Of a DNA stretch of 64,000 nt, positions 1-64,000 are shown piece after piece (positions within the stretch are counted from its first letter, which is position 1; each line of letters begins with the position of its first letter). This DNA comes from Eledone cirrhosa (lineage: Eukaryota): assembly GCA_964016885.1 (NCBI GenBank), contig OZ024758.1, positions 9,610,001-9,674,000 on the forward strand, in the 5' to 3' direction. A program made the position numbers and the translations under genes. The notes below the pieces were generated by a model. That model was not told the DNA's origin and ran no database searches. It was given only the letters and a program-made list of their open reading frames with translations.

Positions 1-981
1 CCTTCTTTAAGTCTCTTGAAAGTATATTCAACACACACCTAACTCTTCTTTCCCTCCCCTTCCCGTTTCATTTCTTGACACCTAAAGTACCTGCTCTTTG
101 ACACAAACACTGTGGGATAGTTTATCAAAATTGACATGTAGCTCTCTACTTAACAATATGAAGTAGGGGCTGACTACCGCCATGTTATTTCATTAGGGCT
201 GAATTATTTAATCATATTTAGTTTCTTCTTAAAACAAGTAATAAAATCAAAGTTTAACAAATTAACAGAAAATACTACATCTATCGCTCCCCATTTCTCC
301 CTCTCTCTCTTTATCGCTCCCCCTTTCTTTCTCTCTCTTTACCTCTCCCCCTTTCTTTCTCTCTTTCCATTTCCCTGTCTCTCTCTCTCCTTTCTCTGTC
401 TCTCTTTCACACACAAAGGAAGTCTAAGACATAAATTATATGATTCTAATTCTATATTCTAATGAGGTTCCTACTTTATTCCTTCTTCCCTGCCATTTTT
501 TGACAGGTCTCTTGAGTTTATATTTCACTCTTATATTAAAAACAAACAAATAAATAAGATAGTTGTTTTCTTTCTTTTCTAATCAGTGCACTAAATATAA
601 ATATAAAGGAAACATAAAACTTGGAAGTCTTGATAGAAAGATTGACAATTTCTCCTGTTCTTCACAGTAGTCACAAGTCTGTCTTATTTTACTTTCACAT
701 GCATTGCTATCATTCATTCGTGAGGCATTTAGTGAAGAAATAGAATCTGAAATACTGGATGTTATGAGTAAAGCTGTCATATCAGAACAAATCTGGTGCC
801 ATTAATGCTACAATTTGAAAATTACGTGGCCTGGAAACTGATTCCCATATTTCCTTCTTGAAGTCCATATTAATCTAATGATTCATTTTGTGAGATGTAA
901 GGTTCCAGGAAATATTTAGATTTATCTACCATCTTAGTGTCTAAGTATCAATTAATTCCCTTTATGATTTAAAATGATGTT

Positions 982-1263
982 GAGGCACGTGGCCTAGTGG
1001 TAAGTGTGTTGGACTTACGATTATAATGTGGGTTCGATTCCTGGACTAGGTTGTGTGTTGTGTTTTTGAGCAAAACACTTCATTTCACATTGCTCCAGTA
1101 TACTCAGCTAAAAGTGAGTACCAGCGATAACTGGGAAGGGTTTAACCTTGCAATGGCCTGGTGTCCTGTCCAGGGGGCAAGTCTTGCACTCTCTGTCACT
1201 TCATGTCACAGAAACCAGGATAAGCACTGGTCTGATGAGACTTTGGGCTCGAGGCAGACTTTA
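982..1263 (+). mobile_element. tRNA-derived CORE-type SINE (tail type 1)
   Basis: A box TGGCCTAGTGG, B box GGTTCGATTCC, CORE-like ttgagcaaaacacttcatttcacattgctccag, tail ending gcagacttta. Relatives at ~36997-37280 and ~56950-57190. Confidence 0.8.
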
Positions 1264-1344
1264 GATGATTTAAAATGGAAACTTGTAGAAATATTTTAGT
1301 AATATAGAATGTTTCAGTTAACATTCTAGACTCCCTCTTAGTGT

Positions 1345-1573
1345 TTAACCCTTTAGCATTTACATTACTCTATATTTACTATTGATTTTTCACAGTAGGG
1401 GCTGAATCTCTCATAATTATCTCACATGATATCAAATCTATGAGATTTTGATGTTATTTATTTTGAGAACAATACCTTAACAACAGTATGAGCGGCCAGT
1501 TATGGCCAGCTTGAACAGAAAGCAGTGAGAGAATTCTGGCTGAATACGGCCAGTATAAATGCTAAAGGGTTAA
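1345..1573 (+). mobile_element. piggyBac-type MITE (~220 bp)
   Basis: TTAA|CCCTTTAGCATTTA ... TAAATGCTAAAGGG|TTAA: perfect 14-bp TIRs with CCC termini and TTAA TSD. Confidence 0.85.
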
Positions 1574-1954
1574 TTGATTTCTCAATATTAGAAGCTTGTA
1601 TACTGAGAACTGTCATTAGAATGTCAGATAAAATTTCATTTTATCTAACTCTCTGTGCTGAGTTCAAATCGTATCTTTTCAAGGGCAACATAAAAAGTTC
1701 TTCACTTTTTCTTCATCTCCTTACACATACACACACTCTCTCCCTCTTCATCTTCTTACTCTCTCTCTTCCTTCATCTCCTTACACATACACACACACAC
1801 TCTCTCTTCCTTCATTTCCTTACTCATTTTCTGTCCTTCTTCGGAAAAAAATCAGCTGTGTTCAGTTCTAGGGAGGTGATGGGTTCTGCCAGGTTTAAAT
1901 GCCGACGACATATTGTATATCACAACGATATGCCAACGGTTCCACACAAAACTA

Positions 1955-2336
1955 CACACACACACACACACTCACTCACTTACACTCACACACACCACAC
2001 CACACCACACCACACCACACCACACCACACCACACCACACCACACCACACCACACCACACCACACCACACCACACCACACCACACCACACCACACCACAC
2101 CACACCACACCACACCACACCACACCACACCACACCACACCACACCACACCACACCACACCACACCACACCACACCACACCACACCACACCACACCACAC
2201 CACACCACACCACACCACACCACACCACACCACACCACACCACACCACACCACACCTCACACACTCTCACACTCTCACACTCTCACACTCTCACACTCTC
2301 ACACTCTCACACTCTCACACTCTCACACACACACAC
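1955..2336. repeat. (CACAC)n pentamer array flanked by (CA)n/(CACACTCT)n
   Basis: Direct reading; source of the PHHTT/VVWCG ORFs. Confidence 0.97.
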
Positions 2337-3265
2337 AAAATATTTTGAAGATAGAAGAATTTTAATATTTTTTTGTCTCACAGGAATGAATAAGTGTTAA
2401 TGGAATATGAGAAATACAGTAAATTCTACACCTGGAATAATTATCAGATTAGGGGTAACACAAGGATTTTCAACATGGGGTGCATGCTCCCACAGAGCAG
2501 CCATTTGAAAATGATGTTTTCAGAATGAACTTCAGGTTTTACTTTATTACTTTTACACCAAGGCAACTTTGATACACATTACTGTTGGAAACTCCTGTCT
2601 CACCCACCACATGTTATTGTGTATCTGGGGAGGATACAGCTGGTTATATTGATTCTAGTATATTACTGGTATATTACTGGTATTTTCTTTATCAACTTGA
2701 CTTCAACACATATATTCTTTCACAATTTTTCTATTTTTCCATGCATGGGTTTGACAGGTTGTCATATTCTGAAATTAGACCAGTCAGGTGACCATGTCTT
2801 GCTTATACATTCTGTTTTGGGTTCAGTTTCTATAGCTGGATGCCCCTCCTAATGCCAACCACTTTACAGAGTGTGCTGGAAACATTTTATTATAGCACTA
2901 GTTCTACTACTTTATAGGGTAGACTGAGTACTTTTTTTAATGTGGCACCAGCACTACCACCTTACAGGATGGACTGGGTGCTTTTTATTGAGGTACCAAC
3001 TCACACACAAGCACACGTGTGTGTTTGTGTATATAATGATCTAGTTTAGAAACTTGATGAGCAGATACATATTTATTATAAATTTAGAAGCTTCAATATA
3101 TATTTTTGGACAATGAAAATAGTGTTGACATCGTAAGAGGTAGAATCCTGATGGTGAGGCTTGCCATTTCTCAAACGTTTTCATATATTGAGTACTACAC
3201 TGATTTGTGATCTCTCCAGTCTTTCCACCACAGACACTCCATATATGTATGTATGTGTGCACAAG

Positions 3266-3306
<41 letters not shown>

Positions 3307-3311
<5 letters not shown>

Positions 3312-3815
3312 TATGAAGGATGACAGCTGCATAAAAAGGTGCAGAGCACTAGAAGTTGATGGAAACCGCGGAGTGGGGAGACCCAAGATGACCTGGGATG
3401 AGGTGATAAAAGCCGACCTTACCCAATTACACCTCTCAAAGACAATGACACACGACCGTGACTTCTGGCGTCACGCAGTAATACAGAGTACCCGACCTCC
3501 CATGGGTACAAGCTGAAGTATATAGACAATATGCCCCCACACTCCCCACCGCAAGGTGGTCGTGGAGGTTCCACGGCAAAAAAGCACCCAGCCCACACTG
3601 TAAAGTGGACGTGTAGGCGCCACGAAAAAGCACCCAGCACTCACTGTAAATGAGGTTGGTGTTAGGAAGGGCATCCAGCTGTAGAAATCAAGCCAAATCA
3701 GTTCCTGTATGAGCAAGGCATGGTCAGCCGACCAGACACTGCCCACAACAGGACAACCCGTCTAACCCATGCTAGCCTGGAAGAACGGACGTTAAACGTT
3801 GATGATGATGATGAT
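3307..3815 (+). mobile_element. RTE-clade LINE 3' end (ORF C-terminus, 3'UTR, (GAT)n tail)
   Basis: Peptide MRMKDDSCIKRCRALEVDGNRGVGRPKMTWDEVIKADL...DRDFWRHAV has the RTE C-terminal G-x-R-x-x-GRP-x-x-x-W motif; 5'-truncated in (TA)n. Confidence 0.9.
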
Positions 3816-4210
3816 ATCAAACTAATACATCTCTTAGTGATATGATCAGTAAACAAACATCCGAGAAACACCAGCAACATTTAAACCAAACAAAGTTTAT
3901 TATCATCATTTATTGATAATTAATATTCCAATCCATACAGTAAACATTGTTATTATTGTCTGATCTCATTGGTATTTCTGTAATAATTCTAGCATTGGCA
4001 CAGGGCCCAGAAATTTGGGTGAAGATGAAAGTCGATTGTATTGACCCCAGTATTTTAGATGGACGGTCCCTCGTAACTCCTGATGAAGTCATAAGGGTGA
4101 CATATTGCCTTTTTAGGACATTTTATATCAAATTTCATATCAAAATGGTTAACATACACATCATTTAAGAAAATTGTTATTTTAGTTCCATTTCAGTTTC
4201 AATCTTCTTT

Positions 4211-4435
4211 TTAACCTTTAGTATTTACATTACTCTATATTTACTATTATATTTTCACAGTAAAGTCTTTATCTCACATATTTATCTCACATAATATCTA
4301 ATCTATGAGATTTTCATATCTATTTTAAAAACAATAGCTTAACATCAGTATGAGCAGTCAGTTATGACTGGTTTCAACAGAAAAAGGTGAGAGAATTCTA
4401 GCCAGATAGAACCAGTTTAAATGCTAAAGTGTTAA
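4211..4435 (+). mobile_element. piggyBac-type MITE
   Basis: Homologous to 1345-1573; TTAA at both ends. Confidence 0.8.
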
Positions 4436-5120
4436 ACATCTTATGTTTATTTTAATGTGAAATTGTGCTTTAAATGAATCAATTAAGACTTAATAGCAAC
4501 TTTACTTCTCAGTCATAACTTGCTGTTATTGTTACACATGTATGTGTAAAGAACTGGTTGTGCATGTTAGCTGCAGTTTTAAATGAGAGAAGAAATAAAC
4601 AACAAAATCGTTATCGTATAATGGAAGTTTTGAGAATTTGCCAATGGACAATTGCAATAAGTACAAAACTGACAATGAGTTTGTTTCATAAAAATTTGCC
4701 ATGTAATTAATAAGTGGAAGTAAAAAAAACATTAATGAATGAAGGGAGAGGAGAGGTGAAGTGGTTAGTGGGAGGTTAATTGATTCAGCTTTATTAATTG
4801 TTGAGTCATTGATCAGTCTATGGGGGTTGGCAGTAAAGTTCATAGGCTGACTATAAAGGAATGAGGCTAGACATCCCATCTTTTAGTATGACATCCCATA
4901 TCTAGGATATATCGGTTCTGTGTGTACAGTTCTCTTTACTAGCAGGTTAACTAAATCACATCTTTAAATGTATGACACTTGACTAACCTGTCTTTTAGTA
5001 TGACATCCCATATTTAGGATATATCTATTTCCAGGTTTACATATATTTCCAGAGTTATACAATCTTCTTTATTAAAATGTCTGTTGGGCAAATTACATCT
5101 CTAAATGTATGAAACCTCAT

Positions 5121-5306
5121 TATGAGGGTCAGCTGAAAAGTTGATAGGCTGATTATGAAGGATTGATGCTAGAGCTGTGAAATCTTGCATGCAATTATTT
5201 CAACTCTTCTTAATAATTGCATTGTTTCTTTCCAAGGTCTGTGTTGAAAACTAAACCTCATTTGGTCATTCCATGAGAGTATCTTCGTCAGACTATGAAC
5301 TTTTCA
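5121..5306. mobile_element. mariner-type MITE (~200 bp)
   Basis: Left end TAtgagggtcagctgaaaagtt.ataggctga with a complementary, truncated right end. Family also at 41718-41920, 45013-45135, 46374-46578 and 56231-56412. Confidence 0.7.
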
Positions 5307-5880
5307 CTCTATGAACTTTTAACCTCTCCCGTAGTTGCCTCACTAAGAAGAAGGCATCTGTTGTACTTTTCCCAGGCTCAAAACCAAACTGCATCTCATC
5401 TAATTTGACCCTTTCTCTAATTAATTGCGCTAATATTCTCTCTGCCACTTTCATAACCTGATCCATTAGCTTTATGCCCCTATAATTGCTCCTCTCCAGA
5501 ACATCCCCTTTACCTTTGTAGCAATTTATGAGAATACTGCTGCACCAGTTTTTGGGTATGACACCACCATATATAGCCTGATTGATGATGTGTGCAACCA
5601 GTTTAGTGCCTACTTCTCCTGATGCCTTCAGCATCTCAGCAACTATCCCTGACTGTCCAGCGGCCTTACCATTTTTCATTTCCTTAATTGCCTCTTGGAC
5701 CCTATATTCGTCAATCTCAATAGCTGGTCCCTCTGTTGGGTATACTGAGGGTAATTTCTCTCTCTCCCATTTCTTCTCCACATTCATCAGTCTCTCATAA
5801 TGACATTTCCAGGCCTCCTTTTTCTGATCATTCGTGACACTAAGTACACCAGCATCATTCCGGACACATTTATCTCCAAC
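5307..5880 (-). mobile_element. RTE LINE reverse transcriptase fragment (N-terminal RT domains)
   Basis: AIKEMKNGKAAGQSGIVAEML...YKGKGD...SNYRGIKLMD...MQFGFEPGKSTTDAFFLVRQL are non-LTR RT motifs; truncated by a MITE. Confidence 0.92.
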
Positions 5881-7119
5881 AATATCCTGATTTACTCCTT
5901 AGTGCTGGAAGGCTTGCTTGCTTGCAGTCAGATTGCTGGTGTCTCTATAAAATATACTCTATTCTATAGACACAGCCATTGATATAGTTACTCCAAACTG
6001 AAGTAAAAAATATTAAAAATATACTTTATACTATTTTAGTGTAATTGAATAAATAAACCTTGCTTATCTCTGTAAATGTTACGGCTATCCCAATGATATT
6101 CTTTTTGTTATCTCTAATGTCACCTCAACTTTCTTAAGTATGAGAATGGAATCTCAAAGAACAGGTTTTAATCTTTGCAAAGATGTTATTAAAAGAAAGA
6201 GAGAAGAAAGAAAGATTTACTTTTGTGTCAATAATGCAGGTTTTAAGATCCTTATCTTTCAACCTGTTTCCTAAATATTTTCCTCTGGCTATTTAGATGG
6301 ATTTCTTCTCTTATTGGGGAGAATTCCTTAGAAAGAATGTTACATCCCTACAGGGAGGTGACTCATGTTACACTGGACTCAACATCCACTCTGATGTCAT
6401 TCAACAATATATCAAAAAGTTTTCTACAATTTTTTTTGAAGTTTCACTGGTATTTCTTTCTTTACATACTTTTTTCAATCTTTGTCTTTCTAATACTTCT
6501 CACTCTCTCTTTCTCCCTCCTCTCTCTTTTATCTCCTTCCATTCACTTTTTTTCCAGTTGCTACCATAACTTCAATATGTAAGCATGCATGAGGAAAAAG
6601 GGAGTGTGTGTGTGTGTGTGTTTATGTGCAAATGTGCAGGAGTGTACATGTATGTATGTGTGAGCTGGTTTATGCATGCATTTATGCATGCGTATGTGTG
6701 TGTATGGGATTATGTCTATAAACCCAACACAAACAAATGTGAAGTAGTATATGTATTCAAGTTGATGAGATCCTCTACATGCTCACTCAATTTGAACACA
6801 ATACATATCTAATACTTATTTAAAACCTTGCAAGTTTGATAAAACATATCAAATCTCCCCAGAACCATGCCCTACTTCTTAAAAGTGAAAGGACACATTA
6901 AATGATATACACTAAGATATACTGTATCTAAGAAAAAAATATAAATCTACTTATACAAGTGCTCTTACATCAAGTTTGAACAGGTTAGGCTGAACAAGAA
7001 CCCCAACAATGAGGAATATGTAATTGTATATCTGTAGACATTTTATTAGCTTATAAGATATAGATAGATAGAGAGAGAGAGAATAAGAATTGAATCTTTT
7101 TGTGAAACTTTATTTCATA

Positions 7120-7320
7120 CTAGCAGTAAAGCCCGGCGTTGCTCGGGGTCGCTCAGTAGCTGTGTTAAAGTTACAATGTTAAGTTTCTTTTTTGGCTTAA
7201 AAACTGTAGGCTCAATGTACAAGTATAGCAATTTCGGTGCAATTCCGTCAGAGATTCTAAGAGGAGATGTGTGCCAAAAATCGATAGACAGACAGACAAC
7301 CACAGCTTTATATATATAGA
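7120..7320 (-). mobile_element. Non-autonomous Helitron (~200 bp)
   Basis: Minus strand begins TC and ends with hairpin CCCGAGCAACGCCGGG followed by CTAG; inserted between A and T; internal (GTCT)n. Confidence 0.8.
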
Positions 7321-7934
7321 TTACAATTGTTTCCATATCGATCAGCTCAGGTTTTATCAGGTGATCAGATCCCGACTCTTAATCGACACTTCTTCAAATG
7401 AGAGAGTTTACATGGGTGGTCCCATCCAAAGAGACAGACCCTGTAACAGTATTGCATGCTTCGATCAGCATTGCCGCTAGTAACCACAAGTTACTCACGT
7501 AATAACATATACATATAAATATATATATTAGTAGAAGTACAGATTAAAGTTTAAGCAAAGAATTTCTGCCTTCACCCTATTAAGTAGAAGTCCCTGTTGC
7601 AGCATATGTAGAATCTTTATTGGCGTCTTATAATTGCTTCATTATACTGACTCTTTTTCAACATATAAACTCAGATATCTGACGAAATGAGTCGGGCCCA
7701 GCTATTTTGATTGTACCCTGAGCTGATAAATTTTGAAACAATATGCCAATAAATTTTCTACATATGCTACAACACTGATTTTGATTCTATTTACTTTATT
7801 TAAACCCTCTACACTAACACCTGCCTTAACTCTGGAATACAACCCATGAGACGGATCTCGTAACAGTATTGAGTGCTTCAAATGGTGCACCACCTGTAAC
7901 TGTAGTTTCATTCCTAATATATATATATATATAT

Positions 7935-8282
7935 GGAGGCACATGGCTTAGTGGTTAGAGCATTGGCCTTGCAATCGAAAGGTTGTGAGTTCAATTCTCA
8001 GACTGGGTGATGTGTTGTTTCCTTGAGCAAGACACTTTATTTCACATTGCTCCAGTTTACTCAGCTGTAGAAATGAGATGATAGGGACTGGGGTCTCTAT
8101 CATTCCACTGCAAAGTAGTCGTGGAGGTGCCACGGCAAAAAAGCACCCAGCACTCACTGTAAATGAGGTTGGTGTTAGGAAGGGCATCCAGCTGTAGAAA
8201 TCAAGCCAGAATCAGTTCCCGTCCCACCCTTGCAAGCAGGGAAAAAGCGGACATAAAATGGGATGATGATGATGATGATGAT
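7935..8282 (+). mobile_element. tRNA-derived CORE-type SINE with RTE-LINE 3' tail and (GAT)n end
   Basis: A/B boxes and CORE-like body, then aaaagcacccagcactcactgtaaatgaggttggtgttaggaagggcatccagctgtag, shared with the RTE 3'UTR at ~3625-3690. Confidence 0.85.
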
Positions 8283-8746
8283 AATAGATATATGTATATA
8301 TAATATATATACAGTTAGTGAGTATTGATTCTATATAACAGACAATAGTTTTAGTGCCAATAATGTATAAATCATAAATATCTTCGCTGCCATTGTGAAC
8401 TATTGGCGCTTAACTCTGGTTCCTTGTAGAATTCAATGTATACCAACCATGCAATGAAATTCAATATGTGCTAATAATTATGGTTTATAGTCATATAGTG
8501 AATTCCATAAAGGCTTTGTAGTGACCCCATTTGTATCAGGGACAAGTTATCAAGTAGAATACACCCCTCTGTAAGTTATATCCATAGCAAGGGTTGAACT
8601 AAGCCCCACAAGCTAAAAAAGTATTAGAGTAAAACCAGGAATACAAGAAAATTGGTGATAGAATCTACATCAGCAACTATTACTCTATGGTTGAGTTTGT
8701 AAAAGAATTCAGTCCCGTTGTTATATGCCATCTATTTAACAGGTCC

Positions 8747-8969
8747 TTAACCCTTTAACATTTACATTACCCTATATATACTATTGTATTTTTGCAGTGA
8801 AGGCTTTATCTCACATATCTCATAATATCGAATCTATGAGATTCTGATATTATTTATTTTGAGAACAGTACCGTAACATCAGTATGAGTGGTCAGTTATG
8901 GCCAGTTTGAACATAAAGAGGTGAGAGAATTCTGACCAGATACAGCCGGTTTAAATGCTAAAGGGTTAA
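8747..8969 (+). mobile_element. piggyBac-type MITE
   Basis: TTAA CCCTTT...AAAGGG TTAA. Confidence 0.85.
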
Positions 8970-9290
8970 ACTACAAGTCAATCTTTCAGATACAGAGTCT
9001 GATATATTAGATATATTATTTAACGATGATAACAAAGGAAAGTTATTTTACATATATCATTCCTTGTTTTACGGTTGTTTGATATATTGACTGAAACAAG
9101 TGTTTCCGATGAAGACGGTATGATCGAACCCTTATATTAGGTATGATCGAACCCTTATATTAGGTCTGATAGTATACAGTTCTCTAACTGCTATAGATCA
9201 GTCAATATATCGATACAATCAACCCTCCAAATGATTGGAAAGCAATGAAGGAAATATGTAAAATAACTTGCCTTTGTTATCATTGTTAAA

Positions 9291-9430
9291 TAACTGTTTC
9301 TACGTTAGGCACAAGGCCAGCAATTCCCCAGTGTATTACTGGTACTTTATTTTATCGACCCCCGTAAGGATGAAAGGCAAAGTTAACCTCGACGGGATTC
9401 GAACTCAGAATGGCAAGGGCCGTAACTCTA
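9291..9430 (-). mobile_element. SINE family 2, partial
   Basis: Reverse-complement match to the body of 20263-20460. Confidence 0.75.
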
Positions 9431-9513
9431 TTATCATTGTTATCATTGTTAAATAACCTGAACCAATAAGGTCTGGCTTCTTGGGTATGTCACCATTTAT
9501 AAAACAAATTTTG

Positions 9514-9574
9514 TATTTTATCTGATGAGAGCGTACCAACATTTTGGTACCCTTCAAATATATATAATAAAATA
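9514..9574 (+). ncRNA. Type I hammerhead motif with G12 to C core mutation (CAAA instead of GAAA), likely inactive
   Basis: Same stem I as the 10070 and 60827 copies; CTGATGA; stem II GAGCGTACCAA/TTGGTACCCTT; CAAA; ATATATAT palindrome; UA site. Confidence 0.65.
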
Positions 9575-9794
9575 AATATGGTGTCATAAATATAGTTTCC
9601 ATTTATTAACATCATTTATATATATATATACATAGGAAAATGTTTAACCCCGACGGCAGAGCTCAAGCCGTTTTGACGGCTTGAGCTCTGCCGTCGAGGT
9701 TAAACATTTTCCTATTACCCACTCTACTACCCTAAGTATTGAGTACTCTGGTGCGTTATGGTCCATCTGGTTCCTTACCACACTTCCTTCATTT

Positions 9795-9841
<47 letters not shown>

Positions 9842-9927
9842 AAACCCATAGTTTCAGAAGTTCCGTTAAGGGTGAAAGCAGTGATTCTTTGCTTAAACTT
9901 TAATCTGTTCTTATAATAAATAAATAA

Positions 9928-9976
<49 letters not shown>

Positions 9977-10069
9977 AAGGTTATATTTATCTATCCAGGA
10001 AGCTCCAACTGTTAAGGTTATCTTTTTTCAGAGTATGTCAATATTTATTTATAAAACTAATCTGTATTG

Positions 10070-10135
10070 TATTTTATCTGATGAAAGCGCACCATAATTT
10101 GCCTTGGTGGCCCTTGAAATATGTATAATAAAATA
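10070..10135 (+). ncRNA. Type I hammerhead ribozyme with intact core
   Basis: Stem I TATTTTAT/ATAAAATA; CTGATGA 10078-10084; stem II AAGCGCACCA...TGGTGGCCCTT; GAAA 10116-10119; stem III ATATGTAT (plausibly a CpG-decayed ATACGTAT palindrome); AUA site after 10127. Confidence 0.75.
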
Positions 10136-10247
10136 AATATGGTTTTATAAATATGGTTTTATAAATATAGTTTCCATTTGTTAATATATTGTATATATAT
10201 ATATATCCCACCAAGGCAAATTATGGTGCGCTTTCATCAGATAAAAT

Positions 10248-10280
<33 letters not shown>

Positions 10281-10667
10281 CATAAGGTTTCCCTGCTAGT
10301 ACCAGCTGCATCTCAGCGTACTCAATAGGTGAGGTTATGTAAAAATCCCAGAGTAGAAACATAGTTAATTGCTACAATACAACACACGTAAATGAGTACC
10401 ATAGATCTATAGCTGTACTCGAGTTTATATATTTGCAAGATATAGCGGTATACTAATCTAAGTAGCTATAGTTGATTGCCAGGCTGTATTCCCACGTGTA
10501 GCAATGTTCCACCACATGGCGGTTGAACACATGTGACCTATCTGTTTGGTAAGATCACATTAACATAGAGTAATGCTAATCCTTGATCGATTGCTGGCTG
10601 TGTGTACCAAGCTTCAGACTCCATATGCAGACTAACCTAATGTAATGTAAGATGGTGAGAAGAGAAG

Positions 10668-11080
10668 AGTGATGGTGATGATATTATGGTGGTGGTGGTG
10701 GTGGTGGTGGTGGCAGTGGTGATGGTGGCGGTGGTGCCAGCGTTGATGGCGTTGATAGCGGTGATGATGATGGTGGTGGTGGTGGTGGTGGTGGTGGCGG
10801 TGGTGGTGGTGATGGCAGTGATGGTGGTGGTGATGATGGTGGTGGTGATGGTGGTGGCAGTGATGGTGATGAAGGTGGTAGTGGTGGTGATGATGGCGGT
10901 GGTGGTGGTGATGATGGCGGTGGTGGTGGTGGTGATGGCGGTGGTGGTGGTGGTGATGACGGTGGTGGTGGTGGTGGTGGTGATGACGGTGGTGGTGGTG
11001 GTGGCAGTGATGGCAGTGATGGTGGTGGTGGTGATGGTGGTGGTGGTGATGGCAGTAATGGTGGTGGTGGTGGCAGTGTG
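10668..11080. repeat. (GGT/GAT)n trinucleotide array
   Basis: Direct reading. Confidence 0.95.
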
Positions 11081-11439
11081 ACATGTTGATGGCCAGTGTT
11101 GTGGTGGGAGTGGAAGCACTTTCGTTTTGTTGTTCTTTCTTCCTCCTCCCTCCCTTTGTCACTTCTCTCCTCTCCTCCCTTTATTTTGTTTCCTTTTGTC
11201 TATTCCCCCCCCCTCTCCACCTCCCTCTCTCTTAGACTCTCTTTCCATCTCTTGTGTTCTATCTCCCTCATCTCCCACCCCTAGCTTTCTCTCATCCCAT
11301 CTCTCCATCTATATACATATCACCCTCATAACCTCTCTCTACCCTGTATCCCCTCCCCTCACATCTCACCATTACCTCTCTCTCTACCCTTATCTTCCTC
11401 TCCCATTTATATCTCCTATTTATCTTCCTCTTCAACCAA

Positions 11440-12117
11440 TCTCTCTATCCTATCACTCACCTTTCTTTCATCTCTCCATCCTATCACTCACCTTTCTTTC
11501 CTCTCTCCATCTTATCACTCACCTTTCTTTCATCTCTCCATCTTATCACTCACCTTTCTTTCCTCTCTCTATCCTATCACTCACCTTTCTTTCATCTCTC
11601 TATCCTATCACTCACCTTTCTTTCATCTCTCCATCCTATCACTCACCTTTCTTTCATCTCTCTATCCTATCACTCACCTTTCTTTCATCTCTCTATCGTA
11701 TCACTCACCTTTCTTTCATCTCTCCATCCTATCACTCACCTTTCTTTCATCTCTCTATCCTATCACTCACCTTTCTTTCATCTCTCCATCCTATCACTCA
11801 CCTTTCTTTCATCTCTCTATCCTATCACTCACTTTTCTTTCATCTCTCCATCCTATCACTCACCTTTCTTTCATCTCTCTATCCTATCACTCACCTTTCT
11901 TTCATCTCTCTATCGTATCACTCACCTTTCTTTCATCTCTCCATCCTATCACTCACCTTTCTTTCATCTCTCTATCCTATCACTCACCTTTCTTTCATCT
12001 CTCCATCCTATCACTCACCTTTCTTTCATCTCTCTATCCTATCACTCACCTTTCTTTCATCTCTCCATCCTATCACTCACCTTTCTTTCATCTCTCTATC
12101 CTATCACTCACCTTTCT
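11440..12117. repeat. 31-bp pyrimidine-rich minisatellite (~21 units)
   Basis: Unit cctatcactcacctttctttcatctctc(c/t)at. Confidence 0.95.
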
Positions 12118-12169
12118 TATACTCCTAATTTTTCTCTCCTCTCTATCTCAGATCTTCTCTCCCCCCTCC

Positions 12170-12272
12170 TATTGCAGGTGTCACACATATTGCAGGTGTC
12201 GCACATATTGCAGGTGTCACACATATTGCAGGTGTCGCACATATTGCAGGTGTCACACATATTGCAGGTGTC
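12170..12272. repeat. 18-bp minisatellite (~5.5 units)
   Basis: Unit attgcaggtgtc(a/g)cacat, with alternating A/G variants. Confidence 0.95.
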
Positions 12273-12293
12273 TTATACATAGAGCAAGTGCTA

Positions 12294-12480
12294 TATCTAT
12301 ATAATACTAAAACTCTGTGATTGCTTGCTTGCTTGTCTGTAATGTAATACAGCCAAAAGGGCACATAGTGGGAAAATACTTTGAAAGGAGGTTGACCCAG
12401 AAATGGGGATACAAATGGAATAAAACAAGTTTCGCGTAAATCGGGGCACGGGTTCTTGAGATATGGCCAGGTACCTTCAT
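12294..12480 (+). mobile_element. Helitron-like 5' end (second family; inverted relative at ~18930-19118)
   Basis: TCTATATAATACTAAAA..CTGTGATT(GCTT)n..TGTAATGTAATACAGCCAAAA is shared in reverse complement with 19045-19117. Confidence 0.55.
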
Positions 12481-12643
12481 AAACAGAGAGAGAGAGTGTG
12501 AAAGAGATAGTGGTTATGAGAGAGTAGATTGAATTAGAGACATTGAGAGAGGGAGAGGATGAGAATGGAAGAGAGAGAGAGTGAGCTGGTGGTGTTGTGT
12601 ATATATATATATATGGTGGTGTGTGTGTGTATATATATATGCA

Positions 12644-12696
<53 letters not shown>

Positions 12697-12759
12697 ATAC
12701 TTGGGGAGGGTCATATTGTTGTAATATGTATATATATATACATATATATATGTATATAT

Positions 12760-12880
12760 ATATTAATTCAAAATATTAACAAAATATATATTCTTGTGAT
12801 CAAGTATATTTTATTATAGTTAACTTAAACTGTATGTCCTCATCAGATAAAATAAGATGATGCATGACATACCCTGACAT
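12760..12880 (-). mobile_element. PLE-like remnant with deleted hammerhead
   Basis: Minus strand reads gggtatgtca...TATTTTAT CTGATGA ggacatacagtt...TA ATAAAATA. The stem II 3' arm and GAAA are lost. Confidence 0.5.
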
Positions 12881-12941
12881 AGTAGATGGTTAAGATTCAG
12901 TCATGGTAGTTTAACTTTTAAATATATATATATATATATAT

Positions 12942-13278
12942 GGAGGCACATGGCTTAGTGGTTAGAGCATTGGCTTTGCAATCAAAAGGTTGTGAGTTCA
13001 ATTCTCAGACCGGGTGATGTGTTGTTTCCTTGAGCAAGACACTTTATTTCACATTGCTCCAGTTCACTCAGCTGTAGAAATGAGATGATAGGGACTGGGG
13101 TCCCTATCATTCCGCTGCAAAGTGGTCGTGGAGGTGCCATGGAAAAAAGCACCCAGCACTCACTGTAAATGAGGTTGGTGTTAGGAAGGGCATCCAGCTG
13201 TAGACATCAAGCCAAAGTAGGTTCCCGTCCCACCTTTGCAAGCAGGGAAAAGTGGACGTAAAATGAAATGATGATGAT
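12942..13278 (+). mobile_element. CORE-type SINE with RTE tail
   Basis: Near-identical to 7935-8282. Confidence 0.85.
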
Positions 13279-14067
13279 ATACACATACGCATATATGTGT
13301 ATATATATGTGTGTATACATCCATATATAAATGTGTATATATATGTATACATATATATGTATATATATATATGGGTATAAAATATGCTGCCTGACATTCT
13401 ACCAATACTGCCAATCCATCTCCCTAAGTGTGGCATACACATTGTTTGTGGGACATAGATATTGTAAATGGTTCATACATATTGTAAATATCATATTATA
13501 AATGACATATAAATATCACAAGCTGTACATTTTTGTTAAACTATTTGTGAGCCAATACTATAAAGCAGTTTCAATTATCTTAAAACACAAGTCTGAAGAA
13601 ATTAGTGTTGGTGTATCAACAAAAGTGAATTTTGATAAGTTTGTCTACCCCCAGGGAAAAGAAATATCTGACATTTCAAGGTTGTCCACTTGTCGAGGAA
13701 TAAAGTGAAAAGAGTTTTTTTTGTTTTTCTTCTGTCTCTCAGAGGGGGAGATAACTTCTCCCCATGGCATAGACATTTAGTAAAACTTTAAACTGTCATA
13801 CCTTAAGACTTTGTCATGCCAGCAGAGAAGATAGCAACATTAAAACAACAATGGTGTGTGTGTTTATGTATGTGTGTGTGTGTGTTTGTATGTGTGTTAG
13901 TCAGCTCTAATCAAGCAGATTTATGGTTAAACATTACGTTATCTGTCCTTCTTATTTCAAGACTGCAGTGTAATTTGAGGGAGATTTCACTATTATTTTT
14001 AACAGGACATATAACCACATAGACTTTCCCTTGTTCACTTGTGTGTGTATATATATATTTATATATA

Positions 14068-14599
14068 GGCAGACCCAGAAAAACCTGGGACGACTTGATA
14101 AATTTCGACCTCACACACTTACACCTCTCCAAGACAATGTCACTGGACCGAGATCTTTGGCGCTACACAGTAATAGAGAAGACCTGCCTTACCTAAATAC
14201 AAAGTAAAACCTACTACAGCCAGTAGGCACCTCTAACAAAATACACCCCCGCCCCACTACCCCCGCCCCATCCACACCACCCCTTTCAATGTAAAGTTAT
14301 GTTGGTACCACAACATCCAGCCCGAAACAAATGAGGTCGTGTAGGTGTCACGACAAAAAAAAACACAGTCCACGCTGTAATGTGGCCGTGTAGGTAACAC
14401 GGTAAAAACCTCCCAGCCCCACACTGTAAACGTGGTTGGTGTTAGGAAGGGCATACAGCCATAGAAAACCCACCAGACAGTCCTATGCGAGCAAGACAAC
14501 CACTCTTGACTCAAGTGGGAAAACTTCCGTCCAAACCCATGCAAGCGTGGAATATGGACTTTAAACGCTGATGATGATGATGATGATGATATGTGTGTG

Positions 14600-14666
<67 letters not shown>

Positions 14667-15088
14667 GGGATGAGATCATAAAAGCTGACCTTGCCCAGTT
14701 GCACCTCTCAAACCGAGACCTCTGGCATTACACAGTAATACAGAAGACCTGAGTTCCCATGGGTACAAGCCGAAGCTGAAGCATATAGACACTATGTCCC
14801 CAGCCTCTTCCCACTGTAAAGAGGTCATGTAAGTGTCACAACAAAAAGCACCCAGTCCACACTGTAAAGTGGTCGTGTAGACGCCACAGTAAAAAAGCAC
14901 CCAGCACTCATTGTAAATGAGGTTGCTGTTAGGAAGATCAACCAGTTGTACAAATCAAGCCAAAATCAGATCTGTATGAGCAAGACATGGTCACCTGACC
15001 TGGCATTGCCCACAACAGGACAACCCATCTAACCCATGCTAGCGTGGAAGAATGGACGTAAAACCGTGATGATGATGATGATGATGAT
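14068..15088 (+). mobile_element. Two successive RTE LINE 3' ends
   Basis: GRPRKTWDDLI-type coding remnants, each followed by the shared 3'UTR and (GAT)n (14068-14590 and 14665-15088). Confidence 0.85.
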
Positions 15089-16194
15089 ATATATAAATGT
15101 ATGTGTGTGTGTGTGTGAACTTTTAGAGCTGCTGAAGTTTTTAATATGTATGCCAAAGAAAATGTCAAAAACTAATATCTCTCTTCTCTCTTGGAAACAG
15201 ACAATCTTTGTTGTTTTTGTGGCCACTTGGGGTCTAAGTCAGGCATTTTCAATTGACAAAGTGTATCATTACTGAGTGTCAAGGATTCAATTGTTCCCAT
15301 AATATTGGATATTATACAGTAGAAACAACTTCACAGTGAATTTGAGCCTAGGATCTGGTTTAAATTCTCCATGTGAAAATATGACTCACAATTTTCTTTC
15401 CGTTCTTGTGTTAATTTAAAGCTTTATGTCTACATAGGAATTAATAATTAAAAATAAAAGTTAGCATTATAGGGTAAACTTAAGTAGTTTCTGCTGAGAT
15501 GAGTTTATCATATATTTGACACAGAAAATCAGACTGAATTATATTTGATCCACAAACACCTTACACTTGATATTCTTAATAACCCTTTCGAAACCAATCC
15601 ATCTAAAACAGTACCATTCTTTTATGATATTAAGCTGTTTATATACCTTCCAGTATAATTTTATCTTACAATTGTTATTAAATTATATTCCAAACATCAA
15701 CTTTATAAGGAAAAAGTTATTTTACTAAATACCTTCAAATTCTTGATTATTTTCAAAGAAATTAGGAAATCTTAAAAGTGTCTTTATGATAATGAAAGGA
15801 TTAATTCCCAAACTGAAAATCAGCCAATCTTTGCACACCAGGAGTTTGACAAACAATATGTCACTTGCAATATGCAAAGAAATTTAAGAACAAGAAAGGC
15901 ATAACTAATTCAAAGTTTGGCTTCTGGCCAAAATAGGAATACTTCTAAACAGCTACTTTCATTGAGAATATATTGATGCCTGCTGCTCAAGAAAACAATA
16001 TGTTGGTAACATTTATGGACATTTGTAAGACATTTAACAGTATAAACAGGGCATTAATTCAAAGTGTTATTCTATAAAGTGTCAAAATCATTCATTAATG
16101 CTCTTATCTCCCTGCATACTAATACTTTAATAACAGTAATGAATTTGAAAGACCACCCTTGTACCATACCTCTTCATAGTTGCTATGGATTATA

Positions 16195-16388
16195 TAATTG
16201 TTTCTACTTTTGGCACAAGGCCAGCAATTACCCCAGTGCATTACTGGTACTTTATTTTATCGACCCCGTAAGGATGAAAGGCAAAGTAAACCTCGGCGGG
16301 ATTTGAACTCAGAATGACAAGGACCGTAACTCTATGCGTCAAAGCATGGCATCCGACCCTCTACCGATACTGCCAACCCACTGCCTTA
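16195..16388 (-). mobile_element. SINE family 2
   Basis: Full-length reverse-complement copy. Confidence 0.85.
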
Positions 16389-17601
16389 TGGATTATATAA
16401 TGAGTATATCTCTGTAAAATAATAAATACTATATATGCTGGCCTATTGGGCATCCCTTTGTATAAGATGTGCCCTGCTTTTACAATGGCATTTCCTCAAA
16501 ATGTCCTTGTAAAGAATTTTAGTACATTTCTTCATAAATTTATTAAAAACTATTTCATTGTCTTTTCAGAAACTCTTACATATATAAGTTCAACATCATT
16601 TTGATTATATAAATTGTAATACTAATTGTATACTAATAGTAATACACACTAAATTTTTTTAACCCTGATTGTCCCCGCCCTCTGTCAGCATCCCGTTGGT
16701 GATACTGATGTATTGGGTGCAGAAAAGATTTTTTAATGTTTTTTGAGAAGTGCGTCCAATATGCCAGCAAATACGATACTTGGTGGAATAAAAGTAATAC
16801 AGATGAAAGTATTTCTCTTCCTCCTCACTCCCTCTTCATTATCTTCCTCCCCTTCTCTCTCTTTCACATTTCCTCTCTGTCTCACACACACACACACACA
16901 CACACACATAAATCTATTTACAACTATTTCTTATTCCTCACTTCACCTCCTTCCCTTCTCCCTTACTTTTCCTCTTGACCACAACTTCTTTTTATCTACC
17001 TATTATGTGTTATTGTCACTCTCTCTCTCTCTCTCTCACTCTCTCTCTCTCTCACTCTCTTTCTCTCTCTCTCTCTCTCTATCTTTATCTCTCTCTCTCT
17101 CATATATATTCTCTATTATGGCTAAGTGATGAGTCTTGTTACTCTTCTTAATGCAAATGTTCATAGTATCATTACTTGTGGACAAATCATTGTGAAAATA
17201 TGTAGCATTAGGGTAAAAGCTTTAAAGTCCAGGGTTAGTTTGTACTCTTCAAGAATGTCTTTCTAATGTGGCTTTATGTGGTACAGGAAGACAGGATAGA
17301 GTGGTATTGAGTGACACACTTCAGTTTATTAGCTTATAATTCTATAGCATCAGCTGGCTTCTGTCTTTAGTAGAGTCCACTCTGTTGCAATCCAATCTGA
17401 AGATAAATCCTTCTTTCCTACCCTTCCACCAGTCATGCTGGCTCCAAGAATGGTCAGCCCCCATCCCCCCCTCTCCCTCCTCCTCCTAACTAAGCCACCC
17501 AAAAAAGTAAAAAATAAATAAATGTGTCATGTCTTCTATATAATGTATTCTACCATTGAAAAAAAAAAAATGTGTGTGTGTAAGTGTGTATGTATATGTG
17601 A

Positions 17602-17651
<50 letters not shown>

Positions 17652-19184
17652 TGTATATCAAAAGGAAAGATATAAAAATCTGCAACAAACTTGTCCGTTC
17701 CGGAGATTTTCTGTTATTCTGGAGTAGTTTGTGGAGATTGATCTGATCTGTCTAATTATCTCAGACTGGTAAAAGTGCTGAGAAATGGTTCAGTTGCAAT
17801 AAAGGGTTCTTTGCTATATTTGTGTGTGCTACTGTTACCATGTAACCCAGTGCAACCTGCTTCATAGTGGAGTGGTCAGCAACTAAACTGGCTCCCCAAC
17901 AGGACCCTAGTCTGGTGAGGAGAGTAAGTGGAATCCCAGCAACACACACACACACACAAAAAAAAACAAAAAAAAACAAGAGCTGTAAAAAGTGCAGATG
18001 AACACCTCAGAGTCAACAGCCATCCACCCCAACTATGGGTTAGATAGCTTCACCAACCTGCAATTGACAAAGTGTGGTGAGTGCAATTACACCCCTGGCA
18101 TGACTATAACCAAACAGAAAATGATGGTCGTCAACCAGGGAGGGGTTCCTTCAATAGGAGTGAGAAAAATTGGATTGTATGTTGAAGTTTAACCATGTAT
18201 ATTCAGTTTAGAATAGCTACACCATATCTCCTGCATATCATAAAAAATTACAAAAAGGTTTTATTCTCAATATTTAAACTAAACAATTAATTGTTTTTTT
18301 TTTTTTTAAATCAACAAAAACGACCTAGAAAAATTACCAATTTACCAATCCCCTCCCCACCTATTCTAAGCCCCCCAACTACCCCCCACCCACCTTGCAC
18401 ATTTATTCCAACTTAGGGCCTGAGAGTATTTTTGTTTGATGTATTTATAATTTTGTACTGAATGACCAGAATTTTAGTAAATACTAGACCACCTGTTAGG
18501 TCACGTTCACTTAGAAATATTATTTTAAAATCATGTTCACTTAAAAATGATTTTTAAATAATTAAAATATACAGACATTTATTTAATGCAAAATAAGATT
18601 GGAAGGCCCATTTATATGTGTGTGTATGTGTATATATATATGTGGGTGTCTGTGACTGACATACACTGGTCACAGACACACTCACTTATACACAGTCATT
18701 TAGAAACCCTTCCTATTTAGCAGGAAATATGAGACAGTAATGCTGTATTCGGTTCTTTGAAGTCACCCATTATAATTTCATTCAACAACGCCACCAGCTC
18801 TTTCTCTCTCTATGTCTCTCTTTCTCTCTCTATGTCTCTCTTTCTCTCTCTATGTCCCTCTTTCAATCTATTGTCTCACAACTGCTATCCCTTTCTTTCT
18901 ATCTTTCTCTCTCTGTTTATGAAGGTACATTGAAAATCTCCGTATCTCTGGAACTCATGCTCTGATTTATGTGAAACTTGTTTCATTCTATTTGTATTCC
19001 CATTTCAGGAGCAACTTCCTTTCAAAGTATTTTCCCATTATGTACCGTTTTGGCTGTATTACATTACAAACAAGCAAGCAAGCAAGCAAGCAATCACAGA
19101 ATTTTAGTATTATATAGAAGATAGATAGAATATCATTTGGAATATAAATATTGGATTTCCCGGTTACTTATGACTCACTCTGTA

Positions 19185-19478
19185 TTATTGGCAGTATCGG
19201 TAGAGGGTCGGACGCCATGCTTTCCAGCATAGTTACGTCCCTTTACGATCTGAGTTCAAATCCGGCTGAGATTGACTTTGCCTTTCATCCTTACGGGGTC
19301 GATAAAATAAAGTACCAGTAATGTACTGGGTAATTGCTGGCCTTGTGCCTAAAGTAGAAACAATTATCACCCGCCAAGGTTAACTTTGCCTTTCATCCGT
19401 ACGGGGTCGATAAAATAAAGTACCAGTAATACACTGAGATAATTGCTGGCCTTGTGCCAAAAAGTAGAAACAATTATC
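19185..19478 (+). mobile_element. SINE family 2 with duplicated 3' half
   Basis: Full copy followed by a second body and tail. Confidence 0.8.
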
Positions 19479-19897
19479 ATCATTTAGTTGCTACTACTGT
19501 TGCTGCCTGTAATTGGAGGTCCACTTTAGATGTTTTTTGCAGTCAGCTGTAACCACTGGTCCCTATCCTCCATCATGATGGAAGGATTGTACTCTTCTCA
19601 CCTCTCCAGCCCTTCATCTTGTCAGACCATGAATTTTCTGCTTCTTTGTTTTCTTTCAACTCTTCCCCCTCCCCTCTTATGGAAAGATAGTTTTAGACAG
19701 GGAGGTGTGGTGAGAGGAGGAGGGGGTGGGGGTGGAGTGAGATATCTGACTCTACCAGGCAAACCTCCTCCATCTTGTTACCATAGCAAGGAATGGTTTC
19801 TCTCTCCAGGATATATCAACATTATAGATTCATCGGATAAGAAAATAAGTTTTCATGTCTTATTTCAAGAATTAATTTTCGAATCAAATCTAACAGT

Positions 19898-20262
19898 TCA
19901 ATAACAATAGTAGTAGTAGTAGTAGTAACATCAATAATAGTAGTAGTAGTAGTAGTAACAGCAATAGCAATAATAGTAGGAGTAGTAACAACAATAGCAA
20001 TAATATTAGTAGTAGTAGTAACAACAATAGCAATAATATTATTATTATTAGTAGTAGTAGTAGTAACAACAATAGCAATAATATTACTAGTAGTAGTAGT
20101 AGTAGTAGTAGTAACAACAATAGCAATAATATTACTAGTAGTAGTAGTAGTAGTAACAACAATAGCAATAATATTACTAGTAGTAGTAGTAGTAACAGCA
20201 ATAGCAATAATATTAGTAGTAGTAGTAAAACAACAGCAATAACATTATTATTATTATTATTA
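19898..20262. repeat. Compound (AGT/AAC/AAT)n array with higher-order units
   Basis: Direct reading. Confidence 0.92.
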
Positions 20263-20460
20263 AGGGCGGTGGATTGGCAGTATCGGTAGAGGGTCGGACG
20301 CTTTGCTTTGCAGCATAGTTACGTCCCTTTATGGACTGGGTTCAAATCCCGCCGAGGTTAACTTTGCCTTTCATCCTTACGGGGTCGATAAAATAAAAGA
20401 CCAGTAATGCACTGGGTATTTGCTGGCCTTGTGCCTAAAGTAGAAACAATTATTATTATT
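20263..20460 (+). mobile_element. Second tRNA-derived SINE family (gcctttcatccttacggggtcgataaaataaagtaccag body, (ATT)n tail)
   Basis: A box TGGCAGTATCGG, B box GGTTCAAATCC, conserved central domain; more than 12 copies in the window. Confidence 0.85.
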
Positions 20461-21126
20461 ATTAGTAGTAGTAGTAGTAGTAACAACAACAGCAATAAGA
20501 ACAATATCCAATAAACAATTGAAATTAGTGTAAAATAACAGCCATAATTAGATGTTGATATTTTCTATTGCTTTTAAAATAGGATTTGCTCCAATCAACC
20601 ATATCATTAATTTCAGCAAATTTGCAGTATTTAGTATTTCATAGGTATTGATGAGAAGGATAAAGAGATTACCAACTATTATTAATGATGTTGCTGCTAT
20701 TGTTGTTGTTGTTGTTTATACATAATAAATTAAAGTAGACAGTTAAGGTAATAGCAATATTGTAATTACAAAAATGCCTCAGTTTATATATACACTCTAT
20801 TAACTTATCCTACAAATTGACCTGTGTAATTGAAATTATATATATCTGCATACTCACACATATATATCTATATATATATGTGTACATCTATATATATATA
20901 TGTATATATGTGTATGTATGTACATGATGATGGCTGCCCCCCCCCCTCGTTATCGAGTATGGCCATTGCACGATATACCATTATTAATAATTACTAATTA
21001 ATTCTATCGTGCAATGCCTGTGCGTGAAGATATTTTTTAAAGTGAGGAAAGACTGTGCACTGAGCCAATTCCACTCTCTGAGCGACAGTAGCTATAACCC
21101 GAAAAGAAGAAAATATCAACATCATC

Positions 21127-21857
21127 GTGTAGGTGTCACGACAAAAAACACACAGATCGTGTAGGTGTCACGACAAAAAACACACAGTCCACGCTGTAAA
21201 TGTGGCCGTGTAGGCAACACGGTAAAAACCTCCCAGCCCCACACTGTAAATGTGGTTGGTGTTAGGAAGGGCATCCAACTGTAGAAAACCCGCCAGATAG
21301 TCCACGCTGTAATGTGGCCGTGTAGGCAACACGGTAAAAACCTCCCAGCCCCACACTGTAAATGTGGTTGGTGTTAGGAAGGGCATCCAGCTGTAGAAAA
21401 CCCGCCAGACAGTCCACGCTGTAATGTGGCCGTGTAGGCAACACGGTAAAAACCTCCCAGCCCCACACTGTAAATGTGGTTGGTGTTAGGAAGGGCATCC
21501 AGCTGTAGAAAACCTGCCAGACAGTCCACGCTGTAATGTGGCCGTGTAGGCAACACGGTAAAAACCTCCCAGACCCACACTGTAAATGTGGTTGGTGTTA
21601 GGAAGGGCATCCAGCTGTAGAAAACCCGCCAGACAGTCCACGCTGTAATGTGGCCGTGTAGGCAACACGGTAAAAACCTCCCAGCCCCACACTGTAAATG
21701 TGGTTGGTGTTAGGAAGGGCATCCAGCTGTAGAAAACCCGCCAGACAGTCCTATGCGAGCAAGACAACCACTCTTGCCTCAAGTGGGAAAACCCCCGTCC
21801 AAACCCATGCAAGCGTGGAACACGGACGCTAAACCGGATGATGATGATGATGATGAT
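21127..21857 (+). repeat. RTE 3'UTR amplified as ~5 tandem 112-bp units
   Basis: ORF starts spaced 112 bp apart (21386/21498/21610); the unit matches ~14365-14480; ends in (GAT)n. Confidence 0.85.
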
Positions 21858-22276
21858 CGGTAACTACTGAGCCGCAGGTTTTATATCGGAGTTATCCCAT
21901 TTCCCGAGTTATCCCATTTCCCGAGTTATCCCATTTCCCGAGTAACATACAATCTTTCTTGGATTTTATTGTCCAGGGTTAACTCCTACACGGGAGGACG
22001 CCGTCCGTGTAACTTATGCTCGGAGGATGGCACTGGTCCACTGGTTAATACATAAACGATGAATCACAAAGAATCATCTGATTGAACTGGGATTTTGAGA
22101 AAAGAAATGGGTAGAAACTTAACCACTGCCCTGCTAGTCGATACATCAATCTCCACAAATCAATTGATCCTCTGAAACGATCGTAAAACAATGAACAATC
22201 TACCTACACCTGACTTCTGCTTTTTTTTTTTTTTATTGTTGTTCTATGCACAAACACATATATGTGTATATATATA

Positions 22277-22610
22277 TCATCATCATCATCATTTTACGTC
22301 TGCTTTTCCCTTCTTGCAAGGGTGGGACAGGAACTGATTCTGGCTTGATTTCTACAGCTGGATGCCCTTCCTAACATCAACCTCATTTACAGTGAGTGCT
22401 GGGTGCTTTTTTGCCGTGGCACCTCCACGTCCATTTTACAGTGGAATGATATGGACCCCCAGTCCCTATCATCTCATTTCTACAGCTGAGTAAACTGGAG
22501 CAATTTAAAATAAAGTGTCTTGCTCAAGGAAACAACACATCACCCGGTCTGAGAATTGAACTCACAACCTTTCGATTGCAAGGCCAATGCTCTAACCACT
22601 AAGCCATGTG
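22277..22610 (-). mobile_element. CORE-type SINE with RTE tail
   Basis: Reverse complement of the 7935-8282 family. Confidence 0.85.
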
Positions 22611-23067
22611 TATGTAAATCATTTTAATTCATCCTGTATGTATTTGGAAATTTTTGAATGCTACTCGTATTTATAATGAGAGGCTATATACCTTTCCATG
22701 CTACCTGGATGAAGTAAGCCAATAAGTAAACATTTCTCTTCTACAAGAATGTAATGCAATGTTCACGATTAGACAGAAGCCATTAACTTTTTAGCTAATA
22801 GGCTGCCACCATTCTATCAACAGAAAACTGAACTAAGCTTAACTTCCAACAGCCAATTATGCTCTTAAATATAATTGACAATCAATGAAAATGCATGTCT
22901 TCCCTGCTTTCAAATGTATTTATATTTAGAGTATGTCTCCCATCCAAATAAAATTGTTTTCAAATTTCTGCAACCTCTCAATCAAAAGAGTATCATTCTG
23001 ATGTTGAAGTCAAACCATAAACCAAGTATTTAAAAAATAACAAATAAATAAATAAATGGATGAATAG

Positions 23068-23098
<31 letters not shown>

Positions 23099-23776
23099 AC
23101 TTTTGTGCTCATTGTATACAATAAATAGTACAAAACATTATTATTAGTCAATAATTACAATGATTTTTGGGGGTAAACTAAAAAGTATAGAACTACTGTA
23201 TTTACTTGAATATAAGCTGAGGAATATGTCCAAAAGATCAATGGTAGAAGTGGGGTCAGCTTATATTTGAGTATATACAGTATCTTGTATCTATAGAGAG
23301 ATGAGTATTTCCATGTATACTTGAAAATAAACCAAGGAATATGTCCCAAAAACCAATTGTAGAAGGAGGGGTCAAATTATATTCAAGGTCAATATTTTGA
23401 CGATATTCTCTAACTTCAAATTCTATGTAAATAAGATTTGGGTTTTTGTCCATTTCTCAGACATAAAATAGTGGGGTCAGTTTTTATTCTAGTATTTGAT
23501 TCATTAGAATAATTTATTATTCAAACATTTGTTTGTTTTATCATCATCATCATCATTTTTACATCCACTGTTCCATGTTGATATGGGATATATGAGATGT
23601 TTTCAGACAATGTTTTACAAATAGATGCCTTTCCTGGTGCCAACTATTTGCCATTCAGGGATATGGTGTACCTATTCTAAAAATCAAGATACACACAGTT
23701 TGTTTATTTTTTCTACTCGCTTTAAGTCATCTTAGTTTAATATATTTCTAAGATCAGCAACAACAAACTATTCAGT

Positions 23777-24004
23777 TTAACCCTTTAGCATTCACATTAT
23801 TTTATATATACTGTTATATTTTCATGGTAAAGGCTTTACCTCACATAATATCTCACATAATATCGAATCTATGAGATTTTGAAAGTATTTATTTTGAGAA
23901 CAATACCTTAACATCAGTTTGAGCGACCAGTTACAGCCAGTTTCAACAGAAAGAGGTGAGAGAATTCTGGTCGGTTTTGGCCGGTTTGAACATTAAAGGG
24001 TTAA
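23777..24004 (+). mobile_element. piggyBac-type MITE
   Basis: TTAA CCCTTTAGCATT...AAAGGG TTAA. Partial copies also at ~33560-33745 and ~49240-49330. Confidence 0.85.
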
Positions 24005-24239
24005 ACATCTGTTGAATTAACATAACAAACACAATAGATTATATATAAGGCTGATTTCTTGAGAATATATTAGTAAAAAGGGAGCTGATGCACAGAGATG
24101 CTATAACATAGAGGGAAGACCCTTAAAAAATCAGAGAAAGAAGTTGCCATCAGCTACTGTGAGGAATTGAGCCCCATATCTTCTAGATACTGTCTTTTAA
24201 GGGTCTTAATGATACAAACTTAACTACCACATCTGCTGT

Positions 24240-25340
24240 CCCCCTCACTACCACAACCACCACCAGCATCACCCCTACCACCACCACCACCACCACCACT
24301 ATCATTATCACTTGTACCAGCATTCATGATGCAAACATAACTATCACACCTGTTACCCCAACACCACCACCACAACCAGCATCACCCCTATCACTACTAC
24401 CACTACTACCCCCACCACCATCATCCCTGTTACCCCAACACCACCACCACAACCAGCATCACCCCTACCACTACTACCCCACCCCCTAGCACCACCACAA
24501 CAACCAGCATCACCCCTACCACTACAACCACCCCCTAGCACCACCACAACAACCAGCATCACCCCTACCACTACAACCACCCCCCTAGCACCACCACCAC
24601 AACCAGCATCACCCCTATCACTACTACCACTACTACCCCCACCATCACCACCCCCACCATCATCCCTGTCACCCCCTAGCACCACCACCACCACCAGATC
24701 AGCTGTTACCACCTGGCAACCTAAGACATTACTAAAGCTAACCAGTACCTCAGAATAATAATACTGTCAAAAATATCACAACTACCAGCACCACCACCAC
24801 TGTCACCACCACCACCATCACCACCATCACTGCTACCAGCACCACCACCACTGTCAAAACCCCCCACCATCACTGCCACCACCATTGTCAAAACCACCAC
24901 CACCATCACTGCCACCACCACTGTCACCACCACCCCCACCACCACTGCTACCACCACCACTGTCACCACCACCACTGTCAAAACCACTGCCACCACCACT
25001 GTCACCACCACCACCACCACTGTCACCACCACCACCACCACCACCATCACTGCTACCAGCACCACCATCACTGCTACCAGCACCACTGTCAAAACCACCA
25101 CCACCACCACCATCACTGCCACCACCACTGTCACCACCACCACCACCACCACCACTGTCACCACCACCACCACCACCACCACCATCACTGCTACCAGCAC
25201 CACTGTCAAAACCACCACCACCACCATCACTGCCACCACCACTGTCACCACCACCACCACCATCACTGCTACCAGCACCACTGTCACCACCACCACCACC
25301 ACTGTCAAAACCACCACCACTGCCACCACCACCCCACCAA
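24240..25340. repeat. (CAC)n-derived array with higher-order units
   Basis: Direct reading; source of the poly-G/P/V ORFs. Confidence 0.93.
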
Positions 25341-26230
25341 TCAACTGCCACCTGACTTATCTGCCCTAGTAACATGCCAATTAGTTATTGTAAGATCTTT
25401 CTTATCATTAACTCTAATCTGTTAATCCATTGCTCCATCTCTCCCTCCCTCTTTCTCTTCTCAGATAGAGGGGGAGATAGAGAGGGATGAAGATATCTCT
25501 CCCTGCCTCTCTCTTGCTCTCCCTCTCCTCTCTTGCTCCCCCTCTATCTCTCCCTCTCCTCTCTTGCTCCCCCTCTATCTCTCCCTCTCCTCTATCTCTC
25601 CCTCTCCTCTCTTGATCCCTCTCTATCTCTCCCTGCTTCGCTATCTCTCCCTATCTCTCCCTCCTTCACTATCCCCCCCATCCCCCCCTCTCTCACCTTT
25701 CTCTATCTCTTACTACACTCCACTGTTAGCCCTTCACCCTTCTCTCTGTTTCATATGACAGTCACCACTTCTCACTCTCTCTTATCTCACTCACACTCCA
25801 CTATTCTCTTGCTCTCTCTCTCTCTCTCTCTCTCATTACACTTCACCTTATCTTCCTCTCTCTTTCCTTGCTACAACCACCTCTTACTACTGATCCTCCT
25901 CTATTTAATCTTTGATCACCAATGATGACAGATTATTGAACCGGGCTCTTCTGTGTCTGATTGATATATGTTATGAGATTGTAGGTGGAGGCTGTTTGAG
26001 TATGTATAGCAGGTGGTGGTGGTGGTGGGGCTGTTTGAGTATGTATAGCTGGTGGTGGGGCTGTTTGAGTATGTATAGCAGGTGGTGGTGGTGGGGCTGT
26101 TTGAGTAGCTATAACAGTATGGTGAAGTTTGGTTCCTACCCACATGGTGCCTTGAGTCTTATACTGTAGCTACAAATTGACTAATGCCTTGTGGGTGGAA
26201 TTTCGTTGACGGAAACAATGTGGAAACCCA

Positions 26231-26281
<51 letters not shown>

Positions 26282-26289
26282 AAAACAAT

Positions 26290-27120
26290 GGAAGAATTTG
26301 GGAAGCAGGATACACTACATAGAGGCCAGGAGGAAAGCTAGATGACAAGTATACTTAGTCAGGAGGGAAGCTAGATGACAAGTATACTTAGCCAGGAGGG
26401 AAGCTAGATGGCAAGTATACTTAGCCAGGAGGGAAGCTAGATGACAAGTATACTTAGCCAGGAGGGAAGCTAGATGACAAGTATACTTAGTCAGGAGCGA
26501 AGCTAGATGACAAGTATACTTAGTCAGGAGGGAAGCTAGATGACAAGTATACTTAGCCAGGAGCGAAGCTAGATGACAAGTATACTTAGCTAGTAGCAAA
26601 GCTAGATGACAAGTATACTTAGCTAAGAGGGAAGCTAGATGACAAGTATACTTAGCCAGGAGGGAAGCTAGATGACAAGTATACTTAGTCAGGAGGGAAG
26701 CTAGATGACAAGTATACTTAGCTAGGAGGAAAGCTAGATGACAAGTATACTTAGCTAGGAGGGAAGCAGACCATAAAAAATTCAAGCATGTTTGTCAGCA
26801 TGAAGACCAGAAACAGGAGGTGTTCAGGATTGCGAGGCAGTTCATTATAGAAAATTGTGATGTCATTAGTGAGAAATGTGTCCAGAATGATAAAGATGCA
26901 CTTGCACTAACAGGTGCCAATAAAAAAGCTGCATGCAAGAGCCTTTATGAAAGATTACTGAATTAGGAGAATGCATGGGAGAAAGAGACCCTACCCCAAG
27001 TGGACCCTACAGAGGGCCCAGCCATACAAGTCAGCAGCAGTGTAGTAAGTAAAGTGGTTGTGTAGGCATCATGTCAAAAAGCACCCAGAACTCACTGTAA
27101 ATGAGGTTGGCATTAGGAAG
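26290..27120 (+). mobile_element. Decayed RTE LINE fragment containing a 33-bp minisatellite (~14 units, 26315-26770)
   Basis: Unit gccaggagggaagctagatgacaagtatactta. The downstream decayed frame (VFRIARQ...NCDVISEKCVQND...WEKETLPQVDPTEGPA) is homologous to the 5307-5880 element. Confidence 0.8.
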
Positions 27121-29404
27121 AGTCACAAACTCTACCACAAACCTATCACATCAATAGGGATGTGAGCCAAGAACTCTGGGAGTCTCCACTGCTACAGACT
27201 CTACCACAAACCTATCACATCAATAGGGATGTGGACTGGGGGCCAAGAACTCTGGAAGTTTCCACTGCTACAGACTCTACCACAAACCTATACAATAACG
27301 GCCGATATTTGGTTGAAAAGGAATGCTATGAAGCAGTTTTACAAAGATTTTTCAGCTGTGACCACTCTGTTATTGTTTAGCACCAGGTCAGCCCTGATTT
27401 AGCAGACATATGTTCAAACAGCATTCCAGCTGTGACTATCCTAGAAGACTACTTCAGAAAAATAAGCACTACGGCTCATACAATTGAATGTGATACCTCA
27501 GTATGATTAATTTTCAATGACTGAAATCAGTAAAAGAATAAAAGCTTACATGTGTGTGAACTGTTTAGCCCCAGGTCTTTTAGGTAAAAATGTTCATGCT
27601 TTGACTTTCTTGTCTTTTTTTTTTGTCTGTATGTGTAGGGGGAAATAATGTACCACAGACTACATTATATATTGTAAGACAGTAATGTCTAGTTTAGGAA
27701 GATTTCACTGCTATTTTTAGCAGTTCGAAAAACCAGGTAGAAGTTCCCTCATTCGGCTTATATGTTTGTATGTGTGATCTGTGTACAAGTGAATATGTGT
27801 GAGAGTGTATTGTTTTCTTATTTCTGACACTCAGATCAACCATTATTGACCAGTTCCAGTAATGACCACTTTGATTATTTGTTGTCAGTCCAGATTCAGC
27901 ATTTCAACTGTGACCATCGTACACTCTGCTACTTCTTAAATCTTTCTTAAACATCCTCTGCTACTCTACCATCCTCCACACTCTGCTACTTCTTAAATCT
28001 TTCTTAAACACCCTCTCCCTTCATTGTGACCTTCTGGCTCGTGGTTCACAGTTCTTTTACCCTTTACTATACCCAAAATAAATTCTCATTGTAACACCTG
28101 ACCCTTTGTCTAGAACATTATGGCTTTGAATTGTCCCAGGTCAACTTTCCATCCCACTTACCACTTCCCTTGCACCTTCAAAATGTCATATACTCTGCAT
28201 CAAATACCAACTGATTGGCTTTGAAAAACCAGGTCAAAGGTCAGCCAATCATTTTGGGGAGTGTCTCATGGATGTTTTCTGAAACAGCAAATGAGTCATT
28301 TTAACCTTCCTCGCTTCTCAATTCAGTTCTCCAAGCCACTTTCACACTTACATCTTGCTGTTTATGGTTATCTATAGTACCATATTCTCCATTTTCTGAT
28401 TACCTTGTGAGCAGTTAATTTTCCACTTAGCAACAGCTTACTCCTTAAGGTATCAATAATCAACGAGCTTGCCTCTACCCCCCCCCCCCCCTCCCCAACA
28501 CACATACATACACTTCATAGCATCCCTTTTGAACACACACACACACACACTCATACACACATTCATACACACACTCATACACACTCACACACATTCATAC
28601 ATAGACTCATACATACACCATACCATGCTTACACTTATTTTCTTTGTCCTGTTACCTTATCTATTAGTTATGCATTTTATTATATCAATATCACATTCTG
28701 TTGTCAACTCTCTCATACATCCTATCATATCACATATTCTAACATGTTAATAACATGCATGCTATTATGCTATCATATCAATAACACATGAAACAGGACA
28801 ACTATCTCCACCTTCTCTTTCTCACTCCGATACTCCGTCTTAATAAATATTCAGGCACAACCTAATATGAGCATGAACTAATGTTATCGCACAAATCAAC
28901 ATTCTCTCCTCTGGATATATTACCATGCTGTTGCAGACCCCAAAACCTGGAATACCCAGATATGGGTTTCCTATCTTATAGATATTAAGAGCAAACACTA
29001 ATAGTCTGACTCTCCTGCTAGTCTGACAATTGATCAAGTAGTCCGATCAATAAAAAAAATAAAATGGTTTCTAATTTAGCCGCAAGGCCAACCATTTTTG
29101 GTGGGGGAAAGTCCCCCCATTGCTGATTTCCTCCCCAAAATCAGAAAGACAGCAGCCTGCCTGAGGAAAGAGCTCCGTGAGGTGGGGATGGCTGTTGCAG
29201 TGAATGTCACTGGCCATTCTCTGTGGCAATGCCTTCACCATTTGGTGTTTGAGGCGCCGCCAAATCACTACTCAGACTGGAGTTTAGAGTCTGTCCCTCT
29301 CCCCCTCTTTCATTACTTAATTCTCTTTTTTTTTTCTTTTTCTCCTTTCCCTTTTTTTGGCTTCATTTAAATATTAAATTTTTCAATTATAAATATCATT
29401 GTAT

Positions 29405-29740
29405 GGAGGCACATGGCTTAGTGGTTAGAGCATTGGCCTTGCAATCGAAAGGTTGTGAGTTCAATTCTCAGACCGGGTGATGTGTTGTTTCCTTGAGCAA
29501 GACACTTTATTTCACATTGCTCCAGTTTACTCAGCTGTAGAAATGAGATGATAGGGACTGGGGTCCATATCATTCCATTGCAAAGTGGTCGTGGAGGTGC
29601 CACGGCAAAAAAGCACCCAGCACTCACTGTAAATGAGGTTGGTGTTAGGAAGGGCATCCAGCTGTAGAAATCAAGCCAGAATCAGTTCCCGTTCCACCCT
29701 TGCAAGCAGGGAAAAAGCAGACGTAAAATGAGATGATGAT
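29405..29740 (+). mobile_element. CORE-type SINE with RTE tail
   Basis: Near-identical to 7935-8282. Confidence 0.85.
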
Positions 29741-30479
29741 TGTATGTAAAGAGAATAAAATATTCTGACTCACCAAAAAACCCTCCAAAACACATGGAAT
29801 TCCTATCTCCAATTCTTTTCTTCATTCCAAGTCAACTCCTGTGTTCGAAAGCATTCATACTATAAACATGCTAACTTTTTTCTTGGAATACTGAACATAT
29901 TACATCCTCCTATATGTCCTGTTTTAAAGATGGCAGGGTTCAATTTAATGAAAATTCGGCTACTATTGCTTCTTCATTGGCTTGGTGAATCTGTCTCATT
30001 TAACCACAGAGCTGTCTTAATCCAGCAGGCTTAAGGTCAAAGATATTCCAGCTGTGAATATAATGTTTTTTTTTTGTTTTTTTTTACAGACTTATTTTAT
30101 TTAGGACTATATTATCTAATGTCATGCTAACAGCCAAAATTTCCCCCTAATTATATTCCATTGTCTTAAAGAGAGGACACATTGCATAAAGTGGTTTTAA
30201 ATAGATACATTACATCTGGGGGGCAAAAATGGTATGATCATTACTGGAAGGCCTTTCATCATAGGTTTGCTCAATAAGGGCTGCTTTCCTGAGGCTAAAT
30301 AACAACAACTAAAACAAGTGAAAATCAATACTTACTTTCTGCTCCTAACTTTTTTTATATAAAAATAAAGGAATAAAGAAGAATTAATTTCAATATAATC
30401 CTTACAAGTGTTAATCTCTTAATTTTATACACAAGCAAATCCGATAATATAAAAGCTTATCTGAGCATGTGGGTAAATA

Positions 30480-30898
30480 ATGTTCACTAGGTTCTTGGCT
30501 TACTTGGTTTTAGCTATCAGTTAATCTTAGCCAATGAAGTCAGCACAATCCATTAGCTTACTCAAGTTACACATTGTTCGGTCAGTCAGACATGTGCAGT
30601 GTTAATCTCTACTTGAGACATAACCATGATGTTGTAAATATATCAGCTCACTCATATGTAGTGTTCTGCTCTGCCCTAAACATGATTACACTTCTCTTCT
30701 TACTCACACCAAAATAATTTGTTCCATTTTGTTCCATTTTGTGTACTTAACCATTTGGCAGTTCAGACCATCACCAGTTTCCTTGGATTCTACTGTTTCA
30801 CTATATTCTAATTGTTGAATTTCTTAACAACCCGAGACATTTAAAAAATATATAAATCTTCATTTACTCTTTATCACGAAGACAAACCGGATCTTACA
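30480..30898 (+). promoter_or_regulatory. Candidate promoter/5'UTR of the PDZ gene
   Basis: Repeat-free stretch directly upstream of the ATG exon, with CCAAT (~30532) and an Inr-like TCAGT (~30582). Motif-level evidence only. Confidence 0.35.
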
Positions 30899-31039
30899 AT
30901 GGTTTATATTGTTGAGACAGAGCTGCCTAACTTTCAGGCATACAAGACTATGATGTCTGGAATGCAGAAGCTACCAAATCTATGGTATCCTCGGTCATTC
31001 TCAGCAGATAACTTATTTGCTATGCAAAATAAGAAAACT
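30899..31039 (+). CDS. Probable first coding exon of a PDZ-domain scaffold gene (tamalin/GRASP-CYTIP-like): MVYIVETELPNFQAYKTMMSGMQKLPNLWYPRSFSADNLFAMQNKKT
   Basis: ATG in strong Kozak context (acaATGG), 47 open codons in unique non-repeat sequence, then a consensus donor ACT|GTAAGT in phase 0, compatible with the exon at 57421. Confidence 0.75.
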
Positions 31040-32807
31040 GTAAGTAATTCCTAACAAATTACATTTTACAATTTTAACTTTTTTATTACCATATTGTAAA
31101 GGATGTACATTATTTGACTTAATGGGGAATGAGGAGAAAAAGCAAATGTTGAATGATATGATGATGGTTTCGTTATCAAGATGGTATTTGTAATATAAGA
31201 GGTTCTTATATAAAATAATGTTGGAAGGTTTTAATCTAAATAGGGACCCTTTAAAATGAATGTTTTATGCAACCAGGAGTAGTTGGGTGGGTGGTACAAA
31301 AGGATGAAATAACTTATTTCTCATCATAGTTTCATTTATTATGATTTCTAGATTTGATTAAAAAAAATATCTGTCTATATAAATAACAGAGATTTGTAAA
31401 TTATGTAAATTACCATATATACTCATATATACTCCAAGAAATATGTGACAAAAAAAATCGATGGTAAAATGGAGGTCTGCTTATACCTTTTTAATACCAA
31501 ATTATGTAAAACCAGTCTGGTTCTGATACACATTTGCTATTTTAAAATGCTCATACTTATATTAATATCTTTCATCAGAAATTTTTGTTAACCAGTTTTG
31601 GCCTGGCTGGTAACAAAAGGGTTAAGTAATATTTCAAACATCAGTTTACTAATGAAAAGGTTGTTGTATATACTTGTATATAAGCCAAGAAATATGTGAC
31701 AAAAAAAAAAAAAAATCGATGGGTTCGCCTTGTATTCTATGTAAATGAGATGCTAAAATAATTTTGCTTTGGGGGTGAATATTATACCAGTTTCACTTTG
31801 GAGGTGACTGTTAGACCAGTTTCACTTTTGACGTAAAACTTGTATTCCCTGTTGTTTTTTTATGTTTAGAGATGTATATAGCATTCAAAACAGTTGGAAA
31901 TTGGTACAAAATCATTATGTAATGGAGTTGTGAAACAAAGTGTACACTAAATGACACTTAATATATTTTAAATATCAAAATATTCAAACTTCATAAATAT
32001 ATTCTCCCCTCATGAGAATTTTAAATCCACACCATCTAAACATAATGTGTTGATTATCTACCTCGGCTTATAAATGGGGTTTGGATTTTTGCCTATTTAT
32101 CAAATATAAAATAGGAGGCCAACTTATATTCAGATCAGCTTATATTTTAGTATAGATGGTACTTCTAGATTTAGTATCAATAAGTAGGTGAGAAACAGAT
32201 GAAACACCTACTAGATCAGACACCTGTCTGTTACTAGCAACATTCCTAGCTGAGCTGGTAACAGTTCTCCACAGTGAATATACACCTGAAATAATGTAGC
32301 ATTAAGTATCCTCTTCCAAAAATAACTAAATGAATTAAAAGCTCACATCTGATTTGAACTTTTAACTTATAATGTGGTAGTACATTATACTAATACATTA
32401 GCCACACCAACCAATTTATTTTTTCAATTTTACAAAGTGTAAGAAGAATTGAATTAGTTATGTGAAATAATAAAATTAAAAATGTTACCATATGCCTAAT
32501 TTTCAATTTTGTTACCATATGCTTGATTTTCAAATCATTTTGAAAATGATAAAATACTTAGGAAGAATTTAGTAAAATATTTAACTTTCTTATTAAGTTG
32601 GTGTTTGGAATATAACTCAATAAAGTTTCCAACATAAGTTTATTATGGAAGATGTTTTGATAAATATAAACACTTTAAAATAACCAGCTTGATATCATAG
32701 AACCAGGTACGGTTTCAGGAAGTTTTGTATTAAAAGTGTTAAGTTATAGTAATTTCTTTATATTTTGCTGACTTTTCCATTATATATACATGTGTGTGTG
32801 TGTATAT

Positions 32808-33173
32808 TCATCATCATCATCATTTAATATCCATTTTTCCATGCTAGCTTGGGTTAGACGAGTTGCCCCATTGTGAGATCAGATTACCATGTCTTGCTCA
32901 TACAGAACTGATTCTACACCTTGATGCCCTTCCTAATGCCAACCACATTTACAATGTAGACCAGATGCGTTTTGTTTTGACACCTACATGACCACTTTAC
33001 AGTGTGGACTGGGGGACTTTTGTTGTGACACTTACATGACCACTTTACAGTGTGGACTGGGGGACTTTTGTTGTGACACTTACATGACCACTTTACAGTG
33101 TGAACTGGCTGCTTTTTGTTTTGACACCTACATGACCACTTTACAGTGTGGACTGGGGGCTTTTTGTTGTGGA

Positions 33174-33175
<2 letters not shown>
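32808..33175 (-). mobile_element. RTE 3'UTR with 48-bp tandem array (~4 units)
   Basis: Reverse complement of the 57585-58071 type; (CAT)n tail at the left end. Confidence 0.8.
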
Positions 33176-33221
<46 letters not shown>

Positions 33222-33989
33222 CATATAATTTTAATAATGTTTTCTTTGTTCAGAATGATGAATACATGTATTTGGGGTTTTTTAATTGCATTTTTTAACA
33301 ATAGTTTTGTTAGTTTCCTAAATACTATCTTTTTTTAAATGGTAGGATGTAATTTGAGAAAAATTTGACTGCTATTTCTAGTACATCGAGTGGCTTCCAT
33401 GTTTCATAATGTCATTTGTATTTCCATCCACAATTTAACCTTTTGATACTTTGCTTATCCACCTTAGACTTCTGGTTCTAAGTTACAAAATCTTTCATGT
33501 TAAAATTAAAGATTTCCTTCATAATTTTAGGTAAGAATGTTTTGTTAGGTTACAAACACTCTATATTTACTATTATATTTTCATGGTAAACACTACCTCA
33601 CATAATTATCTCACATAATACTGAATCTATGAGATTTTGATATTAATTATTTTGAGAACAATACCATAACATCAGTATGAGCAACCAGTTACAACCAGTT
33701 TGAACAGAAAGGAGTGGGAGAATTCTGGCTGGATATAGCCGGTAATGACCTGGACTGCATGAAACATTCTTGAAAAGTACAAAACAACTATGACTGCATC
33801 TCATGAAAAATTGATCACAATGATCTGTCAATCAAAAAGGATACTATAAACATTTGAATTAACAAACCAGTTGTTACATATTTTCTGCTAAATCTTCACT
33901 GGATATTAAGGCATAATAATGATAAAGGGAGTTTTATTACTAAATATCTCTGAAGTTTTGGTTACATTCAAAATTAACTGAAACAGTTG

Positions 33990-34660
33990 GTGGTCCTTGC
34001 CAAAACTAGATGTAGAAAAATGGCTTGTGAGAACAGTGTGAGCCATATAAACAGGAGCCGTCAGTAAAGTGCAAGTAGGAGGGTAGTTTAGTGAAGAACT
34101 CAAAGTACAGGTAGGAGTGAATCAGGGCTCAGTCCTTAGCTCACTTCTGTTTGTTATAGTTCTCCAGTCAACAAGGAATTTAAGACTGCTGACGTTTATG
34201 ATCTGGTTCTTATAGCTGAATATGTAGAAGAATTAGAGAATAAGTTCTGACTGTGGAAATAGAACTTAGAATAAAATGTGTACACAAGAGGTGTAGTGGG
34301 ATAACAGGCAGACTAACAGGAAAAGAAGACTTTGTATCTAGATGTTCAGGGTTAATTGATAGTAGCAGTGAGAATGATACAAATCTTTCCAAGAAGGATC
34401 CATAGAAGTGGTTAATAGCTTCTGCTATCTAGGTGATCTAATTAGCAGTGAAAGAGGCTGCTCTGAGAGCACAGTAGCTAGAATAAGAACAAGATGGAAG
34501 AAGTTTAGGTAGCTACTTCTCTTTATGAACAAAAGACCAATTGTATGATGCCTGTGTACAAAGTGCAATGGTGCATGGTGGTGAAATATGATCAGTGAAT
34601 GCAGAGGATATGGGAAGGCTAGAGAGAAATTAAGCATACTTCAATGAATGTGCTTGAACA
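33990..34660 (+). mobile_element. Heavily decayed RTE RT fragment
   Basis: Remnants VQVGVNQGSVLSSLLF, FCYLGDLISSERGCSESTVARIRTRWKKFR and LYDACVQSAM, with stops and frameshifts. Confidence 0.75.
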
Positions 34661-34919
34661 ACAAAACATGAATGATTCCAGGCAAGGCTGTCTTTGTCTT
34701 TTATCCTTTCAAGGTAGATCATGAAATTAATGAGTCAACTATTTGCTCCTGCAAAGTGTGTGACTTTGTGCCTATGATAGGATTTATCATTATCATTGTC
34801 AGCATTGTTGTCATCGTCACTGCTGCTGCTGCTGCCGTCGTCGTCGTTGTTGTTGTTGTTGTTGTTGCTTTGCAGTATTTGTTCTGATGCTTAATTTTCT
34901 GATTCAAAACCCCACTTTG

Positions 34920-35678
34920 GACAACTTTGCCCTTCATCTTTCTGGAGTTAATAAAGTACAAGTCAAGTAATGGTATCAATTTATTTGATTAACCTCTTCC
35001 CCAAATTGCTGGCCTTGTACCTAAATTAGAAAGTGTTATTATTAAAAGGGTCGATAAAATAAAGTACCAGTAATACACTGGGTTAATAACTAGCCTTGTG
35101 CCAAAAGTAGAAACAATTATTATTAAAAGGGTCGATAAAATAAAGTACCAGTAATACACTGGGGTAATAGCTAGCCTTGTGCCAAAAGTAGAAACAATTA
35201 TTATTAAAAGGGCAGTAAATTTGCAGTATCAGTAGAGCATCGGATAACATGCTTTGTGGCATAGAGTTATGCCACTTTACATTCTGAGTTCAAATCCCAC
35301 CAAAGACAGCTTTGTCTTTCATCCTTATGGAGTTGATAAAATAAAGTACCAGTAATGCACTGAGGTTGATATAATCGACTTTCCCCTCCCCCAAATTGTT
35401 GGCCTTGTGCCTAAATCAGAAACCATTATCAGTTAAACTATGTAGAAAGCTAAAAAAGAACTGCTAAATATATAAATATCAATAACTCATTATGGATTGG
35501 CAGTATCGGTAGAGGGTCGGACGCCATGCTTTGACGCAGAGTTACGGCCCTTGCCATTCTGAGTTCAAATCCCGCCGAGGTTAACTTTGCCTTTCATCCT
35601 TACGGGGTCGATAAAATAAAGTACCAGTAATGCACGGGGTAATTGCTGGCCTTGTGCCAAAAAAGTAGAAACAATTAT
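34920..35678 (+). mobile_element. Cluster of SINE family 2 copies and tandem 3' halves
   Basis: Repeated gggtcgataaaataaagtaccag...ccttgtgccaaaagtagaaacaatt, with fuller copies at ~35210 and ~35493. Confidence 0.8.
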
Positions 35679-36574
35679 ATATATATATATATGTTTTTCT
35701 ATTACTTTTCTTTCAATATTCAACCAGAAAAATTGAATGATTTACAAAATTGTCTTTATTGGGGGTTGAAAGGTCAACTAAATATCTTCAGAACTTAACA
35801 TAGCAGCAGCCGCCTCTCAAAGTTTCTTTGCTTCTTTTCCTTTATTTTTCTTTTCTTTATGAGATGTTAAAACAAGTTGAATAAAACATGTAATTAAATT
35901 ATCTTGAAATCATTTGGCTTCATGCAATTTATATAGACTTGAAATGTAGTAGGAAGTATCTAAGAACTTGTTATTGAAATTTAGACAAACGTGGGAAGCC
36001 AAAGAAGACGCAGTGATATGAAACAGTTTTTGCCTGAAGCATGAGACTATTAAACAAAATGCCTTGTGATGTTTGTTTTGGTTCCTTGCCTTCTGAATTC
36101 AAATCATTTTAAGGGAAAAGCCTTTTGTAGCCAGCAGTGGTGGTAGCTCCCTGAACTTCTTCCACCCCGTTCTTGCCCTGGTTACTGTACTTTCCGAACA
36201 CCCACCTCCGCTGCTAATTCGGTCACCTAGGTAGCAGAAGATGTCTACTGTTTCTGCAGAGCCCTCCCAGAAATGGGTAGTTTTTGTTTCCTGTGGCTGT
36301 TTGCTGCTTGCTGTCCCGGTTCAACTGCTACATGTAAAGCCTTCATTCTAGACTTCCTGAGATCCCACTACATCTCTTGTGTACCCATAGTTTGCATTTG
36401 GAGCAGAGGATGGGGTCCCAACCTACACCTTTCCTACATACTAACCAAGGCCATTTCCCTGAGGGGATCTGGGTTCTGTTTTCTCGTCTACTTACGGGAA
36501 CCTAAGTCTTTGTCAGGTTGACTCTGAGACTCCTTCTTTCTATTCCCTGCTTCCATGTTTGGAATATATATAAC

Positions 36575-36806
36575 CCAACGGCTTATTTAAATCTACTCTG
36601 ATTTAAAAATATCCGAAACTAATTTACATAATAGTATAAATAAATTTATAACCCCACTTTCCGGGAGCTTCCAACAGAAATGGTCGCATTCTTTAAGGGT
36701 ATGTCAATATTTATTTATAAAACTGTTCTATATTATATTTTATCTGATGAAAGCACACCACAATTTAACTTGGTGTTTTATAAATATAGTTTCCATTTGT
36801 TAATAT

Positions 36807-36812
<6 letters not shown>
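36575..36812 (+). mobile_element. PLE-like short element with internally deleted hammerhead (stem I 5' arm plus CTGATGA at 36736-36750)
   Basis: Homologous to 9975-10195 (gtatgtcaatatttatttataaaact...tattttatctgatgaaagc...ataaatatagtttccatttgttaatatattg). The GAAA half is missing; ends in (TA)n. Confidence 0.6.
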
Positions 36813-36853
<41 letters not shown>

Positions 36854-36996
36854 GACTTCCTCTCACTCTCTAGAAAATCTCAAATGCAGGAAAATAGCTG
36901 CAAACAGTTTAGAAAATCGGGTAAAATACCCCTATATATGGAGAAGTGGCCAGCAACTTCTACAGAGAATCAAACACTGTAACTTTGATACACATA

Positions 36997-37280
36997 CACA
37001 TGGCATAGTGGTTAGAGCATTAGGCTTGCAATCGAAAGGTTGTGAGTTCAATTCTCGGACTGGGTGATGTGTTGTTTCCTTGAGCAAGACACTTTATTTC
37101 ATGTTGCTCGAGTTTAATCAGCTGAAAATGAGTACCAGCAATAGCTGGGGGTTTAACCTTGCGATGGACTGGTGTCCTGTCCAGGGGGGGGGGGGGGGTC
37201 TTGTACTCTCAGCCGCTTCACACCATGAAACCGGGATAAGCACCGGCCAAATGAGCCTTCTGGCTTAAGACAGACTTTAG
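36997..37280 (+). mobile_element. CORE-type SINE (tail type 1)
   Basis: Head as in the 7935 family, tail as in 982-1263. Confidence 0.75.
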
Positions 37281-37353
37281 ATATATAAATACATACCTAT
37301 ATATCATCATCATCATCATCATCATCAAATCAGACGTAAAATGATGATATGTT

Positions 37354-37391
<38 letters not shown>

Positions 37392-37395
<4 letters not shown>

Positions 37396-37730
37396 ACCCT
37401 GATGGTATCCAATGATGTTGACTTGTTCTTCTTTTTGGTAAATATCATCTTGGTTAAGAGAGTGGGACTGGCTTTGTGCAGTGCCTTTGCTCACTATAAA
37501 AGCTTCACGGCACAGGCATTGCTTTATATCTGGAGATCTCTCTGCACCTGTCGTCACCTGGTACCATGGGCCCAGCACTATGTGTCAATAATTGTCACAA
37601 GTGTAGTGTTTGTACCAGAGTTTTCAAGTCGCTGGCTGGACTAAAAAGTCACACTCGTTCAGCGCATCGGTAGGAGTTCTCCTACATGGATATAAAGTAG
37701 TGGCAGTACTCGAAAACGAGTTGGCAGCCA

Positions 37731-37733
<3 letters not shown>
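37392..37733. mobile_element. Possible solo LTR inserted in (TA)n
   Basis: ~340-bp GC-richer island with TG...CA ends and internal TATAAAAG (~37495), with (TA)n on both sides. Confidence 0.35.
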
Positions 37734-37764
<31 letters not shown>

Positions 37765-38109
37765 TCATCACCGTTTTACATCCGTACACATATATATATA
37801 TACATACATATTAGTGTGTATGTGTACATATTCAACTGATTGCTCCTCCTTTCCTTACATAATTCTTGTAACCACTTTCATAGGACCCCCCCTCCCCTCC
37901 CCTTACACACACAACAGTGTGTATATATGTGTGTGTATGTATGTGCTATCAGCCAGGTAGGACTTTGGTTTAAGTACTTACTAAACTGACATTGTTAGTT
38001 TAACTACCTGTTTCTCTGCTGTATTGCTAGATCTACATACAACAGTCTGTTGCCTTGGATGGGACTTGACAACATTTAAACTCTCCACTTAGTGTAGCTG
38101 TAGAACGCA

Positions 38110-38269
38110 TATGACATATATACATATATATATAGATATATATACATATATATATATATATAAACATACATATATACATACATATATACATACATATACA
38201 TACATATCTACATATATATATATAGATACGTACGTATATATAAACATATACATACATATCCACATACAT

Positions 38270-38324
<55 letters not shown>

Positions 38325-38463
38325 CACACACATACATACATATATATACATACATATATACATACATATACATACATATCTACATATATATATATACGTA
38401 TATATATACATATATACATACATATACACACACATACATACACATACATATATATATATACAT

Positions 38464-38502
<39 letters not shown>

Positions 38503-38905
38503 CATACATTTATATACATACATATATACATATACATATACATACATATCTACATATATATACATACGTATATATAAACATATACATACATACATACACA
38601 TACATATACACATACATACACATACATATATATACATATATATATACACATACATACATATATATACATATATATACATATACACATACATACACATATA
38701 TACATACATATATACATACACATACATACAGACACACATAAATACATAGACACAATTGTGTATATATGTTCAGATATACATATATATAGACACATACACC
38801 AAAGTAAACTGTTCTAAAGCTCCATAACTAAAACACCTAAGTATTATTTATACATACATACATACATACATACTAACACACACATACACAAGTACATATA
38901 TATAC
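38110..38905. repeat. Long compound (TA)/(TACA) microsatellite
   Basis: Direct reading. Confidence 0.95.
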
Positions 38906-38956
38906 AGGATAATTATGGGGCTTACTCTGATGTGAATTGCAATTAAGTAGAAAAAA

Positions 38957-38993
<37 letters not shown>

Positions 38994-39225
38994 AAAAGGA
39001 ATTTTACAGCTAACTATGTTGGTGAGTGAAATATTTTCATATTTATAAAGACATGAAGTAATGTTGATTGTTGTAAGTGCAATTAAAAGATATTTGTTCC
39101 GAGAAAATATCTATAAATCATTTATTTTTTACCATAGATGTCATCGTAATTGTAATTATCATCTTTCTTCTCATCATCATCATTGTTATCATCATCATCA
39201 TCATCATAAGTATTGGTATTATCAT

Positions 39226-39476
39226 CAAATCCCGCCGAGGTTAACTTTGCCTTTCATCCTTACGGGGTCGATAAAATAAAGTACCAGTAATACACTGGGT
39301 AATTGCTGGCCTTGTGCCAAAAAGTACAAAACAATTATTCTAGTTGGCCCTTGCCATTCTGAGTTCAAATTCCGCCGAGGTTAACTTTGCCTTTCATCCT
39401 TACGGGGTCGATAAAATAAAGTACCAGTAATGCACTGGGTAATTGCTGGCCTTGTGCCAAAAAGTATAAACAATTA
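39226..39476 (+). mobile_element. Two tandem partial SINE family 2 copies
   Basis: Body and tail repeated twice. Confidence 0.8.
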
Positions 39477-40159
39477 TGTCTTATTGTTGGGGAACAAGTC
39501 TACAAAAGTAATAATACTAGTATTAGTCATCTCAGTGTTTCTCAAGTTTGAATCCTTTCATCACTACATTTCTAATGACAGACACTTCTTCTTCACCAAC
39601 TTATTCCTGAGAGGGTAGTGGGGTAAGATTCCTGAAACACAGCGGGTCCTGTAAGAAGCAACCTTTCCAACAGATCTGGCTGGATCACTAAACAAGACCA
39701 GCTGAAGTCATGGATGTTATTCAACCAAATTTCTTGGGGTTTACCCCTGAGTCTCCTACCTGTTGGGTTTGCCTGTAAAATCTGTCCAGCGATTCTTACC
39801 AGCTGAAGTCATGGATGTTATTCAACCAAATTTCTTGGGGTTTACCCCTGAGTCTCCTACCTGTTGGGTTTGCCTGTAAAATCTGTCCAGTGATTCTCTC
39901 CTGAGACATTCTAACCACATGCCCATAGTACTGGAGCTGTTATCTCTCAATTCAGACTCTATTTTAATTAATTAATGAAGAATTTAGAGGATTTACTAAA
40001 ATTATTACTATATTTTCCATTGTTGAAGACGCATCGCAATTTTGGACGGGGCTTTTGGGGATAAAACAGCCGAATGCCCTTCCTGACACCAGCACATTTA
40101 GTTGCTTCTTACAACACACACAGATTCAGTGTACCTATTCTAAACTGGATAGAAATTAT

Positions 40160-40332
40160 ACTTTTGGCACAAGGCCAGCAATTATCCCAGTGTATTACTG
40201 GTACTTTATTTTATCGAACCCGTAAGGATGAAAGGAAAAGCTAACCTCGGCGGGATTTGAACTCAGACCATAAAGGGCCGTAACTCTTTGCTGCAAAGCA
40301 TGGCGCCCGACTCTCTACCGATACTGCCGACT
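40160..40332 (-). mobile_element. SINE family 2
   Basis: Reverse-complement copy. Confidence 0.8.
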
Positions 40333-41717
40333 GTTTTTTTTTGTTTTTTTTTTGTTTTTTTTTTTGTTTTTTTTTTGTTTTTTTTTTCCAGAAGTGGGGT
40401 TGGAGGTAAAATAATAATGGGAATTGGAGACAGTAGTTCCTCTTTTCGTTTCACCTCTTAGTTTCCTCAGACTGAGTGACGGCCAGATATTTCTCTGCTT
40501 TTTACTGTACCACATTATAGTCATGCTGTGTCAGATTGTTATCAATACATGACCCGTTATCTGAGAATTGTTATCAACACATGACCGGTATCTGAGAAGA
40601 TATTTTATTGCTAATTAGGTTAGTTTAGAAGATATTTACTTCATTGTTATTTAATCCTTGATATAATTAAAACATTATTTTGCCATTAATTACTCACAGA
40701 AATAATTATCTTCTGATAAGTTATTATCAGTTACAATTTCTGTTTTATTTAACAGTGCTAAATAGTGTAAGATCTAGTTCCCTTCTATACTAACAATTGT
40801 TAGGGTGGCTTTTATTATTGTCAGTACATATAGATATTTTCTCTGTGACTTGCTGGAGCAAGTGATTTCATAGTTAGTGTTATGATATATGTATGGGCCT
40901 GTAACACTTGGAGAGTTATAAGGGCGGCATATAGTATTTCTAAAGCATTTTTAAACTTGACAGAACCCATCTCCTTTCCAGGTCTGAATACAGCAGATTT
41001 CTTCCAGAGAAGGATAGAAAGTGAGAGAAAGGAAGTGAGAAAGAGATATAAAGGAAGAATCGACCCCAGTACTTGACTGGTACTTTTTTTTTTTATCGAT
41101 CTTGTAAATTCCTTAAGAGATTATATCTGGAACATACTTTACACAACAGTTTAATCTACAAGTTTAATCTTCAATCCTTGCATCAAAAATTGGACAAAAT
41201 AGCTGGGCCAAGTAAATTTGACACTTCAACAAACTCTCCTTATTGTGGAACCCTGTTGATACCAACTTGCCCAAAACCACCTCTGGTTCTATGAAACTAA
41301 GCCATTCATTTTTAAGGGATCCCATTTGAATTAATATTTTCCAACTAATTTGTTATAGAAACCATTTGTTATGTATAAATATCATCTATTTCTCCAATCG
41401 CTCAATGGTCTGCTGTTCAATCTCTTACACATTTTTATTAAAATAGCAAAAAAATTAGTTTCTATTTTCATAGAAACAGGTTCATCAGAAAATCTTCTCT
41501 GGCGTTTTTCTCAAAGTCCTTAAATAATTTTGAAAAGAAACTCTTAAACTCTTACTAAATTGTTGAAAATGAAACTCTTTGCAATTAGAGAAGTTAAGAA
41601 AATGGAAACATTTTGCAGGAAAGATTGTAATTTAGTGACAGATTGTAGGTCCATTTCCTTCATGTTTTGATAATGTAAGCAGATGTGTTATTATCTGTTG
41701 TTCATAATTCCTACATT

Positions 41718-41920
41718 TACGAAGGGTGGCAGCTGAAAAGTTTATAGGCTGACCAAAATACTCTCATGGAATAACCAGATGAGGTTTATTTTTCAACATA
41801 GTCCTCAGAAAGAAACAATGCAGTTATTAAAAAGATGAGTTGAAATTAATGCATGCAAAATTCCACAGCTCTAGCATCACTCCTTCATAGTCAGCCTATG
41901 ATCTTTTCAGCTGACCCAAT
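41718..41920. mobile_element. mariner-type MITE
   Basis: Same TIR family. Confidence 0.7.
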
Positions 41921-42720
41921 CTAGATGTCTAGGAATGGAACTGAAATTGTGTTGATGCTAAGATAGTGAATGTCAGAATGGAATTAGTTTTAAGATCTTT
42001 CAAAAGATTAGTTTGTTTATTAGTATTTCTTTATAAATAGAAAAACACAGAAATAAAAACCTAAACAGTAAGAGCTTTCATAAATACAAAATATTCTGTC
42101 GTTAGACGAGCTTTTAAATTTATATTCTCTTAACCACACTGACATGATTGCACCTATTTTTTTCTTTTTTGCTTCTTTCTAGCTCTTCGTTACTCTTGAT
42201 GGAGTTGTAGGGGTGTCATGTCTTGGGCATTTTAAATTTAGTGGAGCCCATCCCTTTGTATGTCAAAAGACAGCTGATTTCTGCCACATATATATATTTG
42301 GTCTTTCCAATTGCTAATACTATCTATCGGTCACAACTCCAGGTAGAAGGAGCAACATGAAATAAAGTGTCTTGCTCAAGGACATAACACATTGTCCGGT
42401 CCAGGAATCGTACTCACAACCTAGCTATTGTGAATCCAGTTCTCTAACCAATCAGCCACACGCCTTCACTATCTAGTGAAGCCTACATTCTTAACTAAAC
42501 TTTCTGAGATCCCACTACATCTCTTGTGTACATAGTTTGCATTTGGGGCAGAGGATGGAGTTCCAACCTACACCTTTCCTATATACTGACCAAGGCCATT
42601 TGCCTGAAGGGATCTGGGTTCTGTTTTCTCATCTACTTACAAGGACCTTCGTCTTTGTCAGGATGACTGTGAGACACTTTCTTTCTAGTCCCTGCTTCCA
42701 TGTTTTGGAATTTCTTCTTT

Positions 42721-42875
42721 AGTTTCAGCTAACAGTGTAAGATCATCCGCATACCAAAGTTTCCATGGGCATCCGGTCTTAAACTCCTCTGCTATAGCCT
42801 GCAATACTATAATAATCAGGAGATGGTCAAGAACAGAGCCCTGGTGGACACCGATCTGTATGCTAAATTCTTCTC
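42721..42875 (-). mobile_element. RTE RT fragment including the YADD motif
   Basis: Minus strand translates EEFSIQIGVHQGSVLDHLLIIIVLQAIAEEFKTGCPWKLWYADDLTLLAET. Confidence 0.88.
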
Positions 42876-42881
42876 AGCCCA

Positions 42882-42922
<41 letters not shown>

Positions 42923-42932
42923 AACAAGTAGG

Positions 42933-43028
42933 ACCCCGACGGCTGAGCTCAAGCCGTTTCGACAGCTAATTCTGGACTAAATAAAAATTTTTATCCTGGT
43001 ATTTGAATAGCCGAGCTTCTCAGGGGGT
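42933..43028 (-). ncRNA. Type I hammerhead motif of a second family (GUC site), with one core deviation
   Basis: Minus strand reads ACCCC-CTGAGAA-long stem II (GGCTA/TAGCT)-GAAA-CGGCT[TGAGCTC]AGCCG-TC-GGGGT. The core is CUGAGAA rather than CUGANGA. Flanked by (TA)n on both sides. Confidence 0.65.
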
Positions 43029-43077
43029 AATTCCATATATGGTAAAAGTGATTGTCACAAGGATTGGTCAAAAGTTC

Positions 43078-43132
<55 letters not shown>

Positions 43133-45307
43133 AAGAGAGCTAGCCACAGTACTCGACTAGATTGGTACTTTATTGACATCAAAAAGTTAAACTTGGCAGG
43201 ATTTAAACTCGGAACACAGTGATCAAGATCAAATACCGAGGCATTTTAAATCTGATGCCTTAACAACCCTGCCAATTCATCAATATAGATATGTTTCATA
43301 AACTGTGCATGTATTTGTTTCAAATAGGATCTTACATAGAAAGATTATAGTCAAAATATGGCTAAAAACCAATATTTTATGGCATTCCTTTACATTCTGA
43401 ATTCAAATACAACTGAGATTAGTTTTTTTAATTTTTCGCTTCTTAGGTCAATAAAATAAAGAATCTACTAAATACTGGGGTTAATAAAATGGACTGTTTC
43501 CACCCTCATAAAATCTGTGGCTGTGTGCCAATGCTAGAAATCAATATATTGATCTGATCAAAGAAAAATGAAACGAAATCTGTTTCTTGTCAAATAAACC
43601 AATTTGTATGAAGAAACATTATATTGAGTCTGTATACTATATGTAGTTTTTTTCTCAGACAATTTCCCTTGAGAAATAGTTGAATTTATTATACAAAGAC
43701 GTGTCACATATATATATAAACTTTTTACAACAGAATGTTTTAATGGTTTGGTGAGAAGTTGGGTAGAGTGGATGATCTTTGTAAATTCTCCAAGACTGTT
43801 GAGATCGATGTTGTTGTTGTTCAGGTTCATACATGGAAAAAAACCGTCTTTAGTGTTTTTTGATGTGGGTGGCCCATTATTTTATTGCAAAGAGACACAG
43901 ATAGTATGATGTTGTTTTAAAGGGTATTAGCAAAAGACATTGCTTCAACAAGGAAGCTATTATTTGTGCCCCTTATACATTTGTTGCCTTAATAGGCAAC
44001 AAACAAATTGGCAGATTTGTTAGAATGTCGGATAAAAGACTTTGCTGTATTCGTTTTGACTCGCTGGTCTTTGCCTTTCATCCATTTAAGGTCAATAAAA
44101 AAGTACCAGTCTAATACTGAGGTCGATTTTACCAAAATATCTCTTTTCATTCCTTTCTTTCATTGTCTGGAAGAAATCAGATCTGGAGAGATGGGCTCCA
44201 CCAGGTTTTAAAATGCCCTAGAAATACTTTGTCAATATGGCACCCCTAAGACTCCCTGATGAGTTATGGGACCATGTATATATTTGGTTAAGGAATTTAT
44301 ACTCTCTACATTACTGTTATACTCCTTATAACACACACACACACACACATATAAGGTGGTGAGCTAGATTTCCCGTGGGGAGTTTTGCCTTTAGAGTATA
44401 ACACTTTATTTCAGCTGGCAAAAGTGAGTTGTACATGTAATTTATAGGGCAAGCCATGTCACACACTGTGTCACATGACTTTCCTTAACAACTATATTAA
44501 GGGAATACATGTCTGCTGAATTCTCAGTCATTTGCATGTTAATTTCACAAACAGCTCTCCTTCCCTCCCCATCTCTCCCTCCCTGAGAGAGAGAGAGAGG
44601 GACAGAAAGACAAAGAAATGTTTATTAAGACTGAATTTATTTCACTCTACTTCCTGAAGTATTGAGTACTTTATTTGTATGTGAAAACCTTGCTCCTCTG
44701 AACAAAAGCAGTAAGATGTGGGTGTGTGCAGTGGATGTTGCAGGCTAAACTGTTTATAACTCAATGAATAAAAATTATGTATTGCATAAATTTATTTGAA
44801 AGAAAGTTGATATCAATAATATTGATAAGGATCTAATCGTTATCATTTATTTCATACCTGATCAATGAATGTTTATTAGAATTCACCTGTGAATCATGAA
44901 TAATTCTTAACCATCATCGTATTAACCTTTCATTATTTTGAATATGATTTTCAAATAATTTTATTTGCTATGATTTTTTAAAATGATCAAGAATTTAAAA
45001 GGATTTGCTAATATGAGGGTGGCCAGAAAAGTTCATAGGCTGTCTATGAAGGAGTGAAACTAGAGCTGTGAAATCTTGCATGCATTAATTTCAATGTTTC
45101 TTATTAATAACTGCATTGTTTCTTTCCAGGGACTCTCTTTTCTCAGTCCTTTTATCCTATTTTCTCTAATTCCTATTACCTTGGCACTTATAATCTCATG
45201 CGCATTGTTGTGCCTCCAAATATTTAAACTTATTTCCTAGTTAAATTTGTATTTCTTATTCCCCAATGCTTCAAATAAACAACAACAAAGTTATATATTG
45301 TAGATTG

Positions 45308-45637
45308 AGAGGCACATTGGCCTTGCAATTGAAAGGTTGTGAGTTCAATTCTCAGACCGGGTGATGTGTTGTTTCCTTGAGCAAGACACTTTATTTCACA
45401 TTGCTCCAGTTTACTCAGCTGTAGAAATGAGATGATAGGGACTGGGGTCCCTATCATTCCACTGCAAAGTGGTCGTGGAGGTGCCACAGCAAAAAAGCAC
45501 CCAGCACTCACTGTAAATGAGGTTGGTGTTAGGAAGGGCATCCAGCTGTAGAAATCAAGCCAGAATCAGTTCCCATCCCACTCTTGCAAGCAGGGAAAAG
45601 CGGACGTAAAATGATGATGATGATGATGATGGTGATG
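45308..45637 (+). mobile_element. CORE-type SINE with RTE tail (small 5' deletion)
   Basis: Near-identical to 7935-8282; the A-box region is partly deleted. Confidence 0.8.
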
Positions 45638-46373
45638 AGAGTCAGTTTTGGGCAGCTTCAGGCAGTCTCTTATGAAATGGGTTAATGTCAGTTTTTTATA
45701 TTTGCTTGGGTTAAATAAATAAGTGTTTCTGGTAATCTACAGTGACCCCAAAATAACTAAAAGGCATAGATGTTTTCAATTTTTGAGGGACCTTCTGGTG
45801 TAATGTTCTAACAAAAGACCTCTAAGTCAATGGTTCCCAACTTTTTGCATTTCATTAGAAATACAGGTCATGAAAAGGTTAAATCAAATTCTGTTGAGTC
45901 AGAACCCTTTAAAATTGGTGATTTTGTTTTCATAGAACCAGAGATGGTTTGGGGCAGGTTGTTATATAAAAAAAAAGGGTTAAGTCAGTAGGCTGTGATT
46001 TGAAGGAGATTTGATTGATATTTCTAGCAGATTGAGCAATCACATAGAGGATTTTTTGTTGACTCATTAGTACATATTTACATAGTAGCTCTGAACAGCA
46101 TTTGTGGCCACAAGAACTCGGAGACTTCACCCAGCACCCATGATTTTTTTCACACTTTTAAGCTTCACTGAAAATATTTAATGACTTTCCTTCTATGTAC
46201 ACTTATTACAATCTGCAATGTGTTTGCTTAGTTAGTAAATACTCACTGGTGGACATGTAACTTGGTTTGTTTTCCCTGTGGGTGATTGTATGTGGTGGGG
46301 TATGTATTATTTGAATTATAGGTAGGTTTATTTTTTCTGTATATATATCTGTCTTTTTATGTATATAGTATCC

Positions 46374-46578
46374 ATGAGGGTAAGCTGAAAAGTCTATAGG
46401 TTGACCAAGATACTCTCATGGAATGACCATATGAGGTTTATTTTTCAGCAAAGTCCCTAGAAAGAAACGATACATTTATTCATAAGAAGAGTTGAAAATA
46501 ATGCATGTAAGATTTCACAGCTCTAGCATCACTCCTTCATAGTAGTCAGCCTATGAACTTTTCAGTTGACCCTCATAT
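46374..46578. mobile_element. mariner-type MITE
   Basis: ~30-bp imperfect TIRs atgagggtaagctgaaaagtctataggttgac / gtcagcctatgaacttttcagttgaccctcat; TA flank on the right. Confidence 0.8.
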
Positions 46579-46759
46579 ATGTGTATCAGTTTATAAAAGT
46601 ATCTTTGTATGGACACATTCACATACTCAGTACAAATACACTCACTCATACATGCACACTCACATACACATACATACATATATCTATATGTATGTATCTG
46701 TGTGTGTGTGTATGTGTGTGTGTGTGTGTGTGCTGACTTTAAAGGACTCAACAACAACA

Positions 46760-46925
46760 ACTGTTTCTACTTTTGGCACAAGGCCAGCAATTACCCCAGT
46801 ACATTACTGGTACTTTATTTTATCGACCCCGTAAGGATGAAAGGCAAAGTTAACCTCGCCGGGATTTGAACCCAGATCGTAAAGGGCCATAACTCTATGC
46901 TGCAGAGCATGTCGTCCGACCCCCA
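46760..46925 (-). mobile_element. SINE family 2
   Basis: Reverse-complement copy. Confidence 0.8.
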
Positions 46926-48665
46926 ATAATATAATGTCATCATCATCGGTTAATGGCCATGCTAGCATAAGTGTGTGTGGGTGTGTGTGTGTGTGTGTGT
47001 AGGTGTGTGTATGTGTGTATATATAAATACACACACACACATTTACACAATGACCTTAAATTGTTAATGGACAAAGTTGCTTCTTGCTTGTATTTTTGTA
47101 TTTCAACAAGCGTGAGTATATATGTATGTGGCATAACAATGTGTGTTTGTGGTGTGTGTGTCCATCCCTTAATTGAATAAGGCCATTATATACATATGCA
47201 TAGATGTATGTACACACACACACACACACATGGTGTATGTGTGTATGTGTGTTTCTTTGTAGATATATTTCAAATCTTTCCCATTTGAAGTGTAATGCTC
47301 TTTAAGAAAGGATTCCTGCCAACCAGCCATTTCTGTCTTCTGGCTACAATGTTTATGACTTTTTCTTGTCACTTTATAAAAATAACCTTTCTAAAATATC
47401 TCTGATAATTTGTTGCTTGAAATATTTACATTATTGTGACACAAAAACAAACTAGCTTTTAATGATGTCTTCTTTGTTTTAGTCGTTTCATCTTTTATAA
47501 CACAAAGCCTCATTATGATCTCACGAGTCTGTTATAATAAATGTCCTGTCTAGTATAGTCTGCTTGTATCTTTATGCTGCAGGCTCTTCTTTTCTACATA
47601 TGATTTAACCCTTTTATTATCGTATTTCAAATGAAATATACTCGATTTCAATTAATTCATGAAGAAATTTTGAGGGATTTACTCAAATTAGCATTTATTT
47701 CATTACTACGTGTAGTGAGGAAGCAAAGGGACTTACCTTTGTGTCTCCACTCGTGTCTAGGCTGAATCTCCCTGCGTGGATGTTCACCTGTTTTATGTCT
47801 GCCTCCAAAATACTAAGTCTCTCACATCTTAGCATATTCACACAGTACCACGTCCTGACGAAAGAGAGTGTGAAAGGCCTGCAAACTCTGATATGACGTG
47901 ACTGGTCCTTCATTTCTGGAAAGACCTCCCCTGTACTTCCAGCACTCTAGCCACACACTGAGATAGTAAATTAACCCTTTGATTACTGTATCTGTTAGGA
48001 AATACACTTTCTCAGTGTTTCAATAAATTTTGAAAAATATTATTCAATAAATATATTTCAATAAATTATATTTAAAAAAAATATTATTCAATAAATTTTG
48101 AAAAATATTTATTAGAATTTAATAAAATAATTGTTTTTCTTCAATTAAGATGATATTTAGAACATTATTTAACAAAAAATTTCTAAGATAAAAATATGAT
48201 GGAAGGATTTAACATAGGGATTTCAAAATGAGCAGTTTTGTATAACACAAGGTGGTGTCAGCTGGTAAACATTTAACATATGTTTCTTGTAAAATCAATA
48301 TTATGTGAGGTAATTATGTTGGAATGAAATTTATTGCCTATGATTTAATTAGCTTTCAAAATAATCAAGAATTTCAAAGGATTTAATAAAATAACTTTAT
48401 TAGTGTAAACAATAATTGACTTAAGGAGCATTTGGAAAAATTGAAATTTGGATTTACATATTTTACATTATATATTTGTATATATTACAAGGGTCAGCTG
48501 AACATTTCTTAGGCTGACCAAGATGCTCTCATGGAATAACCAATAATTAATTAATCACTGCTTCTAAAATTCATTGTTAGGTTATAAAAATGTTTATTTA
48601 CATGAACATTTCATAGGCACAGCACATTTTCTAATGGGATAGACTTAAATTATTACTTGGCTTTA

Positions 48666-49780
48666 ATCTGTTACAAGTCTGTAGATCTCAGCTGTCCATT
48701 TGTTACAAGTCTGTAGATCTGTTACAAGTCTGTAGATCTCAGCTGTCCATTTGTTACAAGTCTGTAGATCTCAGCTGTCCATTTGTTACAAGTCTGTAGA
48801 TCTGTTACAAGTCTGTTGATCTCAGCTGTCCATTTGTTACAAGTCTGTAGATCTCAGCTGTCCATTTGTTACAAGTCTGTAGATCTGTTACAAGTCTGTA
48901 GATCTCAGATGTCCATTTGTTACAAGTCTGTAGATCTGGTTGGTCCATATACATATATCATCATTTAACATCTGCTTTCCCTGCTAGCAAGGGTTGGACA
49001 GGTCTTTTCAGACTTAATCAGTATTGAAGCAGGGCTACTGACCATCCAAACAAGGCAGGGGTCTGCATTTCACTTATATATAGTCCCATGTTCTACCAAG
49101 TGCATTTTATCATGGAACCAGCACTAGAGAGGTTGTCATGTCTTTGACATAGCTGAAGAGTTCTCCAAACAATTTGTTTGCCAAGCTTTCTATGACTGGA
49201 TGCCCTTCACTCTTTACAGCATGTACTGGGTGTGTTTAACTGGTCATTTCCAGCCAGAATTCTCTCACCTCTTTCTGTTCAAATTGGCTGTAACCAGCCA
49301 CTCATACTGTCATTAAGGTTTTGTTCTGAAAGTAAATAGTATTGTAGGCAGTAGTAGTAACATGTAGCTGTCTAACATTGTATAAACAAGATAGATTATT
49401 GTTCAATATGTATAAAAAATTGATAGAATTAATTGTAGCAGATAGTTTAGATATGTTTAGAATGGTTTAATGAGACAGCTGAGAGATCTACAGACTTGTA
49501 ACAAATGGACATCTGAGATCTACAGACTTGTAACAGATCTACAGACTTGTAACAAATGGACAGCTGAGATCTACAGACTTGTAACAAATGGACAGCTGAG
49601 ATCAACAGACTTGTAACAGATCTACAGACTTGTAACAAATGGACAGCTGAGATCTACAGACTTGTAACAGATCTACAGACTTGTAACAAATGGACAGCTG
49701 AGATCTACAGACTTGTAACAGATCTACAGACTGGTAACAAATGGACAGCTGAGATCTACAGACTTGTAACAAATGGACAG
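48666..49780. repeat. Inverted pair of 32/19-bp minisatellite arrays (48666-48937 and 49484-49780)
   Basis: Units gatctcagctgtccatttgttacaagtctgta and gatctgttacaagtctgta. The ORF track shows the same 52-aa peptide from the + and - arms. Confidence 0.95.
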
Positions 49781-50252
49781 AAAACAAAGTAGAGCCCAAT
49801 TTGATTTTTTATTTATTTTACAAAAGAAAGACCCCCTCCCCCACATATATGCACACACACACACACACACACACTATCTCTTTCTCTCTCATTCACACAG
49901 TCTCTTTCTCCATTTTTCTCATTCACACACATACACACAGTCACACACATACTCGGTCTCTCTCTCTCTCATTCACACAGTCTCACACATACAAACACAC
50001 TCACATATATAGTCTCTCTCTCTCTCTTTCATACATACACAGTCACACACACACACATACACACACACACACACAACTTCTACCAATGCCAAATTTTCGA
50101 TAACATGACTTTCTGGAAATTTCTGCCAATATCAAGTTGTCTTATTAGCCACATAAACATCTTTGTAAAACTTTCAAGTCAAGAAAAGATGCCAACTTTT
50201 CTTTATAACACAACATATTTTCTTTTTGAATCTTTCTGCAAATATCAAGTAG

Positions 50253-50602
50253 AGGCAGTGGATTGGCAGAATCAGTAGAGCGTCGGATACCATTCTTTGT
50301 GGCATATAGTTATGGCCCTTTACATTCTGAGTTCAAATCCCGCTGAGATTAGCTTTGCCTTTCATCCTTACAGGGTAAATAAAATAGAATACCAGTAATA
50401 CACGTAATACCAGTAATCAAATTTCCCATCTCCAAAGATTTTGCCTACATTAGAAACCATCATTATTTTACAGTCCCTTTACGATCTGAGTTCAAATCCC
50501 GCCGAGGTTAACTTTGCCTTTCATCCTTACGGGGTCGATAAAATAAAGTACCAGTAATGCACTGGGTAATTGCTGGCCTTGTGCCAAAAGTAGAAACAAT
50601 TA
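50253..50602 (+). mobile_element. Two SINE family 2 copies
   Basis: An older copy followed by a younger partial copy. Confidence 0.75.
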
Positions 50603-50788
50603 TTTAAAAAAATTTTTTCTTCAAAATAAACTTTTAGAAATTTCCAACATAATTCAGTAAAGCAACTTGTTTAGCTATATGTGGACATTGAACCTGTTAG
50701 AGATAGCAGTCAGTCTACCTTCTAGTTGGATGACATTGACTGTGGTCATTGAACCTGTTAGAGATAGCACTCAGTCTACCTTCTAGTT

Positions 50789-51280
50789 GGATGACAGCTG
50801 CATAAAAAGGTGCAGAGCACTAGAAGTCGATGGAAACCGCGGAGTGGGGAGACCCAAGATGACCTGGGATGAGGTGATAAAAGCCGACCTTACCCAATTA
50901 CACCTCTCAAAGGCGATGACACGACCGTGACCACTGGCGTCATGCAGTAATACAGAGTACCCGTCCTCCCATGGGTACAAGCTGAAGCATATAGACAATA
51001 TGCCCCCCCCCCCCCCCCCCACCGCAAGGAGGTCGTGGAGGTGCCACGGCCAAAAAGCACCCAGCCCACACTGTAAAGTGGACGTGTAGGCGCCACGAAA
51101 AAGCACCCAGCACTCACTGTAAATGAGGTTGGTGTTAGGAAGGGCATCCAGCTGTAGAAATCAAGCCAGATCAGTTCCTGTATGAGCAAGGCATGGTCAG
51201 CCGACCAGACACTGCCCACAACAGGACAACCCGTCTAACCCATGCTAGCGTGGAAGAACGGACGTAAAACGGTGATGATA
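50789..51280 (+). mobile_element. RTE LINE 3' end
   Basis: Near-identical to 3318-3815. Confidence 0.9.
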
Positions 51281-51299
51281 ATGTCATAATGTCGTAATG

Positions 51300-51507
51300 C
51301 AGACAGCCAGATATTATAAGGGCGCAATGTTATAGCTATCTAATGCGGTCCCTAGGGCATTGAAAATTTGAAATATGTTTTGCTCAAAACACTCACGCGA
51401 CCATAAGTATTACATGTGTAAAGTTTGAAAAAAATTGGTCGGGTGGTTCTGGAGTTTTAGGGAGACATACAGACAGACAGACATTCTCTGATTCAGATAT
51501 ATAGATT
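51300..51507 (-). mobile_element. Helitron-like 5' portion
   Basis: ACAGACAGACAGAC...ATATATAGAT end, as at 7280-7320. Confidence 0.55.
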
Positions 51508-52398
51508 ACATCTATCATTCTTGGTTATACACACACACACAGTCTCTCTCTCTCGTTCACACACACACACACACAGTCTCTCTCTCTCGTTCACACACAC
51601 ACACACACAGTCTCTCTCTCGTTCACACACACACACACACAGTCTCTCTCTCTCGTTCACACACACACACACACAGTCTCTCTCTCTCTCTCGTTCACAC
51701 ACACACACACACACACACATACACTGGCTGCCAGGTGTGTGTTTAAGTACAACACACCACACTCACTACCAGTACCAGTCTGACCACCACTGTCCCTACC
51801 ACCACCATCACCCCTCTTCCACCACCACCATCACCCCTCTTCCACCACCACCATCACCCCTCTTCCACCACCACCACTAGTTAACTCCATTCACCCTTCC
51901 TGTACCACCTGCTGGCTTTATATCAAACATACATTATTAGTTGGCAACTCTTTCTTCACCTTTGCCACACCTCATTCACCTTTCTACACTCTAACACCCC
52001 CCTCTCTCTGTATATATGTGTATGTGTATGTATGTATGTATGGTTGTGTGTGTGTGAGTGTTCTTAGGCACTGGTGGTGGTAAGCAGTGGTTGAGGCAGT
52101 AGTAAGATATGGTTGCTGTGGGGTTAACAATAACACATTCACATATCAGTGCTTGTGTGTTGGATTTGAAGTGTGTATGTGTATTTCATTTGAAGTGTAT
52201 GTGTGTGTGTGTGTGTTCTTGAACATTTTTTGACACATAACTCACAGTGTGTGTGTGTGTGTGTGTGTATATATGTGTTGATTTATCAATATGTGTGTGT
52301 AAACATAGCCAAATTGTTTAGAGGTTTGCTTTACAATGATGAGATCCCAAGTTCAATCAAAGCAACAGACATCTCAGCTAGTCTGTATTTCATTTGAA

Positions 52399-52437
<39 letters not shown>

Positions 52438-52858
52438 CTTGAACATTTTTTTACACATAACTCACAGTGTGTGTGTATATGTGTTGATTTATCAATATGT
52501 GTGTGTAAACATAGCCAAATTGTTAAGAGGTTTGCTTTATAATGAGATCCCAAGTTCAATCCAAGCAACAGACATCTCAGCAAGTCCAACTGAATGTCAA
52601 CCTGGTTTGCTTCTATTTAATCAAGACTTAACTCTCAACTCTGAGACAAGAATAAATTATAGCTTTCAATACAGTAAATTAGAGACAACCTTGATACAGT
52701 CCTCCGACCAGGTGCTAACCTCTCTCAGGGGGAGGGGACATACCTGAATTGACTATACACAAGTGTTTGGCTGATTCAATACAGCCATGCACCGCTGGGG
52801 TCTGTGGCCATCAACAGCTTGCCAGTGTGGCTGGCCAGAGCAGACTGCAGAACCCGAT

Positions 52859-53297
52859 TGAGTGCCCTGATCTCTACCCACCTGAGAGTGTATGGACCTC
52901 AACCTCATATACCTTAATCCCACTACCCTGAGCTGGTTGCAGCACCCAAGGGTTGTCATGTAGTGGGTGAGTGCCCTGATCTCTACCCACCTGAGAGTGT
53001 ATGGACCTCAACCTCATATACCTTAATCCCACTACCCTGAGCTGGTTGCAGCACCCAAGGGATGTCATGTAGTGGGTGAGTGCCCTGATCTCTACCCACC
53101 TGAGAGTGTATGGACCTCAACCTCATATACCTTAATCCCACTACCCTGAGCTGGTTGCAGCACCCAAGGGATGTCGTGTAGTGGGTGAGTGCCCTGATCT
53201 CTACCCACTCGAGAGTGTGTATCTCATGCCCTCTACTCCCACCTCTACTCCCACTACTGTGAGTTGGTTGCAGCACCTGGGGCAGGGGGGATGTCAC
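52859..53297. repeat. 109-bp tandem repeat (~4 units)
   Basis: Unit starts tgagtgccctgatctctacccac; ORF starts are offset by 109 bp. Confidence 0.92.
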
Positions 53298-56230
53298 TTG
53301 ATTGCAGTCTCATACAAAAGAAGATGAAGTATTCCGAGAAGTGTCTTTAACCCTAGGTCAGTCCAAGACTTGTGAGTGAAACAGGATTGAGTGAAAAGTT
53401 CATAGGCTGACAATGACAGTGGTTGTGGTGGTGGTGGTGGTAGTGGTGACAGTGGTGGTAGTGGTGGTGGTGGTGGTAGTGGTGGTGGTAATAATTGATA
53501 GGAAGAAGAATGGTCACACCTGATAACTTGTAGAGATGATACTTTGGGGCTAGTTATTGTAAAGGTGATGCTGGGGGGGGGGGGGCAGTAGCTGTTGTGA
53601 GGTGGTGGTGGTGATAGGGGGGGGGGTTAGCAGTAGCTGTTGTGAGATGCTGGTGGTAATAGGGGGGTAGTAGCTGTTGTGAGGTGGTGGTGGTGGTGTT
53701 GATAGGGGAGGTTAGCAGTAGCTGTTGTGAGATGGTGGTGGTGATAGGGGGGGGGGGTAGTAGCTGTTGTGATGTGGTGGTGGTGGTGATAGGGGGTTAG
53801 CAGTAGCTGTTGTGAGATGGTGGTGGTGATAGGGGGGGTAGTAGCTGTTGTAAGGTGGTGGTGGTGATGTGATAATTTGTGTATTTTTCTGGCTGAAACC
53901 AAGAAATATGTGCAAATGCCATGCAGCACAGCAAGGGAAAATTGAAGATAAATAATTCAGTATTGACCAGCAAAGTATGGATTAACTGTTCCTCTGCATA
54001 AGGTGGATAATGTTGCTTGCCTCAGGCAACTTGGCTGACAACAGGTTTCACTCCACTCCACTTCAATTAAACTTTTGAGGTCATTAGTGGAAGAAATTAC
54101 ACTTTTAATGCCAAAATAGTGATGAGAGGCTGCTAGCAAGAGTTGTACTGGTATCCACAGATAAAGTCAATTCTTAATCAGAACCACTGATCTCTCAGAT
54201 TATCTGGGACTTCATCTCTCTTACATGTATCATTGCACTCTACAAAATGAACTGTGTGTTTTAGAGAGGTTCTTATATCCTTGACATAACTGAAGAGTCC
54301 TTTCTGCCCTGCCCTTTGTTTGGCAAGTTTTCTATAGCTGGATGCTTAGAATGTACTGTGCATGTCTTATCTAAATCTAACACTACATTATACAATAGGC
54401 CTTTCCTTCAGTTCCAACCAGGCCAAAACCGGCCCTGGTTCTATGAAATAAAACCATCCATTTTAAAGTTTCCAATTTAAAAATCAAATTTTCCAACATA
54501 ATTTTATATTAGAACCTTACAATAAGTTTTTGTCTTAGTAATGACAATAGTACCAGTGGCACCCCAACAACTAGCTGTACCAGTGGCACCCACCCCAACT
54601 ACTAGCTGTACCAGTGGCACCCCAACAACTGACTGTACCAGTGGCACCCCAACAACTGACTGTACCAGTTGCAGCAACATCACAGTGATAACTATCTTTC
54701 TAGCCTGTCTTGAGTCTGTATCAGTTTTATTAGTATTTCTAAAACCTACAAATTTACAGTAGGTATCACACATGTTATTACAAGGTGAGCAGAAAAACGG
54801 CTATAAACTATCCTTACAATTAAGTGGCAAAACCTTCCTTGTCCTAAATACTCAAATGTCAGCTGACTATTATTATAATGAAGAGACAGTTGGTTATATA
54901 TAATTTCATATTTTGTTGTTGTCATTGCTCTTGTCATGTCATCATGGCTGCTGTTTTAGTGACAGTTGGAGTTTGGTTGAAGTTGTATTTGTTTTTGTTG
55001 TTGCTATTGCTGTGGTTGTAGTTGTTGTTGCTGTGCTTGTTGTTGTTGTTGTTGTTGTTGTCATTTCTGTCTGCTGTTTCATTGTTGTCATTGCTCTTAT
55101 CATCATGAGGAGGGGGAGGGGGTGTTTATTTGTTGTTATTTTTGTTGACATTGTTCTTGTTGTCCTTGTTTTTGTCACCACTTCAGATCTGTCATTCATT
55201 AGCAGCTCTGGTAAGGAGGTTCAAGGCCATCATTATATTTTTATATGGTAATGGTGCTATTGTTGTGATTGTTTATGTATTATTTTTGTTTGTTATTTTG
55301 TTGTTTTTTTTGTTTTGGGTTTGTTTTTCTCTAAATCTTCACTTCCATTGTACCATTATGACAACAGAACTGTCCAGAGGGCAAATCTCTTGCTCCAGGC
55401 AGAATCAAAAGATTTACTCTCCACCTCAACCCTTTGTCCACCACTTAAAACTTTGTACTCAATCAGAGTGTTGACCTCAAAACAATTAACTACATAGTAA
55501 CAATATATTCTTTCAGCTCTGCTTACTAGTGCTTCCATGCTCTTCACAAGTCTGTCATACCTTCTATATGTTCCTTTGATATATTCTGTTGCTTTGTCTT
55601 AACAAGTGCCAGCTGTAGAGGCAGACAGTAACTTCTTAGAAGACTGACAGTACAACCTACTTTCAAATTCCCAAGTTATAATAACCATTTCACTTCATCT
55701 AGTTAACACCTTTGGTAAAGGCATGAACACCACAACATACAATTTCCTCCCATCCGAACGTCTATGGCAGTGTGCATGTGTAAGAAATTATTGTTATTAT
55801 TACTGTTATTTTATTACCCCCCCCCCCCCCCCCTCCCCCCCTTAGAGGTTGATGAAATACGTAGGTACCAGTGATGTATTAGGGTCAATCTAATATAGTC
55901 TATTTTTTATCATTCAGTTCAAAATCATTGTTGTTATTGTAAATGGCAGTTCGTGAGAGTTCAAATCCTACTACGGTCAACTTTACCTTTCATCCTTCCA
56001 GGCTCAATAAAATAAAATACCAGTAAAGAACTAGGGTCGATAGAATCCCCCCCCCCCCGCCCCAATTATTGATTTTGTGCTGCGAGGTTAACTTTGCCTT
56101 TCATCCTTACGGTAATTGCTGGCCTTGTGCCAAAAGTAGAAACAATTTATTATTTGCAGTTCAAATCCTGCCATGGTTAGCTTTACCTTTCATCCATCAG
56201 GGGCCAATAGAATAAAGTAGCAGTTAAGTA

Positions 56231-56412
56231 AGAGGGTGAGTTAAACAGTTAATAGGCTGACTATAAAGGAGTTATGCTAGAGCTGTGCAATTTTGCATGA
56301 ATACTGACTCTTCTTATTAATAACTGCATTGTTTCTTTCCAGGGACTATATTGAAAAATAAACATCATGAGAGTATCTTGGTTAGCCTATGAACTTCTCA
56401 GCCAACCCTTAT
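56231..56412. mobile_element. mariner-type MITE
   Basis: Same TIR family, decayed. Confidence 0.65.
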
Positions 56413-56949
56413 ACTGAGGTTGATGTAATCAATTTTGTCCTTCCTCAAATTGCTTGCCTTGTGTCAATTTTAGAAAAAAATTATTAATTGCAGTGGGCTG
56501 ATCACCGTGGTGATATAATATCAAAATAAATGCCTGGCAATTTCTGAGGTTTAATTTTCTAGAGTTCTCTGTTGGTTCTGAGTACAAATACTACTAAAGC
56601 TGATTTTTATCTTATATTTCTATTTTATGTTATTGTTTTTTTTAACCAGTTCCTAGTTTAATGGTTAAACCACTGGTTTACTGATAGAATAAATACCAGT
56701 AATTTATTGGTAGTTAATTCAATAAATTATAACTCTTTCACTACAAATACAAATTCCTGCATTGAGTTTAAGTAAGAGATCCTTATTAGTTTCTTATATT
56801 GATTTCTGTTATATACTAATATTGTTTGGGGAAAGGCAGCAGATGCAAGTTAAAAATAATGGAGTGAAACACAAGAATAAAGAAAAACAAAGAAGAGCAA
56901 CAATTTATACTTATATTTCATGTTATTTCGAGGTTAACTTCGGATCATA

Positions 56950-57190
56950 ATGCGGTGAGTTCGATTTTTGTTCCAGATTGTCTATTGTTTTCTTGAGCAA
57001 AACACTTCATTTCACATTGCTCCAGTATACTGAGTATTTTAGTACCAGCAATAGCTGAGGGTTTAACTCTGTAATGGACTGGCTGCCTGTCCAGGGGGAA
57101 GTCTTGTACTCTCAGTCACTTCAAGCTTTATAAACCAAGATAAACACTGGCCTGATGAGTCTCCAGGCTTGAGACATATTAGACTTAGAA
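56950..57190 (+). mobile_element. CORE-type SINE (tail type 1), 5' decayed
   Basis: Homologous to 982-1263. Confidence 0.7.
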
Positions 57191-57231
57191 TGTGTTAATG
57201 TACATTTCTTGATGCATGAATTTTTAATTAG

Positions 57232-57390
57232 AATTCTACTGCTCCCTGCATTGGAATTCTACTGCTCCCTGTATTAAGTTCTACTGCTCCCTGCATTAGA
57301 GTTCTAATGCTCCCTGCATTAAACATGTTCACACCCTGAATTAAACATGTTCACTCCCTGCATTAAACACGTTCACTCCCTGCACTAAAC
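57232..57390. repeat. ~22-bp minisatellite abutting the 3' splice site
   Basis: Repeated ctccctgcatta..; the last unit ends ~30 nt before the acceptor. Confidence 0.85.
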
Positions 57391-57420
57391 TGTTACACTT
57401 CTTGTTTTCTTTCTTTACAG

Positions 57421-57564
57421 GTGATACCAAAAGTGTCATCCATTGGGGAAGAACTCGCCTATCTAGAGAAAGACCGCTCAATTACCACTGACCCAACGGA
57501 GAGCAAAAAGAGACGTACAATAAAGTTAATACGAACAAATTCATCATGGGGTTTCACCTTACAG
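57421..57564 (+). CDS. Internal coding exon beginning a PDZ domain: VIPKVSSIGEELAYLEKDRSITTDPTESKKRRTIKLIRTNSSWGFTLQ (tamalin/GRASP/CYTIP-like)
   Basis: Long polypyrimidine tract ending TTTACAG, 144 nt open (phase 0/0), donor CAG|GTAAAT. RRTIKLIR..SWGFTLQ matches PDZ strand A plus the GLGF-type loop and, from recall, resembles the R-x-I/L-x-L/V...F/YGFxI/LQ start of GRASP/CYTIP PDZ domains. Confidence 0.85.
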
Positions 57565-57584
57565 GTAAATATATAGTTTTGGTG

Positions 57585-58071
57585 CTACGACAAAAAGCAG
57601 CCAGTCCACACTGTAAAGTGGTCATGTAGGTCTCACGATAAAAAGCAGCCAGTCTACACTGTAAAGTGGTCATGTAGGTGTCACAACAAAAAGCAGCCAT
57701 TCCACACTGTAAAGTGGTCATGTAGGTGTCACGATAAAAAGCAGCCAGTCCACACTGTAAAGTTGTCATGTAGGTGTCACAACAAAAAGCAGCCAGTCCA
57801 CACTATAAAGTGGTCATGTAGGTGTCACAACAAAAAGCAGCCAGTCCACACTGTAAAGTGGTCATGTAGGTGTCACGACAAAAAGCACCCAGCACACACT
57901 GTAATTGTGGTTGGCATTAGGAAGGGCATCCAACCATAGAAACCAAGCCCAAACCAGTTCTGTATGAGCAAGACATGCTCATCTGATCTAGCATGTCTCA
58001 CAATGGGACACCTCATCTAACTCATGCTAGCATGGAAAAATGGTTGTTAAACGATGATGATGATGATGATG
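57585..58071 (+). mobile_element. RTE 3'UTR with 48-bp tandem array (~6 units)
   Basis: Unit aaaaagcagccagtccacactgtaaagtggtcatgtaggtgtcacaac. A related array in the opposite orientation lies at 32808-33175. Confidence 0.8.
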
Positions 58072-58530
58072 TTCACCAGCATAAGCAAATGTGAATTATT
58101 TTGTCCAAGGTACACTATACCTGAAATAAAGTTCGAGTGGACATGGGTTTGCTCTTGATCAGAGCTAAACAACAATAACATATATAACCAGCAGAGCTGT
58201 TCATTATTTCAATATAGTAAGTGTGGGTTGGTAGTCTTTGGTGTGGGTTGGAGATGTCTTCTCTTGTGAAAATGGCTATAGCTTTCATTATGTAAGATCT
58301 CCTCATATTGCCTCAATTCGCCACATTTTGGGCACTTTTTTTTCATGGCACCCCCTGTTTGGGCTTTTAGAGGTTGGCGTGTCTGTTATAGGTACTTGAT
58401 TGGTCCTTCATTTGCTCTATCATAGTGTGAAGCCAAGTCAGTTTTGGTTGTTACCCAGAAATGCGACTAAAGGATTAAGTTCAATGTCCTATTCATTCTG
58501 TTAATATGCTGTTTTCCCAACAATATTCTA

Positions 58531-58712
58531 GGATTGGCAGTGTCGGTAGAGCGTCGGATGCCATGCTTTGACGCAGAGTTACGGCCCTTGCCATTCTGAG
58601 TTCAAATCCCGCCGAGGTTAACTTTGCCTTTCATCCTTACGGGGTCGATAAAATAAAGTACCAGTAATACACTAGGATAATTGCTGGCCTTGTGCCAAAA
58701 GTAGAAACAAAT
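58531..58712 (+). mobile_element. SINE family 2
   Basis: Near-identical to 35493-35678. Confidence 0.85.
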
Positions 58713-59574
58713 ATTCTATCACTCCTCAAACTGTTGTTTATCATAGTTTTATTTTTGTGTGTCATTTTAAAAAATATTAATACGAGGAAATTAATATTTC
58801 TAAAAAAATTGTTTTCTAATTTTCCCAAATAATGTAATTGCTTTTTCGTTTTTTTTTTGTTTTTTTTAGTATTTTTAGTTTTTTTAAACTTGAAATTTGA
58901 ATTAGTTATTATTAATATTAAAATTTTTAAATTCCTGCAACATTTTTCAAAGTATTTTGTTTGTCTGCATCAACAGAAAACATTGCCAGTAGATACCATC
59001 TGATGTTAAAAACTACATAGTATAATTTATATAAACTAGGTTAACATATTCGATTGGCTTCTGCACAGTTTCCATCTGCCAAATTCCACAATCCAACGAT
59101 AGGAGAATAACGTATCCTGTTTCCTACTTGCACAATGATGTTTCAAAAGTTTGACAACTACTATGGTATAACATGTGTAGGGTGGGTTTTAGAGGAAGAA
59201 CTTGTGATGATAGTGAACATACAAGTGTACATTATAGTATTCAATGGTTTCGTCTGAGGTCATATTGACCTTTGACTTTCAAACTGTTCAATGGCTGACC
59301 TTTGAATAGTTTAAGTATAGGTTAGAGTTGACCTTTACCTTTAATCCCTCTGAGGAGGTGAGTCAATGAAATCAGCAGCAGTCAAATAAACTGAAGCTGA
59401 TAAAATCAAGTGTAGCATCTCTTATTAGAAGTAACACTATTGAATTATTAAAGACTGGTTTGGAAGGGGAGGAAGATTTTATTATATTTTATTTCTGAAA
59501 TAGCATAGCATCTAGGTCTTCTTTTAAATATGGCTTTAAAGAAGAATAGGGGACATTGGTGTGGGGTAGGGTAT

Positions 59575-59835
59575 GTATGGTCCTGTAATTCCTCATGGAG
59601 TCATAGGGGCACTGTAGTGCCATACAGCATTTCTAGGGCATTTTAAGCCTGGCGGAGCCCATCTTCCCTTCATATCTGAACACAGCAGATTTCTTCCAGA
59701 GAAAGATAGAAAGTAAGAGAGAGGAAGTGGGAAAGAGATATAGAGGAAGAATCAGTCCCAGTACTAGACTGGGACTTTAATTATCGACCTCAAATGGATG
59801 AAATGCAAAGTTGACCGCGGTGGGATTTAAACTCA
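59575..59835 (-). mobile_element. SINE with family-2 body but a different 3' region (also 40900-41100 minus and 44010-44275 plus)
   Basis: Shared gcagatttcttccagaga..gatagaaag..gaaagagatata..ggaagaatc segment joined to the family-2 central domain. Confidence 0.6.
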
Positions 59836-60418
59836 GGTTATCTTAGACAAAATCCAAAAGTCTGTGAACGTAATGCCGTATGATGCTCATTTTACAGCCA
59901 AATTTACAAAAAGAAGAGAGAATCTTCTCCACAAGTTCACCATAATTATCAGCCTTATAGTTCCTAAGGAAATTTTTCCTTGATGATCATGTATACATCT
60001 CAATGTTGTCCAGTTAATCTTGGAAAAGCTGGTCTTTCATGAAATATCCAAAATGTAGTCTAAACTCCCAGAATCCAAGAATATATATAAGTGGTTGTGG
60101 AGGTGCCACGGCAAAAAAGCACCCAGCACTCACTGTAAATGAGGTTGGTGTTAGGAAGGGCATCCAGCTGTAGAAATCAAGCCAGAATCAGTTCCCGTCC
60201 CACCCTTGCAAGCAGGGAAAAAGCGGACGTAAAATGAAATGAAATGATGATTGTGTGTAACATGTTAGCATGGAAAAATGGACATTAAACAGTGATGATG
60301 ATGATACAGGGTGGTGCTAAAGTCACGCACCAGTAAAATAACATTTTGTCATAATATCTTCATATTTGTGATATAAAAGTTTTTCTTGTGATTAGGGTAG
60401 TGTATGACTTTTGCATTA

Positions 60419-60463
<45 letters not shown>

Positions 60464-60640
60464 GGAGAGGTGGTAGTGCATTATAAGCCTTCGCCCCCTC
60501 ACCAGATGTTCTTTAGTAGATTCAGTTGCCACCACTTTGAGGGCGACTGGCCGAGCAGCTAGTTGGTCAGTCGTCCTCTTTGTCTCTGTCTCTGATTTTT
60601 CGGACTCATGGTTTTTTACATATTCGTTTGTTATATTCGA

Positions 60641-60698
60641 ATACCTGATGATATCACCGGATTCATATGGAACCCGGTCATTGAAATGATCATAGTAT
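60641..60698 (+). ncRNA. Type I hammerhead ribozyme motif
   Basis: Stem I ATAC/GTAT; CTGATGA; stem II ACCGG.TTC/GAA.CCGGT with a weak base (U.U at the first pair); GAAA; palindrome ATGATCAT; AUA site after 60694; AATAAA follows immediately. Confidence 0.7.
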
Positions 60699-60826
60699 AA
60701 TAAACCTTTCAAGGATTTACACCAGTCCAGCCTCCTGTTATTTTATTTTATTTATATATATATATATATATAGATTTAACACTTCACTGCTCACAAGTGT
60801 TTTTTAAGCTTCATATCATGTCTCCC

Positions 60827-60897
60827 TATTTTATCTGATGAGAACGCAAATATCATCCCATGATGATATTTGTTTTTGAAATGCGCATAATAAAATA
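60827..60897 (+). ncRNA. Type I hammerhead ribozyme with intact core
   Basis: Stem I TATTTTAT/ATAAAATA (8 bp); CTGATGA 60835-60841; 16-bp stem II (GU pairs, one C.U mismatch, CCAT loop); GAAA 60878-60881; palindromic stem III ATGCGCAT; AUA cleavage site after 60889. Confidence 0.85.
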
Positions 60898-60927
60898 CAT
60901 GGAACTCTTTTAACCATCTTTTGATCT

Positions 60928-60976
<49 letters not shown>

Positions 60977-61286
60977 ATCAAAAGATGGTTAAAAGAGTTC
61001 CATGTATTTTCTTATGCGCATTTCAATATTATAGATATATATATACCCGCCACCACCCCTACACACCCCACACCCTTCCACCACCTGTTTACCCCCCTTT
61101 TAATTTCAGTATATTTTGATCATGCCTTTATTTTTAAATTTATCTCATTCCTTGTATTTTGATCATGCTTTATTTTTATTTTTATCTTTATCTTTTATTT
61201 TTTCATTCGCACCGTTTCCTTTCGCTATATGTCTCTCCACCACTCCCCTATACACCCTTTGAACTCTGTTCCCACACACTTCTCAC

Positions 61287-61314
61287 CTGAGGAAGGGCTT
61301 ATGCCCGAAACGTC
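61287..61314 (+). ncRNA. Minimal Penelope-type hammerhead core
   Basis: CTGAGGA-A-GGGC[TTAT]GCCC-GAAA-CG-TC, with AATAAA ~40 nt downstream. Stem I pairing is poor. Confidence 0.55.
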
Positions 61315-61887
61315 GCCCCCCACCAACACCCCACTCTCCAGAGCGTGAAATTAATAAACATTCGTTGTACTGCCTCTCTGTTTTGTCCCTGTTCAAATTT
61401 TTCCATTATATATATTTGTTCCCCAGTGTTATTTGCTCACTCAAAAGATTTCACTATTGTTTTGAACATCTGAAATCTAATCAGTTTCTTACCATATAAT
61501 TCTATTTCTAGACATATGGTATACGGCATAAGAAAAATAATGAAATTGAAATCACGACTTATGTAGATTATGTGGAGATTGACAAGCCTGCTTGGATTGC
61601 AGGGATGCGGCAAGGTGAGAAATGATAAAGTAGCAATTTCTTTAATTTCATCAACATAAGGATTATCTGCTCCTTCAAGGTGCAAAATATACATTATTAT
61701 AAAAGAAATCTATTTTTCTATTGTCTTTCTATGTCTGTCTATATCGATCTCTCTACCTATTTATTTCTCTCTCACACACTCTCTCTCACTCTCTCTCTCT
61801 CTCTTTCTTTCTCTCTCACTCTCTCTCTCTCTTTCTCACGCTTTCTCTCTCTCTATATATATATATCAGGAAAAAATTGAACTGTTA

Positions 61888-62222
61888 ACTTTATCAACCC
61901 AGTACATTACTGGTACTTTACTTTATCAACCCAGTACATTACTGGTACTTTACTTTATCAACCCAGTACATTACTGGTACTTTACTTTATCAATCCTGTA
62001 CATTACTGGTACTTTACTTTATCAATCCTGTACATTACTGGTACTTTACTTTATCAACCCAGTACATTACTGGTACTTTACTTTATCAACCCAGTACATT
62101 ACTGGTACTTTACTTTATCAACCCAGTACATTACTGGTACTTTACTTTATCAACCCAGTACATTACTGGTACTTTACTTTATCAACCCAGTACATTACTG
62201 GTACTTTACTTTTTCAATCCTG
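61888..62222. repeat. 31-bp minisatellite (~10 units) derived from the SINE family 2 body
   Basis: Unit actttatcaacccagtacattactggtactttt-like, continuing into the minus-strand SINE at 62222-62560. Confidence 0.92.
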
Positions 62223-62269
62223 TAAGGATGAAAGGTAAATCTAACCTCAGCGGGATTTGAATTCAGAAC

Positions 62270-62498
62270 TTAACCTTTTAGCATTTAAACCAGTCAAATC
62301 TGGCCAGAATTCTCTCACCCCTTTCTGTTCAAACTGGCTGTAACTGGTCAGTCATATTTATGTTAAGGTATTGTTCTCAAAATAAATAATATCAAAATCT
62401 CGTAGATTCGATATTATGTGAGATAATAATGTGAGGTAAAGCCTTTACCGCGAAAATACAATAGTAAATATAGATATTTGTAAATGGTAAAGGGTTAA
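62270..62498 (-). mobile_element. piggyBac-type MITE nested in a SINE
   Basis: Reverse-orientation copy with TTAA TSD; the SINE sequence resumes on both sides. Confidence 0.85.
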
Positions 62499-62754
62499 AG
62501 TGCCATAGTTCTATGTCACAAAGCAGATTGTTCGACGCTCTACCAACCCACCACCCTTAATAATACCATCTAAATAATGAAATAATTAATCATCTTATTA
62601 AATCTTTCCAAATTCTTTATCAATTCCAATAGAATTTCATTGTAAATATGGTGATAAAAGGCTCGATGTTGTGTCTACTTGATATGTCTATATATTTCCT
62701 TGTTATGTTCATCATAATCAACATTTTGATCATTATATGTAAATTACAAATAAT

Positions 62755-62945
62755 GGGCGGTGTATTGGCAGTATCGGTAGAGGGTCGGACGCCATGCTTT
62801 CCAGCATAGTTACGTCCCTTTGCGGTCTGAGTTCAAATCCCGCCGAGGTTGACTTTGCCTTTCATCCTCACGCGGTCGATAAAATAAAGTACCAGTAATG
62901 TTCTGGGGGTAATTGCTGGCCTTGTGCCAAAAGTAGAAACAATTA
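62755..62945 (+). mobile_element. SINE family 2
   Basis: Full-length copy with A/B boxes. Confidence 0.85.
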
Positions 62946-63285
62946 TATGTAAATTACAAACACAATGAAATGAGAAGACCAGTTTGTGTGTATGTACTCA
63001 GACAGTCATTATATATGCAAAATCATTCTCTCTCTCACACATACACCCCACTAACATTTACATATTCTCACACTACCACTAAACACATATATCATAGCAT
63101 GCATTGTTATGCAAATAGTTATATGTGTATATCTACACATCATTACACAGGTTCTGTTGAAACAAAGCAAAGATCAAACAATAGCTTCCCACTTTCCCAT
63201 AGGCATATTTTAAACACGCACATACATATAAATATTATCTATCTATCTATCCATCTATATATCTTGTGGCTAATAAAGAAATTTA

Positions 63286-63331
<46 letters not shown>

Positions 63332-63468
63332 CTATGTATCTCTCTCTATATATACACACATATATACGCTCACACACACATATATTATCTATCTATCTAT
63401 CCATCTATATATCTTGTGGCTAATAAAGAAATTTATCCATCTATCTATATATATATATTATCTATATA

Positions 63469-63516
<48 letters not shown>

Positions 63517-63659
63517 TATATACGCTCACACACACATATATTATCTATCTATCTATCAGAATGGAAGTAGTAAAAACCAAAAAACCAGTTAGACCATTAC
63601 TCACCAAAGTACTCGATACTTGAAGTAGTAGATATATATATATATATATTATTTATCTA

Positions 63660-63700
<41 letters not shown>

Positions 63701-63922
63701 TTAAAAGATACTAATGGGAAAGTGGCAAGATTTTGTTTGCTCATTGCTCAAACAATAAATATATGTAAAGGTGCAAGCATGACTGTGTAGTTGAAAAGTT
63801 TGCTTTGGAGTCATGTGGTTTGTGTTTTCCACTAGAGTTATAGTCAACTAATGCCTTCCTTATAACATCACCCTTTTTTTAGTATATTTGTCCATGCCAG
63901 CATGGGTTTATAAATAAATACA

Positions 63923-63995
<73 letters not shown>

Positions 63996-64000
63996 TACTT

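Follow-up and report, generated by a model that had tools for sequence, protein, structure and literature searches.

The window, a 64-kb (64,000-nucleotide) stretch of Eledone cirrhosa DNA, holds six loci, copies A to F, which by their sequence we identify as type I hammerheads in which stem III is a palindrome and cleavage would follow AUA; all six have a TA run at their end. The string TATTTTAT-CTGATGA starts at 9514, 10070, 36736 and 60827 on the plus strand and at 12854 on the minus strand, where 12807 is the last position of the stem I 3' strand, and it is followed by TA-ATAAAATA in every copy except that at 36736; all motifs quoted in the original prediction were found where it had placed them. 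The features are as follows.

9458..9616, plus strand: element body holding copy A, with its 3' end at (TA)n, 50 nt past the predicted cut site.
9514..9574, plus strand: copy A, a type I hammerhead predicted to be inactive (CAAA replaces GAAA, with loss of G12); stem I 9514-9521/9567-9574, core 9522-9528, stem II 9529-9554 (C.C at pair 4), palindrome TATATA, AUA site after 9566.
9974..10191, plus strand: element body holding copy B, with (TA)n on either side and a 14-nt tandem duplication in its 3' tail.
10070..10135, plus strand: copy B, with intact core (core 10078-10084, GAAA 10116-10119), stem II 10085-10115 (C.C at pair 4, one bulged G), near-palindrome TATGTA, AUA site after 10127.
10208..10254, minus strand: inverted partial copy of B between TA runs, near-identical to 10064-10111 and containing the 5' strand of stem I, the core and most of stem II.
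12807..12854, minus strand: copy C, decayed; stem I and CTGATGA retained, GAAA lost, stem II down to 13 nt, TAACTA (not palindromic) in stem III; the element spans about 12760-12920, between TA runs.
36736..36775, plus strand: copy D, which keeps no more than its 5' half, a deletion between short repeats of TGGT having taken away GAAA, stem III and the stem I 3' strand; the element spans about 36572-36811 and ends at (TA)n.
60630..60705, plus strand: copy E, with intact core (core 60645-60651, GAAA 60683-60686), stem I of 4 bp, a 3-nt bulge and a further helix, stem II beginning with U.U and bearing C.C at pair 4, palindrome TGATCA, AUA site after 60694, (TA)n 3' end 58 nt on.
60773-60932, plus strand: element holding copy F, between TA runs.
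60827..60897, plus strand: copy F, with intact core (core 60835-60841, GAAA 60878-60881), stem II of 3 bp, C.U and 12 bp, palindrome TGCGCA, AUA site after 60889.
About 60963..61026, minus strand: inverted, heavily 5'-truncated copy of the F 3' end, from GAAA to tail, lying tail-to-tail with F across one TA tract, with one mismatch outside the TA run.

Just upstream of the copy A element lies a SINE-like repeat (9295-9436) that shows a target duplication of 21 nt. An upstream GTATGT motif, a candidate 5' splice site, is present in A, B, C and D and absent from E and F.

A hammerhead descriptor, written with knowledge of the copies, gave 4 matches in the window, compared to a mean of 0.005 and a maximum of 1 in 200 block-wise dinucleotide shuffles. 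When viral and metagenome contigs were scanned with sequence-only patterns, 9 and 98 loci were retrieved, nearly all of them chance matches, and the palindrome, stem I and stem II occurred together in none of the 83 distinct matches; tighter patterns gave no match in genome contigs or in viral contigs. Model R1, built from four sequences, recovered the six loci and the two inverted pieces from the window but no other copy, scored copy C at 38.4 bits even though this copy is outside the training set, and reached at best 30.1 bits among the 100 of 107 pattern-scan loci scored. One plausible, unrelated hammerhead, without a PLE (Penelope-like element) ORF, is present at L026/L078. No Rfam hammerhead family was detected among the 150 listed of the 157 matches in the window, up to E=10, nor in any of the four matches to 60560-60925. 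The motifs in the window are genuine hammerhead copies, far above chance expectation.

Scored against the consensus of PMC3088659, the full core C3 U4 G5 A6 N7 G8 A9 / G12 A13 A14 A15.1 / U16.1 H17 is found at three of the six loci (10078, 60645 and 60835) and is broken at the other three (9522, G12 to C; 12846, no GAAA; 36744, deleted), with U10.1.U11.1, as in copy E, being a tolerated form in the same source. Stems I and II are paired in all four complete copies, whose stem III is palindromic or G.U-palindromic and comprises 2 bp in the monomer and 8 bp as a trans duplex. Stem II sequences that differ yet pair, and the (near-)palindromes TATATA, TATGTA, TGATCA and TGCGCA with AUA, are as first described; this combination of divergent, paired stems and palindromes holds for the complete copies but not for C, with its short stem II and TAACTA, or for D, in which stem III is deleted. 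Self-duplexes of the palindromes have energies of -3.2, -2.2, -7.2 and -10.5 kcal/mol, and a monomer would pay about 1.9-2.0 kcal/mol to close stem III. Across the complete copies, 95.8% of 72 cells are paired and 7 of 18 pairs are changed on both sides; the covariation score was reached by none of 500 shuffles, a count that, with n=4 and a structure read from the same sequences, is not a probability. Folding energy is unremarkable in four of the six copies (z from 0.36 to -2.60). U1.7 occurs in all complete copies but is paired, and they lack a short loop 2 with a conserved A at pair 4-5; the canonical tertiary contact described in PMC11875169 joins A of loop 2 with U1.7.

The predicted pyrimidine.pyrimidine mismatch at position 4 of stem II is present in all four complete stems, as C.C (9522 core, 10078 and 60645) or C.U (60835). 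We found no description of this C-pyrimidine mismatch in the publications compared here; the tertiary contact suggested in the original prediction is a candidate role for it.

Public reads were placed at 80% likeness on the 466 nt holding copies E and F. This region received 3855 contigs of run X1 and 5024 of the 12,467,656 reads of run X21; X21 depth reaches hundreds to thousands over the two hammerheads versus 2-6 at 60513-60576. Both lineages are abundant in public reads. Run X17, guessed to be RNA, contained no contig matching the region, a result with no bearing on expression. Among 40 of the 82 variant rows listed, all 8 changes at paired positions of copy F keep the pair, as 25 of the 46 possible transitions would, the sole change in the conserved core falls on the free position N7, and no change falls on the position-4 mismatch; one small read subfamily appears to close this mismatch. 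The centre of the E palindrome is changed in 5% (X1) and 25% (X21) of the depth, and 556 X21 reads run upstream of 60636 with related but different sequence. A-to-I editing was rejected as a source of variants, T>C places being as many as A>G (9 versus 7 in X1; 12 versus 10 in X21).

The descriptor counts relative to shuffles, the pair counts and the pair-keeping read variants uphold the original claim of selection on the hammerhead fold. Because three of the six local copies are broken, this selection most likely acts on source elements. The same descriptor counts, the 83 controls and the read variants make it exceedingly improbable that the motifs are chance hairpins or AT-rich look-alikes free of selection on RNA structure, although stem I and some palindromes are indeed AT-rich, folding z-scores are mostly unremarkable and only four complete sequences are at hand.

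Rather than the single family proposed, the six loci represent about four lineages. Copies at 9514, 10070 and 36736 belong to one family, with 87%, 83% and 93% identity over aligned columns; thus, the "constant stem I" in part reflects common ancestry, and this constancy, common to the copies listed in the prediction, does not extend to the relative at 60641, whose stem I differs and has a 3-nt bulge.

The distance from predicted cut site to (TA)n is 50, 64 (with the 14-nt duplication), 58 and 43 nt in A, B, E and F, and the previous TA run lies 62, 75, 104 and 172 nt before the core in F, C, B and D. Inverted partial copies adjoin two of the six loci, oriented tail-to-tail or internal, the usual form of inverted PLE copies being head-to-head (PMC3846280). 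When 150 of the 227 stop-to-stop peptides of the window were scanned against Pfam, no PLE reading frame was found, as expected of truncated ends, and only two weak RVT_1 fragments were retrieved, neither adjoining a hammerhead. By their motifs, we take the reverse transcriptase fragments at 5296-5898 and 42688-42873 to be RTE-type LINE pieces and not PLE. Because the peptides scanned include no PLE reading frame, the link to PLEs is one that we infer.

Given the observed fold and its conservation, the common (TA)n 3' end, the inverted partial copies and the high copy number, we consider it likely that several PLE families carried these type I hammerheads in their 3' terminal repeats (pLTRs) and were inserted in (TA)n with heavy 5' truncation. 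The suggested PLE origin in (TA)n, stripped of its single undescribed family, is the best reading of 3' ends that lie at (TA)n and follow the published PLE pattern. Counted against it are the lack of a PLE reading frame among the peptides scanned, the inverted copies being tail-to-tail or internal and not head-to-head, the E palindrome centre changed in both read runs, the unremarkable folding energies, and the lack of a match to the octopus PLE ends compared: the Hydra-1_Obim hammerhead sequence is absent from the window, and the proposal that they supply the hammerheads lacking from octopus Naiads was rejected, with no match to the 3' ends of Naiad_Obim, Ovul and Omin, a comparison in which line breaks and cut runs may hide string matches.

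Under the PLE origin, a PLE protein (GIY-YIG nuclease and reverse transcriptase) made elsewhere would nick TA tracts, RNA copying would start about 45-60 nt downstream of the ribozyme, and early termination would leave 150-300-nt ends holding the hammerhead. Stem III would by itself be too short to form, and the 8-nt palindromes (15.1 to 16.1) of two hammerheads in one tandem transcript may therefore anneal in trans, with cleavage after AUA that the element's protein probably assists. Selection in active source elements would then give paired but divergent stems, and inserted single copies would decay neutrally.

An unlikely alternative is that the 150-300-nt units are non-autonomous elements, either PLE-derived and SINE-like or non-LTR retrozyme monomers, transcribed and mobilised in trans by PLE protein, and not products of truncation. 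Read depth concentrated on hammerhead and tail with a steep fall upstream, and the shortness of B, C and F with TA runs on either side, would suit such units, and retrozymes, which stem from pLTRs, are also found as monomers (bioRxiv 10.64898/2026.07.22.740005). However, 5' ends vary between copies, as for truncation, the X21 reads upstream of 60636 point to subfamilies and no fixed end, and no tandem array of any unit occurs in the window, a result that also goes against the retrozyme reading of the original prediction. We give far less weight still to the 3' ends of another microsatellite-targeting non-LTR retrotransposon, such as Dong/R4, carrying a hammerhead. Dong targets microsatellites and 5' truncation is common to all LINE-like elements, which would fit this reading; against it, no R4 element is known to us to carry a hammerhead. 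In Octopus vulgaris, Dong-R4 ranks with the most active groups (PMC13282606); nonetheless, the published PLE pattern is that of a type I hammerhead at the 3' side, with stem III palindromic and partial copies inverted.

There is a small chance that the motifs form a hammerhead subclass of lineages with little common stem II sequence, all of which would have retained a proximal helix of 3 bp that N.U11.1 closes, the C.pyrimidine mismatch at pair 4 and an AU-rich stem I that hardly varies; these features might give an undescribed stem I-stem II contact or a switch site for PLE protein, with lineage-specific palindromes limiting dimer cleavage to like partners. If so, such motifs would escape Rfam and might escape strict descriptors, and some PLE families called hammerhead-less may carry them. 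These abundant families, with their different palindromes and the stem II mismatch, supply ready variants for dimer specificity and protein assistance; the model built here can annotate repeats missed by Rfam. As genome content, the loci are ordinary retroelement debris, and their kind of hammerhead is already known in many animals, the undescribed part most likely being one small stem II feature.

Small PLE hammerhead variants with a diminished palindromic stem III, studied by Lunse, Weinberg and Breaker, reportedly cleave as dimers. PLE hammerheads with a small palindromic helix III occur as variable, covarying families, mostly as single motifs of truncated PLEs (PMC4209133), so the palindromic stem III, variable paired stems and many families per genome that the original prediction singled out are general in this group. 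In one PLE, the hammerhead depends on protein to cleave, and insertion in vitro can proceed without this cleavage (PMC11167929). Like the non-LTR retrozymes of animals (PMC7229834; bioRxiv 10.64898/2026.07.22.740005), the copies here are short repeats without coding capacity, holding a type I hammerhead whose helix III is weak; retrozymes, however, have tandem units of about 150-450 nt and mostly canonical loop 1-loop 2 contacts, whereas our copies are single and differently truncated, with a long stem II. Hydra and Naiad PLEs insert in (TA)n, Neptune also has a microsatellite bias, and Hydra-clade PLEs, including Hydra-1_Obim of Octopus bimaculoides, have their hammerhead some 100 nt before the 3' end (PMC8557442); the copies here share their (TA)n insertion, near-3' hammerhead and inverted truncated copies but not their stem III arms, which have a 1-3-nt loop and mostly C15.2-G16.2. 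Closest are the variants of Drosophila, Aedes, rotifer and shrimp (PMC4209133), which match in type I topology, CUGANGA/GAAA/UH core, long helix II and many divergent families with compensatory changes and mostly single dispersed motifs, the Drosophila and Aedes rows also sharing the palindromic 15.2-16.2 region, U15.2-A16.2 and the AUH site. Our copies lack the extra base between A9 and 10.1 of the minimal consensus and replace G10.1-C11.1 with G.U, A-U or U.U with constant U11.1, differences that we count against PLE ends. Helix I is longer and AU-rich (8 bp), and helix II has C.pyrimidine at pair 4 in all complete copies, where single mismatches at this pair occur in two published rows, U.U in Clonorchis (2) and C.A in Strongylocentrotus (1).

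Hammerhead loci A to F of the window, with inverted partial copies and reverse transcriptase fragments
Core 9522, plus strand: A, full hammerhead layout with CAAA for GAAA
Core 10078, plus strand: B, full layout, intact core
10208-10254, minus strand: inverted partial copy beside B, an internal piece
Core 12846, minus strand: C, 13-nt stem II, lacking GAAA and palindrome
Core 36744, plus strand: D, no GAAA, no stem III, stem I reduced to its 5' strand
Core 60645, plus strand: E, full layout, intact core
Core 60835, plus strand: F, full layout, intact core
About 60963-61026, minus strand: inverted partial copy beside F, tail-to-tail with F, one mismatch
5296-5898 and 42688-42873, both minus strand: LINE reverse transcriptase fragments, weak Pfam RVT_1

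Every motif named in the original prediction was found at its position. A, B, E, and F share the order stem I, CTGATGA, long stem II, (G/C)AAA, 6-nt palindrome, TA, and stem I 3' strand. The core is intact in B, E, and F only, the other three loci being broken; G12, the general base of the hammerhead (PMC2553840), is replaced by C in A, and the losses in D correspond to a deletion flanked by short TGGT repeats. The copies had been taken for one family, but A, B, and D alone group together, at 83-93% identity across aligned columns, with C, F, and E more distant; these identities are rough, being gap-free figures from AT-rich sequence. Stem I is identical in A, B, C, and F; in E, a 3-nt bulge separates 4 bp of stem I from a further helix, with the 3' strand mostly kept. 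U1.7 is conserved in the complete copies.

The hammerhead motifs represent a genuine RNA structure shaped by selection, and one of a known type. A structure descriptor, composed with copies already known, matched the window 4 times, compared to a mean of 0.005 and a maximum of 1 in 200 block-wise dinucleotide shuffles; minus the palindrome requirement, it gave 4 matches versus 0.07 in shuffles. Palindrome, stem I, and stable stem II occurred together in none of 83 distinct matches to a sequence-only pattern in viral and metagenome contigs. As predicted, stem II differs yet stays paired. Across the four complete copies, pairing holds in 95.8% of 72 cells, two-sided change affects 7 of 18 pairs, and the covariation score was reached by 0 of 500 shuffles, figures that are descriptive and carry no probability, with n = 4 and a structure derived from the same sequences. 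Shifting the pairing partners left only 36-55% pairing. Folding energy by itself was unremarkable in four of six copies, and Rfam searches showed no hammerhead among the 150 of 157 matches listed for the window or among all 4 matches for the E and F region. A model built from the four complete copies recovered the inverted piece of B along with C and D at E 0.018 or lower and the inverted piece of F weakly (E 1.2), with no additional match within the window.

The predicted pyrimidine.pyrimidine mismatch at stem II pair 4, the fourth position, recurs as C.C, C.C, C.C, and C.U in the four complete copies, and its C is unchanged across all six loci; pair 1 is G.U, A-U, U.U, and G.U, with U11.1 constant. 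The mismatch sits where canonical hammerheads begin loop 2, whose contact with stem I is described in PMC11875169, and the mismatch region of these copies has no loop A matching U1.7. The mismatch may serve a tertiary contact or protein binding.

Public sequencing runs were compared, at 80% likeness, with the segment holding E and F (60465-60930). Matches were found in 3855 contigs of run X1, 12 contigs of X5 (different organism label; F only), 0 contigs of X17, and 5024 of 12,467,656 raw reads of the RAD-seq run X21. Because X21 depth is hundreds to thousands over both hammerheads and 2-6 at 60513-60576, E and F are abundant repeats, read depth not being equal to copy number. Among the 40 of 82 variants listed, all eight changes at F paired positions preserve the pair (four A-U to G.U, two G.U to A-U, two C-G to U.G). 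Of the 46 transitions possible in F, 25 would do the same, giving about 0.008 for eight of eight under independence, an assumption that subfamily haplotypes violate. The sole core change listed is at the free position N7 (19-22%), and E shows two loop changes and a single A-U to G.U replacement. The E palindrome center is altered in 5% in X1 and 25% in X21; the F palindrome is hardly changed in X1, and its change in X21 falls together with 1141 molecules sharing one end. By eye, from a loose-end table, an 8-contig subfamily carries seven stem differences in F's 5' half, all fitting the window's 3' half, and retains the position-4 C, and in a 6-contig subfamily position 4 appears to be A, so that the pair would be closed. 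Changes within the F and E families are one-sided; two-sided changes occur only between lineages.

The hammerhead loci are most likely the 3' pLTR (terminal repeat) ends of several Penelope-like element (PLE) families, a link suggested by their anatomy. They have common 3' ends at (TA)n: a TA run terminates all six, lying 50 (A), 64 (B, including a 14-nt duplication), 58 (E), and 43 nt (F) after the cut site. Copies are truncated, and 5' ends differ between loci. A Pfam scan of the longest 150 of 227 stop-to-stop peptides revealed no linked PLE reading frame in the window, only the two weak RVT_1 fragments, neither adjoining a hammerhead, which we take to be RTE-like.

Upstream of A, a 21-nt target duplication brackets a SINE-like insertion (9295-9436; 9274-9457 with the duplication), and a long near-perfect inverted repeat (9632-9715) directly follows A's TA tail, with related sequence at about 42920-42960, likewise adjoining a TA run. 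In A, B, C, and D, stem I is preceded at 25-40 nt by the motif GTATGTCA (9483, 10033, 12873 on the minus strand, and 36697), which is missing from E and F; it resembles a 5' splice site or may be part of a stem I extension. Minimal-hammerhead-like motifs occur at 61280-61320 (plus; CTGAGGA, extra A, 4-bp stem II, GAAA, CG, TC), a single copy in the window with the published layout and a decayed stem I, and, also decayed, at 40430-40480 (minus; CTGAGGA ... GAAACG). A tRNA-like SINE head precedes a repeat of ~190 nt (1082-1274, 37096-37289, and 57009-57176; 77-78% identity), of which at least two copies have CTGATGA and a short hairpin but no intact GAAA. Outside the window, non-coding, eukaryote-like metagenome contig loci L026 (4990-5048, plus) and L078 carry a plausible type I hammerhead with near-palindromic stem III, with no PLE ORF of at least 100 aa nearby.

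We infer that a PLE nuclease would nick the TA tract and the PLE RT would copy the RNA starting 45-60 nt beyond the ribozyme. In one PLE, the protein nicks both strands at AT-rich sites and initiates internally, and cleavage of that element's hammerhead is protein-assisted and dispensable for insertion in vitro (PMC11167929). Cleavage would need a dimer, since a monomer pays about 2 kcal/mol to close stem III, against self-pairing energies of -2.2 to -10.5 kcal/mol for the 8-nt palindromes; dimer cleavage is reviewed in PMC6765202, and PMC3088659 draws dimers with palindromic stems III. Dimers are probably family-specific, because pairing between the palindromes of E and F, which lie 190 nt from each other, would leave two central positions mismatched. 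Lone genomic copies would be mostly inert, in line with the three broken loci.

Retrozymes, the suggested alternative, are tandem units (PMC7229834; bioRxiv 10.64898/2026.07.22.740005), whereas the window holds no tandem array of these units. PLE hammerheads occur across metazoans, mostly as single motifs from truncated elements; their families vary strongly and are 'full of covariations', and those of flies, mosquitoes, rotifers, and shrimp have a small palindromic helix III (PMC4209133). The usual PLE inversion is head-to-head (PMC3846280), unlike the tail-to-tail piece by F and the internal piece by B. Among the PLEs that target (TA)n and carry a 3' hammerhead is Hydra-1_Obim of Octopus, whose motif differs from the window families (PMC8557442). 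For O. vulgaris, the excerpted text of PMC13282606 reports 31 Penelope-like families with recent activity and no mention of ribozymes. In the literature searched, we found no description of the window families or of the conserved C.pyrimidine at pair 4, though PMC5785218 may well include them. The window loci probably represent hammerhead families newly added to those associated with PLEs, and C.pyrimidine at stem II pair 4 is their one modest, undescribed feature.

Follow-up and report, generated by a model that had tools for sequence, protein, structure and literature searches.

The 64-kb stretch of Eledone cirrhosa DNA analysed here (the window) includes exons of a GRASP/tamalin-type PDZ gene, one intron of which carries three hammerhead motifs, HHR1, HHR2 and HHR3, embedded in repeat-derived sequence (Table 1). 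The exon before this intron matches GRASP-type PDZ proteins of Octopus and Argonauta at 85–90% (three hits among six candidates), and this match, the position of the following exon and the GT-AG borders together place all three motifs inside the intron and on its sense strand, as the initial annotation had stated. The splice acceptor lies 817, 622 and 197 nt past HHR1, HHR2 and HHR3 respectively. Elsewhere in the gene, an upstream exon of one GRASP isoform (window positions 30899–31042, 85% to P0001) precedes the next one by 26 kb, and further host exons lie past the window at 67876, 68806, 69569 and 76803 (extended coordinates). Later host introns contain two extra intact sense hammerheads of a fourth family (L073:4448 and L074:2306), the second of which has an antisense partner with an altered core. 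Counting every hammerhead of the gene that is intact by the strict descriptor, 5/5 are in the sense orientation, at three sites.

Other repeats are seen in the vicinity. Short tandem arrays with units of about 21, 43 and 32 nt occupy window positions 57236–57400, 57580–57900 and 61885–62215 respectively; they resemble SINE-like repeats common in octopus, pieces of which would have been amplified. Repeat ends with hammerheads in a more advanced state of decay, with inverted pairs among them, lie upstream of the gene at 9455–10272 and 12760–12910.

Table 1. Features of the hammerhead cluster and its host intron (window coordinates).
Feature	Position	Strand	Remark
GRASP/tamalin-type PDZ gene exon	57421..57564	+	ends WGFTLQ; protein match
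GT-AG intron, 3,947 nt	57565..61511	+	cluster near its 3' end; from exon borders
(TG)20 tract, 5' junction of family A	60422..60461	.	
Family A, 5'-truncated 3' end	60460..60756	+	ORF-less, ~1.9-kb tandem-forming element
HHR1, minimal type I hammerhead	60641..60698	+	U.U at stem II base
(TA)10 tract	60753..60772	.	
Family B, pLTR-sized 3' end	about 60773..60935	+	Hydra-type Penelope-like element
HHR2, minimal type I hammerhead	60827..60897	+	8-bp stem I
(TA)21 tract	60933..60974	.	centre of 150-nt hairpin
Inverted 5'-truncated family B piece	60970..61026	-	tail-to-tail; complementary to 60876-60940
(TA)5 tract	61036..61045	.	
Family C, 5'-truncated 3' end	61045..61415	+	Neptune-like Penelope-like element
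HHR3, minimal core	61286..61315	+	one stem-I pair
(TA)4 tract, family C 3' end	61407..61414	.	
Next host exon	61512..61614	+	starts TYGI; 197 nt past HHR3 cut site

Indexing of the sequence confirms the three plus-strand motifs of the initial annotation in all their cores, palindromes and cut sites. In HHR1 the core at 60645–60651 is followed by a 31-nt stem II and GAA at 60683–60685, then by the palindrome ATGATCAT at 60686–60693 and A60694 as H17, with the cut site after 60694 and a stem I of 4 bp. HHR2 has its core at 60835–60841, a 36-nt stem II, GAA at 60878–60880, the palindrome ATGCGCAT at 60881–60888 and A60889 as H17; its cut site follows 60889 and its stem I has 8 bp, and the interval between the two cut sites (60695–60889) is 195 nt. 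The core of HHR3 at 61287–61293 is accompanied by an extra A, a 4-bp stem II and GAA at 61307–61309, the palindrome is ACGT, and the cut site follows C61314 (H17). Only a single stem-I pair is present in HHR3, as base 61316 differs from that of 19/19 other copies of its repeat family (family C) and the second of two stem-I pairs is thereby lost. All three possess the elements of a minimal type I hammerhead, namely a CUGANGA and GAAA core, a stem II, a palindromic stem III and a UH site, and the core is identical in 20/20 best-hit copies for each of the three families. Of the three, HHR3 alone has a G10.1–C11.1 pair and an additional base following A9, the equivalent pair being U.U in HHR1 and G.U in HHR2, and at stem-II position 4 both HHR1 and HHR2 are mismatched (C.C or C.U).

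A strict hammerhead descriptor finds exactly these three motifs within the 64 kb, and ten in 340 kb made up of 34 arbitrarily placed 10-kb stretches of the genome. As it finds none in five shuffles of the same 340 kb, we conclude that the three motifs are not chance occurrences; for the genome of 3.0 Gb the number of strict motifs is estimated at ~88,000, with a range of about 42,000–162,000. The Infernal-type search proposed earlier does not recover them, the Rfam models giving no hammerhead match at E≤1 in a scan of 56000–64000, and HHR1–3 are therefore minimal variants lying outside those models. The same scan matched microRNA-type models at the (TA)n hairpin, but no match reached its gathering score and these were rejected. 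An AATAAA-like signal had also been reported after each motif. The hexamer is indeed present, starting at 60699, 60889 and 61353, with two of the three overlapping or abutting stem I, but all three are an integral part of the repeat ends and we do not regard them as special signals.

Further support comes from a comparison of stem II in 70 distinct related motifs, which have an AU...AU palindrome and an A at the cut site and were collected without a stem-II filter. Seven positions (2, 3 and 5–9) pair in 57–67 of these 70 motifs, which within one family are related and not independent, and the types of pair vary between families. This apparent covariation across families supports the hammerhead structure. 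A mismatch, C.C or C.U, occupies position 4 in 66/70 motifs, and its conservation possibly reflects a tertiary contact.

Each motif belongs to a separate repeat family with its own 3' end, in agreement with the original proposal that this is a pile-up of different families and not a simple tandem array. Exact copies of an 18-base motif number 6,110 for family A, 24,036 for B and 4,642 for C genome-wide, with 0–1 for the reversed controls. The best-scoring other copies are 97–99% identical to the window modules, copies taken in order of position have a median identity to the window of 93, 89 and 91% (A, B and C), and the 5' ends of the copies are variable, reflecting truncation. Seven long copies (three of B, four of C) were chosen for having long open frames. 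An ORF with a reverse transcriptase (RT) plus a GIY-YIG endonuclease at the C terminus, both assigned by their motifs, lies upstream of the B end in 3/3 and of the C end in 4/4 of them; Pfam gave no match to four ORF fragments. The proteins and the hammerhead palindromes agree with the Penelope-like origin and palindromic stem III that had been put forward for the cluster.

The family B ORFs have YRDD, and all three have a CxCX5C linker, no CCHH, and CxxC and CxH at the endonuclease end, together with DKT in two of the three, the third being without that region. RWI, as opposed to RWK in Hydra, is seen in the single ORF that reaches this motif, and the unit is about 3.7 kb. The B end is present in 27/30 loci anchored on the endonuclease, and in L143 B ends flank the ORF on both sides in a pLTR arrangement. 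Assignment of family B to Naiad was rejected, its endonuclease being C-terminal, and by the motifs tested family B is Hydra-type. Another young Hydra-type family (L245:3200–6400 and L248–L272) is 97–98% identical among best hits; in 25/25 copies a simple pattern fails to find a canonical hammerhead core in the 3' end ahead of the first (TA)5. In family C a CX2-5CxxC linker and a CxxC inside GIY-YIG are found in 4/4 ORFs and DKG in 3/4, along with YIDD, and the terminal repeat is present as the 3' copy alone in 4/4 long copies. Family C thus follows the Neptune/Nematis pattern by its motifs, and we describe it as Neptune-like, the two clades being alike on these criteria. Behind one family C copy (L044), at 450–1298 nt and on the opposite strand, lie three hammerheads of a single family with a spacing of 424 nt, resembling a retrozyme tandem.

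Family A is of another kind. Its four long loci have no long ORF, tblastn gave no match to the B or C proteins in 23 loci, and a Hydra protein match was obtained in 3/30 further loci. A head-to-tail tandem of family A at L064:600–4800 (G000:C2:56955100–56959300) has an ORF-less unit of ~1.9 kb and three hammerhead-bearing ends, its copies ending ~65 or ~210 nt behind the hammerhead; Rfam gave no match to it. As candidate autonomous partner we considered the Hydra-type ORF that follows an A copy on the same strand in L245, the one of these three matches that was followed, but this is a separate insertion behind (TA)n, and 0/25 fetched copies of that Hydra-type family end in an A tail. No autonomous partner was found among the loci followed. 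Judged by its sequence, family A is a large non-autonomous relative of Penelope-like elements, much longer than the retrozymes described so far, and the U.U pair that it has in common with Hydra-clade hammerheads may hint at the nature of its helper.

The modules are arranged in the order (TG)20, A, (TA)10, B, (TA)21, inverted B piece, (TA)5, C and (TA)4. Neither the inverted piece nor the (TA)n tracts between the modules formed part of the first description of the locus. Insertion into (TA)n fits all the junction tracts of the window, and it is usual for these families, since (TA)4 is found within 300 nt behind the motif, at fixed distances, in 28/30 (A), 27/30 (B) and 28/30 (C) position-ordered copies. 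At random positions (TA)4 occurs within 40 nt in 7.7% of draws, a window size different from that of the 300-nt count. Hammerheads of another family lie within 700 nt at 7/90 sampled loci (8 motifs), which is about twice the background of 0.04 per locus. Across 1.5 kb, such neighbours are on the same strand in 9 cases and on the opposite strand in 10 among the 90 position-ordered loci (some of which overlap), and in 10 and 7 cases respectively among 57 best-hit loci. With 19 same and 17 opposite overall, and with a fourth piece in the window that is antisense, the common strand of HHR1–3 needs no special cause. Uniform placement would lead us to expect 0.003 such A-B-C arrangements genome-wide. 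The observed neighbour rate gives instead about 2,700 mixed pairs and roughly 34 same-strand triples, the latter a rough figure derived from small counts and overlapping loci on the assumption of independence.

These observations make it very probable, in our judgement, that the cluster consists of four 3' ends of three Penelope-like families, separated by (TA)n and likely to have arrived as successive independent insertions, with the hammerheads as nearly inactive passengers according to the folding predictions below. Each motif is the tail of a different common Penelope-like family at one TA microsatellite, so an ordinary pile-up is the likely origin. The order and the independence of the insertions we infer from this arrangement. 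By the known biology of these elements, for which the available text of PMC8557442 describes (TA)n targeting, truncation and inversion, the endonuclease would nick (TA)n, and target-primed reverse transcription would begin at the 3' end of the RNA and stop early, such that only the hammerhead-bearing tail lands. TA would remain on both sides and could serve as target for the next element, and family A would borrow an enzyme of this kind, with a Hydra-type family as the probable donor.

Folding predictions provide some insight into whether the motifs could act in the host transcript. Since nearest-neighbour energies omit tertiary contacts and proteins, only differences in energy count. The inverted piece (60970–61026) is the reverse complement of 60876–60940 and forms a 150-nt hairpin with it, and it is predicted to bury the GAAA, the palindrome and the cut site of HHR2: the predicted cost of folding HHR2 rises from 6.3 kcal/mol with the transcript end at 60900 to 32.0 at 61030, and that of its dimer-ready state from 3.2 to 28.9 kcal/mol in the presence of the inverted piece. 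The HHR1 fold has a predicted cost of about 13 kcal/mol and that of HHR3 about 10. Action as dimers has been proposed for minimal hammerheads of Penelope-like elements in PMC4209133, the accessible part of which also mentions one single minimal motif without cleavage in vitro, little cutting by dimers, and host factors as possible boosters of activity. The homoduplexes of the two palindromes are predicted at -9.2 and -12.5 kcal/mol, but the mixed duplex only at -2.8, and neither the window nor the 60 kb that follow it contain a same-family partner for a dimer.

Efficient self-cleavage of the pre-mRNA, which the initial annotation had suggested, is thus not borne out, given the lack of a same-family partner in cis, the predicted burial of HHR2 and the single motif left uncut in the portion of PMC4209133 available. 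HHR1 and HHR3 would be without a dimer partner, HHR3 would be nearly without stem I, and HHR2 would be buried once transcription has gone on for about 130 nt and has covered the inverted piece, and splicing is therefore predicted to remove the intron intact. On these energies the cluster should cut poorly or not at all. The earlier idea that cuts after 60694 and 60889 excise a circularising RNA of 195 nt fares no better, as the circle requires both cuts and is unlikely, with the weak mixed palindrome duplex and the predicted burial of HHR2 both against it. Overall, the motifs are real and their biology is known, and the cluster is likely to be inert.

Several other explanations deserve consideration, the most credible of which concerns the inverted piece and leaves the remainder of the preferred scheme intact. 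Tail-to-tail inverted arms occur at 0/90 sampled loci, as against head-to-head arms in 19/30 A, 15/30 B and 0/30 C loci, so the inverted piece is atypical and may be a local copy, made by template switching at the (TA)n palindrome and not by a fourth insertion. It deviates from the neighbouring arm by only about one base and has the same variant, which is consistent with this, although that variant is frequent in family B, very short truncated B pieces exist elsewhere, and the piece has a (TA)5 border of its own, as expected of an insertion. We regard template switching as possible but would not favour it. Joint movement of the entire stretch as a single composite element is so improbable as to be nearly negligible, notwithstanding the presence of three modules on one strand within 700 bases. 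No second site spanning two modules was found among 39 other scored candidates (40 scored of 4,376), and in a further scoring (40 scored of 994) the A-B junction did not recur at any of the 39 other places. Truncation point and (TA)n border are individual to each module. One further locus (L052) does have B-like and C ends on one strand, but it differs from the window in spacing, subfamily and intervening sequence.

The remaining alternatives assign activity to the ribozymes. Measurable cutting of the host pre-mRNA before splicing, by means of dimers formed in trans or with the help of proteins, could lower or tune GRASP/tamalin output, and the intact cores on the sense strand, 197–817 nt before the acceptor, are compatible with it. 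Thousands of family copies could supply partner RNAs, host factors may raise activity (as the accessible text of PMC4209133 suggests), and the intact strict hammerheads of the gene are all sense; but five motifs at three sites are too few to establish a bias, dimers cut weakly in vitro in that same account, HHR2 is predicted to be buried, HHR3 has its one stem-I pair, and the pieces are recent repeat copies rather than conserved elements. We consider such cutting unlikely. Alternatively, HHR1 and HHR2 might constitute a double hammerhead across families, a newborn chimeric retrozyme that releases a circularising RNA of 195 nt, a length within the retrozyme range of 170–400 nt given in the available part of PMC7229834. 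The outer three pairs on either side are common to both palindromes, and 7/8 positions can pair between the 5' strand of HHR2 stem I and the 3' strand of HHR1. However, this hybrid of HHR2 core and HHR1 site has a predicted cost of 15.5–25 kcal/mol, its reciprocal, in which the HHR1 core would act on the HHR2 site, breaks down at the first pair of stem I, the mixed duplex is weak and the HHR2 site predicted to be buried, and with no second A-B junction among the places scored we find this reading highly improbable. Such a circle, if it existed, would reveal a way in which retrozymes originate. A bolder scheme, to which we attach little more than a very slight probability, sees (TA)n pile-ups of Penelope-like elements as a nursery of chimeric ribozymes, in which a Hydra-type core cuts its neighbour's site, the intervening 195 nt close into a circle whose junction holds a rebuilt hybrid hammerhead, the intron of a neuronal-type scaffold gene is cut in this way, and the inverted piece acts as an off-switch. 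If true, new retrozymes would arise from host introns through chance adjacency, for which some 2,700 mixed pairs are estimated.

Returning to the pile-up of independent insertions, the locus illustrates the way in which retroelement ends that carry hammerheads but are unrelated become stacked through microsatellite targeting. The presence of at least five sense hammerheads in the introns of one host gene fits a low activity of solitary minimal hammerheads, and ~88,000 motifs suffice to test by strand counts whether the hammerheads of Penelope-like elements cut in vivo. For specialists, the ORF-less 1.9-kb hammerhead family with more than 6,000 copies and the C.C/C.U mismatch kept across several families may be of particular interest. 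A search of titles and abstract openings outside subscription papers returned nothing on mixed-family hammerhead pile-ups, which is weak evidence of absence, and no octopus hammerheads beyond Hydra-1_Obim.

Intronic hammerheads that are conserved are known from amniotes, where they are rare. HHR1–3 resemble these in their sense-strand intron position but are instead copies of families with thousands of members. Closer parallels are found among the Penelope-like elements themselves, for which expansions are reported in the Octopus vulgaris repeat paper, ribozymes not being mentioned in the part of it available. The Hydra clade of Craig et al. 2021 (PMC8557442, in available portions) includes the (TA)n-targeting Hydra-1_Obim of Octopus bimaculoides, and family B is like this clade in DKT, YRDD, CxCX5C, the lack of CCHH, CxxC and CxH, and also in its 3'-repeat hammerhead and (TA)n target. 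The hammerhead of Hydra-1_Obim differs from HHR2 in stem II, palindrome and cut base, and the clade is given as 'generally <3 kb' as against about 3.7 kb for family B. A U.U at the base of stem II, as in family A, recurs in the clade (rows of table S2). Family C agrees with the Neptune/Nematis clades, as the same portions describe them, in DKG, YIDD, the CX2-5CxxC linker and CxxC inside GIY-YIG, as well as in a minimal hammerhead that has a G-C closing pair and, ahead of stem II, an additional base; its stem I has two pairs (one in the window) and no inverted arm is seen in 30 loci.

Compared with the minimal hammerheads of Cervera and De la Pena 2014 (PMC4209133, accessible text), those of the window have the same intact core, long stem II and short palindromic stem III, and in both cases most copies are solitary, truncated and present in thousands. 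HHR1 and HHR2 differ in being without G10.1–C11.1 and the extra base and in carrying the C.C or C.U mismatch, and the dimer model presented there needs identical neighbours, whereas the neighbours in the window are different. Non-LTR retrozymes (PMC7229834; bioRxiv 10.64898/2026.07.22.740005; both in part) likewise have type I hammerheads in non-coding repeats, and ORF-less family A forms head-to-tail tandems as they do. In the accounts available, though, a retrozyme is a tandem of one unit of 170–400 nt with a canonical hammerhead, in contrast to the three unrelated modules of the window and to the minimal hammerhead and ~1.9-kb unit of family A. The cluster behaves like debris of a kind known from Penelope-like retrotransposition.

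Follow-up and report, generated by a model that had tools for sequence, protein, structure and literature searches.

A tail-to-tail hammerhead repeat around a (TA)n tract in Eledone cirrhosa DNA: a probable scar of retroelement insertion in an uncommon form

Introduction

A hammerhead motif followed by a (TA)n tract and an inverted copy of its own catalytic half raises the question of whether that copy was kept to restrain the motif or was left behind by the process that inserted it. We analyzed such a locus in a stretch of repeat-rich animal DNA of 64,000 nucleotides from Eledone cirrhosa (assembly GCA_964016885.1, contig OZ024758.1, positions 9,610,001–9,674,000, forward strand), here termed the window and numbered from its first letter. 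An initial annotation had proposed that the copy, once transcribed, would confine cleavage to a short co-transcriptional interval or silence it, thereby protecting a host pre-mRNA, and had named a by-product of insertion by a Penelope-like element (PLE) or of template switching as alternatives. The structure is real in the assembly, and we read it most readily as a PLE insertion scar of an uncommon, tail-to-tail kind.

Structure of the inverted repeat and its junctions

The annotated 56-bp inverted repeat, with one mismatch and centered on (TA)n, was confirmed: its arms (60876–60932 and 60970–61026) are 57 nt long and 98% complementary, the 56-nt limits given initially being one TA base shorter. 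The left arm (+ strand) is the 3′ part of a hammerhead-bearing element, B, and its non-TA part spans 52 nt (60876–60927). The right arm, B′ (− strand), is a 5′-truncated copy of the 3′ end of B in the opposite orientation, so that the two copies share a common 3′ end and face each other tail-to-tail across the central (TA)n tract (60928–60974), which forms the loop of the predicted hairpin and is the putative TA tail of the arm. The sole mismatch opposes T60891 to a G on the right arm's own strand, a single substitution at 61011. Relative to B, the right arm starts 2 nt ahead of GAAA, where the 11-bp hairpin of stem II has its 3′ base. The inversions at 10208–10255 and 9632–9715, described below, also break within about 5 nt of GAAA (few cases, compared post hoc).

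Non-TA flanking inversions were found at 2 of the 37 scored (TA)n tracts in the window (a 38th, at the window end, was left out of scoring), namely the tract at 60928 and one at 10192. Their inversion scores were 99 and 86, and the other scored tracts reached at most 22; among mismatched pairs of flanks used as a control, 2/1225 reached a score of 60. The flanking inversion around (TA)n is thus not a product of chance.

Two direct repeats, both perfect but short and AT-rich, bound the structure on the + strand. TATAGAT (7 bp) encloses the whole unit of B, (TA)n and arm, with its left copy at 60769–60775, and would represent the target-site duplication of B. The 8-bp repeat ATATTATA encloses the (TA)n and the right arm, with its left copy at 60929–60936, and would represent that of the arm. 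Their right copies overlap within 61026–61036 (ATATTATA at 61026–61033, TATAGAT at 61030–61036). GAT follows 9 of 182 TA-run ends, which gives the 7-bp repeat a probability of about 5% by chance; ATATTATA occurs seven times on the + strand of the 64 kb, twice at these junctions. Two nested target-site duplications would explain every junction base without further mutation; an empty site was not observed among the contigs and reads compared.

Hammerhead motif of element B

Descriptor search and fold prediction placed a type I hammerhead motif in B at 60827–60897 (+ strand). Stem I pairs 60827–60834 with 60890–60897 (8 bp), the core CTGATGA lies at 60835–60841 and GAAA at 60878–60881, and stem II (60842–60877) includes 11 perfect base pairs (60847–60857 with 60862–60872). 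Helix III is formed by the palindrome ATGCGCAT (60881–60888), with the predicted cut after 60889. All sequence elements of a type I hammerhead (CUGANGA, GAAA, UH, and helices I and II) were thus present, and the left arm was confirmed to carry, as first annotated, GAAA together with helix III, the predicted cleavage position and the stem I 3′ strand. The description of the motif as intact held for the core letters and less so for the helices: helix III is of the dimer type, palindromic and 1–2 bp long, and stem II closes with a G-U pair in place of G-C. No hammerhead matched Rfam at the gathering score in the whole window, nor at E values up to 10 in 60400–61500; the call accordingly rests on descriptor searches and the alignment of B-type copies. 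Rfam microRNA matches in 60400–61500, all below the gathering score, reflect the hairpin only.

Conservation across the B-type copies in the window includes stem I, with helix III varying in its letters but remaining palindromic or nearly so; the helix III sequences, which differ between families, were TGCGCA, TATATA, TATGTA and TGATCA. In the monomer, helix III was predicted to pair with a probability below 1%, and the full monomer fold of B without the arm had a predicted probability of about 3e-5, 1e-4 at best, whereas the palindromes of two copies were predicted to pair at −10.5 kcal/mol. As a monomer, the B hammerhead is therefore predicted to be nearly inactive. Two other arrangements were considered and rejected: a heterodimer of the A and B hammerheads, in which helix III would pair at −0.8 kcal/mol and the stem I strands are unmatched, and a second + strand hammerhead completed by the arm, for which the sequence offers neither GAAA nor a stem I partner.

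Neighboring elements and repeat families

On the + strand, three distinct stubs with hammerhead motifs follow one another head to tail with TA tracts between them, their cores starting at 60645 (A), 60835 (B) and 61287 (C). Element A (60463–60750, 5′ limit approximate) belongs to a separate high-copy repeat family and ends in (TA)n; its own type I hammerhead motif has the palindrome ATGATCAT and a predicted cut after 60694. The left (TA)n tract (60753–60772) separates A from B (60776–60932), a stub of about 155 nt from a high-copy family that is presumably a PLE pseudo-LTR plus tail. Element C (61045–61415) represents a third high-copy family with a minimal-hammerhead-like core; its stem I does not pair here, and other C copies end in (TA)n. 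This layout of hammerhead, short tail and (TA)n target matches described PLE ends (PMC8557442; PMC4209133). B itself shows several features of a PLE 3′ stub: its type I hammerhead lies close to the 3′ end, with a short tail behind it, and the family is present in many copies, truncated at the 5′ side and targeted to (TA)n. All five B-type copies in the window reach (TA)n a few tens of bases past the cut site, at 43 nt (B) and 50 nt in the two scored with a relaxed descriptor.

Copy number was approached through contigs and reads from 4 of 23 listed sequencing runs. In one of these (X1), the summed contig depth of A, B and C was roughly 1e5–1.7e6, compared with about 50 at 61046, which suggests a B family of the order of 10,000 copies, depth not being a copy number in itself. 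The depth of all three families rises toward each 3′ end, a slope to which stem II divergence contributes. In another run (X4), the ratio of family C (61044–61427) to family B was about 20 times that in X1.

Among the 300 of 550 open frames of at least 45 amino acids that were scanned against Pfam (247 low-complexity frames and 3 of the shortest were left out), there was neither a PLE reading frame (telomerase-like reverse transcriptase and GIY-YIG) nor a host exon, although short or Pfam-less exons would escape such a scan; the stubs themselves are non-coding, and PLE membership and any host intron are consequently presumptive. The PHD match in the window falls in an apparent LINE fragment, and the C2H2 match is one which we take to be LINE-derived too.

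The window holds further repeats of various kinds. The B-type copy at 36744–36800 has an internal deletion that starts near the break of the 10208–10255 arm, within the stem II 3′ strand, and a further hammerhead-like motif with the palindrome ACAATTGT and one core change lies at 7322–7368 (− strand). Arrays of 32-, 51- and 83-bp units at 48666–49780 stand in opposite orientation, with 195-nt arms (98%) about 550 bp apart, and appear fold-back or MITE-like; an inverted repeat of 66 nt (83%) around a 23-bp tandem duplication at 9016–9293 is MITE-like. A tRNA-derived, SINE-like repeat occurs at 7942–8005 (barely above the Rfam tRNA threshold), about 12960–13050 and about 37000–37090, and fragments of LINE-type retrotransposons with weak RVT_1 or PHD-like Pfam matches lie on the − strand at 5296–5898, 36102–36501 and 42688–42873.

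Frequency of the arrangement inside and outside the window

Within the window, an arm was present at 2 of 7 hammerhead-ended tracts and at 0 of 30 others (p = 0.03, post hoc), an enrichment that weakens to p = 0.10 if five more tracts are counted as element-ended. The seven tracts were assigned by hand because the relaxed hammerhead descriptor, which gave 11 matches in the window against 2–4 in five shuffles, missed the copy at 10078.

In the second case (9974–10290), a B-type element and (TA)n are followed by an inverted copy (10208–10255) that covers the 5′ half of the element's hammerhead and is not contiguous with the tract. This copy is identical to its neighbor at 47 of 48 positions, the figure for another copy in the window being 41 of 48. 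Each of the TA tracts flanking this locus is followed by what may be an outer direct repeat. Nearby, the hairpin at 9632–9715 (39/40 paired, 4-nt loop) comprises the 3′ half of another hammerhead family in the canonical head-to-head geometry. That family also has a fuller copy between two TA tracts at 42918–43030 (− strand), in which helix III is long and the core carries a single change. The TA tract at 9617–9630 is faced tail-to-tail by two different hammerhead families, which shows re-targeting of a TA tract in the opposite orientation without fold-back.

Outside the window, metagenome contigs were scanned for core, GAAA and (TA)10, and 89 of an estimated 2200 loci were covered; these contain 97 tracts, of which 76 have sequence on either side. 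Eighteen tracts end a hammerhead fold, and a tail-to-tail arm was present at 0 of the 16 evaluable ones, a soft number because some loci are related and short-read assemblies may break at palindromes. Head-to-head palindromes occurred at 4 of the 18 hammerhead-(TA)n loci; in one of the scanned loci (L059, 328–465) such a palindrome is centered inside stem II of the hammerhead with TA tracts flanking it. Flanking inversions were found at 2 of 60 other outside tracts: L018 is a diverged head-to-head pair, and L026 (98–512) is an inverted repeat of roughly 190 bp around (TA)n(GA)n whose arms have no hammerhead core. In 1 of the 18 loci (L052; 30 of 82 frames scanned), a GIY-YIG frame lies upstream on the same strand, followed by the hammerhead and (TA)n. 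The family-B pattern had no match in the metagenome contigs.

Origin of the right arm

With moderate confidence, we attribute the reversed arm to a second, 5′-truncated copy of the same PLE, reverse-transcribed on the opposite strand into the TA junction of B and without a selected function. Target-primed reverse transcription would first have placed B into a TA tract, producing the 7-bp duplication and a TA tail of 5 nt. In the same event or soon after, nicks staggered by 8 nt in the TA junction of B could have released a top-strand 3′ end, which would have been extended with (TA)n and then by copying uncleaved family RNA from the 3′ end of that RNA. Synthesis would have stalled at stem II after 52 nt, and gap closure would have duplicated 8 bp. 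One purified PLE protein has been shown to nick AT-rich DNA on both strands, to extend both and to accept uncleaved RNA (PMC11167929), and PLEs target (TA)n and make tandem and inverted copies (PMC8557442). The fallback in the initial annotation, a by-product of PLE insertion, is supported as the reading that fits the junctions best. The form that it had named, the inverted pseudo-LTR, does not apply in its canonical version: there the copy lies on the 5′ side, head-to-head with 3′ ends outward, whereas here both 3′ ends face the central (TA)n. Head-to-head is also described as the most frequent form of inverted PLE copies (PMC3846280). Against an opposite-strand insertion stand the uncommon tail-to-tail geometry, found at 0/16 outside loci compared with 4/18 for head-to-head, the shortness and AT-richness of both direct repeats, and the presumptive nature of the driver of B, given that no PLE frame was found in the window (among the frames scanned).

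The main rival to this opposite-strand insertion operates on DNA. A nascent or broken top strand ending in (TA)n could have snapped back, copied 52–56 nt of B DNA, stalled at stem II and re-annealed at the start of the tract, with no RNA template involved. The identity of the arm to B was rejected as proof of copying in cis at this locus, B seeming close to the majority sequence of its family: no majority difference was seen in the arm region among 40 of 113 rows, so the 55/56 identity cannot separate an RNA from a DNA template. (TA)n is self-complementary, the DNA hairpin and stem II as DNA were predicted at −10.1 and −9.1 kcal/mol, respectively, and the arm directly adjoins the tract. Breaks in yeast give rise to short inversions of the fold-back type (PMC11724301), and the inversion at L026 is centered on a microsatellite without a hammerhead. 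The yeast fold-backs are, however, mostly 5–34 bp long (PMC11724301), the arm was absent from all 30 window tracts that lack a recognized hammerhead element, and the 10208 arm leaves out about 80 nt, with no microhomology where it starts. Moreover, the 8-bp duplication would require synthesis to return upstream of the point at which it had left; no switch of this class was seen in the human-chimp data, which concern unique regions, not TA tracts (PMC5453318). Overall, a DNA fold-back is an unlikely source of the arm. More doubtful still, and in our judgment distinctly improbable, is a self-primed RNA hairpin, in which a sense transcript ending in (UA)n would fold back, be extended by reverse transcriptase to stem II and be inserted once as an RNA-DNA hairpin. 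Self-priming on a sense template is predicted to give tail-to-tail repeats (PMC3846280), and the 7-bp repeat does enclose the whole unit. The outer repeat at 9974–10290 might be similar, with 64 of 3828 control pairs, nearly all of low complexity, scoring equally. Such an origin would leave the inner 8-bp repeat as a coincidence, and the hairpin form was seen at no other locus among the read joints, though the comparison skipped these repeats.

Very little credence is due to an assembly artefact at the (TA)n fold-back. It would accord with the fact that no listed record bridges the arm and its flank, in a comparison that skips the repeats at 60733–60783 and 60923–60983. The arm is nevertheless argued to be real because it has its own substitution, the sequence returns to forward after it, and the two direct repeats bound it. 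At the base that differs between the arm and its partner, no T>G change was counted in run X1. The window contains no N and its long arrays are resolved. Contig depth in run X1 was 114–190 over the arm and about 50 at 61046, which suggests a single-copy junction. An artefact is thus unlikely, and opposite-strand insertion remains our preferred reading.

Predicted effect on self-cleavage and wider meaning

Under the preferred reading, a + strand transcript, if made, is predicted to fold into a 56-bp hairpin and so, as a side effect, to block a hammerhead that is weak in any case and depends on dimers. None of the listed runs containing the sequence was an RNA run, which has no bearing on expression. 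Sequestration of the core by the right arm, as proposed initially, was borne out by fold prediction: the probability of the full monomer fold would drop from about 3e-5 to about 7e-24 with the arm, and the predicted fold energy was −113.1 kcal/mol with the arm and −18.9 kcal/mol without it. Stem I was predicted to be lost once the transcript reaches 61005–61010, leaving an interval of about 110 nt before sequestration, less than half of which is (TA)n (42–47 nt). Transcription elongation proceeds at 0.5–4 kb/min, and the interval would last 2–13 s.

That the arm was kept as an antisense lock or timer, limiting cleavage of a host pre-mRNA to an interval set by the (TA)n, is nonetheless highly improbable. 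The predicted sequestration is complete, and two of the seven element-ended tracts in the window carry an arm. A tuned interval could not be upheld, however, with a monomer predicted to be nearly inactive even without the arm and with (TA)n making up the smaller part of the interval. The computed fraction cut within it was 2–16% at 0.8/min and below 0.03% at 0.001/min, with elongation rates taken from general background. Single hammerheads of this type perform poorly in vitro: one minimal motif showed no detectable cleavage (PMC4209133), and the fraction cut after an hour was 6% for an axolotl monomer (PMC7229834). The idea that a host pre-mRNA is protected likewise found no backing: no host exon appeared among the frames scanned (300/550), the arm was missing at all 16 evaluable loci elsewhere, and no arm accompanies hammerhead A, which lies 190 nt upstream in the same orientation. 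The literature covered, which excluded most subscription journals, contained no account of an antisense arm regulating a PLE hammerhead. The regulatory reading of the arm is thus unsupported.

We also regard as very doubtful a broader scenario for this animal lineage, in which PLEs would regularly insert a second time, on the opposite strand, into the TA junctions that they have just made and would thereby produce thousands of tail-to-tail hairpins. Such hairpins would be preferentially retained because they shut off hammerheads in host introns or because they supply 56-bp dsRNA to small-RNA or editing pathways directed at a family of ~10,000 copies. If arms proved to be enriched genome-wide at intact, intronic-sense hammerheads, this would offer a testable route by which animal genes tolerate thousands of self-cleaving motifs. 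At present, the locus is a small clue to PLE integration: the nested short duplications and the stop at stem II fit priming on both strands with uncleaved RNA, as seen in vitro, and the tail-to-tail form is predicted in print and uncommon.

Comparison with known systems

No description of tail-to-tail stubs around (TA)n was found in the literature, coverage again excluding most subscription journals. Hammerhead motifs on opposite strands are known from Schistosoma, where pairs lie 100–700 bp apart (PMC4209133). Among the systems compared, template-switch and fold-back inversions (PMC5453318; PMC11724301) share with the locus a perfect local inverted repeat giving a hairpin; they differ in that here the return precedes the exit, the arm is longer than most yeast fold-backs, and no arm in this window lies away from a hammerhead element. 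Animal non-LTR retrozymes (PMC7229834; bioRxiv 10.64898/2026.07.22.740005) are, like B, short, non-coding and low in GC, carry a type I hammerhead and are proposed to be PLE-derived. They are defined by head-to-tail tandem repeats, whereas B is a solitary dispersed stub; membership was rejected, B forming no tandem array and A, B and C belonging to different families.

The dimer-type type I hammerheads of metazoan PLEs (PMC4209133) resemble the B motif in their intact core, long helix II and short palindromic helix III. B departs from them in having G-U in place of the conserved G10.1-C11.1 pair, an 8-bp stem I composed of A and U only, and no Rfam match. With the architecture of endonuclease-bearing PLEs (PMC8557442; PMC3846280), the locus shares a hammerhead near the 3′ end, a (TA)n target, 5′ truncation, a tail of about 40 nt compared with 30–40 bp, and a near-identical inverted partner. 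Its short direct repeats of 7 and 8 bp compare with 8–10 bp in the PLEs of Adineta vaga (PMC8557442; PMC3846280). Two features set it apart from the described elements (PMC8557442; PMC3846280): no reading frame was found at the locus, and its inverted copy lies on the 3′ side, tail-to-tail around (TA)n, in contrast to the described form on the 5′ side, head-to-head.
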